In this document: piece by piece, positions 1-58,438 of the stretch
Numbering within the stretch: position 1 is the stretch's first letter
Layout of the letters: each line of letters starts with the position of its first letter
IMG/VR virus record: IMGVR_UViG_3300034031_000030
Location: 1-58,438 of that record
From: a virus
Length of the DNA stretch: 58,438 bases
Reading direction: 5' to 3' (one strand)
Program-made: the position numbers and the translations under genes
The notes under the pieces: model-generated
Told to the model about the DNA's origin: nothing
What the model saw: the letters and a program-made list of their open reading frames with translations, nothing else
The model's database searches: none

Positions 1-127
1 CTTTGTGGGTTACGACGCTTGAAACCACGGGAGGTGGGGGCGGCGGTGGAGGCGAGGAAATCACAGCGCCGACCGCTCCCGCCGCGCCGCTGGTCACAAA
101 GAACTGCGCCGGTTCAACGCTGGTTGT
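1..127. repeat. Terminal overlap: bases 1-127 are identical to 58312-58438, indicating closure of a circular sequence
   Basis: Base-by-base comparison of both window ends; all 127 positions match. The unique length is therefore 58311 bp. Confidence 0.97.
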
Positions 128-2069
128 CTCCAATCCAGCATGGGACACCAACGAAGCACATCCGACGAGTACGCTCGAAATCGAGCGCAGTGACGATGGT
201 GGCGCGACATGGACGCCGGTTCATACATTCACCGTCGCAGGCGGCACCTGGGTAGATGCGAGCGCCCTGAAATATATCGCCTACGAATACCGGGCGCGCG
301 GGGTAAACAGCGAGGGAGAGAGCGCGTGGAGCGCCATCACAACCATCACGCTGCAAAGTGCGACGTTGGCCATCGTGATCCTCGCGCCGGTCAATGCGGC
401 CACGCTGGCCGGTGAGCAGCTTCTGCGCTTCTCTCTGGCCGATGCCGGTGCACCAGGCGTCCTGACACCTGACATCGAGGTGAGCATCAACGGCAAACCC
501 TACAACGTCGCGCCCACGATCGAAACACCGAACGCCTGTATCGCTGACAACATCGAAGCCTTCAATACGATCTACGTGCTCCCGTTCGACACGCGCGACT
601 GGAACAATGGCGCGAAGTCGATTCGCGTGGAAGCCAAAGGCACCGACGGTTGCCGCGCGAAAGCGGATCGCGCCGTCACGTTCAACAACACGCTGAAGAC
701 GCAGATTTTCTTCCGTGATTTTCTGGCCAGTGCGGCGATGACTGGCCACGTCATCGGTTCGGCCTCGATCGGTGTCGAGCTGCGCGCGCGAGCTGCGGGC
801 CTGACACTGCTCGAAGCGAATGCGCGCCGGCGTTATTTCATGGAGACAGGCACACGCAATGGTACAGCGCTCGACGACGATTTCACCGATGAGGCGTGGA
901 ATGCGCATTCGCCGGTCGTGTGGACGCGTGGGGCGGGGTGGGACGAAGAAGGCACACGCCTCGCGCGCCTTCAACTCTTTGCCCGCGTCTTCTATGCTTC
1001 GCCGCTTTCGGCCCATGTGCGCACGCGCGAAAAGTGGACGCCGGAATTCGACCTGTCGCTGTGGGAAACGGCTGGTTTGCCGGTTGTAAAGGTACGGTCG
1101 ATTGCGACCGGAAAACATCTGGTTTTCGTGCGCAACAACGTGGACGCAAAGGTGTTTCGCTACACCGAAGACGGTCTGGCCGAAATCGTTCTCTCGCCGA
1201 CGTGCCCTGATGCGCGCGATGCGATTGAAAGCGGCGGCAAAATCTACATTGTGCGCGCGACCGGCGCTGTGCGCTGTTACGACGCCGATTCCGGTGAAGC
1301 GACCTTTAGGGACGTGTCTCCCGCAGGGGAAACGCGCGTTGCGAAGTTCATTGAGGTTGTCGGCGGTAAAGTTCTCTTGCTTTGCACCGATGTCAACTCC
1401 ACGCGCTGCTATGACCTGTCGTTCGCTGCACCGAAGCTGCTGTGGACGTTGGCGGCGGTCGCTACATTCGCCGTCAGCAACGACGGCAAACTGTGGCTCG
1501 CGGCAGGCGCCGCGCTTTACGGCAGCGATGCTGGCACCGCTGCTCCCACGTTGGTCAAAGCCTTCGCATCAAACGTCGTGTCCTTCTGGCGCCCTGACTG
1601 CGGCCTTGCTGATGGCACCGTGATGCGACACGACGGCGTGGGTGCGGGCGGCAATGGCTGGAGTCAGGTGGCCGATATCGGCGCTTTCGCCCACGTCGCT
1701 CGATGGACTGGCGGCATTCCCGGCGAAAGCATTGAGGACGATGCACGCGGTGTTGCTGGCGGCCTTGACACATGGCTCACCGGCGAAATGCAGAACGGCT
1801 CATGGCTCGACGAACGTGAGCTAATGGTTCCCGCTGAAGTTGAAGCGGAAGTCACGAAAACAACCGCGCTCGATGTCTTCTCGGTCGAGACGGGAGCGGC
1901 CTCGGAAACCCAGCCCGCGCAGCGTGATGAGCGACTGCTGATCGGCACCGACGCGGGACTCTTCGTTTACACACGCAGCGTGATTACCGAGGCGCAGGGC
2001 GCCGTCCGGCTCTCCCACGACACATTGCAGCGAATCACGCCTTATCCACAACCCGCGCCAGTCGCATAG
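3..2069 (+). CDS. C-terminal 688 aa of the same tail fibre / host-recognition protein
   Basis: The frame is open from the window start and in phase with 56997.. It contains a second FN3-like segment (LEIERSDDGGATWTPV...YEYRARGVNSEGESAWS). It sits at the end of the tail module. Confidence 0.8.
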   Translation: MWVTTLETTGGGGGGGGEEITAPTAPAAPLVTKNCAGSTLVVSNPAWDTNEAHPTSTLEIERSDDGGATWTPVHTFTVAGGTWVDASALKYIAYEYRARGVNSEGESAWSAITTITLQSATLAIVILAPVNAATLAGEQLLRFSLADAGAPGVLTPDIEVSINGKPYNVAPTIETPNACIADNIEAFNTIYVLPFDTRDWNNGAKSIRVEAKGTDGCRAKADRAVTFNNTLKTQIFFRDFLASAAMTGHVIGSASIGVELRARAAGLTLLEANARRRYFMETGTRNGTALDDDFTDEAWNAHSPVVWTRGAGWDEEGTRLARLQLFARVFYASPLSAHVRTREKWTPEFDLSLWETAGLPVVKVRSIATGKHLVFVRNNVDAKVFRYTEDGLAEIVLSPTCPDARDAIESGGKIYIVRATGAVRCYDADSGEATFRDVSPAGETRVAKFIEVVGGKVLLLCTDVNSTRCYDLSFAAPKLLWTLAAVATFAVSNDGKLWLAAGAALYGSDAGTAAPTLVKAFASNVVSFWRPDCGLADGTVMRHDGVGAGGNGWSQVADIGAFAHVARWTGGIPGESIEDDARGVAGGLDTWLTGEMQNGSWLDERELMVPAEVEAEVTKTTALDVFSVETGAASETQPAQRDERLLIGTDAGLFVYTRSVITEAQGAVRLSHDTLQRITPYPQPAPVA

Positions 2070-2112
2070 GAATAGCGCTGGCCTTCTTATTTATTTAGCC
2101 CTACCGACCATC

Positions 2113-2412
2113 ATGAAAATCAAACTTCCTACGACGTATGCAGTTTTGTCGTTTCTTTCAATTTGCGCAGCGGCGTGGGAAGGGTACACCCTCGTAAATC
2201 GCAAGCGCGGCGATACCTTCAGCGCAACGACACACAAGCTCGGAGAGGAACAGCCATTCATACCACTGGCTTGCGGGATGTTAAGCAAGCACCTCTGGGG
2301 CAAGAATCCAAGAACGCGCGCGGCCTTTGAAATGGGCTACGTCGCAGGTGAGTTTTGGCCTTTGATCGACAAGGAAGAGGCTAGCGAACTGATTACAGGA
2401 GAAAAAGAATGA
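2113..2412 (+). CDS. Hypothetical small membrane protein
   Basis: Hydrophobic N-terminus (YAVLSFLSICAAAW). ATGA overlap with the next ORF. Confidence 0.5.
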   Translation: MKIKLPTTYAVLSFLSICAAAWEGYTLVNRKRGDTFSATTHKLGEEQPFIPLACGMLSKHLWGKNPRTRAAFEMGYVAGEFWPLIDKEEASELITGEKE

Positions 2413-2960
2413 TTACGAACTATCCAGCACTTTACACCGAACTCTCGAAGCCCGAATATGCGGGTTTGTCCTCGGAAGCAGCGTTACTCTTGCTTCTCGA
2501 TGCCCGCTTCCCGAATCCAGAACCGGCGCAAGAAGTCGCGCGCCCGATTCGCAAGAATGAGGTTCTGGGACTGCTTGCTCCAGCCTCGATGGTGGCGCTG
2601 TTGTCCTATACGAACCTTGCGCTGGTGTTTGAGTCCTTCGATAAAGGCGACCGGCCTTCGTGCGTCGCGTGGGCTTATGCGCTGCGAGCCGCGAATGTGC
2701 TGACAACTGATGCTGACGTGGCTGCCGTTGTCGGTTACGTTGGCAGCACTGTTCCTGATCCCGTTTACAAACCGCTGCTGACATGGCCCGAACTCACCGG
2801 CGAAAGCAGCCTCGCCGAACTCGATATTGCAGTTGCTCGATTGCAGCCGAAGGCCGAAGCTGTGATGCAGCAGCGAACCGCGTTGCTTTCACAATTATCC
2901 GCGCTCGATTTCCTCTCGATGCAGTTGAGTCAGGGTGTCGATGTGGAGTTACCCGAATGA
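2409..2960 (+). CDS. Hypothetical protein in the tail-fibre block
   Basis: Translationally coupled on both sides (ATGA at 2409 and at 2957). Confidence 0.6.
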   Translation: MITNYPALYTELSKPEYAGLSSEAALLLLLDARFPNPEPAQEVARPIRKNEVLGLLAPASMVALLSYTNLALVFESFDKGDRPSCVAWAYALRAANVLTTDADVAAVVGYVGSTVPDPVYKPLLTWPELTGESSLAELDIAVARLQPKAEAVMQQRTALLSQLSALDFLSMQLSQGVDVELPE

Positions 2961-5392
2961 ATGTTTTAGCGCGGCAGATCAGCGCACTGGGGCGCGCGTT
3001 CGGCATCGGCTCACGGAGTTACCGCGACTTGATTCTGTCGCATAGCCCTGTCGCGTATTGGCGCTTAGGCGAGACAAGTGGCACGGTCGGCGCTGATGAG
3101 ACGGGCACTCACAACGGCACCTTTCAGGGCGCTGTCACGTTAGGGCAAACGGGTGCGATTACTGGTGATAGTGACACCGGAGTCCTGTTGGCGGGCGGCG
3201 TAACGTCCTTTCCTCTGAATGGCGTGCCAAATGGCTTGCCAATTGGCAATGCCGCCCGCACGATTGAATTGTGGTTCAAAACATCAAGCGTGGCTGGCGC
3301 ACAGGTGTTAATGGGCTACGGCGCCGCTGGAGTTGACAAAGGATTTGGATTATTTTTAGTCGGTGGCCAAGTCTATATTTGGTTCTACCAACACGATACA
3401 AATACAAACTTTACCTACCCTCTGAATGAGTGGGTTCACATTGCTCTCACTTGGGACGGCTCCCGCGCCCGATTTTACGCCAACGGCGTCAATGTGTTTT
3501 CTCAGAATTTTTCCGCGATAGACACCATCCCCACTGATGGCGCACTTGGTGGCGACCGCCTCTCGTTCGGTGGTGATGATTACGGAAACACACTTTTCGG
3601 CAGCATAGACGAAGCCGCTATCTACAACCGCGTCCTTTCCCACGACGAAGTTTTTGCGCATTACATCAAGGGTGTCGCGGACGGAAAACTTTCGTACATT
3701 CTGCGCGATGATTTCACGACGGCGCAGGCGACACCGCTGCCCGAAACGCGCGCGTGTGAGCCGACCGGCTCTTTAACGGTGTATGACCCCGACAACCGCG
3801 TGAGTATTAGCGGCGGGAAACTTGTGCTTATTGGCAATCAGGACGTTTCAAAGCCAATAGTTCGCACGACGAATCGTTTCGCGCGTGCTATTGGTCGAAC
3901 CGTCGTTTTTCATGAGAGCGCGACGATTAACGCAGAAATGCTTGTATCTCACGATATCGACTGGGATCAGGGATACGAAGTCAGGCGCAATCAAGACCGA
4001 ATCCGCTACTACTCGGGCGGTTTAGACAGCTTCCAAAACCAAGTTGGTTTAAGTGCCTATTCACGGTTTGCCTTCGTTCTACAAAACACCGGCGCTACTT
4101 TTCTCGGATGGAACGGCACTACATGGGTTTATATTTGGAGAGAACCGCGCGGCGGTGATACACCTCTACACGCTGGCGTCATCTGCCATGACGGAACGCA
4201 GACGCTGGACGCTTTAAGCATCCTCGACCTTGCTCCCATCGACTCGCGCTTTGCATCTGACTATGGCCTCGCAACCTCACGGATTGAAGCACCGGCAGAG
4301 GGTGCGTCTTTTACGCACGAGGCAGATTTCGTGATGGAGTGGACGCAGACAGCCCTCCCCACAGCTTTCGGATATCAAATAAATATCCATTTTCGGAAGC
4401 AGGATTCGAGTAATTATTGGTGGCTATTTATTACTTATGATGGTGTCATTTATCTGTGCGAGGTTGTTGCGGGAAATGTCACAGTTCGTGGGACGTATGG
4501 CGCTGGAACTGCAATTCAGGGAAGGCGATTTGTTATCGTCGTAGAAGGTAAAAACATCCGTATCTACGCTCATCACGAATTGTTGCTGTGGTATAGCGAG
4601 GCGACGAATTTTCAAACTTCTACAAGCGGTCAAGTCGCATCACTTGGCAACGATGGCGTAATTTCCAACCTTGTCACATACCCCCGAAACATTACGGTGC
4701 CAGCGCTTACCTACGAAGAGCCGCGCCGATATGGAGCGCAGCTAAGCCCGACAACTGGCAGTCTTGAATCATCTTCGACTGCCGATTTCTCCGCTCTGGT
4801 CACGCCTGCTGCCGACTTTATGTACTCGACGTGGTTGAACATTGATGGAAGTGTTGGGCCGTACTCGCCTTTCTTTTCGGTGCATTATTTTTCCGGTCGG
4901 ACTTTCGTAAATGGTGGTATGTGGTTTCTTCACTATTTACAAACTGGTGCGGAAAACAATCTGTATGCTTCGCAGGGATATATGCCGCTGCCCGCTGATT
5001 ACTGCCGTGACAAATGGGCATTTATCGTTGCAGGGCGCAAGGACGGACGCCCTGTTTTCAGTCTGAACGGTTCGGAGTTTTACACTTACCCTGTATTCGA
5101 CCTAACGACGGCGGGCCACGTCGGCGCCGGGCCAAGAGTTCATAATTTTCATCCGTGGTCGGTTTCCCGTATGTCGTTTCATTCGGTCACGCCAACAGCC
5201 GAAGCCGTTGCTGAACTCTACAACGGCGGCAGGGGACAGACCTACGAAACACTGAGCGCGGGCTTAAAAACGGGCTTAAAGGCTTTCTGGAATTTTGAGG
5301 AAGCGACCGGGACTCGGTTCGACAGCCACGGCGAAAATCATTTATTGGAGATAGGCGGCGCAGTCGGTCGTGTCGCATTCCCAGAGGTTTAA
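2957..5392 (+). CDS. Tail fibre / receptor-binding protein with concanavalin-A-like (LamG-type) lectin domains
   Basis: LamG_3-like pattern: YWRLGETSGTVGADETGTHNGTF...IELWFKTSS...WVHIALTWDG...IDEAAIYNRVLSHDEV. A second similar C-terminal segment reads AELYNGG...KAFWNFEEATGTRFDSHGENH. Start chosen at the ATG coupled to the upstream stop. Confidence 0.75.
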   Translation: MNVLARQISALGRAFGIGSRSYRDLILSHSPVAYWRLGETSGTVGADETGTHNGTFQGAVTLGQTGAITGDSDTGVLLAGGVTSFPLNGVPNGLPIGNAARTIELWFKTSSVAGAQVLMGYGAAGVDKGFGLFLVGGQVYIWFYQHDTNTNFTYPLNEWVHIALTWDGSRARFYANGVNVFSQNFSAIDTIPTDGALGGDRLSFGGDDYGNTLFGSIDEAAIYNRVLSHDEVFAHYIKGVADGKLSYILRDDFTTAQATPLPETRACEPTGSLTVYDPDNRVSISGGKLVLIGNQDVSKPIVRTTNRFARAIGRTVVFHESATINAEMLVSHDIDWDQGYEVRRNQDRIRYYSGGLDSFQNQVGLSAYSRFAFVLQNTGATFLGWNGTTWVYIWREPRGGDTPLHAGVICHDGTQTLDALSILDLAPIDSRFASDYGLATSRIEAPAEGASFTHEADFVMEWTQTALPTAFGYQINIHFRKQDSSNYWWLFITYDGVIYLCEVVAGNVTVRGTYGAGTAIQGRRFVIVVEGKNIRIYAHHELLLWYSEATNFQTSTSGQVASLGNDGVISNLVTYPRNITVPALTYEEPRRYGAQLSPTTGSLESSSTADFSALVTPAADFMYSTWLNIDGSVGPYSPFFSVHYFSGRTFVNGGMWFLHYLQTGAENNLYASQGYMPLPADYCRDKWAFIVAGRKDGRPVFSLNGSEFYTYPVFDLTTAGHVGAGPRVHNFHPWSVSRMSFHSVTPTAEAVAELYNGGRGQTYETLSAGLKTGLKAFWNFEEATGTRFDSHGENHLLEIGGAVGRVAFPEV

Positions 5393-5393
5393 T

Positions 5394-6323
5394 ATGCTCT
5401 CTTTATACGGACACTTCACGGCCTCTAAAGCAGGCATCTCGACACTGGACGATGTGAAAATAGATATCGACCGAGTGAACAAGGCGACTGGAGAAGTTGT
5501 CGCTTTCGTGAGCAACGCGGTAGTCACGTCCCCAGGTTCGCTCTCACCGCTCCGCAACGGGCTGTACCGATACGCAATCGCAAACCCTGACGTTCGTGCC
5601 TATGACTATCTGGGCACATTCAAAACAGCCAGCGCGAGTGTCGATTTGAAACACGTTCCAAGTTTGCGTCAGGAATATGTCGATTCGCTGACCGTTACGA
5701 ATGGCAACGTGAGTGTTGGCACCAACAATGACAAAACGGGCTACGCTCTGGCGACGCCACCCGCGACGCCGGACGATGTTGCTGAGGCAGCAACGGTCAT
5801 CGTCGGCGCGGTCGAGACGCGGGCCGCGCCTAGCGATGTGCAGGAAATCGTTGATGGTATCGAATTCCCCGCGCTTGATCTGGGCGCTCGCGGCGAGAAG
5901 ATCGACAACATCCTCGCCAAGCTGCAAGCGGCTGCGCCCGGTAATGCGCCTGTCCTCGCGGTCCCCAATTCCGGGACTCCTGGCATGGTCAATCTTGCGG
6001 TTTCACTCAGGCATGGCAAAGTGCCAGTCAGGAACGCACTTGTCACGGTATCGATGGTGGAAGAAGGCTTAGTGGCTGTTGATGGAGCCTACGAGGTCGA
6101 GAAATCCTACACGGGCATGACAAAAGATCACACGATCGACGGCGTTGTGCACAAGGGGCTGGCGCTTATCGAAGTGTTTTCCTCGGTCAAGTTGAAGAAT
6201 GCCGGCTACGAAGGCTTGTACACGGTCGGCGCCATCGGGGTGGAGCGCAATGTCTGGGTTCCCGAGGGCGGCGGCGCTTTGACCCTATTGGGCGAAGTAG
6301 ATCCCACGCCACCCGCTCCCTAG
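5394..6323 (+). CDS. Hypothetical tail-fibre-associated protein
   Basis: ATG lies 2 nt after the upstream TAA. It is the last gene of the plus-strand late block and is followed by a perfect 38-bp palindrome. Confidence 0.6.
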   Translation: MLSLYGHFTASKAGISTLDDVKIDIDRVNKATGEVVAFVSNAVVTSPGSLSPLRNGLYRYAIANPDVRAYDYLGTFKTASASVDLKHVPSLRQEYVDSLTVTNGNVSVGTNNDKTGYALATPPATPDDVAEAATVIVGAVETRAAPSDVQEIVDGIEFPALDLGARGEKIDNILAKLQAAAPGNAPVLAVPNSGTPGMVNLAVSLRHGKVPVRNALVTVSMVEEGLVAVDGAYEVEKSYTGMTKDHTIDGVVHKGLALIEVFSSVKLKNAGYEGLYTVGAIGVERNVWVPEGGGALTLLGEVDPTPPAP

Positions 6324-6360
6324 CAAAAGCGTACGGTCGAATTCGACCGTACGCTTTTGC
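6323..6360. terminator. Class I palindromic element; candidate bidirectional intrinsic terminator
   Basis: Perfect 38-bp palindrome GCAAAAGCGTACGGTCGAATTCGACCGTACGCTTTTGC lying between convergent genes. Confidence 0.65.
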
Positions 6361-6363
6361 TTT

Positions 6364-6423
6364 CCGGCAAGTAGCGGCAAGTTACCGGCAGAAATACCGG
6401 CAATTCCGGCAATTATTGCCAAA
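6364..6423. repeat. Phased array of five or six CCGGCA(A/G) heptamers at about 10-11 bp spacing
   Basis: Copies start at 6364, 6375 (CGGCAAG), 6385, 6397 and 6406, with a partial copy at 6417. The reverse complement TTGCCGG shares the TGCCG core with the iterons at 25811 and 37636. Confidence 0.8.
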
Positions 6424-6449
6424 GAGTGACTCAAAACTGCAGGAGTTGC

Positions 6450-6986
6450 TCAATCACACCAGCTGCGCGTTTCCCAGCACCCCGGCTTCTGATCGCAGTC
6501 GGCGTGTGGGCAGGCGAGGACACACGCAGCTCGATGCGCAGCGTAGTGAACCTTGAACTCTTCAGGATTATGGCTACCATGGCCGTGATCCATGGATTTG
6601 CAGAATTCGATAAGCCGATCGATGTCAGCGTTGGCCTGTTCTTGGACATCGCTTTCCGGCTGGCGCGTCTTCAGGGCGACGAGCGCTGTCGCAGTTTGGT
6701 CCCACTGCCCGAGAATGATGCGCATGGCCAGTTCCGTGTCGTCGCGCAGCGCACGCGCGGCGGCCTTGGTTTCGACCTTCCCGAAAACGCTGTCTCCCAG
6801 CCGGTCGAGGACTTTGAGCGCCTTGCCAACGCGGTGATCCACCAGGCGTGTCGGCTCGACATTCAGCGCAGCGAGCCTTTCCCTGAAGCGCTCCGCTACA
6901 GCCGGGCTCATCCCGGACTCACGCGCCGCATCAAGAATGGCATCGACGTTGACGACGACAGTGTTGGAGTGCATAAGAAATTCCAT
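6450..6986 (-). CDS. Hypothetical protein with a C-terminal His/Cys cluster
   Basis: The minus-strand ORF has helical-protein-like composition and ends with HGHGSH...ACPHADCDQKPGC. A mirror ORF on the plus strand (6426..6989) cannot be excluded. Confidence 0.45.
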   Translation of the reverse strand: MEFLMHSNTVVVNVDAILDAARESGMSPAVAERFRERLAALNVEPTRLVDHRVGKALKVLDRLGDSVFGKVETKAAARALRDDTELAMRIILGQWDQTATALVALKTRQPESDVQEQANADIDRLIEFCKSMDHGHGSHNPEEFKVHYAAHRAACVLACPHADCDQKPGCWETRSWCD

Positions 6987-7061
6987 TGAACCAATAACAA
7001 AAGCAGGTTCAATAACGCCGGTCCAATAGAATCGGCCCTGCGCTGCTACACTTGGCGAAAA

Positions 7062-8240
7062 TTGGACGGGGCTGCACTGCTACCAACAGCCAGCCCCCGA
7101 TCAACTCTGTTACGGAGAGCTGACGTGGATAATTTAACCCTGCAGGCAGCCCACGGCCATAGTTTGCTGCCCGATAATCAGCTGGCGCTGCCTGATTTTC
7201 CTCATCTGGAGCTGGTGCAGCCGGGCGACTCCGGGAAGCGCACTTACAGCGATTACACCCTGTTACCGACGGATCATCATCCCGTCGCGTTTTATCTGGC
7301 CAGTCTGGCCAAAGGCTCTCACCGAACGATGCTCACCGCGCTGGAGCAGATCGCGGCGATCATCACGCAAGGCTCGATGTCGGCGATGCAATTTCCCTGG
7401 GGCAACCTGCGCGCGCCGCACGTTATGCGCGTGCGCGGCATCATCGTCGAGCGTTATGCTCCATCGACCGCCAAGCGGATGATAAGCGCGCTTAAAGGAG
7501 TGCTGAAAGCCGCTTGGCGTCTCAAGCTAATGCCGAACAAGGCATATTTGCGCGCAATCGATATCCCTCCGGTCCGTGGCCAGAGTGTCATGCGCGGCCG
7601 TGCGCTCACCGTGAAAGAGATCGAGGCGCTATTTACTGCTTGTGCACATCTTCCCGAGGTGGAACAGGGCAGGGGAGTCAGCGCAAAGGGAGCTGCTATC
7701 CTCGCGCACGCAGCGCGCATCCACAGCGCGCGAGACACCGCGCTTCTGGCAGTGCTGGTGGGTGTTGGCCAGCGAAGGCGCGAAGCCGTTCACCTAATGC
7801 TCGATGACTACGACCGGGAAAGTGGCTCCATCACCACGGAGCGGGGCAAAGGAAATGTTTCACGAATTGGTTACGCCGGCGCCGGAGTCCGGGCCGCGCT
7901 CGATGCCTGGCTCGAATTGCGCGGAACAGAGCCGGGGCCGCTGTTTCTGCCGCTTACGCGCTCGGGGCGCATTCTCTGGCGCGCGATGAATGACCAGGCC
8001 GTGATGGACATCCTCATCAAGCGCGCGCGCGAAGCCGGGCTCTCGGATCGCGTGTCGCCCCACGATCTTCGCCGCACCTTCGCCACCAACCTCCAGATCG
8101 AGGGCGTGGACATGGCCACCATCTCCCGGATGATGGGACACAAGAACATTGCGACAACGATGCGCTACGACTTGCGCGATGAGACAGCGAAAAAGAAGGC
8201 TGCAGAAACGCTGCGTATTCCTCTCCGAGCAGCTTCCTAA
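7062..8240 (+). CDS. int: Tyrosine site-specific recombinase / integrase (XerC/D-like with SAM-like N-domain)
   Basis: The C-terminal catalytic region has HDLRRTFATN and GHKNIATTMRYD (His-x-x-Arg and catalytic Tyr context). The exact start is uncertain (TTG at 7062). Confidence 0.9.
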   Translation: MDGAALLPTASPRSTLLRRADVDNLTLQAAHGHSLLPDNQLALPDFPHLELVQPGDSGKRTYSDYTLLPTDHHPVAFYLASLAKGSHRTMLTALEQIAAIITQGSMSAMQFPWGNLRAPHVMRVRGIIVERYAPSTAKRMISALKGVLKAAWRLKLMPNKAYLRAIDIPPVRGQSVMRGRALTVKEIEALFTACAHLPEVEQGRGVSAKGAAILAHAARIHSARDTALLAVLVGVGQRRREAVHLMLDDYDRESGSITTERGKGNVSRIGYAGAGVRAALDAWLELRGTEPGPLFLPLTRSGRILWRAMNDQAVMDILIKRAREAGLSDRVSPHDLRRTFATNLQIEGVDMATISRMMGHKNIATTMRYDLRDETAKKKAAETLRIPLRAAS

Positions 8241-8244
8241 CATT

Positions 8245-8733
8245 ATGGCCACCAAGACTTTTTACGAACTTCTCGAAATCTCTCCGTCAGCTTCCCAGGA
8301 CGAAATCAAGGAAAGCTATCGTTTTCTGACAGCCGCATTTCACCCCGACAAGCATACCGAAGCAAACAGGCAGCGGGCCGAATCGATAATGAAGTCCTTG
8401 AACGAAGCCTACTCCGTCCTTTCCGACGCTGATAAGCGGCGCGTGTATGATGCAAGCCAGAAGACTTCCACTCAATCCAGTGATCCATTGTCGAACCTAT
8501 ACCGAACGGATTTTCCTGATTCGAAGGTAGATGCGAATGAAATGCTCGACGTTGAGGGAACGACCCTACAGGTTCGGGGCAGCGTGTATTACGCTGCGTG
8601 CCGCCTGGTGCTCAACAACCAGATAGTCGCTGCCACGAAGCACATTTACGACCACGTACCCGGCATACGGCTCGTGGAAGCGAGAGATGTGGTCCATGCC
8701 ATTCAAGAGGAAATACGGAAGAAGAAACGATGA
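8245..8733 (+). CDS. J-domain (DnaJ-like) protein
   Basis: FYELLEISPSASQDEIKESYRFLTAAFHPDKH...NEAYSVLSDADKRRVYD contains the HPD tripeptide. The C-terminal tail IVAATKHIYDHVPGIRLVEARDVVHAI resembles the L7/L12 C-terminal motif (weak). Confidence 0.85.
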   Translation: MATKTFYELLEISPSASQDEIKESYRFLTAAFHPDKHTEANRQRAESIMKSLNEAYSVLSDADKRRVYDASQKTSTQSSDPLSNLYRTDFPDSKVDANEMLDVEGTTLQVRGSVYYAACRLVLNNQIVAATKHIYDHVPGIRLVEARDVVHAIQEEIRKKKR

Positions 8734-8745
8734 ACCTGGCTCACA
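8731..8745. repeat. Class II palindrome, degenerate copy (TGAACCTGGCTCACA) overlapping the J-domain gene stop codon
   Basis: One mismatch to the TGAACCTGGTTCACA core. Confidence 0.6.
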
Positions 8746-8762
8746 AAATCCCGCTATATTTT

Positions 8763-8792
8763 TTTACAGAAATTTGTGAAATCGAATATAAT
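8763..8792 (+). promoter_or_regulatory. Sigma70-like promoter candidate (TTTACA-N18-TATAAT)
   Basis: The hexamers were read directly. It lies about 40 nt upstream of the 8833 start. The host sigma specificity is unknown. Confidence 0.4.
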
Positions 8793-8832
8793 GCCAGTAC
8801 CGAATCCAGCAAACAGTTATTGAGGAATTCCG

Positions 8833-9564
8833 ATGCCCGAGATGCAGCCCCTACTTTTTCCTGAAGTCCCCCAGCCCGAAGAGCTGATCGATGCTCTTTA
8901 CGACGACGCCGAGTTTCGAGAGTGCGCTATCCAGGCCGCGCGCGACGGCGAGGTGGATGGCTACAACGACCTGATCGGCGGATTCCGCCGCAAGAGCCAT
9001 CGCGGCAGCCGGGCTGAAGAGCAAACGCTGCAGTACCTTGGACAGCGTTTGACGCCGATTGGCTTTGAGTGGGAAGAAGTGACCAACCAGGCACGCTTTC
9101 TTTGCGCGGATCGCTTTGGCAACCCGGTGCGTCTCATCCATTGCCGCGGTGAAATGCTTCTTGGAGTCGATGATAAGCCGTTTTTTCGCATCGGCAAAAA
9201 AGGGGAGCGTACCGAAGAACTGGTCGATGAAAACCAGAGCCAGTTGGAACTGTTTCAACATCTGGCCACCACGGTCGGAACGCTGCAGGAGCCGATCGAG
9301 GATCTCGTTTATAACGTATGGCTGATCGTCGATGCCAACGTTAAAGGCCAGATTTCTATTTACCTGGCTCACGCCACGGAACTGCACAGCAATTGGCGGC
9401 AGGGTGGGGCAGACAAGTACAAGATGAATTTGATTTGCCCGCACGTCCGTCTCCTCTGGGCAGGCTCGCTGCTTGAGCAGAAACCGAAGGTCGATGATCG
9501 ACCGGAAGCTGCACCGACCGAAGAGCAATTCCTGGAAGAACGTTCCGAAGAATCGGCTGCTTAA
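8833..9564 (+). CDS. Hypothetical acidic protein, the upstream partner of the HTH-ImmA gene
   Basis: GAGGA RBS then ATG. No recognisable motif. Confidence 0.55.
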   Translation: MPEMQPLLFPEVPQPEELIDALYDDAEFRECAIQAARDGEVDGYNDLIGGFRRKSHRGSRAEEQTLQYLGQRLTPIGFEWEEVTNQARFLCADRFGNPVRLIHCRGEMLLGVDDKPFFRIGKKGERTEELVDENQSQLELFQHLATTVGTLQEPIEDLVYNVWLIVDANVKGQISIYLAHATELHSNWRQGGADKYKMNLICPHVRLLWAGSLLEQKPKVDDRPEAAPTEEQFLEERSEESAA

Positions 9565-9659
9565 ATGTAGCGGCTTCTCAAAAACGATTGCTCAAAGGCA
9601 TCGGCTGCGAAACAGCGAGTGCCTGAACACGATTTCTATCCCATGCCAAGAAAGGCGCT

Positions 9660-10844
9660 ATGAGCGTAATTTCTGACCGACAACGCAAAAAGGGTTCTCC
9701 GCGCCATTTTTCGCCAACGCGGTTGACTGTGGCGCGTGAGCGGCGCGGCCTGAACAAGAAGACTCTGGCCGATCTTGTGGGCCTGACGCCAGACGCTATC
9801 ACGAAATTTGAGGCCGATCAGTGCCAACCGCTGCCCGAAACACTGCAGCGCTTTAGTTTTGCGCTGCAGTTTCCGCTCGGCTGGTTCAGCGCCAGCGAGA
9901 TCGATTTGCTCGACCCGAAGAGTCTGAGCTTCCGCTCCCGGAGGTCGATGACAGCGGAGATCCGGGGCAAGGCAACGCGGGCAGGGGATATCGCCGTCAG
10001 TGTCATCACGCCCGAGCTGCACCGGCGCTTCGTTCTGCCCGATCCCGCGGTTCCTGACTTGTCCGACTTCGGACCGGAGCACGCCGCTGAGTTATTGCGC
10101 CGCGAGTGGAAGCTGGGAGCCGGTCCCATCGAAAACATGGTTCACCTGCTCGAAGCTAAAGGCGTTCATACCTACTGGATGCGCGAAGAATCTCCGTTGC
10201 TTAATGCCTGGTCGATGTGGCACGGAGAGCGGCCCTTCGTGATGCTCAACATCTTCAACAACGCCGGCTGCCGGGCTCGCTTCGACGCCGCGCATGAACT
10301 CGCACATCTCGTGCTACACCGCGACTCTGTTGTGGAAGGTTTGCAGATGGAAAACGAGGCGAATCTCTTTGCAGCTGCTTTTCTTCTTCCTGAAGATCAG
10401 TTCCGCTATGAATGCCCGAAATACCCGATCCTGCACGCCTTCTATCCACTTAAAGGCCGCTGGGGCGTTTCGATCCAGGCGATGATTATGCGCTGCAAGT
10501 CGCTGGGTATCTTCAGCGATTGGGACACGCGCCGCGCGTTTCAGGAAATCACCTCCCGTGGCTGGAAGAAAGCAGAGCCAAAAGAACTGGCGATCAAGCG
10601 CGAAGAATCCCGTTTGCAAAAAATGATTGCGACCAGGCTCGAAGCGAAAAACATCAATGCTTCAGGACTGGCCAAAGAGCTTCACATTACTTCTGCCGAT
10701 TTGCTCGACCAAATGCCGTTTCTCGAACCATACGTTGAGCCGCAGCAAAAAGAAGTGACCAAAAGCGAAGGCAGTGAAGATCATGCAATCCAGCAGACTG
10801 AGGAGAAGCGTTCAAAGGCCACCCATTTGCGTCTACTTGCCTGA
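9660..10844 (+). CDS. Fused XRE-family HTH / ImmA-IrrE (M78, COG2856) zinc metallopeptidase
   Basis: N-terminal HTH (LTVARERRGLNKKTLADLVGLTPDAITKFE). HEXXH motif in FDAAHELAHLVLH. An additional ~110-aa C-terminal region follows. Confidence 0.85.
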   Translation: MSVISDRQRKKGSPRHFSPTRLTVARERRGLNKKTLADLVGLTPDAITKFEADQCQPLPETLQRFSFALQFPLGWFSASEIDLLDPKSLSFRSRRSMTAEIRGKATRAGDIAVSVITPELHRRFVLPDPAVPDLSDFGPEHAAELLRREWKLGAGPIENMVHLLEAKGVHTYWMREESPLLNAWSMWHGERPFVMLNIFNNAGCRARFDAAHELAHLVLHRDSVVEGLQMENEANLFAAAFLLPEDQFRYECPKYPILHAFYPLKGRWGVSIQAMIMRCKSLGIFSDWDTRRAFQEITSRGWKKAEPKELAIKREESRLQKMIATRLEAKNINASGLAKELHITSADLLDQMPFLEPYVEPQQKEVTKSEGSEDHAIQQTEEKRSKATHLRLLA

Positions 10845-10874
10845 GAGATGTCTGGTTTAATTGAACGCGAAAAA

Positions 10875-10915
10875 GAGTACGGTCGAATTCGACTCATCGA
10901 CGATCGACCGTACTC
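10875..10915. terminator. Class I palindromic element with an expanded loop
   Basis: GAGTACGGTCGAATTCGA-ctcatcgacga-TCGACCGTACTC, flanked by an A-run and followed by a T-run. Confidence 0.55.
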
Positions 10916-10971
10916 CCGCAGTTTTTTATTCCCGCAGTTCTGAGTCGATTTTTCTTAAATATCGATGATTG

Positions 10972-11002
10972 TGTTACATACGATAATACACATTATGTAA
11001 CA
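10972..11002. promoter_or_regulatory. Inverted repeat TGTTACATA-N13-TATGTAACA in an AT-rich intergenic region (operator candidate)
   Basis: 9-bp perfect arms read directly, upstream of the 11192 gene. Confidence 0.35.
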
Positions 11003-11191
11003 AACAACTGTAATTCTGGCAATAAGTTAGCGATTAAATAAAAAGGGAGCCAGCCCCCTGGGCCGACCCCCTCGCAACTGAGGTGCAAGCATACCACTCC
11101 CCGTTTCACAGCAGGGACAATAATTTAGCAAATAGATGGAATGGCTTCGGCTATATCTATAGTTATGACACTAACTTAGCAAGGAGTTGCA

Positions 11192-11635
11192 ATGTCGGAT
11201 TGGAAAGAACGATTGAACGGATTTATGCAAGAGACGGAACAGGCCAAGGCTGCTAAGCAGGAGAAAGTTGCAGCAGCCGAACGCTCCATAGCCGTATTTG
11301 TCGATCGGACCGCTGTTCCCGCTTTGGCAGCCTTCAGGGACGAACTGGAACGACATGGACGCGAATCAGTGGTCTTCGCAGAGCGTGGTCGGCCACGCAT
11401 CGAGGTCAAGAAAGATGGAAGGCTGGAGTTTGAGGCGAGAATTGAGTGCTATGTGGTCGATACAGACGCTCGGATCAGCCTCAAAGTGAGCCGGGGCAAA
11501 AGCCCTGGCTATAACGAGAAAACCACAGACCTTCGGGAGCATAATTCTCAGGGCGGCTCGCTGGAAGAATTCCCCATCGATGACGTGCTCAATGCGCTTC
11601 TCGAAGCCTACATCTCGACGGCGCCCAAGCAATAA
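11192..11635 (+). CDS. Hypothetical protein (moron-like, with its own upstream AT-rich region and terminator)
   Basis: AAGGAG RBS 6 nt before the ATG. Followed by a class I hairpin. Confidence 0.6.
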   Translation: MSDWKERLNGFMQETEQAKAAKQEKVAAAERSIAVFVDRTAVPALAAFRDELERHGRESVVFAERGRPRIEVKKDGRLEFEARIECYVVDTDARISLKVSRGKSPGYNEKTTDLREHNSQGGSLEEFPIDDVLNALLEAYISTAPKQ

Positions 11636-11640
11636 CACCT

Positions 11641-11675
11641 AAAAGAGTACGGTCGAATCCGACCGTACTCTTTTT
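11641..11675. terminator. Class I palindromic element; bidirectional terminator candidate
   Basis: AAAAGAGTACGGTCGAATCCGACCGTACTCTTTTT lies between convergent genes. Confidence 0.7.
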
Positions 11676-11711
11676 ATTTCGGTTTCGGGATGACGAAAGG
11701 TGCGTTAGCGA

Positions 11712-11903
11712 TTAAATGACTTTGGGCGTGATCCAGCCCGGCTGCTGTCGCACCTCAAGGATTTGCTCGAATGTAGGATCTTCCATATTCCACCCGCGCT
11801 CTTCAAAGTAGGCGCGTGTGAACGCGTCGCGTGCTTTGACTACAACAGCGATATCGGGAGTGGACTGAGCAATGAGCGCGTCTCTGATTTGTTCTGTTGT
11901 CAT
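11712..11903 (-). CDS. Hypothetical small protein
   Basis: ATG at 11903 is preceded by AGGAA. Last gene of the minus-strand small-gene operon. Confidence 0.5.
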   Translation of the reverse strand: MTTEQIRDALIAQSTPDIAVVVKARDAFTRAYFEERGWNMEDPTFEQILEVRQQPGWITPKVI

Positions 11904-11946
11904 CGATATTCCTGTTTCGCCGGTTTTTATTCCAAAATGGCGATTT

Positions 11947-12177
11947 TTATTCACCTTCTGGCACGACCGTCACGAAAACCTCCAAGTAGTTTCCATTGGG
12001 GCCTATGACGACCGCGTACTCAACATTTCGGACTCGATACGATCGCCGGGCGTAAGACGTTGTTGTGACGAAGTGCCTCTCTGGTATCGTCACCGTCTCG
12101 CAGATTCGCGGCACGGCGTCTGAATGGACACGAATTAGCGTGTCCCCTAATTCGTTGACGAAATAAATCGAGTTCAC
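11947..12177 (-). CDS. Hypothetical small protein
   Basis: GTG at 12177 overlaps the upstream stop (GTGA). The upstream extension of the ORF looks non-coding (Arg/His/Cys-rich). Confidence 0.45.
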   Translation of the reverse strand: MNSIYFVNELGDTLIRVHSDAVPRICETVTIPERHFVTTTSYARRSYRVRNVEYAVVIGPNGNYLEVFVTVVPEGE

Positions 12178-12386
12178 TGGCCACTCCCGTCGGTTCGGTT
12201 GCGGAGCTGCTTCATCACCCGATCGACGTAGCGATGGGCGAGAAGTGTCCCGCCGCCCTGGATGCCGATGATGCACAGAAAAACGATGATGCCCGCAGCC
12301 GCACCGTTCTCGATGACATTTAGCACGCCGGCTAAGACTGCAGAGAACACGGTGCCTATGCCCGCTTGTCTGTATAGTGAGTTCAT
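12174..12386 (-). CDS. Small membrane protein
   Basis: ATGA coupling. Hydrophobic stretches GIGTVFSAVLAGVL and AAAGIIVFLCIIGI. Confidence 0.55.
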   Translation of the reverse strand: MNSLYRQAGIGTVFSAVLAGVLNVIENGAAAGIIVFLCIIGIQGGGTLLAHRYVDRVMKQLRNRTDGSGQ

Positions 12387-12583
12387 CGTCCATCCTTTGG
12401 TGGAATTGGGCTGAAGAAATTTCCGATCAAAACGAGTGCGGGCCACATCAAAGCAGCAGTAACGAATTGCCACCATCCCCATCCATGCACATAAACGGCA
12501 TACAGGTTTATGAGGGTGAAGAAACATACCGCGTGAACCTGAACGTCATTGGTTTGAAGCATGGCTCGCAGCTTGTCTCTCAT
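12383..12583 (-). CDS. Small membrane protein
   Basis: ATGA coupling on both sides. Hydrophobic stretches VCFFTLINLYAVYV and FVTAALMWPALVLIGNFF. Confidence 0.55.
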   Translation of the reverse strand: MRDKLRAMLQTNDVQVHAVCFFTLINLYAVYVHGWGWWQFVTAALMWPALVLIGNFFSPIPPKDGR

Positions 12584-12816
12584 GCAGGTGTCCGCTTCGC
12601 AACGACCTTCGTAGGTGTCAGCGTCATTATCGTATCGTCGTCGCGCGTTGGGTCTTGGATCTCGCCGCTTTCGATCCGTTCGGCCAATAACGTTCTCACG
12701 ATATTTTCTTCGTCGAGCCACAGCTCGACACCGTGGCTGCGCAGCACAGCTTTCACGGCGCCGTAATCCATCCTGGCCACTCTGGCCTTCATATCTACAA
12801 ATTCACCGTTCGACAT
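12580..12816 (-). CDS. Hypothetical small protein
   Basis: GGAGA RBS before the ATG at 12816. Confidence 0.5.
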   Translation of the reverse strand: MSNGEFVDMKARVARMDYGAVKAVLRSHGVELWLDEENIVRTLLAERIESGEIQDPTRDDDTIMTLTPTKVVAKRTPA

Positions 12817-12833
12817 TAGATTTCTCCATCGGG

Positions 12834-13034
12834 CTATAAGGTGTCTTCTGCATTCCCTTTTCTCAGCAACAGCATGATGGCGTGAAGAGAGTGCGCAATG
12901 CTTATTTGTGCGGCGGCACAAAGCTGTGGAGAGTTGTGACTATAATTGTCAGAATTTTTTCTGATCCGATGATTTAAGTCTTTCATCGCTTCATCCGCCT
13001 TCTCTACAGCTTCCTTTGTTCCGATGTACGGCAT
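12834..13034 (-). CDS. Hypothetical small protein
   Basis: GGGGAGAG RBS before the ATG at 13034. Confidence 0.5.
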   Translation of the reverse strand: MPYIGTKEAVEKADEAMKDLNHRIRKNSDNYSHNSPQLCAAAQISIAHSLHAIMLLLRKGNAEDTL

Positions 13035-13046
13035 CTCAACTCTCCC

Positions 13047-13457
13047 CTAGTCGCCGCCGGCGACTTTTTCCTCGATGGAAATTCCCAGGAAACTCTCGGG
13101 CCCACGCAACGCGCTTTGTGCTGGCCACTGATAGGAGCCGCCAAGTTTCTTCTCGATCTCGCCGATCATGTAATCCCAACCAGGCCGCTCGTGCTTCAAT
13201 TTCCAGAGTGCGAGAGAAATCACCTGCCGGTCTGATTCGTCGAGAACCACACCAGTGTGAGCAGCATGGCTCCAGGTGGCCGTTGCCAAGTAATCGAATG
13301 TCCGTGGAACAACATCGACTTGAACCTCGATGCCGTCGGCGACACCAGATTCCTGCAGCATTGGCATTAAGGCGGCGGCTGCCGCTGCCTCTTGGCCACG
13401 GAGGAGCACGTCGGCGATTGAAACGGAAGTGGAGATTGAGGATTTGACATCGATCAT
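13047..13457 (-). CDS. Hypothetical protein, first gene of the minus-strand small-gene operon
   Basis: ORF with plausible composition. A divergent control region lies upstream. Confidence 0.6.
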   Translation of the reverse strand: MIDVKSSISTSVSIADVLLRGQEAAAAAALMPMLQESGVADGIEVQVDVVPRTFDYLATATWSHAAHTGVVLDESDRQVISLALWKLKHERPGWDYMIGEIEKKLGGSYQWPAQSALRGPESFLGISIEEKVAGGD

Positions 13458-13563
13458 GGGTGCCTTCTGTTGTTGATGAATAACATTACTTGGGTACGTA
13501 CTTGATGTATGTACTTGATTGTTTGCTGTTTTAGAAAAGCCCCTTTTCGTTTTAGAACGATCC

Positions 13564-13601
13564 TTTTTCGATTCAGAAAAGGGGCTTGCTGAATCGAAAA
13601 A
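13564..13601. promoter_or_regulatory. 13-bp-stem hairpin TTTTTCGATTCAG / CTGAATCGAAAAA nested with alternative pairings
   Basis: Read directly. Its loop AAAAGGGGCTT can instead pair with 13536-13547 or 13598-13609. Confidence 0.5.
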
Positions 13602-13669
13602 GCCCGTTTCGATTTAAATCACATTGAATTCTGCGAAAACAACCATTCTCATAGATTTCGATTACCTCG

Positions 13670-13695
13670 AAGTACGGTCGAAATCGACCGCACTT
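13670..13695. terminator. Class I palindromic element
   Basis: AAGTACGGTCGAAATCGACCGCACTT followed by TTTGC. Confidence 0.5.
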
Positions 13696-13728
13696 TTGCT
13701 GCTGCACCAAGATCGTCATAATTGGCTC

Positions 13729-14103
13729 ATGGCTAATTATGGACAGTGCAATAAGTGTGGCGAAAGTAACCCTTATACGGCGGTTATTTGTAAAGGATGC
13801 AATTCGCGTCTTCCATGGGCACAAGCAGCTAAAACCGCACAACAGATCGGGAATGCCCCGACGCGCCCGTTGCCCCCAACACAGCCGACCGCTCCCCTTC
13901 CATCACAACCTCCAGTTTCTGTCCCGTCAATTTTTGCGTCACGCGCTCATAAATCGGAGGAAAGAACGCCCGTTGTCGTTCAGCAAGGAGGCTGTCTTTC
14001 CGGGCTAGGTATGGGTATGGGAGCTGGCGTCGGCTGCTGCTGCCTCGCGCCGATCCTGCTCTTCGTCTCATTCGTCCTTCTTGCAGCTATTGGTGCCCGA
14101 TGA
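13729..14103 (+). CDS. Zinc-ribbon protein with a Pro-rich linker and a C-terminal transmembrane anchor
   Basis: CNKCG...CKGCN. PTRPLPPTQPTAPLPSQPP linker. C-terminal GVGCCCLAPILLFVSFVLLAAIG. Confidence 0.6.
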   Translation: MANYGQCNKCGESNPYTAVICKGCNSRLPWAQAAKTAQQIGNAPTRPLPPTQPTAPLPSQPPVSVPSIFASRAHKSEERTPVVVQQGGCLSGLGMGMGAGVGCCCLAPILLFVSFVLLAAIGAR

Positions 14104-14130
14104 AAGTACGGTCGAAATCGACCGTACTTT
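14103..14130. terminator. Class I palindromic element
   Basis: AAAGTACGGTCGAAATCGACCGTACTTT overlaps the stop codon of 13729..14103, between convergent genes. Confidence 0.65.
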
Positions 14131-14158
14131 CGGTCTGTGCGTCTATTTAGCAGCCACT

Positions 14159-14518
14159 TCATTCACCGCACATTTGATGCAAAATGGTGGCATAGTCACC
14201 TTGGTCCCCACTTGCTGCACCGACAAGCGGCAATAATTGGTTGAGCAGCCTGAGAAGACTTGGCAGCGTTTTGACCGTCATCGGTGGGAGAGCTGTACCA
14301 GCGCCTTTACAAAGAACAAGGTAGTTCGCCCGTCCCACAAGTTCGGGAACCGTGCCGTCTTCCGGTTTGCGTAAGTAAACCTCGATAACCACTCCCATCT
14401 GTGAGCCAAACGTAAAGCTAGGCTTCTCTTCGATTCCCTGAAACTCAACAGCTTGCTTCAGGTTTGTCTTCTTTGTTCGGTAGGCAACTGGAACTTTTTC
14501 GAAATCGTAATAGAGCAT
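14159..14518 (-). CDS. Hypothetical protein, last gene of the maintenance operon
   Basis: ORF lies 19 nt downstream of the rep-like gene. Confidence 0.6.
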   Translation of the reverse strand: MLYYDFEKVPVAYRTKKTNLKQAVEFQGIEEKPSFTFGSQMGVVIEVYLRKPEDGTVPELVGRANYLVLCKGAGTALPPMTVKTLPSLLRLLNQLLPLVGAASGDQGDYATILHQMCGE

Positions 14519-14537
14519 TCGTCTCCTTTTTATTTTG

Positions 14538-16520
14538 TTAGGCTACGCGTCGTGCTGCACCAGTTTCATTTTCGAGTGCAGCCATTTCTGCAATTCGCTG
14601 GTCGATCGCTGCCGGGTCTTCCTCGTAGGCGATAGCACGCATTTCTTCGCGCGTCTTCTTTTCAACGGCTTCGCTGTCTGGATTGCGACGGACACGATCG
14701 CGCCAGAAGTCATCTGCAGTCATTCGCGCGAGAGCATCGCATTCGTAAGTCTCGCGCTCATCTTCGCTGAGATTAGCGATATACCAGTCACACGCGGTAT
14801 CCATACGCTTTTGATCGAGGCTGATTGCAGCATCTCCCAGGCGTGCTGATTCAGTCTTAGGCTGTGCCTGTTTGCGCTGTAAGGCCTGCTGTGCCGCTTT
14901 TTCCCGTTCTTCCTCTGGTTGGTTCAGGTAAGCCTCTCGCTGCACGTCCGCGACGATTTCTCGTACCCAGGTGTCTGGAGGCTCTTGTTGGTGCAGTATG
15001 CGAGTGATGAGTGCCCCGGCCGGTGTGAGGTTTTTCTCGCTTGGATCACGACGGCGATTGTACTCGTCGCAGTACTCCTGTTTGGATTCTGGCCAGTGGT
15101 GCCAGAAAACCAATTGCCATCGCGCGTTCATCGCATACCCTTCGACGATCTGTTTCATTTTTGCCGACTGGCGCCCGATGCCAAGTCGGCCCAGCCGCGC
15201 ACGGAGCGCCTGGTCAGACAATCCCGCCTCGCTCCAGGTAGCAGCGCGCCGCCGGGCCATTTCTAGTGTGAGAACTTCAGGCGCTAGCTCATAAAGTCGA
15301 GTGGCGAGAAATTCTATTGTCGGTGACGTTTCACCTGGATCACTTGTAATTACCGCAGGCAAGGCGCCTTCGTCTTCTTCATATCGAGGTGGGCGCGGTG
15401 AACGTGGTTCATGTGACGATTGTGGAAAGGGTGGTAGGGTTGCGCTATCAGGCGTGGATACAGATTCATTAGAATCCACAACAACAGCAAGGGGGGCCTG
15501 GTGTTGTTTATGAGAAACTTCGTTTTCTGTACCACTCTTTTGTACAGATGATAATGAGGTCAAATCTACCCCACATACGAGGTCATTTTGACCCTGTATG
15601 TCAGGGATGACTGCCCCCACCCCCTGTAAATCTGCCCCCACCTCCGGTTCTCCAGTTCCTTGAAATACCGGGGCGGGGGAAATTTGACCCCGCCCCCGTT
15701 CTATGGCCCGCCGCACGTCAGATTTTTCGTAATGTTTGCGCCCTGGAATCCACCCGTCTTCGGTTAATTCTTTGATTTTCTGAGCATGACGTTGCTGATA
15801 CTCCTCCAGCAATTCCTGCTCGCGCGCATCACCGAGGGCATTGCCAGAAAGGCGTGCTTCCCAGCGCTCGTTTTGCACCTGGTCGAGCGCTTCCTGATAG
15901 AGCCCCGTCAATGGATCGAGCACTTCGCTAACGACGTGATACCAATTGACGTTATCGCCCTTTTCAGTGTTAAGGTCTGCCGTCCAGATCACACCTTGCT
16001 TCCGGCAGCTCCCCAACTTCTTCTTGTAGGTTTCCCGATGAATGTGCCGCAGCTTTCCTGACCACGGATTGAACATCAAGCCTGGTGGAATTCGGACGTA
16101 AAGCCGATCTTCAAATTTTTTAAATTTGAATTCAAGATCTAACAACAGGTCGCGGTAAGGATGGTTGCGCCAATAAACAATCTGCTGAATGATGTCTGCT
16201 TCGTCATCACCGAAGACTGCCTTTAGCCCCGGCTGGACTTGCATAAAAGGTTCGTTTAGCACCAGGCTATTTTGAGAATTATTGAACTGCCTTTCCCGTG
16301 GATGTGGAATCGGTGTCATGCCGTCCCCTTTGTTCCGATCACTTTGATACTGTTTAAAAAATGGCCGTTCAAGATCCCGTGTAGGGCCACTGAAACTTGG
16401 GGTGCCAACAGAATCAGAAGGGATGCCAGAAATGGCCGGCGTGAGGCCCGACCGCCCATGTTGGAAGAGCGATGCGCAAGCAGCAGCAACGACGCGAAGC
16501 GACGACGCGAAAGAAAACAT
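14538..16520 (-). CDS. Large hypothetical protein; candidate replication initiator by position only
   Basis: A 660-codon ORF downstream of parAB. It has two structured halves joined by a low-complexity linker whose DNA (15555-15700) is dense in short repeats. The start is uncertain (alternative Met at residue 67). Confidence 0.4.
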   Translation of the reverse strand: MFSFASSLRVVAAACASLFQHGRSGLTPAISGIPSDSVGTPSFSGPTRDLERPFFKQYQSDRNKGDGMTPIPHPRERQFNNSQNSLVLNEPFMQVQPGLKAVFGDDEADIIQQIVYWRNHPYRDLLLDLEFKFKKFEDRLYVRIPPGLMFNPWSGKLRHIHRETYKKKLGSCRKQGVIWTADLNTEKGDNVNWYHVVSEVLDPLTGLYQEALDQVQNERWEARLSGNALGDAREQELLEEYQQRHAQKIKELTEDGWIPGRKHYEKSDVRRAIERGRGQISPAPVFQGTGEPEVGADLQGVGAVIPDIQGQNDLVCGVDLTSLSSVQKSGTENEVSHKQHQAPLAVVVDSNESVSTPDSATLPPFPQSSHEPRSPRPPRYEEDEGALPAVITSDPGETSPTIEFLATRLYELAPEVLTLEMARRRAATWSEAGLSDQALRARLGRLGIGRQSAKMKQIVEGYAMNARWQLVFWHHWPESKQEYCDEYNRRRDPSEKNLTPAGALITRILHQQEPPDTWVREIVADVQREAYLNQPEEEREKAAQQALQRKQAQPKTESARLGDAAISLDQKRMDTACDWYIANLSEDERETYECDALARMTADDFWRDRVRRNPDSEAVEKKTREEMRAIAYEEDPAAIDQRIAEMAALENETGAARRVA

Positions 16521-16711
16521 GGCCTATGGAATACAGGTTTGCCCTTGTTGAATTGTAAATTTATTGCTGAAATCATATTGAATTCCCTGCTGGATTCGAT
16601 AAAAAGCCGCGCAACCGCCTTCTCGAAAATTGTGGATGCGTGGCTTTTTATTTTATCGACCAATTTCCCTTTGTACAGACACCCTTTGAAAATGCAAAGT
16701 ACTTAACAGTT

Positions 16712-17986
16712 TTAAAGTGCTTTCATCGCTGATGTCCAGCTTTTAATGTGCGACTGCATTTGCAACTTCAGAGCTTCTCGTTCCGTTTCGGTCATGGACT
16801 TAGCCGAACTTGTAACGAGACTGCAAACGTAATTTACGTTCGGGTCGATCGCTTTCAGTTGCTTGGCAGCCTTCACGAAAACCTTACTTCCACCCACACC
16901 TTTCGTGCCTGACCCGGAAGCCCCCCCCGCACGTTTCTTCTGGCCCTGTGTATCTCCACCGCCCGTGTCGCTCGATGTGCCGCTGGCAGGTGCAGCGGAT
17001 TCGGATGTTCCCTCCCCGGTCGCCGGCACCAGCGAGAGATGAGTCCCCTGCCCTGCTGCAACGGCTGAACGGTTCGCATCGATCGCGGCCTGGCTGCTGG
17101 CAGCCTGCGCGGCCTTCTGAGATTCCTGAGCTACAACATCATCGAGGGTCGGCTGATTTTGCCGCAACTTATCGCGGTAGAACAAAGCGTGCTTCATCGA
17201 CTCGTTGCCGCTCCAGCCTTCTTGGACGATTTGATGGAAGAACTTTCGTTGTTCATCCGGGTAATCTTTCAGTTCCAGCAGGGCACGCCCGTGCCGTTCG
17301 TTCAGGCTCGGGGGATTGCCGGCACCGTCAGACTCCATTTCTTCGCGGATGTATTCGGGCAGTTCGAGCAAATCCACGAGCTGCTTTAGGCGCCGGTAGC
17401 TCAGGCCGCCGATACGCTTGGAAACCTCTTGCCATGTCGGTGGTTTTTCTCCGATGTCACGGGCAACTTTCTTCAGCTCGTTGTAAAGCGCTAAAAACGC
17501 TCGCGCGCGGTCAAGAATCGGCGGATCGACGCGGTTCTCGTTTTCTTCGAGCGCGAGAATGCGCATTTCCAAATCGGACAATGGCTCGACAAGGGTAAGT
17601 AATTTCCCGTGGTAATTCTCTGGATTTTGACGATTGCTACCAGCGTTGCCACCAGCGAGAACCGTGTACTTTCGCCGGTGGCCAAAGGCGCACTGATAAC
17701 GCCCGGCGAGTTCCGGGTCTTTGGCCACCGCATCCTCGGCGTACGGTCGAACCTTCGCCGGCTCTTGCTGGCCATGCTCATTAAACGAAGCGACCATGCT
17801 TTCAATGTCGAACGGATTGTAGTTCGTCCGGTATTGATACGGATTGTCATCAATCCGGGCCACGTCAATCCACACGGCTTCAACTGCAGGAGTTGGCGAA
17901 GGTGGGGTTCTAAGGGGAAACAATTTATTGAGCCGCGACTCACGCTCGGCTGCTGGCGTGATGGACTTCACTGCTTTTAATTTCAT
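16712..17986 (-). CDS. parB: ParB-family partition protein
   Basis: ParB/Srx N-domain with the GHRR motif (YQCAFGHRRKYTVLAG). ATGA overlap with parA. Ser/Gly-rich low-complexity C-terminal half. Confidence 0.85.
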   Translation of the reverse strand: MKLKAVKSITPAAERESRLNKLFPLRTPPSPTPAVEAVWIDVARIDDNPYQYRTNYNPFDIESMVASFNEHGQQEPAKVRPYAEDAVAKDPELAGRYQCAFGHRRKYTVLAGGNAGSNRQNPENYHGKLLTLVEPLSDLEMRILALEENENRVDPPILDRARAFLALYNELKKVARDIGEKPPTWQEVSKRIGGLSYRRLKQLVDLLELPEYIREEMESDGAGNPPSLNERHGRALLELKDYPDEQRKFFHQIVQEGWSGNESMKHALFYRDKLRQNQPTLDDVVAQESQKAAQAASSQAAIDANRSAVAAGQGTHLSLVPATGEGTSESAAPASGTSSDTGGGDTQGQKKRAGGASGSGTKGVGGSKVFVKAAKQLKAIDPNVNYVCSLVTSSAKSMTETEREALKLQMQSHIKSWTSAMKAL

Positions 17987-18627
17987 GCGTCACTCCAACC
18001 ATTCACCAGTTCACGCGCCAGGGTGCGATACGCGCGCGCCGGATGGATGCGTGGTGCAGTCTGCAGAATCGTGCGTCCTTCGGCGGCGGCTGACTCGATC
18101 CCTGAATGTCGTTTGATGGTGACACTGAGAACGCGGTCGCCCAGGCTTTCGCGCAAGCGCTGCTCGATGGTAAACGCGTCTGGGTTGCCGGTATCGAAAA
18201 GCGTGAGTAGCAAATGCCAGGAGAGATTTGGGTTTCCGCCTTTGCGCTCGGGATCGCGCGCGAAGTCGAGTGTCTTCATCAATCGCTCCAGGCCGATGAG
18301 TGAGGGCGCGGCGGGCATTGTTGGCACCAGCGCGACATCGGCCAGGGAGAGCGCTTTTGCTACATCCGGCCCCAGTGCCGGCGGGCAGTCAATCAGTACA
18401 AAGTCTGCCTTGCGGTCGATGGTGCGTTTGAGAGTGCCGGTGGTGGCATCGGCAAAGACGAGGTTCTCGCTGCTCATTTCTTCCGAAAACAAAAGCGTCA
18501 GGTCCCGTTGAGGATCGACGCCAATGAGCTGCACTCGCTTACCCAGTTCCACCAGCGCGGAGCCAAGAGTGACGGTTGTAGTGGTTTTCCCTACTCCACC
18601 CTTTTCGTTGAGGACAGCGACAATCAT
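17983..18627 (-). CDS. parA: ParA/Soj-type partition ATPase
   Basis: Deviant Walker A in MIVAVLNEKGGVGKTTTTVTLG. 214 aa. Confidence 0.93.
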   Translation of the reverse strand: MIVAVLNEKGGVGKTTTTVTLGSALVELGKRVQLIGVDPQRDLTLLFSEEMSSENLVFADATTGTLKRTIDRKADFVLIDCPPALGPDVAKALSLADVALVPTMPAAPSLIGLERLMKTLDFARDPERKGGNPNLSWHLLLTLFDTGNPDAFTIEQRLRESLGDRVLSVTIKRHSGIESAAAEGRTILQTAPRIHPARAYRTLARELVNGWSDA

Positions 18628-18842
18628 GCGCTCACCTCGTCGAGCGATATCCCAGCGCGTTTGGCGAGTTGCTCGAAATTCGCACGCGTCGCGTGTGTGC
18701 GTGGCATCCGCGCCTGCGCTTCACATTTTGTGACCGTAGAAAGCGAGCTGCAAAGCTGGCGCGCGAATTCCTCCTGCGTCAAGCCTAAAGCGGTGCGAAC
18801 TTCTTTCATGAAATTTCGAGGCGAATCTACAGACTTTTTCAT
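18624..18842 (-). CDS. XRE-family HTH regulator, first gene of the parAB operon
   Basis: LGLTQEEFARQLCSSLSTVTKCE helix-turn-helix. ATGA overlap with parA. Confidence 0.8.
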   Translation of the reverse strand: MKKSVDSPRNFMKEVRTALGLTQEEFARQLCSSLSTVTKCEAQARMPRTHATRANFEQLAKRAGISLDEVSA

Positions 18843-18849
18843 GACCGCA

Positions 18850-18855
18850 ATTATA
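18850..18855 (-). promoter_or_regulatory. TATAAT box 7 nt upstream of the HTH gene ATG (possible leaderless transcript)
   Basis: The minus strand reads TATAATtgcggtcATG. The palindrome TACTAGTA (18874-18881) lies in the -35 area. Confidence 0.35.
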
Positions 18856-18900
18856 CATGGCGCCCGAAATAAATACTAGTAAAAAAACTTGTCTGGTTAC

Positions 18901-18929
18901 TTGAATGACCCTAACGAAAGTAGTAAGAT
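18901..18929 (+). promoter_or_regulatory. Sigma70-like promoter candidate TTGAAT-N17-TAAGAT for the early plus-strand operon
   Basis: Hexamers read directly. The -10 is overlapped by the inverted repeat AGTAGTAA-GA-TTACTACT (18919-18936). Confidence 0.4.
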
Positions 18930-19017
18930 TACTACTAGAGCAAAAGAGAAGAGTCGCCCCGACCCTGCAAAAGTAGGACGACTCTTCAATCCCCAAAGCC
19001 TCTAAAGGAATTTGGTT

Positions 19018-19419
19018 ATGCAGCATCTTACCATTGTGATTCGAGCCAATGAAGCGCTACTGGAGCGCATCTTGGACGGGCGTGCAGAAAGCGCCCTGAC
19101 TTACGACGACGCGCGAACCGTAGCCGCTACCTATGCCGCGGTCGATGCGCTGACCGGCGAAAAGGTCAGCTCTTCCAGCCGGGCTTACAAGGTTGACTAT
19201 CGACAATGCTGGAATCGCCTGCGTGCCGCTCAAACGCTCGATGTGCGCCGCCGGTGGGACGATGAGGAAATGCGCCGCACGCACGAGTTCGTCGCCACAG
19301 CACCCGCCCGTAAGCTCACCTATGCACAGCAGCTCGAAGCGCAGTACGGCAAAGCCCCGCTTCAACGCCATCGCCGGCGCAACGCCGGATACAGCCGACC
19401 ACGCCACGCTTGTTGTTAG
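19018..19419 (+). CDS. Hypothetical early protein
   Basis: AAGGA RBS then ATG. First gene of the early operon. Confidence 0.55.
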   Translation: MQHLTIVIRANEALLERILDGRAESALTYDDARTVAATYAAVDALTGEKVSSSSRAYKVDYRQCWNRLRAAQTLDVRRRWDDEEMRRTHEFVATAPARKLTYAQQLEAQYGKAPLQRHRRRNAGYSRPRHACC

Positions 19420-19435
19420 TAACCATCACAATTAA

Positions 19436-19461
19436 GAGTACGGTCGAACTCGGCCGCGCTC
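19436..19461. repeat. Class I palindromic element, degenerate copy
   Basis: GAGTACGGTCGAACTCGGCCGCGCTC has three stem mismatches. Confidence 0.5.
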
Positions 19462-19471
19462 TGGAGATTCT

Positions 19472-19801
19472 ATGAAAGCAGAACGTATCCAGGTCATCGT
19501 CAAACAACCGCTGGAAGCGCCCGAGCTGCGCGAAATCGATAACACGCTCGAAGCCATGCGCGAAATCGTTGGGGGTTCGATCGAGATCGTCCGCTTCGAT
19601 CCGCTGGGCCGCGTCGAACTGGTTTGCAATGACGATTTTCTTGCATTGAAGATGACGCCCAACGTGTACCTTCCCGAAATTGAATCGGGTATTTTCGGGC
19701 CGCTGTTTATTGCTGCGCCTCAAATGACGCCCGACGGTGTTGAGTTTCGTTCGCTCACCAACTCCGAAGCTGCTCTGTGGATGAGCATCTTTGCGATCTA
19801 G
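19472..19801 (+). CDS. Hypothetical protein (DUF3846-like by eye)
   Basis: The pattern LEAMREIVGGSIEIV...CNDDFLALKMTPN...IFGPLFI resembles the DUF3846 family. Not verified. Confidence 0.55.
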   Translation: MKAERIQVIVKQPLEAPELREIDNTLEAMREIVGGSIEIVRFDPLGRVELVCNDDFLALKMTPNVYLPEIESGIFGPLFIAAPQMTPDGVEFRSLTNSEAALWMSIFAI

Positions 19802-19805
19802 CCGA

Positions 19806-20096
19806 ATGGATTACTTCCAACTGACCGAGGAAGCACGTGTTCTCTGGAAGCGCATCATCCAGACCGCACACATGGAAACGGCGGCAGGCGATTACCTGAC
19901 CGCGAGAAGATACCACGCTGCAGCACGCCAAGCCTGGCAGCGCTACCTTCGCCGTATCGCCCTTCGAGGCCGCGAGGGTGCAGGAGATTATCACGATGAA
20001 TTCACCCCGCGACGCCGCACTTACAGCAGCTCACGACCACCGCGCCGGGCTGGCAGCCGCGCTGACACGCCTAGTCGAAAAGATGGAATGCGCTGA
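19806..20096 (+). CDS. Hypothetical protein (3' extent doubtful)
   Basis: ATG at 19806. The Arg-rich C-terminal third overlaps a better-looking frame that starts at 19996. Confidence 0.35.
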   Translation: MDYFQLTEEARVLWKRIIQTAHMETAAGDYLTARRYHAAARQAWQRYLRRIALRGREGAGDYHDEFTPRRRTYSSSRPPRRAGSRADTPSRKDGMR

Positions 20097-20190
20097 GTCT
20101 GCAAATGTGCAGGCTGGAGACGAGATCTCCCGGTGTGAAGCCGTGGCCGAATCGCGCGAAACGCTCGCGCGGACAAAGGACAATACCTAA
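19996..20190 (+). CDS. Hypothetical small protein
   Basis: AGGAG RBS 10 nt before the ATG. Confidence 0.5.
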   Translation: MNSPRDAALTAAHDHRAGLAAALTRLVEKMECAESANVQAGDEISRCEAVAESRETLARTKDNT

Positions 20191-20531
20191 TGAAAAGTAC
20201 GGTCGAATTCAACCAGGCCATCTTGTTGGCCGAACATACGGCGCGCGTCGCCATTCTCTTCTGGTTCCTAGTAAGATTCGTCATTATCGGCGGATTGCTC
20301 TGGGCTACTGTGCGCTTTGGCCCGACGCTGCGGTGTCAGATTTCTGACACCGCAGCGTTGATCGAGCGGCTGTTTGAACGGCGTCTGGCCACTCGCCATG
20401 CCCGGCTGCAAGATGCGTCGAAAGAGCGGTCTCAAGCGCACACGCAGCGTTTGAGCAACGACGTGATGGATGAGACGCACCGGCTTTATGTCGAGGGCAT
20501 GAAGAAGGAGAGGTTCCGTGTCGCGCGGTAA
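20190..20531 (+). CDS. Hypothetical membrane protein; its N-terminus is encoded by a class I half-copy (MKSTVEF)
   Basis: TAATGA coupling. Hydrophobic stretch VAILFWFLVRFVIIGGLLWATV. Confidence 0.55.
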   Translation: MKSTVEFNQAILLAEHTARVAILFWFLVRFVIIGGLLWATVRFGPTLRCQISDTAALIERLFERRLATRHARLQDASKERSQAHTQRLSNDVMDETHRLYVEGMKKERFRVAR

Positions 20532-20985
20532 CACCGTGGGCGGCTGGCGCCTCCGCAACAGACTCAAGCAGCGATGCCCGCACTGCGGCGCTGTCATTTG
20601 TCTGGTGCAGGCCACGGACAAGGAAAGCCCGCCGCGAGACACACCGATGGTTTATGTCACCGTTCCCGCGCGCGATCCGACAGTGCCTCTGATGGACGTG
20701 CGTGGGCCGGTGCATCCCTGCCCGGTGGTGCCCGAAAACGCTGTGCCGTACGTCTGGGCCTCGCAGTTGTACAGTCGGCTTTATCTTTATGTTCCTCACG
20801 AAACACCTGCGGACGAAGAAGAGGGCAAAGAGCTATCTACCGAAGTTACGAAGACCGAAGGCACAAAGAGTACGGTCGAAAGCGACCGTACTCAAGCGCA
20901 GCCGATTCAGGAAAAGCATGAAATACAAAGTCACCACGATGCGCACCGATGGCAAGGAGAGCAAAGAGTTCGTCGATACGCCTGA
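20518..20985 (+). CDS. Hypothetical zinc-ribbon protein
   Basis: AGGAGAGG RBS then GTG. It contains CPHCG. A class I element (20868-20893) is read in frame as KSTVESDRT. Confidence 0.5.
   Translation: MSRGNTVGGWRLRNRLKQRCPHCGAVICLVQATDKESPPRDTPMVYVTVPARDPTVPLMDVRGPVHPCPVVPENAVPYVWASQLYSRLYLYVPHETPADEEEGKELSTEVTKTEGTKSTVESDRTQAQPIQEKHEIQSHHDAHRWQGEQRVRRYA
20868..20893. repeat. Class I palindromic element inside a coding frame
   Basis: GAGTACGGTCGAAAGCGACCGTACTC. Confidence 0.9.
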
Positions 20986-21136
20986 AGCCGTGGTGAATAT
21001 GGTTTCCGCTCATTTGCTGGCTGCTCTGCGTTGTGGCTTTCCTCTTTCCATCGCCTGCGAGCGCGTGAGGATGGGCAAGGCGCTCGATGTCAAAGTTTTG
21101 CCGACCGCCCGGGAGGATGAATGCCAGACGAAATAG
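20918..21136 (+). CDS. Hypothetical small protein
   Basis: ATG at 20918 (MKYKVTTMRTDGKESKEF...). Confidence 0.45.
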   Translation: MKYKVTTMRTDGKESKEFVDTPEAVVNMVSAHLLAALRCGFPLSIACERVRMGKALDVKVLPTAREDECQTK

Positions 21137-21465
21137 CCGGCTGCGAAAGGGCCAAGCTCCACACCAGCGAGAAGCTCCGCGCGCGGCAACTGGCGGGCAG
21201 CATCGAGAGCGACATCCTAGCGGCGATAACAGCCGCATCCCGACCGATGACCTTCCGCGCAATCCAGTCCACCAGCGAGTTACTCAAAACAACCGACGAC
21301 AGAAAGCTGCAATACGCGCTGAGGAAGTTGCGCCACTCAAGCCAGATCGAGCGCTACGGCACCGGGCGTGGCGTGACCTATGGGACACATGAAACGGCCC
21401 GCAATGCCCGCCGTGGCAGCGAACTGACAGCGAAAACACACCCATTAAAAACAGAGAACTTATGA
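21121..21465 (+). CDS. Hypothetical protein, possible winged-helix DNA binder
   Basis: ILAAITAASRPMTFRAIQSTSELLKTTDDRKLQYALRKLRHSSQIERYGTGRGVTY resembles a wHTH (weak). Confidence 0.5.
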   Translation: MPDEIAGCERAKLHTSEKLRARQLAGSIESDILAAITAASRPMTFRAIQSTSELLKTTDDRKLQYALRKLRHSSQIERYGTGRGVTYGTHETARNARRGSELTAKTHPLKTENL

Positions 21466-21998
21466 GAATTTCAGACAAGCCGATTTCCCTTTCTTTTGAG
21501 GAAGCGAACCAGTTGAATCTTGCAATCCGCAACGCGATCCGCAATGCGGCAGACCACACCGGCATCAACGGCAATCCCGTGAGCAAGGAGGAACTGATCG
21601 ACCGCGACATGGCTTCCATCACCGAACTGATGGAAGTGCAGGATCTGCTTTCGCGCGCCGCCCTGGATGCGGGCCGCAGTGCTGGCCAGACCATCATCGA
21701 CGTAATTTCCGAAGCCGAGCATTTAATGCACGTCGCTGAAAAACTCAAGCCGCGCACTTTGCCCGACGGTCGGGAGCTGCACGTCCTTCCCCTACTCTTT
21801 GGCCGCGGTCGTTTGGGCATTACAAAACCGGTCGGAATGACGGACTCGATTGACGATGACAGCTTCGGTGATGTGTGGGAATTCCCAACGCTCGATGCGG
21901 CGCTTGCTGCACAGCGCTACTGGAATCCACAGGAGCAAATAGAGCCGGTTGGCTGGGATCGGCACCCGAAGAGCGGACGCCGGGCTGCAAAGGACTGA
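21462..21998 (+). CDS. Hypothetical protein
   Basis: ATGA coupling. Its stop TGA is the first triplet of a class II palindrome. Confidence 0.6.
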   Translation: MRISDKPISLSFEEANQLNLAIRNAIRNAADHTGINGNPVSKEELIDRDMASITELMEVQDLLSRAALDAGRSAGQTIIDVISEAEHLMHVAEKLKPRTLPDGRELHVLPLLFGRGRLGITKPVGMTDSIDDDSFGDVWEFPTLDAALAAQRYWNPQEQIEPVGWDRHPKSGRRAAKD

Positions 21999-22011
21999 AC
22001 CTGGTTCATAT
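21993..22011. repeat. Class II palindrome (core TGAACCTGGTTCA)
   Basis: gacTGAACCTGGTTCAtat, immediately followed by a class I hairpin. Confidence 0.8.
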
Positions 22012-22013
22012 TT

Positions 22014-22040
22014 GAGTTACGGTCGAATTCGACCGTACTC
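22014..22040. terminator. Class I palindromic element
   Basis: GAGTTACGGTCGAATTCGACCGTACTC. Confidence 0.55.
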
Positions 22041-22050
22041 CCGGAGATAA

Positions 22051-22260
22051 ATGAGAATTCCAACCGCAAAGAGGTTTCGGCTCGATGTGTTCGGTGTGCA
22101 GTGCCCGCGGTGCGATCATTTGCTGCCTACTCCGTCCGGCACGTTCCAGTGGGAAGCAAAAGATTTCGAGCAGCAGTCAGGCACAGCCGATTGCAAGGGT
22201 TGCGGGCAAACCTTGTGGATTACAGGGCCGCGCCCGAAAAAGGGCAACGCAAAATTATGA
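22051..22260 (+). CDS. Hypothetical zinc-ribbon protein
   Basis: GGAGA RBS. Contains CPRC...CKGC. Confidence 0.5.
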   Translation: MRIPTAKRFRLDVFGVQCPRCDHLLPTPSGTFQWEAKDFEQQSGTADCKGCGQTLWITGPRPKKGNAKL

Positions 22261-22481
22261 ACAGGGCCGAGCATTTACAATGGGCGAAAGACCGGGCGCT
22301 GGAGTACGTTGGCCTCGGAGATCTAATGGAAGCCTTCCAATCGATGCTGTCTGACTTGAGCAAGCATCCCGAGTTGGAGAACGCTGCTGCGGTCTGCGGA
22401 GAGTTGGGTATGAAACTTTTGCTCAATGGCCATCTGAGCACAGCGGAACAAATGCGCGATTGGATCAACGGCGTCAACTGA
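22257..22481 (+). CDS. Hypothetical small protein
   Basis: ATGA coupling with 22051..22260. Confidence 0.55.
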   Translation: MNRAEHLQWAKDRALEYVGLGDLMEAFQSMLSDLSKHPELENAAAVCGELGMKLLLNGHLSTAEQMRDWINGVN

Positions 22482-22487
22482 AAGATT

Positions 22488-22513
22488 AAGTACGGTCGAA
22501 TTCGACCGTACTT
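22488..22513. terminator. Class I palindromic element
   Basis: AAGTACGGTCGAATTCGACCGTACTT followed by TTGG. Confidence 0.6.
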
Positions 22514-22560
22514 TTGGAGTTTTGAACGGTCGAATTCGACCGTACTTTTGGAGTTTTGAA
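22493..22560 (+). repeat. Exact 34-bp tandem duplication (CGGTCGAATTCGACCGTACTTTTGGAGTTTTGAA x2)
   Basis: 22493-22526 is identical to 22527-22560. Confidence 0.95.
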
Positions 22561-22675
22561 ATGAGAGCGAATTGCAAAGCGCAGGGGCACGCGCTTCTTA
22601 TCGCCGTTAAGGGGCAACGTGTCTGTGCGCTGTGTCACCAAACGGAAGGCGAGATTAAAAACCAGGAGAAACCAA

Positions 22676-23236
22676 ATGGCTTACGGAACAAAACCAACAT
22701 CGCTGCCGCCCGGTGATTACCAGCGGGGTTACAGTAAAGGTTATAGCGCTGGCTTCCGCGCGACATGGCCGGAGCATAGGCCACCGCTGCCGCCTCACAC
22801 GGAATTGCAGACGTTTGTCTCAGCCGCGCGTCAATTGCGTGACGCTACAGACAGTATTTGCGCCCAAATGGACGAGGGTGACGAGTGGGCCGGATTGCTT
22901 GCACCCAGGATTGATGCACTAGATAAAGCAATGGCTGCGTGGACTGAGTGGATGCAGGGTGTGGAGCCATTCACCTTGCGATCTCTCGACGAACTCTTGA
23001 AGCAGGCTGACGCATTATGGCCAGATCCAACACCGACGGGCTCTTACAACTACGGGCTGGGCCGGTTTCCCCAGGGTTGGGGCTTGTACGTTTGCAATTC
23101 CTGGGAAAAATGGATGCGCGCCGGGCTGCGACACGATTTCCGCATTTACTCCACGCCCGAGGCCGCTGTCCAGGCATTTCTGGATTACGTCAAAGAGAAT
23201 AAGGTTGATGTGGCCGCCCTAGGGCAGGAGGCTTGA
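22676..23236 (+). CDS. Hypothetical protein
   Basis: AGGAGA RBS before the ATG at 22676. Confidence 0.65.
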   Translation: MAYGTKPTSLPPGDYQRGYSKGYSAGFRATWPEHRPPLPPHTELQTFVSAARQLRDATDSICAQMDEGDEWAGLLAPRIDALDKAMAAWTEWMQGVEPFTLRSLDELLKQADALWPDPTPTGSYNYGLGRFPQGWGLYVCNSWEKWMRAGLRHDFRIYSTPEAAVQAFLDYVKENKVDVAALGQEA

Positions 23237-23394
23237 TGAGTGGGATAAGCAACATCGAAGAGGAGATGTGGGACCTCGAAGGCAAGCTGCATGAGAAAGA
23301 CTTGAAAGCCTGCCTGTTACAAGTGGAACGGGTCAAAGTGGCAATTCAGGAAGCTATCGAGTCCCAGGAGGACGACGAAGCAGAAGACGATTAG
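23236..23394 (+). CDS. Hypothetical 52-aa acidic protein (below the ORF-track cutoff)
   Basis: TGATG coupling. MSGISNIEEEMWDLEGKLHEKDLKA...EDDEAEDD. Confidence 0.4.
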   Translation: MSGISNIEEEMWDLEGKLHEKDLKACLLQVERVKVAIQEAIESQEDDEAEDD

Positions 23395-23404
23395 CCGGGG
23401 AAAC

Positions 23405-23435
23405 GAGTGACCCTGTGAAATTCACAGGGTCACTC
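23405..23435. terminator. Unique perfect 31-bp palindrome GAGTGACCCTGTGAA-A-TTCACAGGGTCACTC
   Basis: 15-bp arms read directly. Its centre TGTGAA/TTCACA matches the outer half-sites of class II. Confidence 0.6.
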
Positions 23436-23445
23436 TGTGATGAAA

Positions 23446-23465
23446 GTACGGTCGAGATCGACCGC
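23446..23465. repeat. Class I palindromic element (variant loop GAGATC)
   Basis: GTACGGTCGAGATCGACCGC. Confidence 0.7.
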
Positions 23466-23480
23466 ATCGAGGAGGATTGT

Positions 23481-24020
23481 ATGAGCCAAGAAACGCAGCA
23501 AGATTCAGTCGCATCCGGAGGGTGGCCAGAAAGGCCAACGTGCCACGAGAAAGACTACATGGCTGAGAAGTTCGCGCCACACGTATGGAATGCGCCGCGC
23601 GGCCATCTCGACAACGGCCCTTATGATTACCAGTATCGGACGTGTTCCTTCTGTGGGAGCATTCACCCGGAGGACCTGCTCAACGCGCTGGAAGCGGGAG
23701 CATCGGTAGAGGAGGCTGACAGAAAGTACGGTTATCCGCACAAGTTCTATATCGACCTTCCCAACTCAATCGCCGGACAAGAGGTTGAAGTCGGCTCCGT
23801 CAGTGATGCCAGTGGACGCAGGCCGACGATGGGGACTGCACCCGCGAAAGTTCCCGCCAAGTTCTACAGCGTCCATATTTTCGACGATGGCGTGTCTCCC
23901 GAGAACCTGCAGAGGATTCTTGACTTGCTGCACAAAGCCACTGGAGTCCGTATGGAGATTGCTGACTTCGAAAAAATGCAGATGAATTGGCGAATGGAAA
24001 CGGCATCAATGCAGCTGTAG
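23481..24020 (+). CDS. Hypothetical protein
   Basis: GAGGAGG RBS before the ATG at 23481. Confidence 0.65.
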   Translation: MSQETQQDSVASGGWPERPTCHEKDYMAEKFAPHVWNAPRGHLDNGPYDYQYRTCSFCGSIHPEDLLNALEAGASVEEADRKYGYPHKFYIDLPNSIAGQEVEVGSVSDASGRRPTMGTAPAKVPAKFYSVHIFDDGVSPENLQRILDLLHKATGVRMEIADFEKMQMNWRMETASMQL

Positions 24021-24030
24021 CATCGATGCA

Positions 24031-24068
24031 AAAGAAGAGGACGGTCGATTTCGACCGTACTCTTCTTT
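24031..24068. terminator. Class I palindromic element with long A/T-rich flanking arms; bidirectional terminator candidate
   Basis: AAAGAAGAGGACGGTCGATTTCGACCGTACTCTTCTTT lies between convergent genes. Confidence 0.65.
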
Positions 24069-24080
24069 TGCTTTCTATCC

Positions 24081-24863
24081 CTACCCTGCCAATGTTTCGA
24101 TGTAGCGCGTGGCCAGCAGCCGGGCGACGGTCGCCGCTTCCCAAGCTCCGCCGCGCTTGGTTTTATGACCATTGGCCGTCAAATGCGCGGCGATACGCCG
24201 CAGAGAAAGCCCGCCTTCGTGCAGCTCGCGCACGAGGTTGACGGTTTTCATTTCGTCTTCATCCTCGACGAGCATCTTCACGCCGTCGGCACCTTCGATG
24301 GTTTTGTATCCAAGCGGTGTTGTCCCCAGTCGCTCCTTGCGCGCTTTCTTCTGGCCAAGCGCGGCGGCGGTGCGTTCGGCGATGATGCCGCGCTCCCATT
24401 CCGCGATGGTAGCGATGAAGGTGCGCATCATGCGGCCTGTCGCCGTGCTGGTGTCGATGTGTTCCGCGATCGTCGCCCATTCGCCGCCGGTGTCTGCTAC
24501 CAGCGCATCGAGCGTGTACAGATCGGGCACAGAGCGCGTGAAACGGTCCAGCTTGAGCGCGAGAAGAACGCGGCCGGGTTGCATCGCGCGAAGGGCTCGA
24601 CGAAGAGCCGGGCGCTCTAAATTCTTGGCACTGACACCGGCATCTTCAAATACCTCGAGTAACTCCCAGCCATTCGCCGCACATTGCGCCTGGATGCGCG
24701 CGCGCTGGTTATCAAGGGATAGACCGGAATCCGCCTGTTCGTCGCTAGAAACGCGAATATAGCCCAAACAAAGCGATACTTTGACCGCCTGTTTCGGTCG
24801 TTTTTTTGTGCTTATTTTTTTGTGCGTTTTTGCGCCGTTTTTGGGTGCATATTTCGTGAGCAT
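24081..24863 (-). CDS. Small serine recombinase (resolvase/invertase family)
   Basis: GYIRVSSDEQADSGLSLDNQ (catalytic Ser region), with a C-terminal HTH-like LSLRRIAAHLTANGHKTKRGG. The annotated ATG gives an unusual ~30-aa Lys-rich leader; TTG just before GYIRV is an alternative start. Confidence 0.9.
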   Translation of the reverse strand: MLTKYAPKNGAKTHKKISTKKRPKQAVKVSLCLGYIRVSSDEQADSGLSLDNQRARIQAQCAANGWELLEVFEDAGVSAKNLERPALRRALRAMQPGRVLLALKLDRFTRSVPDLYTLDALVADTGGEWATIAEHIDTSTATGRMMRTFIATIAEWERGIIAERTAAALGQKKARKERLGTTPLGYKTIEGADGVKMLVEDEDEMKTVNLVRELHEGGLSLRRIAAHLTANGHKTKRGGAWEAATVARLLATRYIETLAG

Positions 24864-24913
24864 TTTTGGCCGGTTTTACGAGTGATTTGCGCGTTTTGGA
24901 CACAGCGCGCAAA

Positions 24914-24974
24914 GGGTGTAAACAAAGGTCGAATCCGAGGGTGTAACGAATAAGGACTGATTGTTTACAAACCC
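24914..24974. promoter_or_regulatory. Three related 12-14-bp sites (GGGTGTAAACAA, GGGTGTAACGAA, inverted TTGTTTACAAACCC) upstream of the serine recombinase; res-like candidate
   Basis: Sites at 24914-24925, 24939-24950 and 24961-24974, read directly. Confidence 0.35.
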
Positions 24975-25223
24975 TCGCCCATGGGTTTATGTCCCCGGAT
25001 GCTCATCTGGCGCGTCTCGGCAATGCCATGGCAGTAGCGCGGCAGTCCAATAGATTGCAGAAAAAGGCCGCGTGACACGGCCAATATCGTTCCGAATTCA
25101 GCTGGAAACGGAGTTTTTTGTTGCTTCCATTGCCGTGAGAGTGCCGTGACGCTGCCGAGCTAAAAGTGCGATGTCTGATAGAAGTTGTTTCATGTCAGAA
25201 TAAGCGTGCTTTTAACAGCCCCT

Positions 25224-25577
25224 ATGAGCGTATCTCTCTCCATTTCGCAACCGGTATCGTCGCCGTTTTCGACGATCGAAAGAATGACACATTCGCTTTC
25301 AGGCGCTTGCTCCAAGCGCATCACCAATCAGGTCACGGATCACGAAGCTGCCAAACAGCGCATCATTGACCGGCTGCCCGTGCGTGACGAAGATGAGTGG
25401 TACACGCCGGAAGATATTGCGCCTCTTCTTGGAGTCAAAGTCCGCCAGGTGCGGTACTACTGTCACGCCATCTGGAAGAACCACGATCCGAAGTCTCAAT
25501 GGCGTCTGCGTCGCGCCGAAGCGGAGCGCCTTATCCGCAAAGCCTATTTCTCTGGCTCCAAGATCCCGCGGGTCTAG
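25224..25577 (+). CDS. Putative DNA-binding regulator, paralogue of 37055..37564
   Basis: WYTPEDIAPLLGVKVRQVRYYCHAIW...WRL aligns with FYQCPDFAEILGIRAATFRHHCRAVM...FRL in the other copy. The start is uncertain (25185, 25224 or 25284). Confidence 0.5.
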   Translation: MSVSLSISQPVSSPFSTIERMTHSLSGACSKRITNQVTDHEAAKQRIIDRLPVRDEDEWYTPEDIAPLLGVKVRQVRYYCHAIWKNHDPKSQWRLRRAEAERLIRKAYFSGSKIPRV

Positions 25578-25591
25578 TCTCACTTCTCCCC

Positions 25592-25789
25592 ATGCGCCTG
25601 CTGTTGCTTGAAACCGCTCAGTTCATCGTACTTTTGTTGTTATGCGTTCATCTCGCCCTCGTCGTTGGATCTCTTTGCTTTCTCCCCCACGCCACCACGC
25701 ACGAGCAGTTTCTACTTGCCGTCCTTTTTGCCATTTTCAACGCATGGCACTGTGACTTGAACTTGCGCCGTCTATCGTCTCTCTTCTGA
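25592..25789 (+). CDS. Possible small hydrophobic protein
   Basis: MRLLLLETAQFIVLLLLCVHLALVVGSLCF... No clear RBS. Confidence 0.3.
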   Translation: MRLLLLETAQFIVLLLLCVHLALVVGSLCFLPHATTHEQFLLAVLFAIFNAWHCDLNLRRLSSLF

Positions 25790-25810
25790 TTTTGCGACGG
25801 TGATTTCGCG

Positions 25811-25849
25811 GAATTGCCGCGCGACTGCCGCGCCGTTGCCGCGCCGTGA
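25811..25849 (+). repeat. Iteron block A: 39 bp identical to 37636-37674 (TGCCGCGCGAC, TGCCGCGCCGT, TGCCGCGCCGT at 11-bp period)
   Basis: GAATTGCCGCGCGACTGCCGCGCCGTTGCCGCGCCGTGA was compared directly. Looser similarity extends over 25803-25862. Confidence 0.95.
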
Positions 25850-25984
25850 ATGCTGCCTGTTTCACGCGTAAACCCCTGTTCGTTAGCGTTCGCTGCATTT
25901 GTCCGCATCACCGGCCACTCGCCGATTTATTAGCTTTGCGCGCCACAAATGTAGCGAACCAATTTTTGAACTGATGGGGTCGGT

Positions 25985-26308
25985 ATGAAATCGAGCAGCC
26001 GCGCGGCAAAGAGCCTGAGCGCAATCCTGGTGACTTTGGCAGCCATATTCGGTGCTCTGGTGGTGGATGCCACCTTTCGCGCATCTATCCCGCCTCTGGC
26101 CTTCACGATCGTCGCCGCGCTCGGTGCCGGCATCATCGCACTCCGCAAATTCCTGGTCAAAGACACGCCAAGGCGCAAAGCGCGGCGACGGCGCACTGCA
26201 GCCAAGAAAGCCGCTGCAGCTGCCGCCGCTGATTCTCCTCTCAACCCTGAAATTGCCACAACCCCCGAATCGAAGGAACACAATGAAGAGTCGAATACCG
26301 CTGGTTGA
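25985..26308 (+). CDS. Holin-like protein (two transmembrane segments and a basic C-terminal tail)
   Basis: LSAILVTLAAIFGALVV and PPLAFTIVAALGAGIIAL, then RRKARRRR. Immediately upstream of, and overlapping, the endolysin gene. Confidence 0.6.
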   Translation: MKSSSRAAKSLSAILVTLAAIFGALVVDATFRASIPPLAFTIVAALGAGIIALRKFLVKDTPRRKARRRRTAAKKAAAAAAADSPLNPEIATTPESKEHNEESNTAG

Positions 26309-26861
26309 TCTCGACCGCCTGGAACATGTTATCGCGCAGATGGAGCGGCGCGGCGTGAAGTACGGTCTGGGTGCTAAAGCTGAAGGCGGGAAGCACCCGG
26401 AAACTGGCAGGCGCTTTAACCCGCGCAGTAACGGCACCATTTCAACACCGGTCAGCAGCATCGATAACATCGACTGTTCCGGTCTTGTCCGCTACGCCCT
26501 GCACTACGCCACCAAGGGCGCCCTCCGCATCCCCGATGGCAGCCAACGCCAGCGCGAGTGGTGCGAGGACATGGCACGGCTGGGTTTGTTGCATCCCGTT
26601 GGCCGCTATGCCGATGCCGCTAAGCACATGACGGGCAAGCGCCTTTTTATCTGCTTCATCAAGCCGTTCACCAATGGCTGTGGCCCCGTCGGCCATGTCT
26701 GGCTTTTGAGCCAGTACGACGATGGAGATAATGGCACTCCTGCCGGAACTCTGGAGTCCCACGGCGGCGTTGGCGTGAACAGCCGCGCCTGGAACTCGCG
26801 CACGCTCGTTCGCGAGTTTTATTCGTGCTACGAGCTGCTGACTGTCCAGGGAGCGGCGTAA
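26283..26861 (+). CDS. Endolysin, NlpC/P60-type cysteine peptidase
   Basis: NIDCSGLVRYALH (catalytic Cys context) and GHVWLL (His). Confidence 0.8.
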   Translation: MKSRIPLVDLDRLEHVIAQMERRGVKYGLGAKAEGGKHPETGRRFNPRSNGTISTPVSSIDNIDCSGLVRYALHYATKGALRIPDGSQRQREWCEDMARLGLLHPVGRYADAAKHMTGKRLFICFIKPFTNGCGPVGHVWLLSQYDDGDNGTPAGTLESHGGVGVNSRAWNSRTLVREFYSCYELLTVQGAA

Positions 26862-27142
26862 TGACGCTCCCTTTCACTCTTGAGCAGGGCATGGGCTTTT
26901 TGCTTTTCCTCGGTGCCATTATCGGCGCCGGGGCCTTTGTCGCCGCACACATCACCCGTGCTGCGCTCGAAGCGTGGAAGGGACTAGCGGAAGCGCGTGG
27001 CCAGGAGAACGAGCAGCTGAAGGCGAAAGTGACCCGATTGGAAAACCGCGTTCTTACGCTCGAAGAACAAATCGAGGCCCTGCTCAAGCAGATCACCCCC
27101 GGACGTATCGGCAAGAAGCCCACCATTCCCGCCGACCTTTGA
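26861..27142 (+). CDS. Spanin-like protein (N-terminal transmembrane segment plus coiled coil)
   Basis: TAATG coupling. GFLLFLGAIIGAGAFVAAHI followed by the heptad-like LKAKVTRLENRVLTLEEQIEALLKQI. Confidence 0.5.
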   Translation: MTLPFTLEQGMGFLLFLGAIIGAGAFVAAHITRAALEAWKGLAEARGQENEQLKAKVTRLENRVLTLEEQIEALLKQITPGRIGKKPTIPADL

Positions 27143-27160
27143 CACCGCACGGAATCCATT

Positions 27161-27568
27161 ATGAATTCAACCCCCCACAAACCGCGCCTGCTGATTGCGG
27201 AAGACAACGGCTCGATCCGTGACGTTCTCGCCATTCTTTTGGCCGTAGAAGGCTTTGATGCTGTTTTCGCCATCAACGGCGCTCAGGCCCTGAAAGCGTT
27301 TCAGGATGCTGAGAGCGCAGGACGTGCGTTCGACCTCTGCATCTTCGACCGTCAGATGCCAGTTTTGGGCGGCTTTGAAGCCGCTTGTCTGGTGCGTTGC
27401 GAGAGCGCGCACGTCCCCATCGTTTTCTTGACGGCCGCGCCCCACGAAGTCACGCCCGAGATGATGCAGGAAGTTGGTGCCGTAGCCCTGTGGGCCAAGC
27501 CCAACGACGTTGTTGGCATGGCGGTCCTGATTCGGGAGGTGCTGGCCAGTGCCGAAAAAGATTCCTGA
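27161..27568 (+). CDS. Stand-alone response-regulator receiver (CheY-like) domain protein
   Basis: LLIAEDN (acidic pair), CIFDRQMPVLGG (phospho-acceptor Asp context), VFLTA (Thr), WAKP (Lys-Pro). Confidence 0.85.
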   Translation: MNSTPHKPRLLIAEDNGSIRDVLAILLAVEGFDAVFAINGAQALKAFQDAESAGRAFDLCIFDRQMPVLGGFEAACLVRCESAHVPIVFLTAAPHEVTPEMMQEVGAVALWAKPNDVVGMAVLIREVLASAEKDS

Positions 27569-28274
27569 TAAAAAGGGCGGCTATGTCTTTGAAGAAGATG
27601 TCGTCGGTTACGTCCTCAACGAAATAATCGAGGATGGAAATACATCGTCAGCCGCGCCCAAACCGGGTGCGGCTGTCGTCGATGATGAAACCTCTGCCGA
27701 AGCCGTTGATGAAAGCGGCCTGACCTACAAGTTGCGGATGTTTGTCGATCACTTTCTAATTTGCGGCAACGCCTCGCGTGCCGCGCGACTCGCCGGGTAT
27801 TCGGAGAGATCTGCGGGCAGCATCGGCTCCGAAAACCTGAAGAAACCTGAAGTTAAAGCCCTTATCGAGGCGAAAATGGCCGAAGTGGCCATGAGCCGGA
27901 ATGAGGTTTTGATGCGCCTGTCACAGTTCGGTCGTGGCTCGATCGTTCCGTTTCTGAACCCGGAAGGTCATGTCGATCTCACCACGGATGATGCGAAGGA
28001 ACACCTCCATCTCGTGAAGAAAGTGAAGGTCAAAAAGCGTGTCGGCGGGCCGGAAGAGGACCCATACACCGAAACCGACACGGAAATCGAACTCCACGAT
28101 CCGCAATCTTCCCTGGTCCAAATGGGCCGCCACCACAAGCTCTTCACCGACAAGGTAGATGTCGAGCACGCCAACCCAATTAAAAAAGAAGATGTCACAG
28201 ACTACGACAACCTGGAACCCGGAGAGCTTAATAGCCGAATCGAAGCGGCGCTTAAAGATGCTCCACGCGGCTAA
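27549..28274 (+). CDS. terS: Terminase small subunit
   Basis: GNASRAARLAGYSERSAGSIGSENLKKPEVKALIE matches the Terminase_2-type HTH pattern. It lies directly upstream of terL. Confidence 0.85.
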   Translation: MPKKIPDKKGGYVFEEDVVGYVLNEIIEDGNTSSAAPKPGAAVVDDETSAEAVDESGLTYKLRMFVDHFLICGNASRAARLAGYSERSAGSIGSENLKKPEVKALIEAKMAEVAMSRNEVLMRLSQFGRGSIVPFLNPEGHVDLTTDDAKEHLHLVKKVKVKKRVGGPEEDPYTETDTEIELHDPQSSLVQMGRHHKLFTDKVDVEHANPIKKEDVTDYDNLEPGELNSRIEAALKDAPRG

Positions 28275-29958
28275 CGCCGATCGGGATTTGCAAAAGCTGC
28301 TGTATGCGCAATGCCAGAACGACATCTTGTTCTGGTTCGATAACTTCGTCTGGGCCACTGATCCGCGCGAAATCACGGCGAAAATGCCGATGATCCTGTT
28401 TCCGCGTCAGCGGGAAATGGTATTGTGGCTGCAGGAGCGCGAGGCGAACCGCGAAGGCGGCCTAGTTGAGAAATCGCGCGACTTTGGCGCGACCGTGATT
28501 TGCTCCGGCTACGCGATTCACGGCTGGTTGTTCCGCGAGGGCTTTCGCGCCGGCTTTGGCTCGCGCAAGCTGGAATACGTCGATAACAGCGAAGATGACA
28601 AAACCATCTTCGCTAAATTGCGTTTTACGCTCGATAACTTGCCGTGGTGGATGAAGCCCGCGCCGGCGAATTACCTTTCCAAATACTGCCTGCTCAAGAA
28701 TTTCGACCGCGACAACTCGATCAGCGGCGAAGGCGGCGCCTCGATCGGGCGCGGCGACCGTACTTCGCTTTATTTCGTCGATGAAGCAGCGTTCCTCGAG
28801 CGCCCGCACCTGGTCGATGCAGCCCTGTCTCAAACAACGAACACGCGTTTCGATATCTCCACGCCCAATGGCCTGGGCAACTCGTTTTATAAAAAGCGCC
28901 ATGGCGGAAAAACGCCCGTTTTCTCCTGCCACTGGAAACAGGACTCGCGCAAAAATCACTGGCTTATCGAGGATGCGGACAAAAACGTGATTGCGCGTGG
29001 CAATGGTGACATCGATGTTGCCGTTCCCGAAGGTTGTCGCGCTTATTACCCGTGGTACGAAAAGCAAGTTAACGAGCTGAACGATCCCGTCGTCATCGCC
29101 CAAGAAATCGACATCGATTACGCGGCGTCGGTTGAAGGCATTTGCATTCCAGCGGCGCACGTCCGCGCTGCAGTCAATCTCCACCTCCGAATCGAAATAC
29201 CGCAAAACGGAGCCCTCCGCGCGAGTGCCGACCTTGCAGGCGGCGGCGCTAACCAGAACGTCGTGGGCTTTATGCGCGGGCTTGTTCTCCAAGATGATAT
29301 CGAAGCCTGGCGCAATCCATCCTCGAATTACAACGCCACCAAAATCAAGAATCTTTGCGAGGCGCGCGAGGCGGCCAGTCTTTGCTACGACGCCGGCGGC
29401 GGCTATGGCGCTGCTGTGGCCGACATGGCGCGTGATGCCGACAACCCGCCCCGATTCAAGGTGCGTGCGCTGCACGGTAACGATTCACCTTCCCTGACCG
29501 AATGGCCCGAGAAGGGCGACAACGGCCACCGCAAAACCAGCCGCGATAAGTTCGTCAACGGACGCGCAGAGCGCTGGTGGATGCTGCGCGAACGTTTCCG
29601 TAAAGCCTGGGAAACCGTCGAGGGACACAAGGAATATCCGCTCGACGAACTGATCTCGATTCCCAACCACGCGGAACTGATCGCTGACCTTTCCAAACCG
29701 CTGGTCGTGAGCAGCGGCACGACGGGAAAGCTCGGCATCGAATCGAAAGAAAAGATGAAAGAGCGCGGCGTTGAGTCTCCCGACTTCGGCGATATGCTCG
29801 CGCAGTTAATGGCCCCCAAGTCCGCTGACGAAGCGCTTGACGATCTTCGTGATCGATTGAAGGCACAGGCCGCAAAGAACACCGCCCCAAAATCCGTCGA
29901 TGAGGCACTTAACGGACTCCGTGAGCGAGTCCGCGCGCTGAACACACCGAAGTCGTAA
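28258..29958 (+). CDS. terL: Terminase large subunit
   Basis: GATVICSGYAIHGW and Walker-B-like SLYFVDEAAF, with appropriate length and position. Alternative starts at 28159 or 28192. Confidence 0.88.
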   Translation: MLHAANADRDLQKLLYAQCQNDILFWFDNFVWATDPREITAKMPMILFPRQREMVLWLQEREANREGGLVEKSRDFGATVICSGYAIHGWLFREGFRAGFGSRKLEYVDNSEDDKTIFAKLRFTLDNLPWWMKPAPANYLSKYCLLKNFDRDNSISGEGGASIGRGDRTSLYFVDEAAFLERPHLVDAALSQTTNTRFDISTPNGLGNSFYKKRHGGKTPVFSCHWKQDSRKNHWLIEDADKNVIARGNGDIDVAVPEGCRAYYPWYEKQVNELNDPVVIAQEIDIDYAASVEGICIPAAHVRAAVNLHLRIEIPQNGALRASADLAGGGANQNVVGFMRGLVLQDDIEAWRNPSSNYNATKIKNLCEAREAASLCYDAGGGYGAAVADMARDADNPPRFKVRALHGNDSPSLTEWPEKGDNGHRKTSRDKFVNGRAERWWMLRERFRKAWETVEGHKEYPLDELISIPNHAELIADLSKPLVVSSGTTGKLGIESKEKMKERGVESPDFGDMLAQLMAPKSADEALDDLRDRLKAQAAKNTAPKSVDEALNGLRERVRALNTPKS

Positions 29959-29975
29959 TCACCCACTGAGGCAAC

Positions 29976-31560
29976 ATGGCAATTAAGAAATTCTGGAACT
30001 GGAACAAGGACAAGCAGAACGCAATCGTGAGTACGGTCGATCCCGCGCCGATCGCAGACTCAATCGCTGTCGAGCCGCCCGTAGAGACGGCTCTAGCCAC
30101 CGTCGGCGTCAGCCCTGAACAGTCTGCGGAAGTAAAGCGCTTGTTCGCTGATCTCACTGCGGAAATTCAGCGTGCTGAAGAAAGCGGCCGCGATGCGCAC
30201 CAGTTGCGCCAGGCGTTCGCGTATCTCACCAACGATCCGCTTCGTTTCCAGACACCGCACGATCCGCGTTTTCGACCCTACACTCCGTTGTCAGTCGATG
30301 CCTTGCGCATCATCGCGCGTTCGGTCGATGTTTCTGCCGACTGCATCGCTTACATCAAGCGCGAAGTCACCAAAGTGCCTCTGGCCGTTGTTCCACGCGA
30401 TTCCGCCGACACCAGCAAAGCGACTCTGAAAGCGAAAGAAGAGGCCGAGGAATGGATGTCAGAATCCGGCGGCCTTGGCGGCTACGGCATCGAGCGCAGC
30501 GTATTTGAGGGCCAGATCATCGACGACCTGCTCATTGTCGGTGCAGCGGCTATTCTCTACGAGTTTGAAACCGTCGGTGAAATGCACGACAACAGCCCGA
30601 GTCAGGTTCGTGCCATCGATGGCGGAACGATTCGCCCCCTGGTGACGGCACAGGGATTCCCGATCGGATACGACGGCGAGGCTTTTGAACAATGGATTCA
30701 GGGCGTGCCTTGCGCGCGGTTTACGCGCGACGAGCTGGCATACATCAGCCTGCCTAGCTTCAGCCGCACCGACAGTGTGTACCCGATGTCGCCCACGGAG
30801 AACGCGGCGCTCCAGCTCTATACGCTGATGAAGATCGATGAGTGGAACCGCACATGGTTGACCGACGGCAGCGGCTACCGCCGCTGGATGAAGCTCAATC
30901 CTGATGTCACTCCAGAGCAGGCCAGCGCATGGATTGACATCATCAATCTGCAAACCCAGGGTATCGCTGCAGAGCGTCAGAAAATGGGCGTTCTACCGGG
31001 GGAAATGACCGGTGAAGAATCACGAAAGGATCAGGACTTCGAGGGCTTCGAACACACTCGCATCAATCGCATTTGCAAAAGTTACGGCGTTAATCCCGCG
31101 TCGGTGGGACAGCACTCGCAGCAATACAAAGACTCGCAGGATGCCGCGATGGATTCGTCGCGCGAAGGTCCAGTTGCGGAAATTCTCACCTTGCGCGAAC
31201 TGCTTTATAACGCGCTCCTCAAACGTAAGGGCTGGGGCTGCCTGAAGGTTACGGAAGATATTCCAGCACCGAATGAAACGCCGACGGAAAAAGCCGCGCG
31301 ACTCAAAACGCTCATCGAGAGTGGCCAGATCACAGTCAACGGCGCCTTATCCGAATACGACCTCGATCCGGTCGATGGCGGCGATCAGATTCTCGTTAGC
31401 AGCACGGTCATTCCTCTTTCCAGGCTGTTGGCTGCACCGGCCCCAGGTGAAACACCTCCAGGTGATGAACCGACCGGAGACGACGATAAAGGCGGCGGGC
31501 CAGATGACGATAAGCCTGGTGGCGGCACTCCAACGCCAAAAGGCGGCAAAGAAGTTTCTC
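29976..31560 (+). other. Portal-like region of the giant ORF
   Basis: Synteny (terL, portal, protease-scaffold, MCP) and size (~520 aa). No motif-level proof. Confidence 0.6.
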
Positions 31561-34500
31561 GCGCGGAAGAGAGTACGGTCGAATTCGAGCCATCGAGACT
31601 CGACCGTACTCCATTGCCGGAACCCTCAGGCTCGCTTGCAGATGAAATAGCCGAGACAAAGCACACATACAGCTGCGCGATGCTTGTCCTCGACGATGGC
31701 TCGGCCGAGAGGGCGCGTGCATTCGCGTCTGCGCTTATCGATCCGGCTCATCTTGCCGGTGATGGGCTCGTCAAAGAATCCCACGTCACCGTGCTTTACG
31801 GGCTGGAAACGGACGTGGCTGCCGAGTTGGCCGCGCTGATCGATTCGGCGAATATCGGTCCGATAACCGTGGAGATCCTCGGGGTTTCCATCTTCGGAGA
31901 CAGCGTGCAGAACGATGGAACAACTTACGACGTTGTAAAGCTCGATGTCGCACCGTCGGGCGAATTGCTTCGCTTGCGCGAGTTGCTGAAGCAGCTTCCC
32001 TATCACGAAACATTTGGCGACTTCAAACCACACATCACGCTCGCTTACGTCAAGCCCGGCGCGGGTGCTGACTATCTGGCGAATGTTTGCTCCCTGACCG
32101 GGACCGTCCTGAGCTTTGACGCGCTCAGTTTTTCCAACCGTTATGATGAGCAAACTTCGATTGCTCTCAAGTCCGGGGACGCGCAAGCTGTTGCGCGTGC
32201 TTTAGGCCAGTGGGAGCGCAAGGCGTTGAATCGTGTTGCGCGCGGTCAAAGTCCCGTTTGCGAGTTTGACTCTGATGTGCTCGATGATGAGATGTGCTCG
32301 AACGTCCTGTCGCGTCTGGAAGGCGCCACCGGTAAGGAGAGCATTCGCGCAGCGTTCGCGGTTTGCCGCGTCCTCGATGCGAATGGCCACTCCCATGGAA
32401 AAGACGGAAAGTTCGACGGTGGCTTAGGCATTGCCGGGCTGTCGCAGGCGCCACAGCATCACGACATCACAACGGTTGACGCGGCGACGGGCGCAAAAAA
32501 AAACACGCAGCTGACGACTCACGGTGACTCGGTAACACCCGAGCAGGCGGTCGAATGGGCGGAGCACATCGGGATTCCCGATCATGCAGCCAAAGCGATC
32601 GGAGACATGGTGAAAGGCGGCCAGATCTCCGACGATCACGGTCTTGTCGATGCCATCAAGAAAGCAGCCGAACCTGGACACGCCTCGATAAACGTGGTCG
32701 GGCCTCAGCCGGGACCGGATGCAACCGCACCGGCCACACCTGATCCGGCCAGCGGCCCTGCGGCTCACTCCTTCCTGATTCACGAATGGCTTCAGCCCCA
32801 AAAAACCGGTGTCTGGATGTCGAAGAAGGGGACAGTCTCGATCCCGAGCTATGGCGATGCGGTAACACCAGAATCGGCCGAAGACTGGGCAAAGCACGTT
32901 GGCTTCCCTCCACAGACAGTGGACGCAATTAAAGATGCTGTCTCGCTTGGCCTCATCACCGACGATCACCAGCTCGCCAAGGCGTTGGGCGATATCTCCA
33001 AAGTCGTCCACGTCGGCGGACTGACTCACAAAACTGCAGCGAAAGAAATCCTAAGCGGCCAGCCCGTTGACCAGGTTCTCGCCACCGCGCAACAGGCGAA
33101 AGAAGCACTTCAAGCAGCCACGGCCATTGGCATGGCTGGTGTTACGCCCCCGGCACCGACACCCGCTGCACCGCCCGCTCCCGTCGTTGCTACGCCTCCC
33201 ACGGCCCTACCCGTCGCTACGCCGGAAGACTGGGATGCGTTCGCACAGCATTTCGGCATTAACGGCGGACTCTCGACGAATGCCAACAATGCCATAGTCG
33301 AGAGCGCAGCTGCGGGGGAGATTGAGGCTAAACACGTTTCACCGGTTTTGAGCGTGGCCACTCAAATGGCGCTCGACGAAGGCAAGCCGTATGTCAACAC
33401 CGGCCACGTCAAGAAGTCAATCTGGATGCTGAAGAACGGGCATCTCGGCACAGATGGCGTTAACGCCAAACTTCCCGATCCGGCAGGTCCGGCGATCGTC
33501 GTTCCGTCCGGCCCTGCCGCTGCTTCGACGCTGACTTCGCCGAAGGAATGGCAGAAGCACGTCAAGTCACTTGGCTCCGGCTTTCCACCGGTTTCCTCCG
33601 CGGTTTTAGACCAGGCTATCAAGCAGGGCAAGGTCGCACCCGAGGAGATTGAAGAGGTCCTCAACCTGGCTACCGGTTACGCCCAGCAGACGGGCTGGAA
33701 AGCCGTTAAGCCGCAACACCTCACCAAAGCCATCGGAAGCGTCGCCGCCTCCAAAATTTCGGCACCACCCTCATCTGCAGTAGCGCCTGAAGACTATGTG
33801 TCTTTCGTTCAGTCCGTCAACGTCGGTATTTCGGACGTGCCGCCAAAAATCGCGGACATCATCCAGGCTCACCTCAACGACGGCACGTTGCACCCCACGC
33901 AGGTCGGGGACGTGCTGACACACATGGTTGCCCACGCGCTCGCCGATAACTCAACGCAGATCTTCCCGGACCACGCCCACAAGGCGATCGGGGAAGTCAA
34001 GAATGGCCTGTCGCCTCAAGTGGCTCTGCCCACGGCCGCGCCTGCATCCCCTGCAGTTCCGCCAGTTTTGAGTCCGGCAGTTGTGAGCCCGCCGGCTGCA
34101 CCAGCGGCAGCCGGAGCTCCGACCGCTGTAGCTCCGGCTGCTGCGCCAGGTTCGACCGTACTCGATCCTCACGCCGTCGCCGCTGGAACGCCCGCACTCA
34201 AAACTGTGGGAAAGCTTGACGATGCGCACTTCCAGAGCATTCCCGACAAGACGCTTTCCGAACCCGCTTTACCGCCGCTCAAACCGGGCCAAAAGCGCGC
34301 GACTGGCATCATCGTCGTCGAGCCCGACGGCAAAGTGTGGATCTACGAGCCGAAAGGTCATTACGCCGGCTACGAGCACACCTTCAGCAAAGGCGGACAT
34401 GAAGACGGCCTGACGCTGCAGCAGAACGCCCACAAAGAGCTTTACGAAGAGCTTGGGCTTACCGCGAACATTCTTTCGTGTTTGGGCGATTTCGAGACGA

Positions 34501-36686
34501 GCGGCACCAACACGCGTTATTACATCGGAGTACGGTCGGGCGGAGATCCCAAAGATGCTGAGAAGGGACTGACCCAGAAGTCGCAAGAAACCGAGAAGGT
34601 AAAGCTCGTTTCGTTCGATGAGGCCGGGAAGCTGCTCAACAGTCCGCGCGATCAAAAAGTGCTCGCCGCGCTCAAGGCGCATTTAGGTGAACCGGCCGTT
34701 GCAGCTGCAATCACGCCGTCTGGCCATGTCACGGTGCAGGGACATAAGCTCGATGTCGATCACTCGAAACCGGTGTCAGTCACCGACGTGGACGACTTCA
34801 AGGCGCAGGGCATTAAGTTCTCGACCAATGGCGAAACCTCGGTCAAGAAAGCGATCACCGACGGCACGATCAAGTCGCATGGCCACCTGGTTGAATTGAT
34901 GGCCATGACGCAGGCCGCGTCCAAGGCCCACGGTCATACCAGCGTCAACAACACGGGCTTCCAGCAGGCAGTCAAACACGCCGGCGTCGAAGCCGCGCTC
35001 GACGCAGCTCATCAAGGCGACGCCGACGCAAAAGCATTCAGCGCACATCTGGAAGCGCATTCCTATCACTCGCTTCTGGCGCAGGCCGAAGCCGCCAAGG
35101 CTGCTAAAGCGCAGGCCGACGCAGCGCGTTACCAAAACCAGATTCCCGTGTTCCACGCGGCTTCTCCAGCGGAACATAAGCACAAGCAGATTCCGCTTGG
35201 AAAAGCGGTCAAGAAGGGCTACAACGACGGCGCGCTGTACGAAATGCCCGACGGCCAGCAGAACTACATCAAGACGCCGAAGAAGCCAGAGGTCGCACAT
35301 AACGAGCATCTCGCCAACGCGATTTATAAAGCGCTTGGCATCTCGGCGCCCGAGTCGAAGGTGTTCACCGATGGCGGCAAAACGCAGTACGCCTCGAAGC
35401 TCATCCCGAACCGGGGCGAGTTAGGCGACCACGGCATCGATGCCCATATCGCGCAGGACATCCTCAAGGGCTTTGCTGCCGACGTGCTGCTCGGGAACCA
35501 CGATGTTTTAGGAAACGGCGACCGCCCGCTCTCCAACGTCGTTGTGGGGCATGGCGCCAACGGAAAGACGACCGCGCACCGCATCGATAACGGCGGCGCG
35601 ATTCTCTTCACCGGAACCGGCAGCAAGAAGCCCGAGTCCGTCAAGAAGAGCCTGACCGAGTGGACGAAGTTTCCCACGTCGAACCCCAACTACGCGAAGG
35701 TGTTTGCTGCGGCCGGTCATACCCGTTCCGAGCAGGTGCCAGGCATCGGTTTGCAAATCAAAGCGGTTGTCTCGCTACGCGATTCGCATGGCGGCTGGGA
35801 CAAATTCATCGAGCAGGCCGCGCCTGGGATGCCGGCAGCGCAGAGAGCGCAGACGGCGGAGATTCTCGAAACCCGCACGAAGCTGCTCGAAGACAAACTC
35901 AAGTCTCTGCCGGGCGCGAACTCGCTCGTTGGCCAGCGCAATTTCGTTTACGCGCCGAACTCGAAGCAGGAACACGCAATCATCGCCAAGCAGAAGGGCT
36001 TGCAACTCACGAAAGACGAGCGCGATGCCGTAAGAACGCACAAAAGCTCGCCGGTTTATAATAGTGGTTTGCTGGGCAATGCCGCTTTGAGCGCAAGCAG
36101 CCAGCAGAAAGCACAGCACCTCGATTCGGCGATAAAAAAGGCGGGCGCAATCGGCGTGGATTCGGTTCTCTCTCGCAACCTCACACTGGCACCTCACGAA
36201 GTGGCCGCGTTCAAGCTAATGCAAAAAGGTGACATTATCGCGGCGACGCCGACACACAACAGCACCTCCGACACCAGCGGCACGTTCGCTGGACGAAACG
36301 TGCAGTACTGCATTCTGGCTCCTGCTGAAACACCAGGCATCGCGGCGCGGCCAATCACCGGTCTGCACGCGGGAGAAACGGAAATCATTCTGCCTCGCGG
36401 CTTGAGCTATCGCGTCGTCGCGGTAACGGAACCAGGCCATCCCGACGCACCGGAAACGCCGCAGGGCTGGACTTGGAACAGTTCGGCGCAAGTCCGATTG
36501 ATCTTGGAACCGATCATCCCCGGCGTCAACGATTATGAGGGACATGGAAAGGCGCACTATACCAGCGAGCAGTCCATCAAAGATAAGGTGACTCAGGGAG
36601 GTGTCAAGATTGCGAACGCGCTGCAGCCGCCGAACCTGAGCAACCTACCGGATCATATCCACAATCACCTTTATCACTCACCGTAA
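29976..36686 (+). CDS. Giant portal-fusion polyvalent protein (portal-like N-terminus, then 2H phosphoesterase, repeats, Nudix, kinase-like and ADP-ribosyltransferase regions)
   Basis: An uninterrupted 2236-codon ORF with a GAGG RBS. It is the only portal candidate between terL and the protease/MCP. Domain motifs are listed in the sub-features. Confidence 0.9.
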   Translation: MAIKKFWNWNKDKQNAIVSTVDPAPIADSIAVEPPVETALATVGVSPEQSAEVKRLFADLTAEIQRAEESGRDAHQLRQAFAYLTNDPLRFQTPHDPRFRPYTPLSVDALRIIARSVDVSADCIAYIKREVTKVPLAVVPRDSADTSKATLKAKEEAEEWMSESGGLGGYGIERSVFEGQIIDDLLIVGAAAILYEFETVGEMHDNSPSQVRAIDGGTIRPLVTAQGFPIGYDGEAFEQWIQGVPCARFTRDELAYISLPSFSRTDSVYPMSPTENAALQLYTLMKIDEWNRTWLTDGSGYRRWMKLNPDVTPEQASAWIDIINLQTQGIAAERQKMGVLPGEMTGEESRKDQDFEGFEHTRINRICKSYGVNPASVGQHSQQYKDSQDAAMDSSREGPVAEILTLRELLYNALLKRKGWGCLKVTEDIPAPNETPTEKAARLKTLIESGQITVNGALSEYDLDPVDGGDQILVSSTVIPLSRLLAAPAPGETPPGDEPTGDDDKGGGPDDDKPGGGTPTPKGGKEVSRAEESTVEFEPSRLDRTPLPEPSGSLADEIAETKHTYSCAMLVLDDGSAERARAFASALIDPAHLAGDGLVKESHVTVLYGLETDVAAELAALIDSANIGPITVEILGVSIFGDSVQNDGTTYDVVKLDVAPSGELLRLRELLKQLPYHETFGDFKPHITLAYVKPGAGADYLANVCSLTGTVLSFDALSFSNRYDEQTSIALKSGDAQAVARALGQWERKALNRVARGQSPVCEFDSDVLDDEMCSNVLSRLEGATGKESIRAAFAVCRVLDANGHSHGKDGKFDGGLGIAGLSQAPQHHDITTVDAATGAKKNTQLTTHGDSVTPEQAVEWAEHIGIPDHAAKAIGDMVKGGQISDDHGLVDAIKKAAEPGHASINVVGPQPGPDATAPATPDPASGPAAHSFLIHEWLQPQKTGVWMSKKGTVSIPSYGDAVTPESAEDWAKHVGFPPQTVDAIKDAVSLGLITDDHQLAKALGDISKVVHVGGLTHKTAAKEILSGQPVDQVLATAQQAKEALQAATAIGMAGVTPPAPTPAAPPAPVVATPPTALPVATPEDWDAFAQHFGINGGLSTNANNAIVESAAAGEIEAKHVSPVLSVATQMALDEGKPYVNTGHVKKSIWMLKNGHLGTDGVNAKLPDPAGPAIVVPSGPAAASTLTSPKEWQKHVKSLGSGFPPVSSAVLDQAIKQGKVAPEEIEEVLNLATGYAQQTGWKAVKPQHLTKAIGSVAASKISAPPSSAVAPEDYVSFVQSVNVGISDVPPKIADIIQAHLNDGTLHPTQVGDVLTHMVAHALADNSTQIFPDHAHKAIGEVKNGLSPQVALPTAAPASPAVPPVLSPAVVSPPAAPAAAGAPTAVAPAAAPGSTVLDPHAVAAGTPALKTVGKLDDAHFQSIPDKTLSEPALPPLKPGQKRATGIIVVEPDGKVWIYEPKGHYAGYEHTFSKGGHEDGLTLQQNAHKELYEELGLTANILSCLGDFETSGTNTRYYIGVRSGGDPKDAEKGLTQKSQETEKVKLVSFDEAGKLLNSPRDQKVLAALKAHLGEPAVAAAITPSGHVTVQGHKLDVDHSKPVSVTDVDDFKAQGIKFSTNGETSVKKAITDGTIKSHGHLVELMAMTQAASKAHGHTSVNNTGFQQAVKHAGVEAALDAAHQGDADAKAFSAHLEAHSYHSLLAQAEAAKAAKAQADAARYQNQIPVFHAASPAEHKHKQIPLGKAVKKGYNDGALYEMPDGQQNYIKTPKKPEVAHNEHLANAIYKALGISAPESKVFTDGGKTQYASKLIPNRGELGDHGIDAHIAQDILKGFAADVLLGNHDVLGNGDRPLSNVVVGHGANGKTTAHRIDNGGAILFTGTGSKKPESVKKSLTEWTKFPTSNPNYAKVFAAAGHTRSEQVPGIGLQIKAVVSLRDSHGGWDKFIEQAAPGMPAAQRAQTAEILETRTKLLEDKLKSLPGANSLVGQRNFVYAPNSKQEHAIIAKQKGLQLTKDERDAVRTHKSSPVYNSGLLGNAALSASSQQKAQHLDSAIKKAGAIGVDSVLSRNLTLAPHEVAAFKLMQKGDIIAATPTHNSTSDTSGTFAGRNVQYCILAPAETPGIAARPITGLHAGETEIILPRGLSYRVVAVTEPGHPDAPETPQGWTWNSSAQVRLILEPIIPGVNDYEGHGKAHYTSEQSIKDKVTQGGVKIANALQPPNLSNLPDHIHNHLYHSP
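31571..31611. repeat. Class I palindromic element (expanded loop) in frame at the portal/extension boundary
   Basis: GAGTACGGTCGAATTCGA-gccatcgaga-CTCGACCGTACTC is translated as ESTVEFEPSRLDRT. Confidence 0.9.
31640..32110 (+). other. 2H phosphoesterase (LigT-like) domain signature
   Basis: Two H-x-T-x motifs, HVTV (31781-31792) and HITL (32031-42), about 83 residues apart. Confidence 0.65.
32531..33940 (+). repeat. Five tandem degenerate ~50-aa repeats in protein (a sixth lies at 34775-34925)
   Basis: TPEQAVEWAEHIGIPDHAAKAIGDMVKGGQISDDHGLVDAI / TPESAEDWAKHVGFPPQTVDAIKDAVSLGLITDDHQLAKAL / TPEDWDAFAQHFGINGG... / SPKEWQKHVKSLGSGFPPVSSAVLDQAIKQGKV... / APEDYVSFVQSVNVGISDVPPKIADIIQAHLNDGTL... 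Confidence 0.7.
34290..34690 (+). other. Nudix-like hydrolase domain
   Basis: GIIVVEPDGKVWIY... and a Nudix-box variant GGHEDGLTLQQNAHKELYEELGL (KELYEELGL in place of REUxEExGU; the first Glu of the box is not conserved). Confidence 0.6.
35200..35650 (+). other. Protein-kinase-like (HipA / PI3-4K-like) segment
   Basis: NYIKTPKK, EHLANAIYKALGI, LLGNHDVLGNGDRPLSNVVV and RIDNGGA resemble the Lys, alphaC, catalytic-loop and DFG-like elements. Speculative. Confidence 0.35.
36000..36480 (+). other. R-S-E type ADP-ribosyltransferase domain (C3/VIP2/Alt-like)
   Basis: LTKDERDAVRTHKSSPVYNSGL, VLSRNL (Arg), HNSTSDTS (S-T-S) and HAGETEIILPRG (E-x-E) occur in the canonical order and spacing. Confidence 0.7.
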
Positions 36687-36762
36687 GTCGAATCATCTGC
36701 AAAGAAAAGGTGGTAAAATTAGAGAAGAGAACGAGCTTGGAAACGAGCCGGGGGAGGCTTCC

Positions 36763-36960
36763 ATGACTAGCGAAGAGAACGTCAAAACGCAGAGCGACAG
36801 CGCCGAAATCCAGGCGACAACATTTGTCGTCAATGGACAGCCGATGACTCTGGCCGAACTCGCAGAAACACGGAAGAAGCAACAGCCGGAAGACGACACC
36901 GCTTCGGACGACTACGACGAGATGATTCGTCAGGAAGCTGCCGAGCGCGCTGCAGGCTAA
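36763..36960 (+). CDS. Hypothetical small acidic protein
   Basis: GGGGGAGG RBS. 65 aa. Confidence 0.5.
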   Translation: MTSEENVKTQSDSAEIQATTFVVNGQPMTLAELAETRKKQQPEDDTASDDYDEMIRQEAAERAAG

Positions 36961-36978
36961 CACCGATCAATAAATATG

Positions 36979-37003
36979 CGGCATCACAAAAAAGTGATGC
37001 CGC
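36979..37003. terminator. Hairpin GCGGCATCAC-AAAAA-GTGATGCCGC
   Basis: A 10-bp perfect stem lying 19 nt after the stop codon. Confidence 0.55.
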
Positions 37004-37012
37004 CACTAATAC

Positions 37013-37044
37013 AAAGAGTACGGTCGAAATCGACCGTACTCTTT
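37013..37044. terminator. Class I palindromic element
   Basis: AAAGAGTACGGTCGAAATCGACCGTACTCTTT followed by TT. Confidence 0.65.
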
Positions 37045-37054
37045 TTCGTAAAAG

Positions 37055-37564
37055 ATGAAAAGCACGTTGACCGTATGGCAAAGCGGTGAATACAAAGTGT
37101 GGGGATCTCGGGATGCTATTAACGCTTCTTCCGACCCGGACTTTGTGGTTAATATCGCGCTCGATGAAATAGACTGCTTGGCTCAGGCTGAGACGAATGA
37201 ACTGGATCGTTTGGTGGATGTTGTATTCGCACGATTGCCTGCAGGTCAAATCTTTTATCAGTGCCCCGATTTCGCAGAGATACTAGGAATTCGCGCAGCG
37301 ACTTTTCGGCATCATTGCCGCGCTGTGATGCCGAATAACGGGGATGATTATCGTTTTCGCCTTGACTGCGAAAAGCATATTCATGGACTCCGCCGTGTCC
37401 TACAGAAGATCATTCTCACGGGGCGCAAAACTCACCCAGAGTTTCAGCTATCGCATCGCTACAGAAGCCAGCGGCAAAAAGCATTTTCGACTCAAAACTG
37501 TGGGAGTAAATTAAAAAGCCGCCCAAATGCAAAAGCAAAGGGCGGGAATTACTGGAAATTATAA
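37055..37564 (+). CDS. Putative DNA-binding regulator, paralogue of 25224..25577
   Basis: Shared motif block (see 25224). Followed by a class II palindrome, a class I element and iteron block B. Confidence 0.5.
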   Translation: MKSTLTVWQSGEYKVWGSRDAINASSDPDFVVNIALDEIDCLAQAETNELDRLVDVVFARLPAGQIFYQCPDFAEILGIRAATFRHHCRAVMPNNGDDYRFRLDCEKHIHGLRRVLQKIILTGRKTHPEFQLSHRYRSQRQKAFSTQNCGSKLKSRPNAKAKGGNYWKL

Positions 37565-37570
37565 CCCGAG

Positions 37571-37591
37571 GATGTGAACCAGGTTCACATC
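37571..37591. repeat. Class II palindrome, perfect 21 bp (GATGTGAACCAGGTTCACATC)
   Basis: Read directly. Confidence 0.95.
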
Positions 37592-37619
37592 GGAGTACGG
37601 TCGAATTCGACCGTACTCC
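37592..37619. terminator. Class I palindromic element
   Basis: GGAGTACGGTCGAATTCGACCGTACTCC, a perfect 28 bp. Confidence 0.6.
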
Positions 37620-37635
37620 TCGCTGTATTTCGGTC

Positions 37636-37674
37636 GAATTGCCGCGCGACTGCCGCGCCGTTGCCGCGCCGTGA
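37636..37674 (+). repeat. Iteron block B: 39 bp identical to 25811-25849
   Basis: Direct comparison. It lies 56 nt upstream of the protease/scaffold start. Confidence 0.95.
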
Positions 37675-37729
37675 TGCCGCCCTGCCCTGTTGTCAATCTT
37701 GTCCTCGAAGCCTTGATGTTTCGAGAACA

Positions 37730-39931
37730 ATGAGCAACGCAACCAATTCCTCGCCCGCCCCAAAATCTGAAAACTTTTTCATTCCGTTCGCGCCTCTGTC
37801 CCGTGGCGACCGCGATAACCGCATCGTGCGTGGCTATTGCTACACCACGGCGCGCGTGCGTGGCGACCGCTACAACCTGAAGCGCTCCGCTTTGGAGCGT
37901 TCGGCCAAGCGTTACATGGAAATGCCGTGCATCCGTGCGATGCACCAGCAGATCGCAGCCGGCAAAGCTCTCAGCGTTTCTTTCGATGACAAGGGCTGTT
38001 TTATCGAAGCCTTCATCAGCGACGATAAGGAATGGCAGAAGTGCGTTGATGGCGTGTATCGCGGCTTTTCGGTTTATGGCCATCCCCTCATCGCACGCGG
38101 AATGGACATCGAGGAGTTCGACTGGATTGAAACCAGCCTCGTCGATCGTCCCAAAGACGCCGGCTCTCTCTTTTCCGTCGGGCGCGTTGAAGGTACGGTC
38201 GAATCCGTCACCACCATCGAGCTTCCCGAAGATGCGACCGATGAGCAGGTCGAACTCGCCCGGTGCGAAGTCTCTTCATCTTACGTTGTCCCCTCAGAAG
38301 AAAGTGAGGGAGACATCGACGAATCGACCGTATCTCTTGGCCCGGTCGAGCGCGGCTACAACCCTGCCCAACCACGGGACGGCGAAGGCAAATGGACCAT
38401 CGTGCGCGGTCATCGCGTGAGCACAACCGGTGCGGCCATTACCCACGACCACATCCATCATGCCGTTGCCAAATTCGGACTTGGCGACTTAGCCCAGAAG
38501 AAACTGCTGCAGGCCCACGCCGACGGCAAGCTCACGAACGACCATCACCTGTACCGCGCCATCGCTCACGCGACGGATGCGCATGATACAGCGAGTGGCG
38601 TGACAACGGGCTCCCACAATCCCGGACCGTGGCACTGGGACGAAGCCATCAAGGCTCATGGCCACGGCGGAACCCACGAAGAAAAGCGCACCTGGGGCGC
38701 ACCTCACGCTGACGACTACAAGCACCTTACCGACAAGGAGCTGGCGACTCACCTCACCGAGAAGATCGCAGAAGCTCCGGTCAAGGCTCACAAGGATCTC
38801 GTCAAAGGCGACCGCGTGCTGCACGGCGGTCGATTGGTCGAGATCACCCACGTTAAGCAGCGCAAGGACAAGCCCAATACGGTTAAGGCACACGTCGTTC
38901 ATCCCGACTCCGGGAAGTTGGAAGAAGGCTCTCTGCACTCCGTTTCGCACTCCAGCGATTCATTCAGCGGCGCTAACCCTTCGACCTTCCACATCCCCAC
39001 CAGCCTCGTCATGGGCGCTGCTGCCGAGTTGCGTCGTCGCAAAGGTTTGTCACCTGTGAAACGCGGGGAAGAATCTGAACCTGGTTCACAAATCGACGGC
39101 GAAGGCGTTGGTGAAGCCAGCGCCGAAGCTGCAGGCGATGCTGTCGAGCGCGCTATCACTTCCGAGACTCCGGGCTTACCAGTCCGTGAAAACCTTGAAG
39201 GTGAAATCGTTCGCGGTGACTATGACACCGAATCGGTTGAAGCCGAGATCGACGGGTTGATCGAAGCCCTGTGGGATGCCTACGACGGTGAAGAAAGCGA
39301 ACCCCTTGTTCGCCGCGCTGTTGCGGCCGCTCTCGCGGTTCTTAATGGCGATTCCGCATCCGCATCGAGCGTTGCCCGCTCTGAAGGCGAAGCCATCGGC
39401 GACAACGCTCCTAACATTGAAACCACTTGCTCGGTTGTTGATAACGGCATCAGCAACGACATCGAGCCTAACCCGGACATTGTTCAACTGGTTGCACGCG
39501 CCGAAAGCGCTGAATCCGAACTTGAATCCGTCCGCCGTCTCGCAGACGAATCATTGTCCACAGTCCGCGCCTCCGAAGAATCGGCCTTGAGCCGGTTGGA
39601 AGCTGCAGAAGCGACAGTGACCGAGCTTGCAGACGCGCTCAAGAAACAAGAAGAGGAAATCGCAAGCCTTCGCGCCGTTCCCCTGAACGCCAGTCCTGTC
39701 CGCCGTAGTGAATCCTCTGAATCGACCCAGACCGGGGCAGTCGCAGCTCCGCGCGCGTTTGCGGCTAACGCAATGCTGGACACGACCCAGAGCAACGCGG
39801 CCCGACGCACAGCGCTGCAGACCGAATTTCAAGAGCTTCAGCGCTCTCTGCACACCGAACCCAGCACCGCCAAGCGCGACGCTGGAGCATCTCGCCTCAT
39901 CGTCATCCAAGACGAATTGACGCGGCTGTAA
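37730..39931 (+). CDS. Prohead protease fused to a scaffold-like C-terminal region
   Basis: The N-terminal ~170 aa resemble HK97-family prohead proteases (FFIPFAPLSRGDRDNRIVRGY...AMHQ...GFSVYG...ETSLVDRPKDAGS). The C-terminus is acidic and coiled-coil (SELESVRRLADESL...VTELADALKKQEEEIASLRA). It lies directly upstream of the MCP. Confidence 0.7.
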   Translation: MSNATNSSPAPKSENFFIPFAPLSRGDRDNRIVRGYCYTTARVRGDRYNLKRSALERSAKRYMEMPCIRAMHQQIAAGKALSVSFDDKGCFIEAFISDDKEWQKCVDGVYRGFSVYGHPLIARGMDIEEFDWIETSLVDRPKDAGSLFSVGRVEGTVESVTTIELPEDATDEQVELARCEVSSSYVVPSEESEGDIDESTVSLGPVERGYNPAQPRDGEGKWTIVRGHRVSTTGAAITHDHIHHAVAKFGLGDLAQKKLLQAHADGKLTNDHHLYRAIAHATDAHDTASGVTTGSHNPGPWHWDEAIKAHGHGGTHEEKRTWGAPHADDYKHLTDKELATHLTEKIAEAPVKAHKDLVKGDRVLHGGRLVEITHVKQRKDKPNTVKAHVVHPDSGKLEEGSLHSVSHSSDSFSGANPSTFHIPTSLVMGAAAELRRRKGLSPVKRGEESEPGSQIDGEGVGEASAEAAGDAVERAITSETPGLPVRENLEGEIVRGDYDTESVEAEIDGLIEALWDAYDGEESEPLVRRAVAAALAVLNGDSASASSVARSEGEAIGDNAPNIETTCSVVDNGISNDIEPNPDIVQLVARAESAESELESVRRLADESLSTVRASEESALSRLEAAEATVTELADALKKQEEEIASLRAVPLNASPVRRSESSESTQTGAVAAPRAFAANAMLDTTQSNAARRTALQTEFQELQRSLHTEPSTAKRDAGASRLIVIQDELTRL
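39073..39091. repeat. Class II palindrome copy inside the protease/scaffold CDS (reads EPGSQ)
   Basis: atcTGAACCTGGTTCACAa. Confidence 0.75.
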
Positions 39932-39960
39932 CCCATCAAATTTAGTTGGAGAAATTTAGA

Positions 39961-41304
39961 ATGAACGTTCCTTTTGTTGGTAGTCTGGCCGTCGGTGGCG
40001 CCTTCCTGGCAGCCGGCTTTATGGCTCCTAAAACCGTCAACGCTGGCGGCATCATGGTGCCCACGCACATCGTGCAGGCTGACGCAGCACAACGCGCTGC
40101 CGTCAACACCCCACCGGTCATTCGTGGCGAGTTGTCGCCCGAATTGCGCGCCGATCTCGACCGTGTATCGCGCGGCGAATTCGGTGGCGACCTCAGCGGT
40201 TTTGCCGCAAACATGGCCGCTGAAATCGACAGCTTGCGCCAAGAAGTTTCTCGCGCGATCACGTCCTCGACGGCAAACCTGCCGATCCGCGAAAACCTCG
40301 AAGCGCCGGCGATTGTCCTCGTGCCCGAAGACACGCCGTTCCGCAATACCCTGCCCCGCGTTCCGGGCAGCGGCCTCGCAGCGGTCTGGAAACAGATCGT
40401 CACCCTCGGCGGCGGCTGGGGCACTGATGTTGACCAGCCCGGCGGCGGTGCGAAGGTCCGCCAGTTCTACACCGAAAGCACAGCGCCGGTGACTCAGAGC
40501 ACCACCTACGCCACGAAAATGGCGCAGTACAAGCTGATGGGCGCCTATGGCAGCGTCACCACCTTCGCAGCTTCGGCCGGTGCTAATTACTCCGACCTTC
40601 GCGCGGAAGAGCGCCGTAACGCTCTGGCCAACTTCTTCCTCAACGAAGAGAACGCCCTCATCAACGGTTCCAGCACCTCGACGGCTGCGCCGTGGGGCGA
40701 TGGCGCTACTGCAATGGCGTATGATGGCATCCTCTCGCTGACGGCGACCGCCAACGGAACACCTGCGGCCCAGGTGCAGACGGCTGTTGGCCCGTTGACG
40801 CTCGACCACTACAACGCGCAGTTGCGTCGTTTGTGGAACTACGGTGGCCGTGATCTCTTCATTCTCCAGAGCGCGGATGTGACGTTGTGGCTGCAAAAGT
40901 TGTTGCGTGATGCAGGCGAACCCTATCGCCTCGATGTCAAAGACCAGGCGAATGCAACAATGGGCTTCCACGTTGCGGTTTACATCTCGCCGGTTAACGG
41001 ACAGCGCGTGACGATCATGACCTCGCGCTTCATGCCTGCCGGCACCATCGAGTTCGGCTCGTTCCTCACCGACACCGGGCGGAATGCGTTTGAAATCGAT
41101 GTTCTGCCACAGGCTCCTCTCCCTGCCGACGTGCAGCGCCCGGATGGCTCCAAGCAGTTGATCCAGGGCTACTACGTCACGGAGTTGGCTCGCCAGGCGG
41201 ACAACCCTGAAGAAGAGTTGTTCATGGTGAATTGCTACAGCGTGCCGAAGATGAAAGACGCACGCTTGTTCGCCAAGTCCACCGGTGTCACCGAACCGGC
41301 GTAA
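39961..41304 (+). CDS. Major capsid protein (putative HK97-fold)
   Basis: GGAGA RBS. ~447 aa. Positioned after the protease/scaffold and followed by a very strong hairpin. Confidence 0.7.
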   Translation: MNVPFVGSLAVGGAFLAAGFMAPKTVNAGGIMVPTHIVQADAAQRAAVNTPPVIRGELSPELRADLDRVSRGEFGGDLSGFAANMAAEIDSLRQEVSRAITSSTANLPIRENLEAPAIVLVPEDTPFRNTLPRVPGSGLAAVWKQIVTLGGGWGTDVDQPGGGAKVRQFYTESTAPVTQSTTYATKMAQYKLMGAYGSVTTFAASAGANYSDLRAEERRNALANFFLNEENALINGSSTSTAAPWGDGATAMAYDGILSLTATANGTPAAQVQTAVGPLTLDHYNAQLRRLWNYGGRDLFILQSADVTLWLQKLLRDAGEPYRLDVKDQANATMGFHVAVYISPVNGQRVTIMTSRFMPAGTIEFGSFLTDTGRNAFEIDVLPQAPLPADVQRPDGSKQLIQGYYVTELARQADNPEEELFMVNCYSVPKMKDARLFAKSTGVTEPA

Positions 41305-41311
41305 GCCAGAA

Positions 41312-41352
41312 GCATAGGGGCATGAGGGGTATCACCCCTCATGCCCCTATGC
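41312..41352. terminator. Unique 19-bp-stem hairpin after the capsid gene
   Basis: GCATAGGGGCATGAGGGGT-atc-ACCCCTCATGCCCCTATGC. Confidence 0.7.
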
Positions 41353-41390
41353 CACGTCGTGCCAACCCCTCTATTTTTCAATAGGAAATC

Positions 41391-41987
41391 ATGTCAAATT
41401 TTCGCGGGATCGCATCCCCTAACACCCTGACGAGCCAGGAAACGCTCGACAAAAGCACGCGCGAAGTCACCGGCGACGGTGGCGCTTTCTTGAAGTTGAA
41501 GAATTGCATCCGCGTTCTCGCCGTCTTCATGTCCACGGCCAGTGGCCGCATGGAAATCCCGATGAAGGAAGAGCGTCAGGTGATGGTTTCCAACACCGAT
41601 AACGCTCCTCTCGAAACCCAGGTGGAAGATCTCGTCCACCTCGTCACCGAAGGCTACGATATGCCTGTCTTGCTGCGTTCGGAACTCTCCAACAACGGCA
41701 AGTGGCAGAAAGGCGTGACCTTCATCATCGCCGGCGAATGGGCCGATGATGATGCCGCATCGAGTACGGTCGAACCCGATCCCAACGCGGGCGGCGAGAA
41801 CGGCGGCTCGAACAGCGATGACAAGGAAGATGTCGGCCTCGCGCCGGAGCTTCTCGAAAAGATCATCGAACTCGGCGGCCCTGAAAAGGCCATCGAGGCG
41901 ACGAACGAGCAGTTCAACGCGGTCGGTATTACCGGCCCGGCCATCACCAAAGTCCGCAACGCACTCAAGAAGATCGTCGGCGCGTAA
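41391..41987 (+). CDS. Hypothetical head-associated protein
   Basis: AGGAA RBS. Contains a class I half-copy read as SSTVEP. The function is inferred from position only. Confidence 0.55.
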   Translation: MSNFRGIASPNTLTSQETLDKSTREVTGDGGAFLKLKNCIRVLAVFMSTASGRMEIPMKEERQVMVSNTDNAPLETQVEDLVHLVTEGYDMPVLLRSELSNNGKWQKGVTFIIAGEWADDDAASSTVEPDPNAGGENGGSNSDDKEDVGLAPELLEKIIELGGPEKAIEATNEQFNAVGITGPAITKVRNALKKIVGA

Positions 41988-42020
41988 GCCCGGCAACATC
42001 TCCATCCGAGACAAATCAAT

Positions 42021-42049
42021 CACGAATATGAACCAGGTTCATATTCGTG
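42021..42049. repeat. Class II palindrome, extended perfect 29 bp (CACGAATATGAACCAGGTTCATATTCGTG)
   Basis: Read directly. Followed by TTTTTAGAA. Confidence 0.95.
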
Positions 42050-42077
42050 ATTTTTAGAAATTTCCGGGAGAACCCCA

Positions 42078-42386
42078 GTGAAAAAATTAAAAAAGCGATT
42101 GACGGGGCTCATGTCCCTCCTCCTGGCTGCAGTTGCCCTGCTTCCGGGCTTATTTCTTTGTGCTGTCCTCTGCGCCATGCCCGGCTCACAGGTCAAAGCA
42201 TACGGCCTGATGCCTGACTATCGGGCGACCTGCACGTCGTCTACCGGCGATGAATGCGCGGTGCGCGAAATCAACATCACGACGCGATGGTGCAATGTTC
42301 GGTTTGTGCTTCCTCGAATTGGTTTTTCTTTGTGGAACGGAAGCGGGCACCAGATAGCGCGACATAACTACCCGGCCACCGGCTAA
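42078..42386 (+). CDS. Secreted or lipoprotein-like small protein
   Basis: GGGAGA RBS then GTG. Signal-like MKKLKKRLTGLMSLLLAAVALLPGLFLCAV. Confidence 0.5.
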   Translation: MKKLKKRLTGLMSLLLAAVALLPGLFLCAVLCAMPGSQVKAYGLMPDYRATCTSSTGDECAVREINITTRWCNVRFVLPRIGFSLWNGSGHQIARHNYPATG

Positions 42387-42445
42387 TACCCCGGTGGCTT
42401 TCGTCGAGTCTCCTCCTCTTTTCAGCTGACCCTGTTTTTCATTCC

Positions 42446-43129
42446 ATGATCGACCTTACACAAGACCCTTCCGGCGCCTCGGTCGAAATTCTCCTCAAGA
42501 GCGCTTCTGTCTGGCCTGAAGGCGCGAACGATTCGCCTAAAGTCCTGTTTGCCCGTGAGCAGGCCGACATCGCAGCGGCCGCAGCCGTCAGTGAACTTGA
42601 GCGACGCACGGGTTGGTCGAAGTTCGTCGCCACGGCCGCAACAGAGCCGCACGAGCGCACTTTTCACGTCAACGCCGTCCAGTTCCAGCGTTCACGCCTA
42701 GTCTCGATCGATGATGGTTTGCAGCGCCTCGACAGCGTTCGTCTGCAAAACGCTGCCGTTCAGTTGTCCACGGTCGTTCCCAAGCCCGACAACGCACTCG
42801 TAAAGAATCTGGCCATCACTCACCTGCACTTCGCCTATATGCGGCCCCGGCCAATCGTCAACGCGATGTGGCCGATTGTGGTTGATGTGGCCGGAATCTG
42901 GGGCGCCTTCACCGACTGGCCGGCGGACGCCTGGGAACAGGTCAATCAGTACGCCGCGCTTCTGACCCTGACGCAGATCGAGAACCTGCAGAACATCGCA
43001 TCGCTTTCGCAGGACGGATTCAGCAAGGCGTACGACATCGTGGGCGTCATCCAGCAAAAAGACCTGGTGAACATCTGGGGCAAGGACTGGGAGAAAGTTA
43101 TTAAGCGTTACGCGAGGTTGATTGCCTGA
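42446..43129 (+). CDS. Hypothetical head-completion / connector candidate
   Basis: Position between the capsid and tail genes only. Confidence 0.5.
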   Translation: MIDLTQDPSGASVEILLKSASVWPEGANDSPKVLFAREQADIAAAAAVSELERRTGWSKFVATAATEPHERTFHVNAVQFQRSRLVSIDDGLQRLDSVRLQNAAVQLSTVVPKPDNALVKNLAITHLHFAYMRPRPIVNAMWPIVVDVAGIWGAFTDWPADAWEQVNQYAALLTLTQIENLQNIASLSQDGFSKAYDIVGVIQQKDLVNIWGKDWEKVIKRYARLIA

Positions 43130-43800
43130 TGACGCTGGAGCAACTGCAAAACCTCGATTATTCAGTCAACCCGTTTTCGAAAGGGATGATCGCTGACGAC
43201 TATCGCAAAGAATATGCGAAGCACGGCGAGCGTGTGCGCTGGTGGAAAGGTTACACGGCCGAAGACGGAATCGTGGGCCCTAACGGAGAAACCGTGGGGC
43301 GCAGCGGCCATTTGCACATCGAACAAAAACTTGCGCCTGAAGTGCGCGCGATATTTACGCAAACGAAGCGCGAGATCCTCGACACACAGTTTGGAACTCT
43401 TCCCAAAGGCAGCACGCAGATCAGCGTTATTCCCGACGAGATTTTCGCGGCCCGCGGCGACTGGTTTCTGGCCGAAGACAAAGAGCAAATCGGACGATAT
43501 TGGGTCGAGCCAACAGGAGATATCACGGACATCCCGTTCCGCTTTGTGAAACGGATCATCGCCGCCTACACCGAAGACGGTCCGCTTTCAGAAGCGAGCT
43601 ATGAGGTTTCCGCGCACAGTTCGATCCGCTATGGCAACGCGGTTTCATGGCTACAGGGCGTGCCTGCCACCCCGGTCGCTATTGAGGTTGTTTACGCGCC
43701 GCTCTTCATATTCCTCGATGTCTCCGACCGTCTGCCGTTTCGCGGACCGGACGATAAGTTCCTGCCGCAAATCGGCGTGTTGACACAAGAGCGCCTTTAA
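43129..43800 (+). CDS. Hypothetical head-tail joining candidate
   Basis: TGATGA coupling with the upstream gene. Confidence 0.5.
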   Translation: MTLEQLQNLDYSVNPFSKGMIADDYRKEYAKHGERVRWWKGYTAEDGIVGPNGETVGRSGHLHIEQKLAPEVRAIFTQTKREILDTQFGTLPKGSTQISVIPDEIFAARGDWFLAEDKEQIGRYWVEPTGDITDIPFRFVKRIIAAYTEDGPLSEASYEVSAHSSIRYGNAVSWLQGVPATPVAIEVVYAPLFIFLDVSDRLPFRGPDDKFLPQIGVLTQERL

Positions 43801-43813
43801 CGGCGCCGCTAGG

Positions 43814-43832
43814 AAATGAACTTGGTTCACAT
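43814..43832. repeat. Class II palindrome, degenerate (aaATGAACTTGGTTCACAT)
   Basis: The right arm is perfect; the left arm has mismatches. Followed by TTTAGAA. Confidence 0.6.
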
Positions 43833-43846
43833 TTTAGAAGGACATT

Positions 43847-44023
43847 ATGGCTATTGAAAAACGCACTGTTGACGGGAATGAAATCGAGTGGGACATCGAG
43901 CTTAACGGCGCGGCAATCCGCATCGAGCAGGACAACGACCGCAAGCCCAAAGCGCCGGCTGGAGAGAAACCGGCCGAAGGTTCCGCGCCTGTGAAGGCCA
44001 CGAAGAAATCCAATGGAAGCTGA
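43847..44023 (+). CDS. Hypothetical 58-aa protein (below the ORF-track cutoff)
   Basis: ATG follows GAAGGA. Overlaps the next start by 11 nt. Confidence 0.4.
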   Translation: MAIEKRTVDGNEIEWDIELNGAAIRIEQDNDRKPKAPAGEKPAEGSAPVKATKKSNGS

Positions 44024-44555
44024 GACTCCCAACCCGACGCTCGAAGAACTGCGTCTCGCTGGAGCCATTGTAAATGGCAATCTCGCCGCGGCCGAGGAAG
44101 AGATGGTGCGCCGTCTCAAAGCCTTGCTTCCGGCGGCGATCGTCGATTACAACGCGGAGAAAGGCTTGACGGGCAACCACGCCGTGCCGCCGATCACCGG
44201 CGTGGATATCTCGCCCACAGTATTGGTCGATGGCCACATTGGAAAAGTGCTCATTAAAACGAGTCTCACAACCGAAACCAGTGGCGGCGGCACTTTTAAG
44301 AACTCGGTTAACGTCGAGATTTTTTGGGTCAACGAACGCATCACACGCTCCAAGCAATCAACAACCGCTTGGCATCAGGCCGAGGTTATTGCCCGTTGCC
44401 TGTATTGGTTTCTCAACGGCGTTGTCAACGCGAATGGTGTGAAAGCCTGGCGCCAACTTATCCCAAATGGCTTCTCGCGCATGGAAGGAGAATGGGCCAA
44501 GGACTTCTCCGGGACCAACACCAAATTTTTCATGGTTCTAGCGCGCGGGCAGTAA
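44013..44555 (+). CDS. Hypothetical neck / tail-terminator candidate
   Basis: Position only. Confidence 0.5.
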   Translation: MEAETPNPTLEELRLAGAIVNGNLAAAEEEMVRRLKALLPAAIVDYNAEKGLTGNHAVPPITGVDISPTVLVDGHIGKVLIKTSLTTETSGGGTFKNSVNVEIFWVNERITRSKQSTTAWHQAEVIARCLYWFLNGVVNANGVKAWRQLIPNGFSRMEGEWAKDFSGTNTKFFMVLARGQ

Positions 44556-44579
44556 ACAGCGCATAAAAGCTCGATGGCG

Positions 44580-44620
44580 GAGTACGGTCGAAATCGAGCA
44601 TTCCAAATCCGACCGTACTT
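44580..44620. terminator. Class I palindromic element with an expanded loop
   Basis: GAGTACGGTCGAAATCGA-gcattccaaa-TCCGACCGTACTT followed by TTATTTT. Confidence 0.6.
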
Positions 44621-44630
44621 TTATTTTGAA

Positions 44631-44649
44631 ATGTGAACCTGGTTCAGAT
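44631..44649. repeat. Class II palindrome (ATGTGAACCTGGTTCAGAT)
   Basis: One mismatch. Confidence 0.85.
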
Positions 44650-44673
44650 CCGGTTTGCAGTGGGATATGAATT

Positions 44674-45654
44674 ATGGATTTTGAAAGCTCAACAGATGCC
44701 TTCGTCGGATTCGCCGTCGAAAGCGGCCCGATCGTCGAAAGTGCCGATGGAATGACGCCGGCCACTTTGCCTGCCCTGCCCGGCTCGCTGACTCTTTGCG
44801 GCATTACGCCGATCCCCGAGCGCCGCCGTGGACTCAACAACTCCTACGGCTTCACGACCGGCCAAGCCGCCGGCGCTTACGCCAAATGGGGTACGCAGAC
44901 GCCCGGACTCACCATCGTGATCCGTGGCGGCGGCGCATTGTCGCTTCTCGAAAAAGCGAATCGAGTCAGCGGCGAACTGCCGAACCTGATTTTCTTTGTC
45001 GGCGTGCCCGGCGTCTGGACCGAAGTTTTTCGCTTCTCGAAAATCAACATTATCGCTTTCAACCTGCGGGAGTCTCCCCAGGGTGAAGCGGCAGAGATTG
45101 AGATCACGCTCACGATCGAATCGTTGGCGTTTGAGGTTCTCAGCGTCCCGCTCAACCCCTCTCTTCCGACGTTGATCGCGGCTCTGTCCGCGCCGATGTT
45201 CTGGCATGATGTTCGGAGCTTCACCATCGCCAACAGCGCCGGTGTCGTGACCGACTTCCGCCAACGTGCGTTGATGGGCGCAACCGCGCAGGCGTCACAC
45301 AGCCTGGAGCGCAAGGGTGAGCGCAACGATTGGGGGCATGATGAGCCTCTTTCGCGCACGAACTTCGAGCTGCTCGAACATAACATCGTCGTGACTGGAA
45401 ATCTGCAGCTTCACACTCGAATTGCAGAAGCCTTTCTCTCGACGGGTAAGAAGTCTCAGAAATGGGGCAACGCGGCGTTTATGATTTCGGATGCTCCGGC
45501 TCTCGACGCTGGCGGAAACCAGATCCTCGTCACGCTTCTCAAGGCGATTCCCCAGGATGTCACCGGCGCGGCCACAGAGCCGGGCGCGCAGCTTTCCCAC
45601 GCAATTCCGTTCCTCGCGTCTAATTTCACCGTCGCTGCGGGCGCTGCCGCGTAG
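44674..45654 (+). CDS. Putative major tail tube protein
   Basis: A 326-aa ORF immediately upstream of the chaperone and tape-measure genes. No sheath-sized gene is present. Confidence 0.5.
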   Translation: MDFESSTDAFVGFAVESGPIVESADGMTPATLPALPGSLTLCGITPIPERRRGLNNSYGFTTGQAAGAYAKWGTQTPGLTIVIRGGGALSLLEKANRVSGELPNLIFFVGVPGVWTEVFRFSKINIIAFNLRESPQGEAAEIEITLTIESLAFEVLSVPLNPSLPTLIAALSAPMFWHDVRSFTIANSAGVVTDFRQRALMGATAQASHSLERKGERNDWGHDEPLSRTNFELLEHNIVVTGNLQLHTRIAEAFLSTGKKSQKWGNAAFMISDAPALDAGGNQILVTLLKAIPQDVTGAATEPGAQLSHAIPFLASNFTVAAGAAA

Positions 45655-45666
45655 TCGTTCTTATCC

Positions 45667-45698
45667 GAGGAGTACGGTCGAATTCGACCGTACTCCTC
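45667..45698. terminator. Class I palindromic element, perfect 32 bp
   Basis: GAGGAGTACGGTCGAATTCGACCGTACTCCTC. Confidence 0.6.
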
Positions 45699-45716
45699 CT
45701 GTCGAAGTAAACGCAG

Positions 45717-45735
45717 ATATGAACCTGGTTCACAT
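45717..45735. repeat. Class II palindrome (ATATGAACCTGGTTCACAT)
   Basis: One mismatch. TTTAGAA lies 7 nt downstream. Confidence 0.85.
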
Positions 45736-45770
45736 CTCAAATTTAGAAACGAAGTTTTCCCTGGAGAAAT

Positions 45771-46298
45771 ATGGAAGCGACGACGCTTAGCATCAACCCT
45801 TTGACCAAGCAGTATGAAGAAAGCGCTGCGCCGAATGCTGAAGGCATCGTCTGGCGCAAATCCGCGTTTCGTGACGAGCGCGGCCCCGGCATCTATCACC
45901 TCGATATTCCTGTAGCCGGCGGAACCCTTTACGCCGTCGAACTCAATGACGATGAATTTGAAGAGTATCTGGCGATCGCCAAGCATCTCGGCGAATCGAC
46001 CCGCAAAATGATTGCGGTCGAAGCCCAAGCGAAGGATCTCGAAGAAGCGGACAAGCATAAAGAAGCCCAAGACCTTCGCGCGTCGGTCGATAGCGAAGCA
46101 ACTGCTTGCATCCAGGGCGAACGCGACATCAAGAACTGGCTTTTTGAAAAAACGCTTGTCGGCTGGAGCTTCAAACGTCCTTTCTCCTTGAAAGCATTTT
46201 GCGGTCTGTCGAGTAGCGAACAAAGCAAGGCGTCGCAGAAAATCGCTGATGCCTGTAACGTCGGACGCGAAACGGATTTTTTAGCCGCCGTTTCCTGA
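45771..46298 (+). CDS. Tail assembly chaperone (lambda G-like, zero-frame product)
   Basis: Position directly upstream of the tape measure. It ends just after the slippery heptamer T_TTT_TTA. Confidence 0.7.
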   Translation: MEATTLSINPLTKQYEESAAPNAEGIVWRKSAFRDERGPGIYHLDIPVAGGTLYAVELNDDEFEEYLAIAKHLGESTRKMIAVEAQAKDLEEADKHKEAQDLRASVDSEATACIQGERDIKNWLFEKTLVGWSFKRPFSLKAFCGLSSSEQSKASQKIADACNVGRETDFLAAVS

Positions 46299-46522
46299 AG
46301 ACGCTCGAAGGCCAAAGCGGCCCGACAGGCACGCCCGATCAGGAGCGTTTTTTCGAGAAGCTATGGAAAGACTTCTGGCTTCTTGAAGGCGCGCCGAACG
46401 CGATTTCAGGAATAGGGAAAAGCCGCCGCTGGCAGGAAGGTATCAGCGTTTTTGCTTTCACCCTTAAGCGGCACGAGCTGTCGCTTCAACAACGTCTGCT
46501 CGATGCGTGGACGAAAAAATGA
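45771..46522 (+). CDS. Tail assembly chaperone -1 frameshift product (lambda GT-like)
   Basis: Heptamer T_TTT_TTA at 46277-46283 in the zero-frame register GAT TTT TTA. The -1 frame is open for 79 further sense codons up to the TGA at 46520-46522, and there is no ATG in that frame. Confidence 0.65.
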
Positions 46523-46523
46523 G

Positions 46524-46588
46524 TGCGGTCGAATATCAACTATCTATCAATTCGAAAAAAACTGATAGATAGTTGATATTCGACCGCA
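46524..46588. terminator. Class I-related long hairpin (26-bp perfect stem)
   Basis: TGCGGTCGAATATCAACTATCTATCA - 13-nt loop - TGATAGATAGTTGATATTCGACCGCA. Confidence 0.65.
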
Positions 46589-46600
46589 TACCGATTTCAG

Positions 46601-46619
46601 ATGTGAACCAGGTTCACAT
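46601..46619. repeat. Class II palindrome, perfect (ATGTGAACCAGGTTCACAT)
   Basis: Read directly. Confidence 0.95.
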
Positions 46620-46757
46620 TCTTGGTGCGAGAGCCTCACGGTGCAGCAGCGCCCCAGAACCAGAGGGCACCGACGACCAGCAAAGCCACACTCAAGAACG
46701 TGCCCGCAAACGCGCCAAAAACAAACTGTTTCATGGCGATGAAAAGGGGCTATTGCA

Positions 46758-48899
46758 ATGCCAAATACTCCCATTCCCGCCAATGCTTCTGCCGCCGCAC
46801 TCCCGACGCCGACACAACCAGCGGCGCTCACGATGCTGGCGAACGTGCTTGAACGCAGCCTTACCAAAGCCTTTGTTTCGAAAGCATTCTCCAACGCGGT
46901 AAATCCCGGACGATCCGTTTCGTCTGTTGGCACGAGTCCACTCGGCCAATTTTTGTCGCAGATTCAGTCCCGTGCCTCCCAGCCTTTAGTCCAACTCGGG
47001 CAACAGCGTGCCGGTATCAGTCGCTCCGTCAAGACGCTTTTCAGCGCGCCACCTTCTACACACTCTGTGGTTTCCGTGGGCAGCACAGTGCTGAATCGTT
47101 TTCTGACGCAAACCCAGGCCCGCACGTCACAACCAGTGACCCAAGTCACGCAAAGCCACGCGCAGTTGCTCACAGGCATCAATCGCTCCGTGCAGGCCTT
47201 AAATGACCGCTGGCGCCTCGCAGGGCAGGGCAGGGACGCAATGGGGCGAGTCACCGGAATAAACAGCCCGGTTGGGCGCGTTGCACAAACCGTGGGGCTG
47301 GGACCGGCTTATCGCACGGGCCGCACGGCGCTGCAGCAGCACGTCACGCCTCACCTCACCTCTGGCTCGGCTCATCTGTCCAGCTTGTTTGCCGGTGCGC
47401 GCAGTTCGCTTCAAAACATCGGCACCCGCTGGAACCAGAGCGGGCAGCAGCGTGATGCTCAGGGCCGTTTTCTGGGTAATCAGCCGAACTTCGGTTCGCG
47501 CGTGTTTCAGACGATGGGCCTCGGCGATTTATATAACGCCGGGCGCAGTGCCTCTGGAACCGGTGGTGGTGCAGTGGCAGCCGGTGGAGCCGCTCTCAGC
47601 TTCTTGACCAATCGAAGCGGTGGCGGCGGGCTCCTCGGTTTAATTCTCGCGCCGGTAAAAATCGCTGCCGGCATTTTTGCCGGTGCGCTTGCCGTCGGCT
47701 CGGGCGCCCTGTTTTTGTTCGTTCGAAGCGTCCAGGGGATGACGCGAGAGATGGTCCAGGTCGCACGCGAAATCACAGCGATCCGTAACAACACCGGGCG
47801 TGGCATCGGCGACTCGATGAAGGGCTACTTCGGCCTTCGTGCTGCGGGATTCTCCGGCGCGTCTGCGTCGGGCTTTCTGTCGCAGGCCGGACCGCTCGGT
47901 GACGCACGATCGCGCGCCTGGAACCTGCCATCGATGACCGATCCGGGCTTCGCGCTGCGCCTGGCCGAAAAGAGCCAGGGCATGAGCTTTTTTGGCCGTA
48001 AAGCGATGCTGGAAAGCATCAGCGGCGGTCAGGCTTCGCCCGAATTGCTCCAGCTCGCCAACTCGCGTCCCGAGTCCATCAAGCGTGAACAGGGATTTCT
48101 TGCGCGGACGCAGAATGCGCTCGGCGTCACGCCGGAAGCGATTCGTCGTTTGTCCGACGAGTGGCCGCTCTTTCAGAACCGCGTATCGATGTTCACCGAA
48201 ACCGTAAAGATGCGTTTCATCTCCTCGATGCTTCCTTTGATGGAGCAGGGGATGGACCGTCTTTCGGTTGTCCTCGAAAGCAACTCCGGGCGCATCAGCA
48301 AAGCGATCGAAAATGGCACGCGCTGGCTTTACGTTGATTTGCCCGGTCATCTGGTGACGGGCGCCCGCGTCGGGCTAAATGCCATCGAGATGATTTCGGA
48401 AGGCTTCTTCAATTTTGCGGACGGCCTTGCCGGTTTCTTGCGCGCGATCGGGGAAGGGCAGAGCGGGCTGTTTTCTTTCTTCGAGTTCATCGGCAGCGTC
48501 ATCGACTCGATGATGGCCAGTGCAAAGTTCTTGGGCTTGACCGACAAACAGACCGACATCGCCGGCGATATGCAGAACTGGCGGAACTCCGGCACTCCTG
48601 AAAACTTGGCGAAGAACATCGAAGCCTTCACCCAGTCCGGGCGCGATAAGACGGGCAGCGCCCTCGATTGGGCGCGCGGCGTTCTAGACGAAACGGATAA
48701 GTTCCTTGGCTCACGCGATCAGCGCGACGCTGATTTCTCATCGAGTCTGAAGGAATTGACGGCTGCCACAAAAGATGGTCATGCAAAAATCGTCGGCGCG
48801 ATCGAGAAAACCAATGAAAGTGGACAGGGCACCGACAGCGTTTTGCAGGCTCTCAAAGGCCACATTGGAAAGGAATCGTTTATTGTGGCTTCTCGCTAG
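46758..48899 (+). CDS. Tail tape measure protein
   Basis: 713 aa, positioned after the chaperone frameshift pair. It has internal sequence repeats and a central hydrophobic Gly-rich block (GGGLLGLILAPVKIAAGIFAGALAVGSGALFLF). Confidence 0.85.
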   Translation: MPNTPIPANASAAALPTPTQPAALTMLANVLERSLTKAFVSKAFSNAVNPGRSVSSVGTSPLGQFLSQIQSRASQPLVQLGQQRAGISRSVKTLFSAPPSTHSVVSVGSTVLNRFLTQTQARTSQPVTQVTQSHAQLLTGINRSVQALNDRWRLAGQGRDAMGRVTGINSPVGRVAQTVGLGPAYRTGRTALQQHVTPHLTSGSAHLSSLFAGARSSLQNIGTRWNQSGQQRDAQGRFLGNQPNFGSRVFQTMGLGDLYNAGRSASGTGGGAVAAGGAALSFLTNRSGGGGLLGLILAPVKIAAGIFAGALAVGSGALFLFVRSVQGMTREMVQVAREITAIRNNTGRGIGDSMKGYFGLRAAGFSGASASGFLSQAGPLGDARSRAWNLPSMTDPGFALRLAEKSQGMSFFGRKAMLESISGGQASPELLQLANSRPESIKREQGFLARTQNALGVTPEAIRRLSDEWPLFQNRVSMFTETVKMRFISSMLPLMEQGMDRLSVVLESNSGRISKAIENGTRWLYVDLPGHLVTGARVGLNAIEMISEGFFNFADGLAGFLRAIGEGQSGLFSFFEFIGSVIDSMMASAKFLGLTDKQTDIAGDMQNWRNSGTPENLAKNIEAFTQSGRDKTGSALDWARGVLDETDKFLGSRDQRDADFSSSLKELTAATKDGHAKIVGAIEKTNESGQGTDSVLQALKGHIGKESFIVASR

Positions 48900-48925
48900 A
48901 GTACGGTCAAAATCGACCGTACTCT
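48898..48925. terminator. Class I palindromic element
   Basis: AGAGTACGGTCAAAATCGACCGTACTCT overlaps the tape-measure stop codon. Confidence 0.6.
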
Positions 48926-48933
48926 GTCTCCAA

Positions 48934-48952
48934 TTATGAACCTGGTTCACAT
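48934..48952. repeat. Class II palindrome (TTATGAACCTGGTTCACAT)
   Basis: The right arm is perfect. Directly followed by TTAGAAG. Confidence 0.85.
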
Positions 48953-48970
48953 TTAGAAGACCCGAACGAA

Positions 48971-50344
48971 ATGGCATACACAACATTTGAATCTATCGGT
49001 GGCGGTGAGAATGGCACAGAAATCGGCGAATTGCCGATCGAAGATATCGCCGAAGCTCTGGCCTACCGCAAAGCCCTCGAAGTGCAGGTGTTTCTCGATC
49101 CGGGCGACTTTGGCGTGTCCTTCAAGGATCTCACCGGCCGCTGGCGCGTGCGCGTTCGCCTCAACGGAAACCGCGACTCAACCGGCGCTTACACCGCTCC
49201 AATCATCTTCGAGCAGACAATCGAATGGACCGCGCGCGTCTTCGCCCTGGCCTTAGGCGGCGGCCTCACTCTCGTTACCTGGCAGCCGCTCGGTGACGGT
49301 GGATCAGGAAAGCAACAAACCTCGATTGTCGCCGGGCAGGCTTGCGCTGTCGTCGATGATGTCAATGACCTGGCGCAAATGGCGGCCTATGGCGCGACCG
49401 GCGCCTGGCGTTTTCTCGACACGGTTTCGTTTCTCCCGACCGCAACGCCGCGCCACAAATTCGACGCGGAAAAGGGCTTCACTATTTTTACGGCCGAAGG
49501 CGCGGCTACGGTCGGCGGCTACAGCTTTCACGCGGTTTATCAAAGCCCTTATTACCGCTACGAAGCCCCGAATAGGAGCATCCTCGAAACGGTTTTCGAC
49601 AACTGGCAAAGCTCCCTCCTCACCGAAGCGCGCTACACCGTTTCACAGCGCAAAGGCGCAAGCGGCGAGGCGTTGCTCTTCGACGAGCGCACCGGCGCGC
49701 ACTGGAGATTATTCGTAGATCGGCTTGTTGGCACCAGCCGCCTGCAGATCATCCGGTCACGCCAGGTGCGCGGCGTGCTGGAACGAACCGACACCCAGTT
49801 CGGGCAGGGGATAAGCCTCGAAACAGAAAAACTCGATGACGGCGATAACGGTGTGCTCGAAACCGACACCCGGCTGCGCGGCATTCAACTCAAGCGGTTG
49901 CCCGGAGGCGCGATGATCGCCGTCGGCGCGACTGGCGGGCAGGGTTCCCTGCTCCGGGCATTTGTGACAACCGACGAAGGCGAAAACTGGGAGCGAGTGA
50001 TGAATCAACTATTAAACATTAACCCTCTGGCAATGTGCGTTTTGAAAGACGCCGCGCGAATGCTGGTTTACGGCACGAACGAGCAGGGCAATGCCGCCTA
50101 CTCGCTTTTGTCATTTGGCAAAGTAACGCTCGACGATGGCAGCGAAGACAACGGCTGGCGCGCGGTCGAGGGTGGCACCGTGACCGGGCCTGCGGGTGTC
50201 ACAATGCCGACACGAAATGTGAGCCTCACGATTGGTGATGGTGGTGTGGTGCGCCTACTTTCGCGCGATGCAACGGCGGGCACGTTGTTGACCTTGATCT
50301 CGCGTGACAGCGGAAAGAGTTACGAAAAAGAGGCAACCTCCTGA
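48971..50344 (+). CDS. Distal tail protein candidate with BNR/Asp-box-like motifs
   Basis: TTDEGENWERV and SRDSGKSYEK fit S/T-x-D-x-G-x-x-W/Y. Positioned after the tape measure. Confidence 0.55.
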   Translation: MAYTTFESIGGGENGTEIGELPIEDIAEALAYRKALEVQVFLDPGDFGVSFKDLTGRWRVRVRLNGNRDSTGAYTAPIIFEQTIEWTARVFALALGGGLTLVTWQPLGDGGSGKQQTSIVAGQACAVVDDVNDLAQMAAYGATGAWRFLDTVSFLPTATPRHKFDAEKGFTIFTAEGAATVGGYSFHAVYQSPYYRYEAPNRSILETVFDNWQSSLLTEARYTVSQRKGASGEALLFDERTGAHWRLFVDRLVGTSRLQIIRSRQVRGVLERTDTQFGQGISLETEKLDDGDNGVLETDTRLRGIQLKRLPGGAMIAVGATGGQGSLLRAFVTTDEGENWERVMNQLLNINPLAMCVLKDAARMLVYGTNEQGNAAYSLLSFGKVTLDDGSEDNGWRAVEGGTVTGPAGVTMPTRNVSLTIGDGGVVRLLSRDATAGTLLTLISRDSGKSYEKEATS

Positions 50345-52878
50345 TGAATCCAGTTCTCGAAGCTCAACATGGCAATCTGCGCGTCCTGATCTGGCCGGTT
50401 GACCCTGATGCCGCGTTTCGCCGTCCCTGCGCCCTGTTAGAGAATTACGCCGGCTTTTTGCTGCCTGACCGCGGCGAATCTCAGGGCGATGCTCTGGGAC
50501 TGCCGGACTCGTTTACTTCACTGGAGTGGCAGGGGCAGCAATATCTCGAAGAAGTGACCGGACCGCTCGAATGGGTTCGCTTCGCGCCTGGTGGCGTTCT
50601 CGAAAAAGGTGTTCGCCGCGCCGCTATTTCGAAGCCGCAAAACGAGCTGTGTGGCTGGACGGTGCGACCGCTGTTGACGCGTTTGCATTCACGGATCACC
50701 AACGAAGCAGCGCCGTTGCCTGGCTCTCCTAACTACGATCTACGCCCGCGTCTTCCGGCGGGTGAAGTCGTCGATTGGAAAGGCGTGCAGGGCGAGTCGT
50801 GGGAAAGCCTGTTGCCCGCAACGCATCCGTTGTGGGGTGGAATCCGTCATCGAGAGGCGCCTGCGAATCGCACTGTCAAAGCGGCCACTGAAAAGCCGTG
50901 GCTCAAAGATGCGGCGATCGCCGTCGAGTTCGATTTCGACGGCGTTGCCTGGGGTCACGAAGGAGATCCGGCCCTGCGTTTCGAGTGGGGCGGCAACTAT
51001 TCGTTTCTTTTGCGCGGGCTGGGTGCGCGTGCCAGGCCCGTTGTCGAGCGCCGGGCCGCTGGGCCAAGTGGCAAGCTCGATTGGCGTCCGTGGCGCACGC
51101 TCGACGACGCAGCTCCCCTGGATGCAAAATTCTGGTCGAGCCGCCACGTCGTTCTGATTTACCGGCTCGCCGGATGGCTGGTGGTAGAAATCGATGGCAC
51201 GGCAGTCTGGATCGGTGATGTCAAAGATGGCGGCTTCAAGCCCGTCCAATGGAAGGCCGCTCCGCTTCGCTTATCGGTCGTCGGCGTCGATGTGAGCCTG
51301 CGCCTCGCGGAACTCGATTGCAGCCGTCCTGCCGGCTTCAAAAGAGAGGCGTCGGTATCAAGCGCACCTTCATTTCCGCAAAACCTGATTGTTCGTGGAA
51401 CCCGCGTTCTGCGCAAAGGCGCCGGAGCGCTACAGACACGGGCCGCCATGCACGGTACCAATTTGGAGAAAACCAAGATCGTGGCCGACTGGATCAACGC
51501 CGGTGGCGAAGGTCGTGTCGATTACGAAGCGACGCTTCAGGGCACTAAATCTTCGCCGCCGTTGCTGTGCTCCTTTGCGGCCCAGTTCCCACCTACCGCG
51601 CCCTCTGAGCCGCTGCCACCCGTGGATATACGACCGGCTCTTGAATCGGTGTCTGTCGAAACTGGCGACGCCGAAACCCTGCCCAGTGCCGAAGCCCGGA
51701 TGCAGATCTCTATCGCCATGCTGGAGCGCCATGTTCCCGGATGGCAGTCCGCCGTCCTTCCGTTTCGACCGGTTCTGATTCAGAGTGACGAACAGAAGAC
51801 CGGCCAATGGAAAGACGAATTCTTTGGCTATCTATTGCCCGATGGCGCCGCAGCCAGTGGATTCAACGACGCCAGTATCAGTTGCATCGCGCGTGACCCC
51901 AAACTCAAGGTGCGCGAACCGGCGGCCCTGGTAGATGGACGCTTTGCCCCTCTCGACCTGCATCTTGATGATGATGGGGGAGATATCTACGGCTGCCAGT
52001 GCGCGCAGAAGCTGCTCGGGCTGGAACTCGGGCCGGAAGTCGTGACGACATTCAACGGCAACGGCGATCCTTTTCGTTATCTACAGCCTGGACATTACCC
52101 GCTGCAAAGTTCTTCAGGCGTGGATTATTTCACCGCAACTGAGGTTCCGTCTCAAGGCGGATTTCGACTCCCTCCTCCTTTTGGAGAGGATATCGAAAAG
52201 TGGATAAAACGGCTGGAAGGTTTCGACCACGCCGTATGCTTTCACGATGTCGCCGAAGGCCCAGACAACGGAAGCGATGACCTCGGAAGCAGCCGGATGA
52301 GAGGAGCTTTTATTTACGGCCACGTTGAGATGCTCTTTGCAGCGCGCGACGCCATTTACGAGCTGCACTCATCGACTGCCGGCGCAAATATGGGAGATAG
52401 CCTCAACGTATGGCCACTGCTGTCCCGGATGAGCGCGCAAGGTCTGTTAGAAAGCGCTTTCACTCGCGTGCAAGTATGGGGTGTGGCGTCCGAAGCCGAC
52501 GCGCAATTTGTTCCTTCGCTGTTTGTCGGTTCCTACAAACCCCGCAACGACCTTTCTTCTCTCGACCCACTTTCCGAAGTCCAGTCGTGGCCGCGCACCT
52601 TTCTGCTTCGCCAAGAGTTCATCGGGCGCTCGACCGCGCTACAGGATTACGCTGACGCCCTGGCCTTTTCGATCTGGAGTGAGTTCGGAGGACGTGCTCC
52701 TGAGCGCTGGGAGTTCACGCTCGAAGATCAAATTCTGCCGGCGCGCTGGGGCGAAAAGCTGCTCTTCGCCGACAAAGAGTTGCGCGTGGTTCACGTTCGA
52801 AAGTCTTGGACATTCGGCGTGGGATCGAAGCGTTCAACATCGATCACCGCGCGATCACTATCCGCGCGAGGTCTGTAG
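50344..52878 (+). CDS. Large tail tip / hub candidate
   Basis: 844 aa, TGATGA-coupled to the preceding gene. Function inferred from position only. Confidence 0.55.
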   Translation: MNPVLEAQHGNLRVLIWPVDPDAAFRRPCALLENYAGFLLPDRGESQGDALGLPDSFTSLEWQGQQYLEEVTGPLEWVRFAPGGVLEKGVRRAAISKPQNELCGWTVRPLLTRLHSRITNEAAPLPGSPNYDLRPRLPAGEVVDWKGVQGESWESLLPATHPLWGGIRHREAPANRTVKAATEKPWLKDAAIAVEFDFDGVAWGHEGDPALRFEWGGNYSFLLRGLGARARPVVERRAAGPSGKLDWRPWRTLDDAAPLDAKFWSSRHVVLIYRLAGWLVVEIDGTAVWIGDVKDGGFKPVQWKAAPLRLSVVGVDVSLRLAELDCSRPAGFKREASVSSAPSFPQNLIVRGTRVLRKGAGALQTRAAMHGTNLEKTKIVADWINAGGEGRVDYEATLQGTKSSPPLLCSFAAQFPPTAPSEPLPPVDIRPALESVSVETGDAETLPSAEARMQISIAMLERHVPGWQSAVLPFRPVLIQSDEQKTGQWKDEFFGYLLPDGAAASGFNDASISCIARDPKLKVREPAALVDGRFAPLDLHLDDDGGDIYGCQCAQKLLGLELGPEVVTTFNGNGDPFRYLQPGHYPLQSSSGVDYFTATEVPSQGGFRLPPPFGEDIEKWIKRLEGFDHAVCFHDVAEGPDNGSDDLGSSRMRGAFIYGHVEMLFAARDAIYELHSSTAGANMGDSLNVWPLLSRMSAQGLLESAFTRVQVWGVASEADAQFVPSLFVGSYKPRNDLSSLDPLSEVQSWPRTFLLRQEFIGRSTALQDYADALAFSIWSEFGGRAPERWEFTLEDQILPARWGEKLLFADKELRVVHVRKSWTFGVGSKRSTSITARSLSARGL

Positions 52879-52963
52879 CCGGGAGAGCCGCTAAAAACTC
52901 AGATTGCCGTGCGCGATTTTCAGGTGTCTCGCCGTGACACAATGAATGGGACAATTTTTCAGA

Positions 52964-52982
52964 ATGTGAACCAGGTTCACAT
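52964..52982. repeat. Class II palindrome, perfect, plus an extra half-site GTTCACAT at 52987-52994
   Basis: ATGTGAACCAGGTTCACATtttcGTTCACAT. Confidence 0.95.
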
Positions 52983-52999
52983 TTTCGTTCACATTTCCC

Positions 53000-53221
53000 A
53001 TGGATTTACGTCACAGCCAAAACGCGGTCGTGGCGCGGGCCGTCTCCCAGGCGGCGACCGCCAATCACACCCGCTCCCGCGTCTCCAGCGCTGCTTCACA
53101 TAGCGGAGCCATCAACACCCTGCGAAACCCTGATTCCATCGTTGAAGAGGAACTGGGTGCGCCTGCCGAAGCCTTGCGCTGTGGCGTGCAGGCGATTGAA
53201 GACGCGGTGCTCGGGCCGTGA
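53000..53221 (+). CDS. Hypothetical small protein
   Basis: ATG directly after the class II site. Weak RBS. Confidence 0.35.
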   Translation: MDLRHSQNAVVARAVSQAATANHTRSRVSSAASHSGAINTLRNPDSIVEEELGAPAEALRCGVQAIEDAVLGP

Positions 53222-53245
53222 GGCCCTGTCATCCAGGAGTTCCCC

Positions 53246-53506
53246 ATGACGCTCAGAGATTACTATCTGTGGGAAGCAGAAGGACGCCCGCTTCCGCAGG
53301 CCAACTATCCCCACTGGGTCTGCCTCGATTGCGCTCTGGCCGCCGGTGGACGTGCGCCGACGCTGGCGACATTTCACAACGATCAGTGCGACGTTTGCAA
53401 ACAGGAAAAAGCAGTTTCACAGCCGCGCGATTTCGGCTACCCGCAATTTGAAATTTCGGCTGAATGCTCGGTCGAAGAATCCAAACTTTCTCCTACAACA
53501 CCATGA
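53246..53506 (+). CDS. Hypothetical small Cys-containing protein
   Basis: AGGAG RBS. Contains CLDCA...CDVCK. Confidence 0.55.
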   Translation: MTLRDYYLWEAEGRPLPQANYPHWVCLDCALAAGGRAPTLATFHNDQCDVCKQEKAVSQPRDFGYPQFEISAECSVEESKLSPTTP

Positions 53507-54453
53507 GCTACGGCATAAAAACAAATTACCTTCTGTCCACGCCTGTCTCCCCTGTGGACCTGAACCGACGTGGCGATGTGCTGCAGGCGCAGCTGCCCGG
53601 TGCTTTGCGTGCGGCCGGCGGCCGTCCGGGCGTCTTGCCTCCTGTCGATTACGACTTCTCTGCAGCTCCGCCGATTCTGGACCTGACCGTTGATGACGAC
53701 ACAGTGACCGCCGGCGCTGCACTCATCAACAGCGAAACAGCCGGCGCATTCATCTTCGTGTCCGTGCCTGAACCGGGTTTGCTTATCCCTGATCGCGGCG
53801 ATGGATTGTATCTGCATCTCGCATTGCGCCTGGTGGCCGATGGCTCGATCGGCGGTCCTAGCGATACCAAGGGAACGGATTCCAGGCGCGGAGCCGTGCC
53901 CGTTCTGCTGATTTCAGAGGATGCGGACGAAACCGACGCTCTGCTTCTGGCTGCGTGGAACGACGTGGACGAAAAGTGGGATGATGCGCGCGAGTTCGTC
54001 TCCGTTGCGGCTCTCGCTCTTGCCCTGACGCAGATTCAAAGCGACCTCGGATATGACGAAGACCAACGCGCCAAAGGCACTGTGGCCGCGCGGCTCGACG
54101 GTCTAGAAGACACAGGTACTGAACCGGGCGGAGACGATGTGAGCCTCCAGATTCAGGTCAATGCCCTGAAACTCACAGTGAATGACCTACTCAGGCGCGT
54201 CGGCATTCTTGAAGCGGCGTCTGGAGAAGGGGCTGAATTATTTCCCCAACCGTTCGACACCCTCTCCGACAACTTGATGCTTGTCGCAGCAACCACCTTC
54301 GAGCTAAGCCCGCACGGCGTCGAGCGCCCACAAATGGCGATCGTGGGTCAGAATTTTGGCCATGCACAGAACAGCACTCCAGACTTTACGCCCGATACGG
54401 GCGACGTTCGTGAGCTGCCGTTTGACCCTGCGACGGGATTGTTCGGCACCTAA
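53503..54453 (+). CDS. Hypothetical tail fibre-associated protein
   Basis: ATGA coupling. Coiled-coil-like LQIQVNALKLTVNDLLRRVGILE. Confidence 0.55.
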   Translation: MSYGIKTNYLLSTPVSPVDLNRRGDVLQAQLPGALRAAGGRPGVLPPVDYDFSAAPPILDLTVDDDTVTAGAALINSETAGAFIFVSVPEPGLLIPDRGDGLYLHLALRLVADGSIGGPSDTKGTDSRRGAVPVLLISEDADETDALLLAAWNDVDEKWDDAREFVSVAALALALTQIQSDLGYDEDQRAKGTVAARLDGLEDTGTEPGGDDVSLQIQVNALKLTVNDLLRRVGILEAASGEGAELFPQPFDTLSDNLMLVAATTFELSPHGVERPQMAIVGQNFGHAQNSTPDFTPDTGDVRELPFDPATGLFGT

Positions 54454-54458
54454 TCAAC

Positions 54459-54481
54459 AGCGGTCGAATTCGACCGGACTC
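54459..54481. terminator. Class I palindromic element (variant arms)
   Basis: AGCGGTCGAATTCGACCGGACTC followed by TTTTCCC. Confidence 0.55.
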
Positions 54482-54488
54482 TTTTCCC

Positions 54489-56969
54489 ATGGCAAAACCC
54501 GTCATTCCCTTCACTCCGCATCTTCGCTTTGACACCACGCTCGATCTTTTCGTGCGCGAGAGCTTCACGCGCTTCGATCGTGTTTACGCGGGTGTGCAGT
54601 GGACTTCATGGCAATCTGACGAGCGAATGTGGTCCGAGGAGTACGGAAAATTCAGAGGACCGATCAGCAGTCGCGCTGTGCCTGACAATCTCACGATAGC
54701 AGGTGCCACGCTCGAAACCGACGCCGCAGGGGACCCTGTGTTGCGCGTCGCCTCGGGCGCAAACATCACAGCCAGTTGCGGCATCATTTACAACAACTAT
54801 CAGATATCGAACACGATTGAATTCCGTCTTTACAATGCCTCGACAGGTGCGCTGGCAGCGACGGGAGCTGCACTGGGAATTCGCGCAGATGGTTCGTATG
54901 CGCTTTGGGCACGCGTTGAGAACATCGCTCAGCGAGCCGTCACTCCAGCCGAATATGAGACGCTCACCGGCGTCGCAGTCGCGCCGCAGTTCTACTACTA
55001 CGAAACCGTGGGCCCCATCGAGCAGCGATTCTTCTGGGACTGGCGACGCAACATCGGACGGCTGCCGACCGATACAACAAATCCGATGTATGTCGAACGC
55101 GAGTTGCTTCTCGCTCGCAATGAGCAGCTCGACGATCCGCACCTTGCCGACTTTCTAGTTTCTGGGGCTGAGCAGAGCGGGGAGTGGAGCGGCATCAAGG
55201 TCGTCATCGGAGCGGGAGACTGGGAATGTGCCGACGGCGTTGCCCCGTCTCCGGGCTGCCCGATGTACAGCAAGGCTCGCGGTGATGCCGAGCTTCTCAT
55301 CACGGCAGTCAATGAACCGGCGGCGCGTGTGGCCTTTGACCCGTTGGCCCGCGCTGTCACCGCTTCGTGTGTGACGCGCAAAATTATTCGCAATCGAGCC
55401 GGCGAAATCGACATTCCTGCCGGTTCGCAAATCATCGCCGGTTTACGAGCGAGTCGCAGCGGCCCGCAGGCAGGCGTCTGGATTCTTCACGAGGATGGAA
55501 CAGCGCGACTCCTGGGAACAAATGAAGCGTTCTCGACCGGCGCGTGCGAATGTGGCAAAGCGGCGCACCACGCCTCGGATGTGGCACAGGGGCCAGATGG
55601 CCGGCTGTATTTGCTCAACGAATGTGGCCTCCACGTTTACGACCCAGACGCATCTTCCATTGGCGAAGCGCTTCCTGGTGAGCCACGCGCGACAAGCGGC
55701 CATCCCGGCGGCCAGTGTCTTCGCTGGGTTGGAAATGACCGGCTGTTTTTCACCGAACTACTTTCCTCAGAAACCGATTCAACCGATCCCTACTATTACA
55801 ATCGCCTGGTGCGCCGCGTTGGTGGGCGTGACATCGTGGGTCCGGGGAGCGTGTGGCATGGCCCCAACTGCGCCGAGGTTTATCAGGGACGTTTGTTCTC
55901 GATCCGTCAAAAGTTGCCCTTTATCAATCCGAAGTCAAAGCAGACGCTCGACTGGTTGCAGAACGGTCGCTGGAGCGGCAACAACCGCCTCGCGCGGCTC
56001 GCTTCGACAACGCGCTGGCAACGACTCAGGAAGCGCGGCAAATATCTTTTCGTGTTCGGCTTCGCGCCGGGCTTAGATGATTCGCCCGATGTGCCGATCT
56101 GCGCCAACAGCGACGGCAAGTTCTTCCGCGACGTGGCGTTTCCATTTTTCGTGCGACGCGCGACAACGTGCGCCCTCGATGATGGGAGTGAGACGTTGCT
56201 CGTCACGGCGCGCAGCCAGTCCGAGGGCATCGGGCGAGCGCTGCGTGTCGTTGAACTCCCGCCGCCGTCCGGCGGAGGTGGGAAAGGCGGCGGCGCGGAA
56301 GTCTGCACCTTTTGGAATGCCGTTGCGCGTGCGTTTCGCATGACACGCGCTTCGTGGGTTGATGCCGGTGGCAACGTCGCAAAGCTCCCGCCGTTTCTCG
56401 CGTGGAAAGCGCGCGCAGGAACCAACGGCGGCGGCGTGTGGCGCGCGGCAACGGTACAGCCGGTTTCGGGCGTGTGGCTCGAATTGCAGACGACAGAAAC
56501 CCTCGTCAGCTATGCGCTGCCTGTTGGCCAGACGCTGCCCTTCGATCCCGAAGTCTGGAATCGCATCTGTTTCACCGTTCATGACGATGGCGGGCCGGGA
56601 GACGGACCGTGGATCATCAAGCCGAAATGCGACCATGCCGGATGCTCGATTATCGTGATGCCTCCGGGCACGGGCTTTCGACACATCCGGCTTGACGTTT
56701 CGGATGACGCGGCACCGCTTTCCTCGTATCTCGTGACCGATAAAAACGCCGACCGGCGATTGCGCGAGTTGCGCGATATTTACCCGATGTTGTGGGCGCG
56801 CCGCGACAGCGCGGCGGCTTTCAATGACCTCACAACCTACACCGAGCTTGTTAGTTTTGGCGAGATGATCGTGCCCGATGGCGACAGCGAAAGTACGGTC
56901 GATGTCGTTGTGCTCGTGCCGCCTGAAGCACAGCCGACTGAACTTCATGCGCTGCAGCGCCGCAGCTAA
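54489..56969 (+). CDS. Large tail / baseplate-like protein
   Basis: 826-aa ORF in the distal tail block. No motif recognised. Confidence 0.6.
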   Translation: MAKPVIPFTPHLRFDTTLDLFVRESFTRFDRVYAGVQWTSWQSDERMWSEEYGKFRGPISSRAVPDNLTIAGATLETDAAGDPVLRVASGANITASCGIIYNNYQISNTIEFRLYNASTGALAATGAALGIRADGSYALWARVENIAQRAVTPAEYETLTGVAVAPQFYYYETVGPIEQRFFWDWRRNIGRLPTDTTNPMYVERELLLARNEQLDDPHLADFLVSGAEQSGEWSGIKVVIGAGDWECADGVAPSPGCPMYSKARGDAELLITAVNEPAARVAFDPLARAVTASCVTRKIIRNRAGEIDIPAGSQIIAGLRASRSGPQAGVWILHEDGTARLLGTNEAFSTGACECGKAAHHASDVAQGPDGRLYLLNECGLHVYDPDASSIGEALPGEPRATSGHPGGQCLRWVGNDRLFFTELLSSETDSTDPYYYNRLVRRVGGRDIVGPGSVWHGPNCAEVYQGRLFSIRQKLPFINPKSKQTLDWLQNGRWSGNNRLARLASTTRWQRLRKRGKYLFVFGFAPGLDDSPDVPICANSDGKFFRDVAFPFFVRRATTCALDDGSETLLVTARSQSEGIGRALRVVELPPPSGGGGKGGGAEVCTFWNAVARAFRMTRASWVDAGGNVAKLPPFLAWKARAGTNGGGVWRAATVQPVSGVWLELQTTETLVSYALPVGQTLPFDPEVWNRICFTVHDDGGPGDGPWIIKPKCDHAGCSIIVMPPGTGFRHIRLDVSDDAAPLSSYLVTDKNADRRLRELRDIYPMLWARRDSAAAFNDLTTYTELVSFGEMIVPDGDSESTVDVVVLVPPEAQPTELHALQRRS

Positions 56970-56996
56970 ATCGATCGGACTTAACGAGGAAAAATA

Positions 56997-58438
56997 GTGG
57001 CTATTATTACAGTTGCAGATTCAGGTACACCGGCGGTCAATACAACATATAACCCTGATGCAGCCGCAATCGCGGCGGCACAGTTAGAGACAGCGCTTTA
57101 CATCGCGGGAAACGGCGCGAACTTTTTCATCCGTGAAAGTGGCCTCGGCGGAAGTTTCGTCTGGGTCATCGCCAGTGGTTCCAACACTTTTAACACGGCG
57201 GAATACCAGCAAAGTTTCGATACAGGTTATGCAAGCATCGCTGCTGCGATCGCCGCTGGCCCTGCGGCTAAATCCTTCGATGGAAGCGGAAATGTGTTTG
57301 CCACCCTGCCATACCCGACGGTCACCAGTGACGCTGCTGCTGCTCCTGGAATCACTTCATTTACTCCGTCGAGTGGTGTTGAGGGTAGTGAAGTTGTTCT
57401 TACGGGTTCTGGTTTCACAGGCGCACTGCAAGTCTGTTTTCGAGGCGTAAATAATCCGGCATCGAGCTTTACGGTCGATTCGAACACTCAGATAACAGCC
57501 GTCGTTCCTCCACTTTTTTACTCGATTCCGACAAACGAGATTTCGGTCCAGTTGGCCGATGCAACATGGGTGGAAAGCGCCGATTCGTTTACAACCGAGC
57601 CGGGTGGGATTTCTGCAATCGCACCGCCGTCTGATATCGAAATCTGTGAGGGAGTTTCTGGAAACCGTTTTACATGGGAGCCTCTTGATCCGCCCGCCCG
57701 CTACGTCGTATTTGGCGGGGAGACCTCTGACGGGCCGTGGTATCCATACAATGATATCAACCCCCTTTTTGAAGATGATATTTTTTCGGTTCCGCATTAT
57801 CCAAACCCGTACTATCGTATCGCCCGCATGGATGATGACGATGTACTCGGCTTAACAAGCGCCGTCATTGCCCGCGCGGGGGCACCGGCCTGTGGTGGAG
57901 GAGATGATGGCGGGGGAGAAGTCGTCTGCCCTCTCGGTTCTCACAATAATGGTGAAGGCGTGTGTATCCCCGACGACAGCCTGGAGCCTTGTGCAGACGG
58001 CTATCACCTGGAAAATGGAGTCTGTGTTCCCGATGAAGGCAGCGCAGTGCCTTCCGCGCCGGGCGAAATGCGTTTTGTCAGTCGCAACGCATCGGGCACG
58101 CAGGCGACAGTGCGGATGCCCGCGCTTCCAACGGGAGCGACCTCGCTCAGAATCAAGGCGAAGTTACACGGTGCAGCAACCTACTCGAACACCAACGTCA
58201 GCGGAATTCTGGGCGGCGTCAATGCGACCGTTACGGGTCTGAGTGTTCCCGCTGATTACGACCTTGTGGCTGTTGCAGTCAACGACGTGGGTGATTCGCT
58301 CGATGGCCCGCCTTTGTGGGTTACGACGCTTGAAACCACGGGAGGTGGGGGCGGCGGTGGAGGCGAGGAAATCACAGCGCCGACCGCTCCCGCCGCGCCG
58401 CTGGTCACAAAGAACTGCGCCGGTTCAACGCTGGTTGT
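56997..58438 (+). CDS. N-terminal part of a ~1128-aa tail fibre / host-recognition protein; continues as 3..2069 across the junction
   Basis: GTG at 56997 follows GAGGA and an in-frame TAA at 56982. The frame is open to the window end and in phase with 3..2069 through the overlap. It contains an IPT/TIG-like segment (ITSFTPSSGVEGSEVVLTGSGFTGALQVCFRG...VDSNTQITAVVPP), a Cys-rich EGF-like stretch (VCPLGSHNNGEGVCIPDDSLEPCADGYHLENGVCVPD), an FN3-like segment and a Gly8 linker. Confidence 0.8.
   Translation, partial: MAIITVADSGTPAVNTTYNPDAAAIAAAQLETALYIAGNGANFFIRESGLGGSFVWVIASGSNTFNTAEYQQSFDTGYASIAAAIAAGPAAKSFDGSGNVFATLPYPTVTSDAAAAPGITSFTPSSGVEGSEVVLTGSGFTGALQVCFRGVNNPASSFTVDSNTQITAVVPPLFYSIPTNEISVQLADATWVESADSFTTEPGGISAIAPPSDIEICEGVSGNRFTWEPLDPPARYVVFGGETSDGPWYPYNDINPLFEDDIFSVPHYPNPYYRIARMDDDDVLGLTSAVIARAGAPACGGGDDGGGEVVCPLGSHNNGEGVCIPDDSLEPCADGYHLENGVCVPDEGSAVPSAPGEMRFVSRNASGTQATVRMPALPTGATSLRIKAKLHGAATYSNTNVSGILGGVNATVTGLSVPADYDLVAVAVNDVGDSLDGPPLWVTTLETTGGGGGGGGEEITAPTAPAAPLVTKNCAGSTLV
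58312..58438. repeat. Second copy of the 127-bp terminal overlap
   Basis: Identical to 1-127. Confidence 0.97.

Follow-up and report, generated by a model that had tools for sequence, protein, structure and literature searches.

Class I palindromes of a temperate, phage-plasmid-like element are a host-lineage repeat of one Abditibacteriaceae lineage

The class I palindrome iterated across the window (the whole 58,438-nt stretch of DNA that was analysed) is a host-lineage repeat, REP-like or uptake-sequence-like, of one Abditibacteriaceae lineage and is not phage-specific. Its distribution is host-wide, and it forms stable hairpins at the positions listed below. An earlier note had framed it as the phage genome's own family; the host chromosome carries it in abundance as well, the very finding that the note had set against its framing, which is dropped here. 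Conservation of the element acts on DNA and originates in the host lineage. The window itself, which encodes an integrase, ParA/ParB and a resolvase, is a temperate, phage-plasmid-like element.

Census and structure of the palindrome

All 20 coordinates listed in the earlier note correspond to class I elements, some of them degenerate or truncated, and the claim of about 20 near-identical palindromes was upheld by shuffle tests as well. Exact GTACGGTCG-N(4-20)-CGACCGTAC occurred 11 times in the window and never in 100 dinucleotide-preserving shuffles, the 9-mer with ≤1 mismatch 59 times (10.9 expected), and half-sites of ≥12 bits 43 times (0.13 in shuffles). The weight matrix behind the half-site scores was 16 nt long and had been trained exclusively on other contigs' half-sites; the threshold was 12 bits. 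The stem sequence, and not only its pairing, is conserved as had been proposed, over a unit longer than the 9-bp stem originally described: a 26-bp palindrome (RAGTACGGTCGAWWTCGACCGTACTY) of two 12-nt half-sites placed head-to-head (RAGTACGGTCGA-WW-TCGACCGTACTY). The half-site core is asymmetric, and its flanks are kept even in singles found via the bare 9-mer. The loop is GAATTC in nine copies, as reported, and three copies (10877, 31573 and 44582) do carry ~15 extra nt between the arms. Full-copy density in the window was 0.26/kb. Full, near-complete and degenerate copies were as follows.

168-191: near-complete palindrome AGTACGCTCGAAATCGAGCGCAGT inside ORF 3-2069; G>C / C>G compensated pair; missing from the earlier list
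1092-1113: near-complete palindrome GTACGGTCGATTGCGACCGGAA inside ORF 3-2069; missing from the earlier list
6322-6361: full copy; 20-bp stem with 9 copy-specific extra pairs; overlaps stop of ORF 5370-6323; T-rich tails on both sides
10875-10915: full copy; ~15 extra nt between arms; 30 nt past stop of ORF 9660-10844
11641-11674: full copy between convergent genes; A4/T4 flanks; -23.6 kcal/mol, z -6.8; looks like a bidirectional terminator
13670-13695: copy with one arm mismatch (CGACCGCAC); T-rich tail
14102-14131: full copy; flanked by convergent ORFs; minus-strand gene 14159-14518 ends 27 nt away
19435-19462: degenerate copy, right arm CGGCCGCGC; start codon of ORF 19472-19801 lies 9 nt downstream
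20868-20893: full copy; loop AAAG; no downstream T-tract
22014-22040: copy with one left-arm mismatch (TTACGGTCG); 18 nt past stop of ORF 21462-21998; class II palindrome just upstream (21996-22008)
22488-22513: full copy; 6 nt past stop of ORF 22101-22481; unit 1 of a ~34-bp local tandem duplication
22524-22545: truncated duplicate; unit 2 of the ~34-bp tandem duplication starting at copy 22488
23446-23467: degenerate copy; loop AGAT; right arm CGACCGCAT
24028-24071: copy between convergent genes (gaps 7 and 9 nt); stem lengthened by 11 copy-specific pairs; adjoins serine-resolvase gene; both tails T-rich; -31.4 kcal/mol, z -8.1
31571-31611: copy inside 2236-aa portal-fusion ORF; translated in frame as ESTVEFEPSRLDRTP
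37013-37044: full copy; A/T-run flanks; 10 nt upstream of ORF 37055-37564
37592-37619: full copy; no T-tract; class II palindrome directly upstream (37575-37587)
44581-44619: copy; ~15 extra nt between arms; strong T-tract; class II palindrome 15 nt downstream
45667-45698: full copy; 12 nt past stop of ORF 44674-45654; no T-tract; -27.7 kcal/mol; class II palindrome 22 nt downstream
46520-46599: variant; class I arms GTGCGGTCGAAT / ATTCGACCGCAT around a second, unrelated palindrome nested at the apex
48898-48925: copy with one arm mismatch (GTACGGTCA); overlaps stop of ORF 46758-48899; no T-tract
54457-54480: degenerate copy (AGCGGTCGAATTCGACCGGACT); 3 nt past stop of ORF 53464-54453; 8 nt before next start

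The copies at 168-191 and 1092-1113 lie in the tail-fibre block, which had been taken to be free of the element. The interval 24070-31570, also described as empty, does lack a full copy but holds half-sites at 28755 (TerL) and 30028 (portal gene).

Single half-sites inside genes

Besides these two, ~10 further single half-sites were located within coding sequences (17741, 20194, 34149, 34530, 38190, 41761, 56890 and others).

17741-17749, plus strand: in ParB-like gene
20194-20209, plus strand: AAAGTACGGTCGAATT; 28.7 bits; second arm without match
28755-28763, minus strand: in TerL, at the conserved GDRT motif
30028-30043, plus strand: in portal gene, codons STVD
34149-34164, minus strand: in portal-fusion ORF, codons STVL
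34530-34538, plus strand: in conserved NUDIX-region block
38190-38205, plus strand: in ORF 37574-39931
41761-41776, plus strand: CGAGTACGGTCGAACC; within coding region
56890-56905, plus strand: in ORF 54489-56969, codons STVD

Coding-sequence half-sites numbered 15 against 0.55 expected under synonymous-codon shuffling (maximum 3 in 300 shuffles), lay in both orientations relative to transcription and used few reading frames (STV[ED], VRS and DRT). Two of them, 28755 and 34530, were examined in conserved blocks, and both arose via synonymous or conservative point changes. Half-site 28755 differs from four relatives by two synonymous changes (CGC>CGT, ACC>ACT). Half-site 34530 differs by four point substitutions and no indel, from GGCGTGCGCACG in relatives to GGAGTACGGTCG in the window, with the protein changing from GVRTG to GVRSG. 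Because coding half-sites stand far above synonymous shuffling, occur in both orientations and originated by point substitution, conservation is assigned to the DNA.

Distribution in the host lineage and its mobile elements

Metagenome contigs were scanned for the exact core; among at least 100 loci, at least 77 have the extended palindrome of the window (loop AATT, AAAT or ATTT), and none of the metagenome loci listed is homologous to the window. Element-bearing contigs encode ThiC, PlsX, TrmD, NusG, Lgt, an EF-Tu-type GTPase, CysH, FucI, GH35, PilC-type T2SSF and an M48 peptidase. In GTDB Abditibacteriaceae MAGs the palindrome follows the ribonucleotide reductase gene and also lies near the glutamine synthetase and SbcC genes. 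The NusG encoded on one element-bearing contig (L098) has 88% and 82% identity to NusG proteins assigned to Abditibacteriaceae, and <55% to those from outside the order. A second contig (L160, 2.9 kb) was picked by NusG protein identity alone, independently of the element, and has a copy in each of its five intergenic gaps (rpmG-tRNA-secE-nusG-rplK-rplA).

On 28 contigs from one sample, full copies beyond the anchoring copy occurred at 0.26/kb, equal to the density in the window; these host densities come from short contigs which, L160 excepted, were chosen for holding a copy. Clearly chromosomal contigs from other samples had few extra copies, which weighs against the host-lineage reading. 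Many copies were found on plasmid-like contigs with ParB, primase, DnaB, Tn3 or an NrS-1-type primase-polymerase, and an unrelated IMG/VR phage of 139 kb, whose terminase is of the T4 type, had copies and half-sites; the element is present in at least two phages that are not related to each other. The element was absent from phage relatives (TerL 60-69% identical) and, within ~20 kb around nusG (3.2 kb for the 88% relative), from host relatives (NusG 70-88% identical). A sister genome and a related phage have iterated palindromes of other sequence (TGCAAGTACTTGCA and GGGAGTACTCCC, respectively).

Hairpins, termination and the origin of the uniform stem

Hairpin free energies ranged from -20 to -32 kcal/mol with RNA fold z-scores of -5.6 to -8.1; no Rfam family matched the element. 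About 13 of the 20 copies start -2 to +30 nt from an upstream stop codon, in agreement with the earlier placement of most copies 0-30 nt after stops. T-rich tails were present on one or both sides of 9 of 18 copies in the window and of 45 of 85 copies on other contigs (5.7% per-side background; ~five-fold T-tract enrichment); the A/T-run flanks ascribed to the family hold for about half of the copies and not for the rest. Like intrinsic (Rho-independent) terminators, the copies present a G+C-rich hairpin past the stop, about half with a U-tract and some with A/T flanks on both sides; unlike them, they share one stem, half are without a U-tract, and some lie within operons and ORFs. From sequence, intrinsic and sometimes bidirectional termination is plausible for the T-tract half, and for that half the earlier terminator reading stands. 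It does not account for copies without a U-tract, copies in operon-internal host gaps or half-sites inside genes.

A transcribed copy would form a stable hairpin at the gene end. The U-tract copies (~half) would most likely serve as intrinsic terminators, in some cases in both directions, and the others most likely as REP-like hairpins, whether weak attenuators or protectors of mRNA 3' ends. The uniform stem would be the product of a host-lineage DNA process that recognises or copies the half-site, not of phage regulation. REPIN-like copying and uptake-signal-like protein recognition are both live options for its cause, and the causes originally listed (protein recognition, a mobile miniature palindrome, gene conversion) still cover them.

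We prefer, and consider rather probable, a host-lineage 26-bp palindrome whose stem is kept uniform by a DNA-level host process, with REP/REPIN-like spread. The unit would have spread into tolerated sites, often the apex of pre-existing hairpins, and short-patch templated conversion would then homogenise copies and seed half-sites inside genes; this copying mechanism and its enzyme, as well as actual termination, are what we infer. Insertion-like features were found at copy 31573, which lies beyond the portal domain in a linker that is hypervariable and rich in gaps, at copy 46520, with its foreign palindrome at the apex, and in the copy-specific outer stems that lengthen the core in 45% of copies. 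REP/REPIN sequences with RAYT transposases of Pseudomonas and Enterobacteria (PMC3116915, PMC3337134) are likewise short palindromic units, highly iterated intergenically, expanded in single lineages, present between genes of one operon and arranged in inverted doublets that form hairpins. The class I element differs in that its halves abut around a 2-4-nt centre with no spacer, that it occurs also in coding sequences and abundantly on phages and plasmid-like contigs, that its local density is much higher (up to ~2 per kb), and that no RAYT gene was seen. On the contigs scanned, no RAYT, IS200/605-type or GIY-YIG gene was found adjoining any copy, and the window encodes no candidate cognate nuclease or transposase. 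REP/REPINs have been described as extragenic and, for the most part, vertically inherited (PMC3116915; RAREFAN preprint 10.1101/2022.05.22.493013); copies in phages and plasmid-like contigs and half-sites in genes count against REPIN-like copying. The synonymous-substitution half-sites, which fit protein recognition of the sequence better, count against transposition. Neisseria NTS/dRS3 repeats, cut by the GIY-YIG ssDNA nuclease SsnA, are comparable as ~20-30-nt hairpins in hundreds of copies clustered around genes, and in that a small host enzyme with a role in modulating genome dynamics recognises them as DNA (PMC11893778); the class I element has no sequence similarity to the NTS consensus CGTCATTCCCGCGMAVGCGGGAATCYRG, and no GIY-YIG gene was found in the window.

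Less likely, in our assessment, is an uptake-signal-like or 'self' motif, in which a host protein, such as a competence receptor in the manner of DUS/USS, would recognise a 12-16-nt half-site (RAGTACGGTCGAAWT) at the DNA level. Biased uptake and recombination would enrich the half-site across the genome, inverted pairs would be co-opted as terminators, and resident phages would accumulate half-sites by long co-evolution. DUS of Neisseriaceae and USS of Pasteurellaceae (PMC3630211, PMC2397512, preprint 10.1101/2025.10.24.684340) are asymmetric motifs of at least 10-12 nt in both orientations, with inverted pairs forming terminators, coding copies placed by codon choice in preferred frames, and lineage 'dialects'. 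The class I element matches them in its asymmetric core with flanks conserved even in singles, its coding copies made by synonymous or conservative substitutions, in both orientations and few frames, and its inverted pairs with T-tracts at gene ends; the sister-genome and related-phage palindromes resemble dialects. Half-site density in the window was 667 per Mb, and temperate Pasteurellaceae phages reach host-like USS densities of up to ~750 per Mb (PMC6776037). Against this, pairs far outnumber singles (~20 versus ~10-12 in the window, 5 versus 1 in L160), and a perfect 26-mer in nearly every intergenic gap is out of reach of point mutation alone. Sister lineages whose NusG is 87-88% identical do not have the motif, whereas DUS/USS are common to whole families, and the phylum (Abditibacteriota) is a different one. 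Phage density equals or exceeds host density, and full density extends to the 139-kb phage with its T4-type terminase, whereas USS are scarce in the large, likely lytic phages of Pasteurellaceae (PMC6776037).

The leading idea of the earlier note, phage-specific regulatory hairpins that serve a phage protein as terminator, antiterminator or RNA-processing sites and time early and late transcription, is now very improbable. Strong hairpins at gene ends would suit it, as would the five or six junctions at which class I is paired with class II, a palindrome specific to the phage. In T4-type phages, PeSL cassettes (promoter-early stem-loops), which are repeated stem-loops beside promoter-like repeats at gene junctions, are phage-specific; class I followed by class II resembles them, but class I is host-wide and only class II is phage-specific. 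The same 26-mer stands between host ribosomal-protein genes, by many housekeeping genes and in unrelated mobile elements, a distribution that contradicts reading by phage early proteins. In-gene half-sites in both orientations would go unexplained, the closest phage relatives are without the element, and no candidate binding protein or nuclease was detected in the window.

We give hardly any weight to mobile-element DNA-binding sites, either ParB/KorB-type centromeres or operators or crossover sites of serine or tyrosine recombinases. Two 12-bp half-sites around a 2-bp centre presumably resemble hix, gix and res site I; among the gene products of the window are ParA, a ParB-like protein, an integrase and a serine resolvase whose gene abuts copy 24028-24071, some other element-rich contigs have resolvase and ParA homologues, and density is apparently higher on plasmid-like than on some chromosomal contigs. 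Copies nevertheless occupy every secE-nusG-rplKA gap and sit beside many housekeeping genes, hundreds of active recombination sites would harm a chromosome, parS-type sites are few and clustered, and no relationship is detectable between the ParB-like protein of the window and that of contig L139.

Equally doubtful is Chi-like protection, with the half-site read by a host end-processing helicase-nuclease and both orientations selected on the chromosome and on invading linear DNA: enrichment in phages of different types including the 139-kb phage, synonymous-change copies in coding sequence and inverted pairs that supply both orientations are consistent with it, but the conserved 12-16 nt are longer than known Chi sites (5-8 nt), the local density of up to ~2 per kb is far above need, and no orientation skew is evident.

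HIP1 and other highly iterated cyanobacterial palindromes (PMC5861425, PMC4390886) share with the class I element an over-representation by orders of magnitude and in-gene copies kept by codon choice; HIP1 is an 8-mer mostly of coding DNA, whereas the main form of class I is a 26-bp intergenic hairpin.

Census of the class I element and gene content of the window

The class I palindrome was recovered at every coordinate for which the earlier note had reported a copy. Its 9-bp arms, spaced by 4 to 20 nt (GTACGGTCG-N(4-20)-CGACCGTAC), occurred 11 times in the window and in none of 100 dinucleotide-preserving shuffles, and the 9-mer with ≤1 mismatch occurred 59 times (10.9 expected). The weight-matrix census against shuffled sequence that the same note had proposed returned 43 half-sites (RAGTACGGTCGAAWT) at ≥12 bits, compared with 0.13 in shuffles; the 16-nt matrix was trained on half-sites of other contigs only and was hence independent of the window. 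Alignment of 85 copies from outside the window defined the 26-bp palindrome RAGTACGGTCGA-WW-TCGACCGTACTY as the conserved unit. Beyond it no conservation was seen in these copies, the 5' side being A-rich and the 3' side T-rich, and the stem was extended by 3 to 18 copy-specific pairs in 45% of them.

Genes were called as crude longest ORFs. Two near-complete copies and about ten single half-sites within window genes were added to those already listed, and one copy was placed within a coding region in frame.

Class I copies within window ORFs
168-191, near-complete copy inside ORF 3-2069, absent from the earlier note
1092-1113, near-complete copy inside ORF 3-2069, absent from the earlier note
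31573 (start), copy within the 2236-aa portal-fusion ORF, translated in frame as ESTVEFEPSRLDRTP

The linker around copy 31573 was gap-rich, hypervariable and different in every relative. The portal-fusion ORF (29976-36686) itself combined portal, 2'-5' RNA ligase-like, NUDIX and ADP-ribosyltransferase-like domains; among the phage relatives found via TerL it was fused in L046 (2025 aa) and divided into two or three separate genes in L045, L047 and L048. At copy 46520 (46520-46599), the class I arms surrounded a second palindrome with 15-bp arms (ATCAACTATCTATCA...TGATAGATAGTTGAT) nested at the apex, and at 22488-22560 a unit of about 34 bp containing the element and its T-rich tail was directly repeated in tandem, the second copy of AAGTACGGTCGAATTCGACCGTACTTTTGGAGTTTTGA being truncated. 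The window gave no match to Rfam 15 at gathering score, and no match to the element's 22-mer was found in the literature searched.

Principal genes of the window
7062-8240, tyrosine integrase
9660-10844, ImmA/IrrE-type regulator
16712-17986, ParB-like protein
17983-18627, ParA
24081-24863, serine resolvase
about 27549-29958, small and large terminase
29976-36686, portal-NUDIX fusion with further domains
39946-41304, capsid-like protein

The window is one entire metagenome contig, and its gene set is that of a temperate element resembling a phage-plasmid, which possibly persists as a plasmid prophage. ParA, the ParB-like protein, the serine resolvase and the tyrosine integrase were found together in it. 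A known phage was ruled out by megablast of 6 kb against INPHARED, which gave no match, and by the window TerL, which was ≤38% identical to that of any deposited phage. Pfam and PHROGs searches of essentially all window ORFs returned no GIY-YIG, HNH, Y1 or IS transposase, and no nuclease or transposase able to act on class I was found among them.

Distribution among phages, plasmid-like contigs and Abditibacteriaceae

The search of related phages and host genomes that the earlier note had called for was positive in the host lineage and negative in the TerL relatives. The metagenome scan recovered the same element at no fewer than 77 loci (77 of the 100 listed), all on contigs unrelated to the window, with the loops AATT (49), AAAT (16) and ATTT (13) among the matches listed. 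These contigs had no DNA-level resemblance to the window, and matched its proteins only weakly (ParA, resolvase, integrase). Housekeeping and metabolic neighbours of the element included ThiC, PlsX, TrmD, NusG, Lgt, an EF-Tu-type GTPase, CysH, SpeH, FucI, GH35, a LacI/GntR regulator, a P-type ATPase and PilC; the PilC-type gene, on one element-bearing contig, was the only gene seen that could relate to competence-based uptake. Other contigs with the element carried genes typical of plasmids or further mobile elements (ParB, DnaB and primase, Tn3 transposase, NrS-1-type primase-polymerase, DUF3854). The scan of GTDB genomes returned the palindrome with the correct extension in two Abditibacteriaceae MAGs, one copy lying 17 nt after a ribonucleotide reductase gene and the other near SbcC and glutamine synthetase genes. 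The exact core was found by IMG/VR scan on one contig of 139 kb with several copies and half-sites; this phage (T4-type terminase, RNA ligase, SNF2 protein) has no relation to the window. With the same palindrome next to housekeeping genes and in an unrelated phage, the regulatory reading of the earlier note was not supported.

Three sets of matches were set aside. Single matches in Streptomyces and other high-GC genomes were at chance level. The other two belonged to different repeats.

Repeats distinguished from class I
CAZEJJ01 ('Enterobacterales' MAG), repeat of >70 bp on >20 contigs, centre GTACGGTCG-CTGG/CCAG-CGACCGTAC; arms equal to class I, loop (CTGG/CCAG) and long conserved flanks different; probably an unrelated family, rejected as a member of class I. 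Loci: L004, L006, L008, L013, L015-L018, L020-L022, L025-L027, L030, L032, L034, L037, L038, L040, L041, L043
Low-GC (0.40-0.48) contigs, GTACGGTCG units in tandem and inverted (e.g., TAGCCGACCGTACTTAGTACGGTCGTAGCCGACCGTACTTAGTACGGTCG); only the 9-mer in common with class I. Loci: L049, L069, L078, L084, L093, L109, L111, L119, L131, L135, L138, L147

The host-lineage contig L098 carried a class I copy on either side of nusG, and NusG proteins named as Abditibacteriaceae matched its NusG at 88% and 82% identity, one named as Abditibacteriales at 59% and all others at <55%. Further nusG neighbourhoods were picked by protein identity alone, independently of class I.

nusG neighbourhoods by NusG identity to L098
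L160, 96%, 2.9 kb: a copy in every one of the five gaps between genes of the rpmG-tRNA-secE-nusG-rplK-rplA cluster, and one single
L161-L163, 88%, 1.5-3.2 kb: 0 copies
L149 and L150, 87%, 16-20 kb: 0 copies
L151 and L152, 82%, about 20 kb: 0 copies
L153 (from a 3.6-Mb contig), 70%, about 20 kb: 0 copies

The nusG-rplK gap of L160 (41 nt) consisted almost wholly of the element. Judged from these neighbourhoods, the class I expansion is recent and confined to one sub-lineage, because it was present in L160 and absent around nusG of the 70-88% relatives. The sister-lineage locus L153, likewise from an Abditibacteriaceae genome, had an iterated core of its own, TGCAAGTACTTGCA, at the apex of 4-5 terminator-like hairpins with differing outer stems (L153:1516, 8784, 9937, 13074 and 15030; four exact and one variant in 20.5 kb). 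An IMG/VR scan for the sister-lineage core CTGCAAGTACTTGCAG gave single matches only, at chance level.

On 28 short contigs of one sample, density beyond the anchoring copy was 0.26 full copies per kb, and the window had the same value (0.26 per kb). The host density comes from short contigs mostly chosen by their carrying class I, L160 being the only clean exception. In other samples, contigs of clearly chromosomal origin held few extra copies, and density therefore differs among hosts.

Class I was absent from 4/4 of the phage relatives fetched via TerL (L045-L048; TerL 60-69% identical). Another conserved hairpin, AAAACGGCCAAC...GTTGGCCGTTTT, was common to L045 (14693-14736) and L048 (14986-15015 and 20960-20988). 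In L046 (TerL 62%), 21.5 kb contained five copies of the 12-bp palindrome GGGAGTACTCCC (5778, 6698, 13070, 15674 and 21336), 5/5 within called genes. AGTACT is the centre of the L153 core as well, and the outer ends of class I read AGTAC...GTACT.

Half-sites within genes and hairpin capacity

Coding regions of the window contained 15 half-sites compared with 0.55 under synonymous-codon shuffling (maximum of 3 in 300 shuffles), of which a few are owed to ORF starts called too far upstream and about ten are secure. ORFs of the other contigs contained 16 (3.1 expected). Single half-sites had consensus flanks (9-mer preceded by AG and followed by A and then A/T) though they were found via the bare 9-mer. 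Coding half-sites ran both with and against the direction of transcription, which speaks against an RNA-level function. At the GDRT motif of TerL, four relatives had GAC CGC ACC and the window GAC CGT ACT; in the NUDIX block, GGCGTGCGCACG of the relatives corresponded to GGAGTACGGTCG in the window, with no indel. Both half-sites can be traced to point substitutions. The full 26-mers in nearly every gap cannot have arisen in this way and must have been copied in, in line with the in-frame copy in its hypervariable linker, the foreign palindrome nested in copy 46520 and the tandem duplication at 22488-22560; insertion at the tips of pre-existing hairpins would fit the copy-specific outer stems. 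Since coding half-sites are in excess, two of them trace to substitutions, and 26-mers occupy nearly every gap, the data point to a conserving force that acts on DNA and originates in the host lineage.

Folded as RNA, full copies gave -20 to -32 kcal/mol (z-scores -5.6 to -8.1 against shuffles). Most window copies began -2 to +30 nt from a stop codon, and 11641, 14102 and 24028, among others, lay between convergent genes; further copies lay within ORFs (31573, 1092, 168) or within operon gaps (secE-nusG-rplKA of L160). A terminator-scan tool called few copies, as it needs a T-run directly after the maximal stem, and T-rich tails (≥5 T in 8 nt) were counted directly instead. Such tails were present on one or both sides of 9/18 window copies and 45/85 copies elsewhere, with a background of 5.7% per side; in the window, copies 11641, 24028, 37013 and 44581 are among those with a U-tract, and 45667, 37592 and 48898 among those lacking one. 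Because T-rich tails occur on about half of the copies, intrinsic termination can reasonably be inferred for about half. The tail-less copies and those of secE-nusG-rplKA cannot be efficient terminators, and a REP-like role in 3'-end protection or transcription attenuation is more likely for them. Ordinary predicted terminators with unique stems were also present in the window (e.g., 11043-11073, 25066-25082, 36978-37003).

Explanations, known systems and the class II palindrome

In the preferred explanation, held to be probable, class I is a REP/REPIN-like palindrome iterated in the host lineage. Copying would place it wherever the chromosome and resident mobile elements tolerate it, templated conversion would homogenise its copies, and it would be used as a terminator or RNA-end hairpin where context allows. 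Like REPs and REPINs (PMC3116915), class I is a short palindrome highly iterated on host-lineage contigs (5-6 copies in the 2.9 kb of L160). REPs are described as extragenic, whereas class I also stands in frame in the portal-fusion ORF and as coding half-sites (15 compared with 0.55); REPs are also described as mostly vertical, whereas class I is also carried by the window, the 139-kb phage and plasmid-like contigs. Neither the window ORFs examined (50 small, about 27 large) nor some 95 ORFs on contigs with the element included a RAYT (Y1 transposase) gene. Compared with textbook REPs, what stands out is one copy per gap of a ribosomal-protein cluster, carriage by mobile elements and half-sites made by synonymous change.

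The main rival, considered rather unlikely, is that a protein reads the half-site as an uptake or 'self' signal of the DUS/USS type. Inverted pairs in predicted terminators, coding copies accommodated through codon choice and a host-like density in temperate phages all agree with DUS/USS (preprint 10.1101/2025.10.24.684340; PMC6776037), and the class I half-site is likewise asymmetric, hyper-abundant, in both orientations and present in genes as well as between them. However, pairs dominate singles, close sister lineages are without the motif, and phages, a large one included, have it at full density. DUS/USS are shared family-wide, whereas class I was absent around nusG of the 70-88% relatives and the L153 palindrome is a different one. 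A doubtful proposal is that one Abditibacteriaceae lineage uses RAGTACGGTCGAAWT as a protein-read uptake or 'self' signal, an independently evolved analogue of DUS/USS. To our knowledge, nothing like DUS/USS is known in this phylum. Were the proposal correct, phages and plasmids would mimic the half-site down to synonymous codons in terminase and portal genes, and other 'dialects' (TGCAAGTACTTGCA, GGGAGTACTCCC) would be in use among sister lineages and the phages that infect them.

A ParB or recombinase site was considered in view of the 12+2+12 layout and of the resolvase and ParAB genes in the window, but the chromosomal distribution makes this highly improbable and it was rejected as the main explanation; sites of the parS/KorB type are few, whereas class I occupies every gap of a ribosomal-protein cluster and lies beside many housekeeping genes. 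The chromosomal distribution equally contradicts a site for a phage-specific regulator, which is given very little credence, and the length of the motif makes a Chi-like signal most improbable.

In its coding-region copies class I resembles HIP1 (PMC5861425), and it behaves similarly to the hairpin repeats that go with Ssn in Neisseria (PMC11893778). The Ssn-related motif of Neisseria (NTS/SRM; PMC11893778) has a consensus that differs completely from class I, and the window gave no match to an ssnA-type GIY-YIG domain (cd10448). Every known family tested has one or more defining features that class I lacks, and class I is unusual in its very high local density, its carriage by phages and plasmid-like elements and its half-sites in conserved phage genes.

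From a possible phage regulatory code, class I becomes a host-lineage signature common to phages and plasmids, and provides a sequence tag that assigns uncultured viruses to an Abditibacteriaceae lineage, as USS profiling does for phages of Pasteurellaceae. It points to a sequence-specific force at the DNA level in a barely studied phylum, for which the 26-mer offers a substrate to find the responsible agent (transposase, nuclease, uptake receptor or templated conversion). Conserved 'terminators' of metagenomic phages should be compared with host DNA before phage regulation is claimed.

The second palindrome family of the window, class II (TGAACCWGGTTCA), occurred 12 times (0.09 expected).

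Class II palindromes of the window (positions)
8731
15399
21996
37575
39076
42029
43817
44634
45720
46604
48937
52967

Because it was found in 0/148 other loci, class II is regarded as phage-specific, unlike class I. Its copies lay mostly 30-50 nt upstream of late-gene start codons, in many cases with a class I copy 15-50 nt away, and class II probably serves the structural genes as an operator or promoter element.

Follow-up and report, generated by a model that had tools for sequence, protein, structure and literature searches.

Introduction

The centromere of the linear plasmid-prophage N15 is composed of four dispersed repeats with the design GTGCGACC-NN-GGTCGCAC (PMC7205306). KorB, a member of the ParB family, is a CTP clamp that functions as a long-range repressor (PMC11790492). 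In the cluster A mycobacteriophages L5 and Bxb1, the stoperators are many copies of a short repressor site that populate short intergenic gaps phage-wide (PMC9283540). Several late operons of the plasmid-prophage P1 are each preceded by a conserved element and need a dedicated phage-encoded activator, Lpa (PMC8198154).

Here we describe a 19-bp palindrome that is repeated about a dozen times in the genome of a temperate phage. The window, i.e., the whole stretch of DNA that was analyzed, represents the complete genome, 58,438 nt in length, with a direct repeat of 127 bp at its termini. The palindromes have features in common with each of the systems above, and we suspect that they are sites for the phage's own ParB.

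Results and Discussion

A 19-bp palindrome repeated in the head-tail segment

The palindrome, referred to as class II (ATGTGAACCWGGTTCACAT), has the layout TGTGAACC-W-GGTTCACA around a single central base. At up to 3 mismatches the 19-mer has 9 matches, all between 37572 and 52982, against a mean of 0.01 in shuffled sequences, none of which reached 9. A relaxed search with the 15-mer core at up to 2 mismatches found 12 matches (0.14 expected) and adds the copies at 8730, 21995 and 15398. Nine copies match the 13-bp core TGAACCWGGTTCA without a mismatch. At the center, 4 copies have A and 7 have T, and neither strand is favored. The flanking sequence is not conserved from copy to copy. A first-pass annotation of this DNA listed eleven copies. 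All eleven exist, at or within 1-5 nt of the positions it gave, and its count omitted only a twelfth, at 15398 in a replication gene.

Outside the head-tail segment (37.5-53 kb), a degenerate copy (CGATGAACCTGGCTCACAA, 8728..8746) overlaps the TGA stop codon (8731-8733) of a DnaJ-domain gene that is itself 3' of the integrase gene, and another degenerate copy (CGGTGAACGTGGTTCATGT, 15396..15414) is within the replication-initiator gene. The copy at 21993..22011 (GACTGAACCTGGTTCATAT), in which the 13-bp core is perfect, also overlaps a TGA stop codon (21996-21998) and is followed 3 nt later by a hairpin of a different type, class I. Both stop codons are where the first-pass annotation had placed them.

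Within the segment, the perfect copy at 37572..37590 is part of a 21-bp palindrome (37571-37591), lies 7 nt past the stop codon of a gene for a 169-aa protein, and has a class I hairpin directly after it. The copy at 39073..39091 (ATCTGAACCTGGTTCACAA) is inside the protease/scaffold gene (37730-39931), where it indeed reads EPGSQ in frame. The palindrome at 42018..42052 is perfect over 35 bp, not 29 bp as first described. From the end of its central class II core (42026-42044) it is 33 nt to the next start codon, and the palindrome is followed by TTTAGAA. The degenerate copy at 43814..43832 (AAATGAACTTGGTTCACAT) has TTTAGAA directly after it and is separated by 14 nt from the start of a 55-aa gene (at 43847, a distance re-read by hand). 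The copies at 44631..44649 and 45717..45735 each have one mismatch. The former is 11 nt after a class I-type hairpin with a U-tract and ends 24 nt before a start codon; the latter has TTTAGAA 6 nt downstream, and its first base is 51 nt from that of the class I hairpin upstream. The copy at 46601..46619 is perfect; a 65-nt hairpin (46524-46588) ends 12 nt upstream of it, and a 713-aa gene starts 138 nt downstream. At 48934..48952 is a copy with two mismatches that overlaps TTTAGAA, with a class I hairpin 6 nt upstream and a start codon 18 nt past its end. The last copy (52964..52994) consists of a perfect 19-mer (52964-52982), which ends 17 nt before the next start codon, and a direct repeat of the right arm (GTTCACAT, 52987-52994). 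This repeat is the extra half-site reported at 52987 (GTTCACA), and it is real.

The concentration of copies in gaps between head and tail genes, a claim of the first-pass annotation, is borne out: 8 of 11 intergenic gaps in the segment hold a copy, compared to 2 of 25 elsewhere (Fisher p = 2e-4), and 8 of the 9 late copies are intergenic rather than coding. Six intergenic late copies end 14-35 nt before a start codon (the earlier estimate was 20-60 nt), their centers are 24-45 nt from it, and the Shine-Dalgarno sequences fall between these palindromes and the start codons. The copy at 46601 had been taken as the sole exception, about 140 nt from the next start. That distance is correct, but the copy at 37572 is likewise about 140 nt upstream of the protease/scaffold start (37730).

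At gene junctions the stop codon is usually followed by a class I hairpin, then by the palindrome, a ribosome-binding site and the start codon, and several class II copies are directly behind a much stronger class I hairpin. The start-to-start spacing from class I to class II is 51 nt at both 44580/44631 and 45666/45717. The order is reversed, with a spacing of 20-22 nt, at 21993 and 37572. With the copies read in the direction of the genes, the left arm is less well conserved than the right arm and the TTTAGAA that follows (arm mismatches counted over copies). TTTAGAA lies 0-9 nt from the palindrome. The right arm with downstream TTTAGAA is strand-biased, with 7 occurrences on the + strand and none on the - strand.

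ParB as the candidate binding protein

The invariant core, the uncompensated changes in the arms, the weak RNA folds (see below) and the nearness to start codons point to a double-stranded DNA site for a dimeric protein, not to a promoter or a terminator. Two contigs of a different metagenome, neither with nucleotide similarity to the window, each contain two copies of the identical 19-mer. The presence of an identical 19-23-mer in an unrelated nucleotide background argues for sequence-specific recognition rather than mere folding. Judging from these sequences, the palindrome is most likely a docking site for a phage-encoded DNA-binding protein, one that would act as a sequence-specific dimer within the head-tail late transcription unit.

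We suspect that this protein is the phage's own ParB (16712..17986, - strand), the best candidate binder. ParB contains a helix-turn-helix (HTH) and, from the CTPase fold, the DNPYQYR and GHRR boxes. Ahead of it in the same operon, also on the - strand, are ParA (17983-18627) and a small XRE-type HTH protein (18624-18842). The ParA and ParB assignments are backed by Pfam and PHROG matches, and the DNPYQ.R and GHRR boxes are invariant across the ParB clade. A profile of this clade matches ParB/Noc structures with E = 4e-34 and KorB with 7e-12. Thus, as in a ParABS system, a ParA ATPase and an HTH ParB with a CTPase N-terminal domain are encoded together. The recognition helix of this ParB (SYRRLKQLVDLLELPE) is unlike that of chromosomal ParB. 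The canonical 16-bp parS (TGTTNCACGTGAAACA) has no match in the window at up to 3 mismatches, and no other repeat cluster near parAB offers itself as a rival centromere. The first-pass annotation, which offered three readings and chose none, included parS-like ParB sites, with N15 as a precedent, partly by regarding the half-sites as an everted canonical parS. That argument is not needed; real though indirect support for this reading comes from ParB relatives.

A ParB with a similar recognition helix is found with the same 19-mer in one of the two metagenome contigs, which is phage-like, and ParB relatives with other helices have other palindromes of the same design. The helices SYRRLKQ (window) and TYRRIHQ (locus L076) pair with the arm TGTGAACC, GYRQVKR (L089) pairs with TGACCC, NFQVIGR (L083) pairs with TGTCACCC, present in two copies, and SRSAVAN (L086) pairs with CGTGCACC, 400 nt upstream of parB; this covariation covers five ParB loci only and is confounded by the integrase and the lineage that the loci share. 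The ParBs of L076, L083 and P0004 are about equally identical overall to that of the window (32-34%), so a closer relationship does not account for the likeness of the window and L076 helices. Perfect CCWGG-centered palindromes with arms of at least 8 are present in loci with a close ParB, and there are none in 182 kb of loci with a distant ParB and none in 197 kb of control loci. Among the loci compared, the CCWGG-centered design is specific to the ParB clade of the window. These pairings suggest that within the clade the outer TGT and central CCWGG are constant and that the inner triplet varies with the recognition helix, a hint of how binding specificity evolves there.

The likeness to N15, with its SopB repeats IR1-IR4, extends to several features. 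Both phages encode ParA and ParB, neither has a repeat array beside the par genes, and the phage described here, too, probably persists as a plasmid. The two genomes have in common dispersed perfect palindromes of about 18-19 bp with a similar design, although N15 has four sites with a 2-bp center and this phage has 9-12 with a 1-bp center. In contrast to N15, the sites here are packed into 15 kb of the head-tail operon, close to start codons, and ParB is nearer to chromosomal ParB/Noc than to SopB. N15 is linear, whereas no protelomerase was detected here and the genome ends in a direct repeat.

KorB and its OB sites in the IncP plasmid RK2 (VirB and BisD are akin) offer a similar arrangement, in which a CTP-dependent clamp of the ParB family loads at short palindromes across the replicon and controls transcription at a distance (PMC11790492). 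However, the match to KorB is far weaker than that to chromosomal ParB, and a regulatory role here, like any target promoters, would be hypothetical. A small HTH gene precedes parA-parB, as korA precedes incC-korB in RK2. The odd central base of the palindrome differs from chromosomal parS. The KorB operator is also odd-centered, with a 13-bp design that is unrelated in sequence to the class II palindrome.

The analysis establishes the motif, its statistics and placement, its conservation at the sequence level and its co-occurrence with this ParB clade; from these we infer that ParB may bind the palindromes and that binding would serve partition and silencing. We give a probability of roughly 0.4 to the reading that the palindromes are dispersed parS-like sites for ParB, as in N15 or KorB, that possibly also silence late genes. 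They would be non-canonical loading sites, and the phage would be kept as a low-copy plasmid. Because almost every gap is filled in an operon that needs to be silent in a lysogen, ParB loaded there would probably also silence or insulate the late genes, in the manner of KorB in RK2. The strict form of this proposal, in which a ParB-CTP clamp on at least 9 palindromes is both centromere protein and late-gene silencer or insulator, a phage counterpart of KorB, is unlikely. If ParB does bind, the phage would be a natural case of partition and late-gene silencing through one protein and one set of sites, an arrangement of which N15, P1 and RK2 each show only part. Some features do not fit easily. 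The distance from parAB to the strongest copies is about 20 kb or more; confinement to the head-tail operon and closeness to start codons are not explained by a pure centromere; and the strand bias of the right arm and TTTAGAA may mean that the element works directionally, which a symmetric site for clamp loading would not account for.

Other explanations

A serious rival, although on the unlikely side, is that the palindromes are operators of a late-gene regulator other than ParB, the first of the readings offered in the first-pass annotation. The candidates are the 169-aa orphan protein (37055..37564, + strand), which has a weak HTH, its paralogue (25224-25577) and the small XRE protein. Such a regulator might block or repress transcription at every gene junction, much as at the stoperators of mycobacteriophages but with palindromic sites, or might help RNA polymerase restart behind each hairpin. 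The strong confinement of copies to head-tail gaps and the regular order of elements at the junctions are consistent with this, as is the gene for the 169-aa protein, which heads the palindrome-rich segment with the first perfect copy 7 nt after it. The HTH family of the two paralogues is also present in L076 and L083 and is thus still a candidate binder. However, its recognition helices do not group the window with L076, the 169-aa protein is without any homologues, and L076 encodes no more than a marginal homologue of the XRE protein (E = 0.003). If another regulator does bind, the palindromes would still mark a compact regulon in a late operon that is otherwise unannotatable.

The activator or promoter form of this explanation fits the geometry badly. 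With centers 24-45 nt from six start codons and the Shine-Dalgarno sequences between, an activator at -41.5 or -61.5 is impossible there. No -10-like element or conserved hexamer was found at a fixed offset from the palindromes, sigma-70-like promoter sites are not enriched (6 found vs 6.1 expected), and a symmetric site cannot set direction. We therefore rejected a sigma-70-type or activator-dependent late promoter. Identical 39-nt blocks at 25811 and 37636, each with three 11-bp TGCCGCGC repeats, are better candidates for late promoters: each is downstream of one of the HTH paralogues, and they head the packaging and head-tail operons. A promoter for a phage RNA polymerase (T7-like or N4-like hairpin) was also rejected, since no such polymerase domain was detected in the larger ORFs scanned against Pfam, a scan that a very divergent enzyme could escape.

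As in P1, several late transcription units are each preceded by a conserved element (PMC8198154). Here, however, no -10 hexamer is at a fixed distance from the palindrome. The palindromic element of Lpa-dependent P1 promoters is near -22, and transcripts starting 22 nt from the palindrome center here would lack the Shine-Dalgarno sequence for at least three genes. Stoperators are similar in that many copies occupy short gaps of lytic operons, with a proposed role in prophage silencing (PMC9283540). In contrast, stoperators are 13-bp, asymmetric, orientation-dependent sites for a monomeric immunity repressor. The sites here are palindromic, without strand bias in the central base, and are confined to the head-tail segment, and we do not class them as stoperators. 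Furthermore, the main repressor of L076 is S24/LexA-like, a type absent from the window, and its palindrome is identical.

We consider it quite unlikely that the palindromes function as RNA, as a short hairpin (5-9 bp stem, CWG loop) upstream of each late cistron. Such a hairpin could be a 5' stabilizer after processing between the class I and class II hairpins, could be recognized by a sequence-specific RNA-binding protein or nuclease, or could cause pausing or weak termination. The sites are in a transcribed unit, 14-35 nt before start codons, and the class I hairpins upstream of them in the head-tail operon lack U-tracts. The strand bias of the right arm and TTTAGAA also fits an RNA element, and the 42018 copy is a strong hairpin (-19.7 kcal/mol). 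However, the other copies fold at -4.5 to -13 kcal/mol, and several are weak (-4.5 to -6 kcal/mol) or have folds that bypass the palindrome altogether. Only 2 of 14 outer-arm mismatches are G-U compatible and the changes are not compensated, and there was no match to an Rfam family. The identity of the site in an unrelated background is also unexpected for an element that need only fold, and the copies at 21993, 37572 and, in L076, 10741 are before a terminator hairpin or at gene 3' ends.

A second terminator class, the last reading of the first-pass annotation, is disfavored in particular. The T-runs said often to follow the palindrome are present as 3-5 T after only 4-5 copies and not after the rest. 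The class II stems are A/T-rich and lack the combination of a stable G+C-rich stem and an immediate U-tract that defines an intrinsic terminator, and terminator-like sites are not enriched (26 found vs 25 expected). The class I hairpins, in front of several copies and folding at -20 to -28 kcal/mol, fill the terminator role.

A role in recombination or mobility, with the palindromes as core sites of a tyrosine recombinase or as hairpin-palindrome cassettes spreading between gaps, is very unlikely. A CCWGG-centered palindrome does directly follow the integrase gene in L076, L083 and L089, and int-dnaJ in the window. ParB relatives thus also share an integrase with an adjacent palindrome, and the association might be with the integrase or the lineage rather than with ParB. 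In L076, a 9.9-kb par/rep module is bounded by inverted repeats of ~48 bp whose inner ends are the two copies of the palindrome, and the repeated spacings of class I and class II elements give them the look of composite units. On the other hand, with 9 or more active sites in one operon, essential genes would be lost or inverted by recombination, tyrosine recombinase sites carry asymmetric spacers of 6-8 bp, no target-site duplications or transposase-like genes were seen, and the flanks differ between copies. The hix and gix sites of serine invertases have inverted half-sites around a central 2-bp crossover dinucleotide and are paired around an invertible segment. The single-base center and the presence of at least 9 copies in one essential operon led us to reject this class.

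Chance or inheritance from host repeat content is hardly credible: an exact, extended copy is near a glyoxalase gene in L077 (a 1.4-kb contig of uncertain origin) and collagen-like GEPGSP coding repeats can yield the 15-mer core in other phages, but the 9 observed matches far exceed the shuffled expectation, late copies are nearly all intergenic, the only host-candidate fragment (L082, 8 kb) has no copy, and the exact site is held by only 7 metagenome contigs and 6 viral contigs and is thus not an abundant repeat.

The phage belongs to a lineage with almost no relatives and a host that may be in the little-studied phylum Abditibacteriota. L076 and the window have in common ParA, ParB, a replication protein and one HTH family.

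Distribution of the class II palindrome

The class II palindrome, a 19-bp sequence centred on CCWGG, is strongly enriched in the window. At up to 3 mismatches the 19-mer ATGTGAACCWGGTTCACAT has nine matches, all within 37572-52982, compared with 0.01 in dinucleotide-preserving shuffles, and its 15-mer core has 12 matches at up to 2 mismatches against 0.14 expected. With these figures, we give practically no weight to chance or host repeats as the source of the palindrome. The core search adds copies at 8730, 21995 and 15398, and nine copies match the 13-bp core, TGAACCWGGTTCA, without a mismatch. The repeated palindrome described in the first-pass annotation is thus borne out with small corrections. 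All eleven copies listed there stand, but a further one at 15398 had been left out, and the copy described as a perfect 29 bp is actually a 35-bp perfect palindrome (42018-42052). Enrichment of isolated half-sites was not found in the window. Avoidance of CCWGG was rejected because the genome has 139 such sites.

Class II copies are concentrated in the head-tail segment (37.5-53 kb), where 8 of 11 intergenic gaps contain one, versus 2 of 25 elsewhere (Fisher p = 2e-4). Six intergenic copies end 14-35 nt 5' of the next start codon, including the re-read start at 43847. The copy at 46601 does lie about 140 nt upstream of the next start, as had been noted, but it is not alone in this, since the copy at 37572 lies at a similar distance. 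Junctions in the late operon usually run from a stop codon through a class I hairpin (a separate and stronger family), 6-20 nt, class II and a ribosome-binding site to the start codon. Class II stands ahead of class I at 21993 and 37572.

DNA site, RNA structure or promoter

Several properties suggest that class II acts as DNA. Across the genome the sequence of the core is itself invariant, beyond mere pairing; position 3/17 varies with no compensating change, and just 2 of 14 outer-arm mismatches could form G-U pairs on the sense strand. Several copies have a fold energy of only -4.5 to -6 kcal/mol, or a best fold that bypasses the palindrome, and a U-tract follows only four or five copies. 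The invariant core, uncompensated changes, weak folds and few U-tracts together argue for duplex DNA that is recognised sequence-specifically by a dimer, and we estimate a probability of roughly 0.7 that the class II copies are protein-binding DNA sites. A role at the level of RNA is a less likely alternative to duplex-DNA recognition, and one that we consider improbable; class II has no Rfam match. The proposal that class II is a second class of terminator fares poorly on the same folds and U-tracts, and terminator-like sites are not enriched in the window (26 found, 25 expected).

The position of class II also disfavours a classical promoter. In six cases the distance from the centre to the start codon is 24, 27, 28, 34, 43 or 45 nt, and Shine-Dalgarno-like sequences occupy the space between; for most copies this makes it impossible to place an activator site at -41.5 or farther 5'. 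A transcript start about 22 nt from the class II centre would cost at least three genes their ribosome-binding site. Sigma-70-like sites are not enriched (6 found, 6.1 expected), no hexamer occurs at a fixed offset from class II, and the larger window ORFs scanned yielded no RNA polymerase domain. Given the missing hexamer and polymerase domain and the proximity to start codons, class II most likely lies within the late transcript rather than at its start.

A short motif, TTTAGAA, accompanies some copies. It occurs seven times on the + strand (13530, 13551, 39955, 42053, 43833, 45742 and 48952) and never on the - strand of the window, and in gene orientation it lies 0-9 nt downstream of class II in four window copies and in one copy of L078, a metagenome contig with the exact 19-mer. 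Read in that orientation, the left arm is less well conserved than the right arm and the TTTAGAA that follows, a hint that class II is under some directional constraint. TTTAGAA was rejected as a -10 element, an ECF-type -10 or a fixed start region because its spacing varies. Of the three remaining TTTAGAA motifs, two form a tandem pair 5' of gene 13624, and the third separates the ribosome-binding site of the capsid gene from its start codon.

Relatives carrying the palindrome

A metagenome scan found the exact 19-mer in seven contigs. Two of these, L076 and L078, come from one shared metagenome and have two class II copies each (860 and 10741 in L076; 581 and 660 in L078, downstream of a structural-looking 391-aa gene), and a third, L077, has one. 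In all three the symmetry reaches AAATG...CATTT. L076 has no nucleotide similarity to the window. It has genes for ParA, for a ParB homologue with 34% identity and for a replication protein, along with one HTH protein of the 25224/37055 family. Its main repressor is S24/LexA-like, a type of protein that the window lacks. L061, whose large terminase is 68% identical and which is the nearest relative of the structural module, lacks both class I and class II in the 13.9 kb examined. Thus, the palindrome travels with the maintenance and regulation module and not with structural genes, which points to recognition by a trans-acting factor from that module. Homologues of the L078 structural protein belong to unrelated phages in which the motif is absent. 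Apart from one unrelated array in L038, described below, IMG/VR core scans gave just single chance or coding matches, many of them collagen-like GEPGSP repeats, and the searchable literature has the class II sequence in primers only. In L076, inverted repeats of about 48 bp (833-880 and 10739-10787, 77-89% complementary), whose inner ends are the class II copies, bracket a 9.9-kb segment with parA, parB, the S24 repressor and the replication gene.

ParB as a candidate binding protein

We tentatively favor ParB (16712-17986) as the protein that binds class II, although we hold this full reading at somewhat less than even odds. A homology search with the window ParB found very few relatives, and their loci contain other perfect palindromes of the same design: an outer (T)GT, a variable triplet and a central CC-W-GG. 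These are TTGTCACCCTGGGTGACAA (two copies) in L083, TCGTGCACCAGGTGCACGA in L086, 400 nt upstream of parB, TGACCCTGGGTCA in L089 and, in L076, the additional TTGTGGCCCTGGGCCACAA. Perfect CCWGG-centred palindromes with arms of at least 8 are confined to the close-ParB loci plus L077 and L078, with none in 182 kb of distant-ParB loci and none in 197 kb of control loci. In a sample of five loci, grouping by the first residues of the ParB recognition helix gives the same result as grouping by site. The window (SYRRLKQ) and L076 (TYRRIHQ) have the half-site TGTGAACC, L089 (GYRQVKR) has TGACCC, L083 (NFQVIGR) has TGTCACCC and L086 (SRSAVAN) has CGTGCACC. In overall ParB identity, L076, L083 and P0004, the last a contig too short to be informative, are about equally close to the window (32-34%). 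Within the 25224/37055 HTH family, recognition helices do not sort with the sites in this way. With a profile built from the ParB clade, chromosomal ParB and Noc structures match at E = 4e-34 and KorB matches at 7e-12; the CTPase boxes of ParB are intact. Neither a canonical parS nor a cluster of repeats close to parAB is present in the window.

The class II set would then be a dispersed, non-canonical centromere, like the four repeats of N15, GTGCGACC-NN-GGTCGCAC (PMC7205306). Its density in a silent operon suggests that it might have an added silencing or insulating role, as KorB does (PMC11790492). The arrangement is denser than in known dispersed centromere or operator systems, and is confined to an operon. 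A pure centromere would not need head-tail confinement or proximity to start codons. The main rival, possible but doubtful in our view, is that a regulator other than ParB acts at class II as a roadblock, much as stoperators do (PMC9283540).

The same ParB relatives also have an integrase in common. A CCWGG-centred palindrome lies directly 3' of the tyrosine integrase gene in L076 (450-468), L083 (3016-3034) and L089 (5078-5090), and 3' of int-dnaJ in the window (8728-8746), with a sequence that differs in each of the four. Because the relatives share both the integrase and an adjoining palindrome of this design, the association of the sites may be with the integrase or the lineage. We regard a recombination or mobile-cassette role for class II, to which these integrase-adjacent copies would be relevant, as very unlikely.

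The phage genome

An exact 127-bp terminal direct repeat (1-127 = 58312-58438) shows that the window is a complete genome with 58,311 unique bases (56.7% G+C). An ENA metagenome assembly also contains this contig. Its gene content is that of a temperate phage that is probably kept as a plasmid: a tyrosine integrase (7062-8240) with DnaJ-domain and HTH-M78 proteins, a minus-strand operon for a small XRE protein, ParA, ParB and a replication initiator, a serine resolvase, small and large terminases, a protease/scaffold gene (37730-39931) and an SU10-type major capsid gene (39961-41304). In a 2236-aa protein (29976-36686), a portal is fused to three kinds of enzyme domain: 2H-phosphoesterase (2'-5' RNA ligase-like), NUDIX and ADP-ribosyltransferase. 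The phage may inject this multi-enzyme protein.

This phage lineage is almost without relatives. A search with its 37-47 kb region gave no nucleotide match among GenBank phages, where the top protein match is the large terminase (~38% identity). Many proteins have no matches. The major capsid protein has no IMG/VR relatives, and the 169-aa protein (37055-37564) has no homologues among 5.8 billion proteins or in IMG/VR; its single-sequence AlphaFold model (mean pLDDT 38) is unusable. Rfam and tRNA scans of the window gave nothing. Across 8 kb, another assembly of this phage matches with 100% identity and hence offers no variation to compare.

Class I hairpins and other repeats

The class I family, GAGTACGGTCGAATTCGACCGTACTC, has about 19 copies genome-wide with fold energies of -20 to -28 kcal/mol, including those at 6325-6357, 11641-11678, 13670-13698, 14100-14132, 20864-20896, 22015-22043, 22484-22550, 24033-24065, 37012-37045, 37592-37622, 44580-44619, 45666-45698, 48895-48927 and 54452-54491. 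A variant with a loop insert of ~12-18 nt occurs at 10875-10914, 31571-31610 (inside the portal fusion gene) and 44580-44619. U-tracts, frequently on both strands, accompany the copies at operon ends, which look like real terminators; most of those inside the late operon lack a U-tract. Sequence and pairing are both conserved in class I, and the conservation of sequence exceeds what a terminator needs. Among 185,579 species genomes, the exact 22-mer core has a single match, intergenic, in an Abditibacteriaceae MAG (L082 500-521, DASVRI010000020.1; 57.5% G+C versus 56.7% for the window), a hint of the host lineage. The 459-nt gap that precedes a 713-aa gene contains, immediately ahead of the 46601 palindrome, a 65-nt hairpin (46524-46588; 29-nt arms, 97% complementary) with an outer stem, GCGGTCGAA...TTCGACCGC, that resembles class I plus an inserted inner stem.

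Better candidates than class II for late promoters are two identical 39-nt blocks (25811-25849 and 37636-37674), each with three 11-bp-spaced TGCCGCGC repeats. Each block lies downstream of one of the weakly paralogous HTH genes (25224-25577 and 37055-37564) and heads one late operon, packaging or head-tail, and they are likely late-promoter or activator sites. A related TGCCGTGA pair (25127-25165) lies upstream of the first paralogue. The 11-bp TGCCGCGC repeats were not found in L076.

An unrelated phage contig of 64% G+C (L038, IMGVR_UViG_3300043331_000544) contains a 23-bp palindrome, AACGGTGAACCTGGTTCACCGTT, in three copies that share the core of class II. They form an array at 2436-2515, flanked by genes for a dnaB helicase and a Nu1-like small terminase, and may be terminase or regulator sites.

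Follow-up and report, generated by a model that had tools for sequence, protein, structure and literature searches.

A plasmid-type replication and partition cassette in a temperate tailed phage that may persist as a low-copy episome

Phage-plasmids pair partition genes with replication genes, and their recombinases may be kept for dimer resolution or for switching between states (PMC7969092). Most known examples come from Enterobacteria, Firmicutes and Actinobacteria, while elsewhere the poor cataloguing of replication and partition functions limits their detection (PMC7969092). P1 is replicated by the host replisome with the help of DnaK and DnaJ (PMC7969092). In mycobacteria, a repA-plus-parABS cassette is enough to make prophages extrachromosomal; in RedRock, Miko and Rachaly, parABS with or without RepA gives plasmid maintenance, and in mycobacteriophages parABS replaces the integrase, the two not coexisting (PMC7157519).

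The window analyzed here is a whole stretch of viral DNA of 58,438 nt. Its bases 1-127 are repeated exactly at 58312..58438 (plus strand), leaving a unique genome of 58,311 bp, and this direct terminal repeat of 127 bp indicates a circular assembly, compatible with a plasmid state and, equally, with a circularly permuted or terminally redundant virion genome. The 58-kb record, with a completeness of 100% (CheckV), is a complete temperate tailed phage: TerS, TerL, portal, protease-like, MCP and one virion protein genes are present, as are lysogeny regulators, including an HTH-M78 ImmA-type (ImmA/IrrE-type) regulator. An earlier note on this DNA described a tailed-phage genome with two recombinases, which agrees with a Phage_integrase match at 7062 and a Resolvase match at 24081. 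Its statement that polymerase, helicase and primase are lacking was borne out by PHROG scans of ~45 ORFs, in which none of the three was found, and by six-frame searches of the window, which were negative for DnaB_C, DnaB_N, DNA_pol_A, IstB/DnaC, DnaG_N and Prim-Pol while the controls worked.

Gene layout and partition proteins

The cassette and its flanking DNA hold the following features:

18843..19011, no strand assigned: control region from which the HTH-parAB unit and the rightward early genes diverge
18624..18842, minus strand: XRE-type HTH protein of 72 aa (HTH_31 1.2e-8, HTH_3 2.1e-8), heading the leftward unit
17983..18627, minus strand: ParA, 214 aa, with a deviant Walker A motif (KGGVGKTT, residues 9-16) and without an N-terminal HTH
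16712..17986, minus strand: ParB, 424 aa, with an N-terminal ParB/Srx-type domain carrying FGHRR, and a ParB HTH
16320..16711, minus strand: spacer of 392 nt between parB and the initiator gene, with a hairpin, a promoter-like site and repeats
16684-16717, in the spacer: imperfect 34-nt palindrome across the parB stop
16650-16677, in the spacer: promoter-like site
16588-16662, in the spacer: hairpin with a T-run
16485-16510, in the spacer: tandem 13-mer pair
14538..16319, minus strand: predicted replication initiator, 593 aa from Met68 (gene call, homolog alignment, Shine-Dalgarno)
14159..14518, minus strand: 119-aa ORF, separated by 19 nt from the initiator gene upstream of it
14106..14127, no strand assigned: hairpin of the class I palindrome type, closing the cassette at its 3′ end where genes converge

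All five minus-strand ORFs that had been placed in this block exist where they were reported. Their description as one tightly coupled operon holds for the first three, since the stop of the HTH gene overlaps the parA start by 4 nt and parB directly follows parA, again with a 4-nt overlap. After parB, however, comes a gap of 191 nt to the first ATG and of 392 nt to the likely true start of the next gene, and because it contains a hairpin and a promoter-like site, we read the block as two units rather than one operon. Likewise, the 660-codon gene of that description exists as an ORF (14538-16520), but it likely starts at Met68: the public gene call (P0001) and the homolog alignment both begin there (ATG at 16319), and AAGGGGA lies 4 nt upstream of this ATG, which makes the protein 593 aa long (14538-16319).

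The spacer elements are candidates for a terminator, a rep promoter and/or parS. Candidate parS sites are the palindrome at 16684-16717, the tandem 13-mers at 16485-16510 or the dispersed class I palindromes, of which there are ~17 copies genome-wide; the copy at 14106..14127 is probably a bidirectional terminator. A perfect 18-bp palindrome at 18919-18936, in the divergent control region, is unique (one match in the genome, none expected). The 72-aa HTH protein is probably the autoregulator of the cassette, or alternatively, and possibly, the phage repressor. The 119-aa ORF had no match in Pfam, PHROGs or NCBIfam and gave no usable ESM Atlas lead.

ParA matches AAA_31 (9e-25), CbiA (1.5e-15) and phrog_164 (6e-37), and aligns over the full length of NF041546 (1-203/203) with 102 bits, under the model's cut-off of 180 bits. 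It is 44% identical to the ParA of G111:C8 and 38% identical (E 7e-41) to that of G001, an otherwise unrelated tailed phage with an integrase. ParB matches TIGR00180 (1.6e-13) with 50.8 bits, under the cut-off of 58.45, as well as HTH_ParB (1.9e-6), phrog_4715 (1e-8) and, weakly, ParB_N (6e-3). It is ~27% identical to plasmid RepB/ParB, its C-terminal half is long and of low complexity, and only 3 relatives were found among 5.8 billion proteins. As judged from their domains, the two proteins have the makeup of a type I ParABS partition system, in which ParB would load at parS and ParA would segregate the copies. That both score under the curated NCBIfam cut-offs speaks against a partition role.

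The initiator family and its candidate origin

The N-terminal part of the 593-aa protein is a winged helix with a helical hairpin (residues ~17-200). A linker (~200-330) leads to a helical middle domain that is conserved (~330-470), and the protein ends in a helical tail for which the model is poor. Its family is rare, with 31 representatives among 1.84 billion proteins. We found no Pfam, NCBIfam or PDB sequence match, nothing by tblastn against phage and plasmid collections, and no DnaD/DnaB_2 or RepA_N match in Pfam up to E 0.1, nor any in 30 relatives. Profile searches, which the earlier note had proposed, did connect the protein to replication through PHROGs: it matches only phrog_6493 (3e-9; label ‘DnaD-like helicase loader’), while 26 of the 30 relatives match phrog_6493 and other replication-initiator PHROGs (best 2e-42), and O-like PHROGs (678, 9773, 391; ‘replication initiation O-like’) are matched by 3-7 of the 30. 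The N-terminal domain is modelled as a winged helix (pLDDT 87), whose nearest replication-related neighbours are 5wtn_A (Z 7.4, 83 aligned, rmsd 3.7) and 4pta_D (Z 6.8, 115 aligned, rmsd 4.9), both Z scores lying within the noise band of the tool (<8). The middle domain, modelled with a pLDDT >90 over 140 residues, gave no structural neighbour. That this protein is a replication initiator, from a family absent from Pfam, is well supported. A P/DnaC-type helicase loader was sought in six frames of the window, with no IstB/DnaC or DnaB-N match.

Within the linker-coding part of the gene lie two further elements:

15558..15691, minus strand: candidate origin iterons, with 3-4 GGGNCAAWWTGACC-type units plus GGTGGGGGCAG twice at a 21-nt period
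15500..15557, minus strand: AT-rich stretch that adjoins the iterons on their 3′ side (coding strand), a candidate DNA-unwinding element

The GC content is 0.39 in block 15500-15599, compared with 0.52-0.63 in neighbouring blocks. A comparable layout of iterons and AT-rich DNA is found at 21504-21730 of G001, where 30.9 kb contain exactly three copies of the motif CAAWWTGACC, against an expected 0.24. All of these copies fall within 117 nt of the rep linker; they occupy two reading frames and are followed by DNA with a GC of 0.39-0.41. A matrix built from the four G001 sites alone placed 4 of its top 15 window-wide matches at 15558..15691, corresponding to 3 independent sites in the window linker (P about 1e-7 to 1e-5). 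The motif thus occupies the same linker position in two initiators that are 25% identical, in different reading frames. Exact repeated peptides of 5-8 aa were found in the same linker of at least 7 further relatives, and direct DNA repeats just ahead of the middle domain in L130, L133 and L120. Iterons next to an AT-rich stretch, with a motif common to so distant a relative in other frames, point to a replication origin within the initiator gene.

The cassette recurs in other genomes. G001 keeps the order HTH-ParA-ParB-initiator, headed by an HTH protein 43% identical to that of the window; sequence matches between the two phages are limited to HTH, ParA and initiator, ParB being alike at the domain level only. 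Downstream of its rep lies a DnaB_N-like ORF of 196 aa, and neither this ORF nor the 119-aa ORF, which flank rep in G001, is similar to the 119-aa ORF of the window. Of 20 MAG contexts of initiator relatives, ~10 have ParA, with or without ParB, close to rep; all of these are contigs of <=101 kb from Abditibacteriaceae-related MAGs, bacteria that are likely the host lineage. Relatives on contigs of >=262 kb (largest 4.86 Mb) were without ParA. In L133, a TrwC relaxase and DUF3854 adjoin the cassette. Housekeeping genes (PolA, phosphoketolase) are found on some of the MAG contigs with the cassette, which may therefore also reside in chromids or integrated elements.

Lifestyle of the phage

The suggestion that this locus serves plasmid-type maintenance and has an initiator of its own gains from the PHROG links of the initiator, the intragenic iterons, the gene order in G001, the ParA neighbours in MAGs and the relaxase of L133. 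With initiator links, iterons, a recurring order and no replisome genes, it is well supported that 14159-18842 is a plasmid-type replicon-plus-partition module, and a phage with such a cassette would probably be able to persist as a low-copy plasmid. Three genes elsewhere in the window bear on this question:

7062..8240, plus strand: tyrosine recombinase, 392 aa (Phage_integrase 5.6e-26)
8149..8733, plus strand: J-domain protein (DnaJ domain 1.4e-19, residues 38-101)
24081..24863, minus strand: short serine recombinase, 260 aa (Resolvase 6.9e-36)

The best NCBIfam models for the tyrosine recombinase are XerC/XerA/XerD, all far under their cut-offs, and by its sequence it may be either an integrase or a dimer resolvase. 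It is kept in both cassette-bearing phages (window and G001). Large serine integrases have a C-terminal recombinase domain, a zinc ribbon and a coiled coil, for about 450-600 aa in total. The 260-aa serine recombinase, which covers only positions 1-50 of the 102 of the Recombinase domain (PF07508) and aligns to residues 10-229 of the 542-residue CcrB, is short and without most of this C-terminal part; we thus rejected a large serine integrase, and its makeup mildly favours a resolvase or an invertase. The tyrosine recombinase and the ImmA/IrrE-type regulator occur together here, which speaks against an episomal state, as both are typical of integrating prophages.

We give a little better than an even chance to the reading that a complete temperate phage carries a portable replicon-partition cassette and is kept by the host replisome as a low-copy circular episome. 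The winged-helix domain would bind the iterons that its own gene contains, in the manner of lambda O at ori-lambda; the AT-rich DNA beside them would melt, and the middle and C-terminal parts of the initiator would recruit the helicase, primase and polymerase of the host, because the phage encodes no replisome of its own. The J-domain protein, whose link to replication is an inference, may draw host DnaK to the initiator. The prophage would then persist as a phage-plasmid, and the short serine recombinase, the tyrosine recombinase or both would resolve multimers of the episome. For the prophage state taken by itself, we regard episomal maintenance as likely, with chances about evenly balanced.

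The leading alternative, which we consider unlikely but of some weight, is an ordinary integrating temperate phage in which the 593-aa protein is a lytic (theta) initiator like lambda O, lambda-O-type initiators with intragenic origins also serving lytic replication of integrating phages. ParAB would then be accessory and might, for example, help to position replicating genomes, to stabilise a transient circle before integration or in pseudolysogeny, or to confer plasmid incompatibility. The full-length tyrosine recombinase domain and the HTH-M78 regulator suit such a phage, as does the integrase of G001, whose cassette starts a long same-strand operon that resembles an early lytic one and reaches a sigma/Q-like regulator; the window cassette, however, is transcribed away from the rightward early genes and has its own control region. 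Winged-helix-only relatives occur in large chromosomal contigs without ParAB, one of them near an integrase, but the ParA-ParB-initiator synteny extends across unrelated elements, including a relaxase-bearing plasmid-like contig, which argues for a replicon of vertical maintenance and against a lytic module. A MAG contig of 74 kb (G070:C17) has, in a prophage-like region and near a 46% TerL, a homolog 46% identical to the tyrosine recombinase, yet not at the element edge, and no attP or tRNA-like site was found in the window.

Less probable again is a facultative lifestyle in which the phage, depending on the host or on attB availability, either integrates by its tyrosine recombinase or persists as a ParABS-stabilised plasmid. 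Integrase and cassette do occur together in two unrelated phages, and small plasmid-like contigs as well as contigs with housekeeping genes carry the cassette; against this, the co-occurrences are few (two), and neither an attP/attB pair nor an element in both states was found. Finally, it is very improbable that the ParA/ParB-like pair is not a partition system but, for example, a ParB-type nuclease/CTPase in defence or anti-defence, or a MinD/Soj-like protein that regulates host processes, incidentally linked to the initiator, since the sub-threshold scores of both proteins, the highly divergent ParB with its few relatives and the failure to find parS are set against a full-length ParA match to a partition-ATPase model, a ParB with N-terminal domain and HTH, translational coupling in canonical order and repeated linkage of the pair to the initiator.

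Comparison with described replicons

For an almost uncultured lineage, the locus would provide a concrete replicon, with an initiator, a mapped candidate origin and ParAB. The initiator family can be added to profile libraries, the cassette is a possible minimal shuttle-vector backbone for such hosts, and the pairing of integrase and replicon-partition cassette in two unrelated phages offers a test case for switching of temperate phages between integrated and plasmid states. More tentatively, we may be looking at the first recognisable phage-plasmid lineage of hosts of Abditibacteriota/Armatimonadota type, in which an undescribed initiator family (winged helix, intragenic origin, novel middle domain) and ParAB form a portable cassette common to plasmids, relaxase-bearing elements and tailed phages, and in which retained integrases would allow a facultative integrate-or-plasmid lifestyle.

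Like P1 (repA/oriR, parA-parB-parS, Cre/lox), this is a tailed temperate phage with an iteron-type initiator adjoining ParA/ParB, a tyrosine recombinase on hand for dimer resolution and, as predicted, replication by the host replisome. In contrast to P1, its initiator has no sequence similarity to P1 RepA, its ParA is short and without an N-terminal HTH, a separate 72-aa HTH protein precedes ParA, the candidate origin lies inside the initiator gene, and the episomal state is a predicted one. With lambda O and ori-lambda it shares a predicted N-terminal origin-binding domain, and iterons with an AT-rich region in the linker-coding part of its own gene. However, no P/DnaC-type loader was found in the window for the protein, which is twice as large as O, carries an additional conserved middle domain and is linked to ParAB, absent from lambda.

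The N-terminal domain may fall into the fold class of DnaD-like and RepA_N initiators (winged helix plus helices; Z 6.8-7.4, noise range), 4pta being the staphylococcal pSK41/pTZ2162 RepA and 5wtn the N-terminal region of Geobacillus primosome DnaB; the C-terminal parts are unrelated, and there is no Pfam-level match. RepA_N plasmids also place their origin inside rep. As in the cluster A mycobacteriophages RedRock, Miko and Rachaly, a portable parAB-plus-initiator module resides in temperate siphovirus-type genomes, but here parAB and an integration-type recombinase coexist whereas there parABS stands in for the integration cassette; the two sets of initiators are unrelated, and parS sites of the mycobacteriophages are arrays of 8-bp direct repeats. 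The phage-plasmid lifestyle itself is already familiar; what we describe is probably its occurrence in a barely studied bacterial lineage, with a new kind of initiator.

Genes and layout of the cassette

All five minus-strand ORFs that the earlier note described for this region were found where it placed them. Its reading of them as a single, tightly coupled operon holds for the first three genes, with overlaps of 4 nt between HTH and ParA and between ParA and ParB, but not beyond ParB, which is followed by a gap containing a hairpin and a promoter-like site. The 660-codon gene is present as an ORF (14538-16520) but its full-length start is not supported: judged from the sequence, the true start is most likely Met68 (ATG at 16319), giving a protein of 593 aa. 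The public gene call, P0001, begins at this codon, conservation with the nearest homolog starts at residue 2 in the Met68 numbering, and AAGGGGA lies 4 nt upstream of the ATG. The gap and the Met68 start thus divide the layout into two units, HTH-parA-parB and, after a 392-nt spacer, the initiator with a 119-aa ORF.

Features of the cassette (14159-18842, minus strand)
First gene: XRE-type HTH protein, 72 aa (HTH_31, 1.2e-8; HTH_3, 2.1e-8)
Second gene: ParA, small, 214 aa, with KGGVGKTT (phrog_164, 6e-37)
Third gene: ParB, divergent, 424 aa, with FGHRR (TIGR00180, 1.6e-13, slightly below cut-off; HTH_ParB, 1.9e-6)
16588-16662: hairpin with a T-run, in the gap after parB, alongside the promoter-like site
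14538-16319, minus strand: initiator, 593 aa
15558-15691, coding strand of the initiator gene (linker-coding part): candidate iterons, three to four GGGNCAAWWTGACC-type units plus two copies of GGTGGGGGCAG at a 21-nt period
Last gene: 119-aa ORF

The window ParA matches the partition-ATPase model NF041546 from end to end, at 102 bits against a 180-bit cut-off, and the ParB is about 27% identical to plasmid RepB/ParB proteins. Scans of IMG/VR with the window ParB gave no match, nor did blastn of the whole cassette against the phage collection. The 119-aa ORF matched no family and gave no lead in the Atlas; the ORFs on either side of rep in G001, a second cassette-bearing phage from IMG/VR, are not its homologs. 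A perfect and unique 18-bp palindrome, AGTAGTAA-GA-TTACTACT, lies at 18919-18936, where a divergent control region separates the HTH-parAB unit from the rightward early genes, and is a candidate operator.

The initiator and a candidate origin within its gene

The large protein of the cassette is a replication initiator of a rare family. It had no sequence match in PDB, Pfam, NCBIfam, INPHARED phages or PLSDB plasmids, nor in IMG/VR queried with the window protein, and profile scans with initiator alignments, run twice on metagenome contigs and once on genome contigs, found no relative encoded there. When 1.84 billion representatives were searched exhaustively with HMMER, only 31 matched, conserved mainly over residues 17-200; the relatives that were looked up are all metagenomic, mostly on contigs of 20-50 kb. 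The profile search against Rep families that the earlier note had proposed was negative for Pfam and NCBIfam, with 0 of 30 family members matching Pfam, but 26 of the 30 match a replication-type PHROG family, phrog_6493, "DnaD-like helicase loader" (best 2e-42). Two PHROG families labelled "replication initiation protein" are matched by 19 (phrog_11233) and 15 (phrog_428) members, and "replication initiation O-like" families by several.

The N-terminal domain has a confident model (pLDDT 87, pTM 0.78) with a winged helix and, after it, a long helical hairpin; Foldseek returned generic winged-helix regulators for this domain. The top ten of a full-library aligner included 5wtn, the N-terminal region of the Geobacillus primosome protein DnaB (Z 7.4), and 4pta, RepA of a staphylococcal multiresistance plasmid (Z 6.8); both scores lie in the noise band, and the two hits therefore corroborate the initiator reading without proving it. 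Residues ~330-470 form a second helical domain that is confidently folded in the model. For the middle/C-terminal domain, searches with Foldseek and VIA-align yielded no usable neighbour, the VIA list being filled by low-confidence terminal helices of the model.

The middle helical domain (profile ~205-390; motifs RWQLxxWP and PPxxW) is common in the phylum of G002, an Abditibacteriaceae MAG, where it occurs in 29 of 201 genomes (for example at loci L084, L086, L087 and L089). The proteins that carry it there are 400-750 aa long, with N-termini that the winged-helix profile does not recognise. The domain architecture suggests an origin-binding domain swapped on a conserved replisome-recruiting module.

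The candidate iterons of the window are immediately followed by a stretch of GC 0.39. By itself this pattern is post hoc, and we compared it with P0007, the initiator relative on G001 (loci L074/L075), which is ~25% identical to the initiator and has the same repeat layout in the same place. Over its full 30.9 kb, G001 has three exact CAAWWTGACC sites (0.24 expected), which all fall within 117 nt of the rep linker and are followed by ~100 nt of GC 0.39-0.41. These sites fall in two reading frames and encode the peptides QNDPH, ANMTP and GNLTE, indicating that the repeat is conserved as DNA and not as peptide. With a matrix built from the G001 sites only, 4 of the top 15 window matches on both strands fall in the 170-nt linker; two of the four represent opposite strands of a single palindrome, and the number of independent sites is therefore three (P about 1e-7 to 1e-5). 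Exact peptide repeats of 5-8 residues are present in the same linker in at least seven more relatives, the peptide differing by lineage, and three MAG relatives have direct repeats of 9-18 nt just before the middle domain. Iterons and AT-rich DNA inside the initiator gene are the arrangement of ori-lambda in gene O, and RepA_N plasmids likewise have their origin inside the rep gene.

Relatives of the cassette and the probable host lineage

G001 is a fragment of a tailed phage otherwise unrelated to the window, encoding a tape measure, tail proteins, a tyrosine integrase, a HerA-like ATPase and a sigma/Q-like regulator. Its cassette consists of overlapping genes on one strand: an HTH_3 protein (43% identical to the window's HTH), two small ORFs, ParA (38% identical to that of the window, E 7e-41), a ParB-domain protein, a 119-aa ORF, the initiator and a 196-aa DnaB_N-like ORF. 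Nothing beyond the cassette is shared between the two genomes, and on this comparison the cassette is portable and linked to ParAB. The HerA-like ATPase (locus L074, 2690-4432, minus strand), encoded between integrase and cassette and carrying a winged-helix domain at its C-terminus, may have a defence or accessory role.

Among the 201 genomes of the G002 phylum, 29 match the initiator profile, mostly via the middle domain. Full-length identity to the window TerL reaches 41-47% for relatives in this phylum, compared with 34-38% in the best isolated phages, and one MAG contig carries portal and capsid relatives as well as TerL. We consider an Abditibacteriaceae-type lineage the probable host.

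A 22-bp hairpin palindrome, GTACGGTCGAA/TTCGACCGTAC, occurs at about 17 sites in the window between 6331 and 48922, mostly intergenic (examples: 6331, 11647, 14106, 22490, 22524, 24039, 37018, 37595, 45672, 48901); its stem extensions show covariation, and loops of 19 nt are present in three copies. A search of 185,579 species genomes gave three exact matches, two from Abditibacteriaceae MAGs and the third from a Gastranaerophilales MAG, and the palindrome is a possible host clue. We rejected it as a host-wide repeat, given its absence from the related contigs L001 and G001 and its 1-2 copies per MAG genome, where the hairpin alone is common to MAGs and window; as a candidate parS it has nothing that ties it to ParB.

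A ParA homolog lies within about 6 kb of the initiator relative in 10 of 20 fetched MAG contexts, several of which also have ParB, and 5-6 of the 20 show the same-strand order ParA, ParB, initiator; by our estimate, a ParA-like gene is expected in a random 20-kb stretch only a few percent of the time. All ten ParA-bearing contexts are on contigs of ≤101 kb. No ParA was found near the initiator relative in two contexts on contigs of ≥700 kb, nor near winged-helix-only relatives in three (contigs of 262 kb to 4.86 Mb). The small cassette-bearing MAG contigs have no terminal repeats.

On one 46-kb contig (L133, G058:C22, 4841-19430), the initiator relative and ParA have as neighbours on either side a TrwC relaxase-helicase (1.9e-77), a 1,426-aa DUF3854 protein and a DUF499 protein; by its gene content this appears to be a plasmid, conjugative or mobilisable, or else an ICE-like element, built on the same kind of replicon. 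Elsewhere the neighbours are DUF3854 or a GmrSD nuclease, and some contexts have PolA, a PAS histidine kinase or phosphoketolase and may be chromids, megaplasmids or integrated elements. On a 101-kb contig (L130, G053:C54, 7534-14352), a full-length DNA polymerase I gene lies on the same strand after ParA, ParB, an initiator relative of 394 aa and an ORF of 285 aa; the contig could be a chromid or megaplasmid, or the cassette could be in use on a chromosome.

Phage-plasmid or integrating phage

The window is a tailed temperate phage, and the source "genome" is a single contig, the window alone. It encodes TerS, TerL, a protease-like protein, a major capsid protein and a single-chain HTH-M78 (ImmA/IrrE-type) regulator. 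A 2,236-aa polyvalent ORF (29976-36686, plus strand) fuses its only portal gene to 2'-5' RNA ligase-like (2H), NUDIX and ADP-ribosyltransferase domains. The contig has an exact terminal repeat of 127 bp (IMG/VR class DTR; CheckV completeness 100%), which we rejected as proof of a plasmid state, 127 nt being a typical assembler overlap.

As the earlier note had observed, the phage has no recognisable polymerase, helicase or primase: PHROG scans of ~45 ORFs found no polymerase, replicative helicase, helicase loader or primase, and six-frame searches for DnaB_C, DnaB_N, DNA_pol_A, IstB/DnaC, DnaG_N and Prim-Pol were negative in the window, each being positive in control genomes. The cassette is likely a replicon for vertical maintenance and, since it sits in a complete temperate phage, a phage-plasmid lifestyle is the leading reading. 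The initiator would drive theta replication from the intragenic origin using the host replisome, ParABS would segregate the copies, and the small HTH protein would act as autoregulator of the cassette. Directly after the tyrosine recombinase lies a J-domain protein (8149-8733, plus strand; DnaJ domain, 1.4e-19), which by analogy could recruit host DnaK to remodel the initiator; P1 RepA and lambda O-P-DnaB are remodelled by DnaJ/DnaK.

Whether the prophage itself is episomal we regard as evenly balanced. Tyrosine recombinases are kept by both cassette-bearing phages, and the G001 cassette heads an apparent early operon. These two observations sustain the main rival reading, in which the phage integrates and the initiator serves lytic replication. 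Phage-plasmids may themselves carry recombinases, for dimer resolution or state switching (PMC7969092). The window encodes a serine recombinase besides the tyrosine enzyme (24081-24863, minus strand; 260 aa), with a resolvase domain and the first half of a "Recombinase" domain. Compared with large serine recombinases it spans just the N-terminal half, being either short by nature or a truncated version; lacking the C-terminal apparatus of the integrating enzymes, it is the better resolvase candidate. Its ORF stops just before a copy of the 22-bp hairpin.

A homolog of the window tyrosine recombinase (46%, E 1e-81) lies 4 kb upstream of a TerL relative on a 74-kb MAG contig (G070:C17), embedded among same-strand genes and not at an element edge, a position that decides nothing between the integrating and episomal readings. 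ARAGORN detected on this contig a tRNA with anticodon TTA, of ochre-suppressor type (L106, 9527-9604), and found no tRNA or tRNA-like site in the window that could mark an attP.

Phage-plasmids, ParABS and intragenic origins are already known. New are the initiator family, absent from Pfam, with ~30 representatives and a middle domain widespread in one phylum, its tight association with ParAB and the probable host lineage. The coexistence of cassette and integrases is also new: in mycobacteriophages parABS replaces the integrase (PMC7157519), which makes their coexistence here the unusual point.
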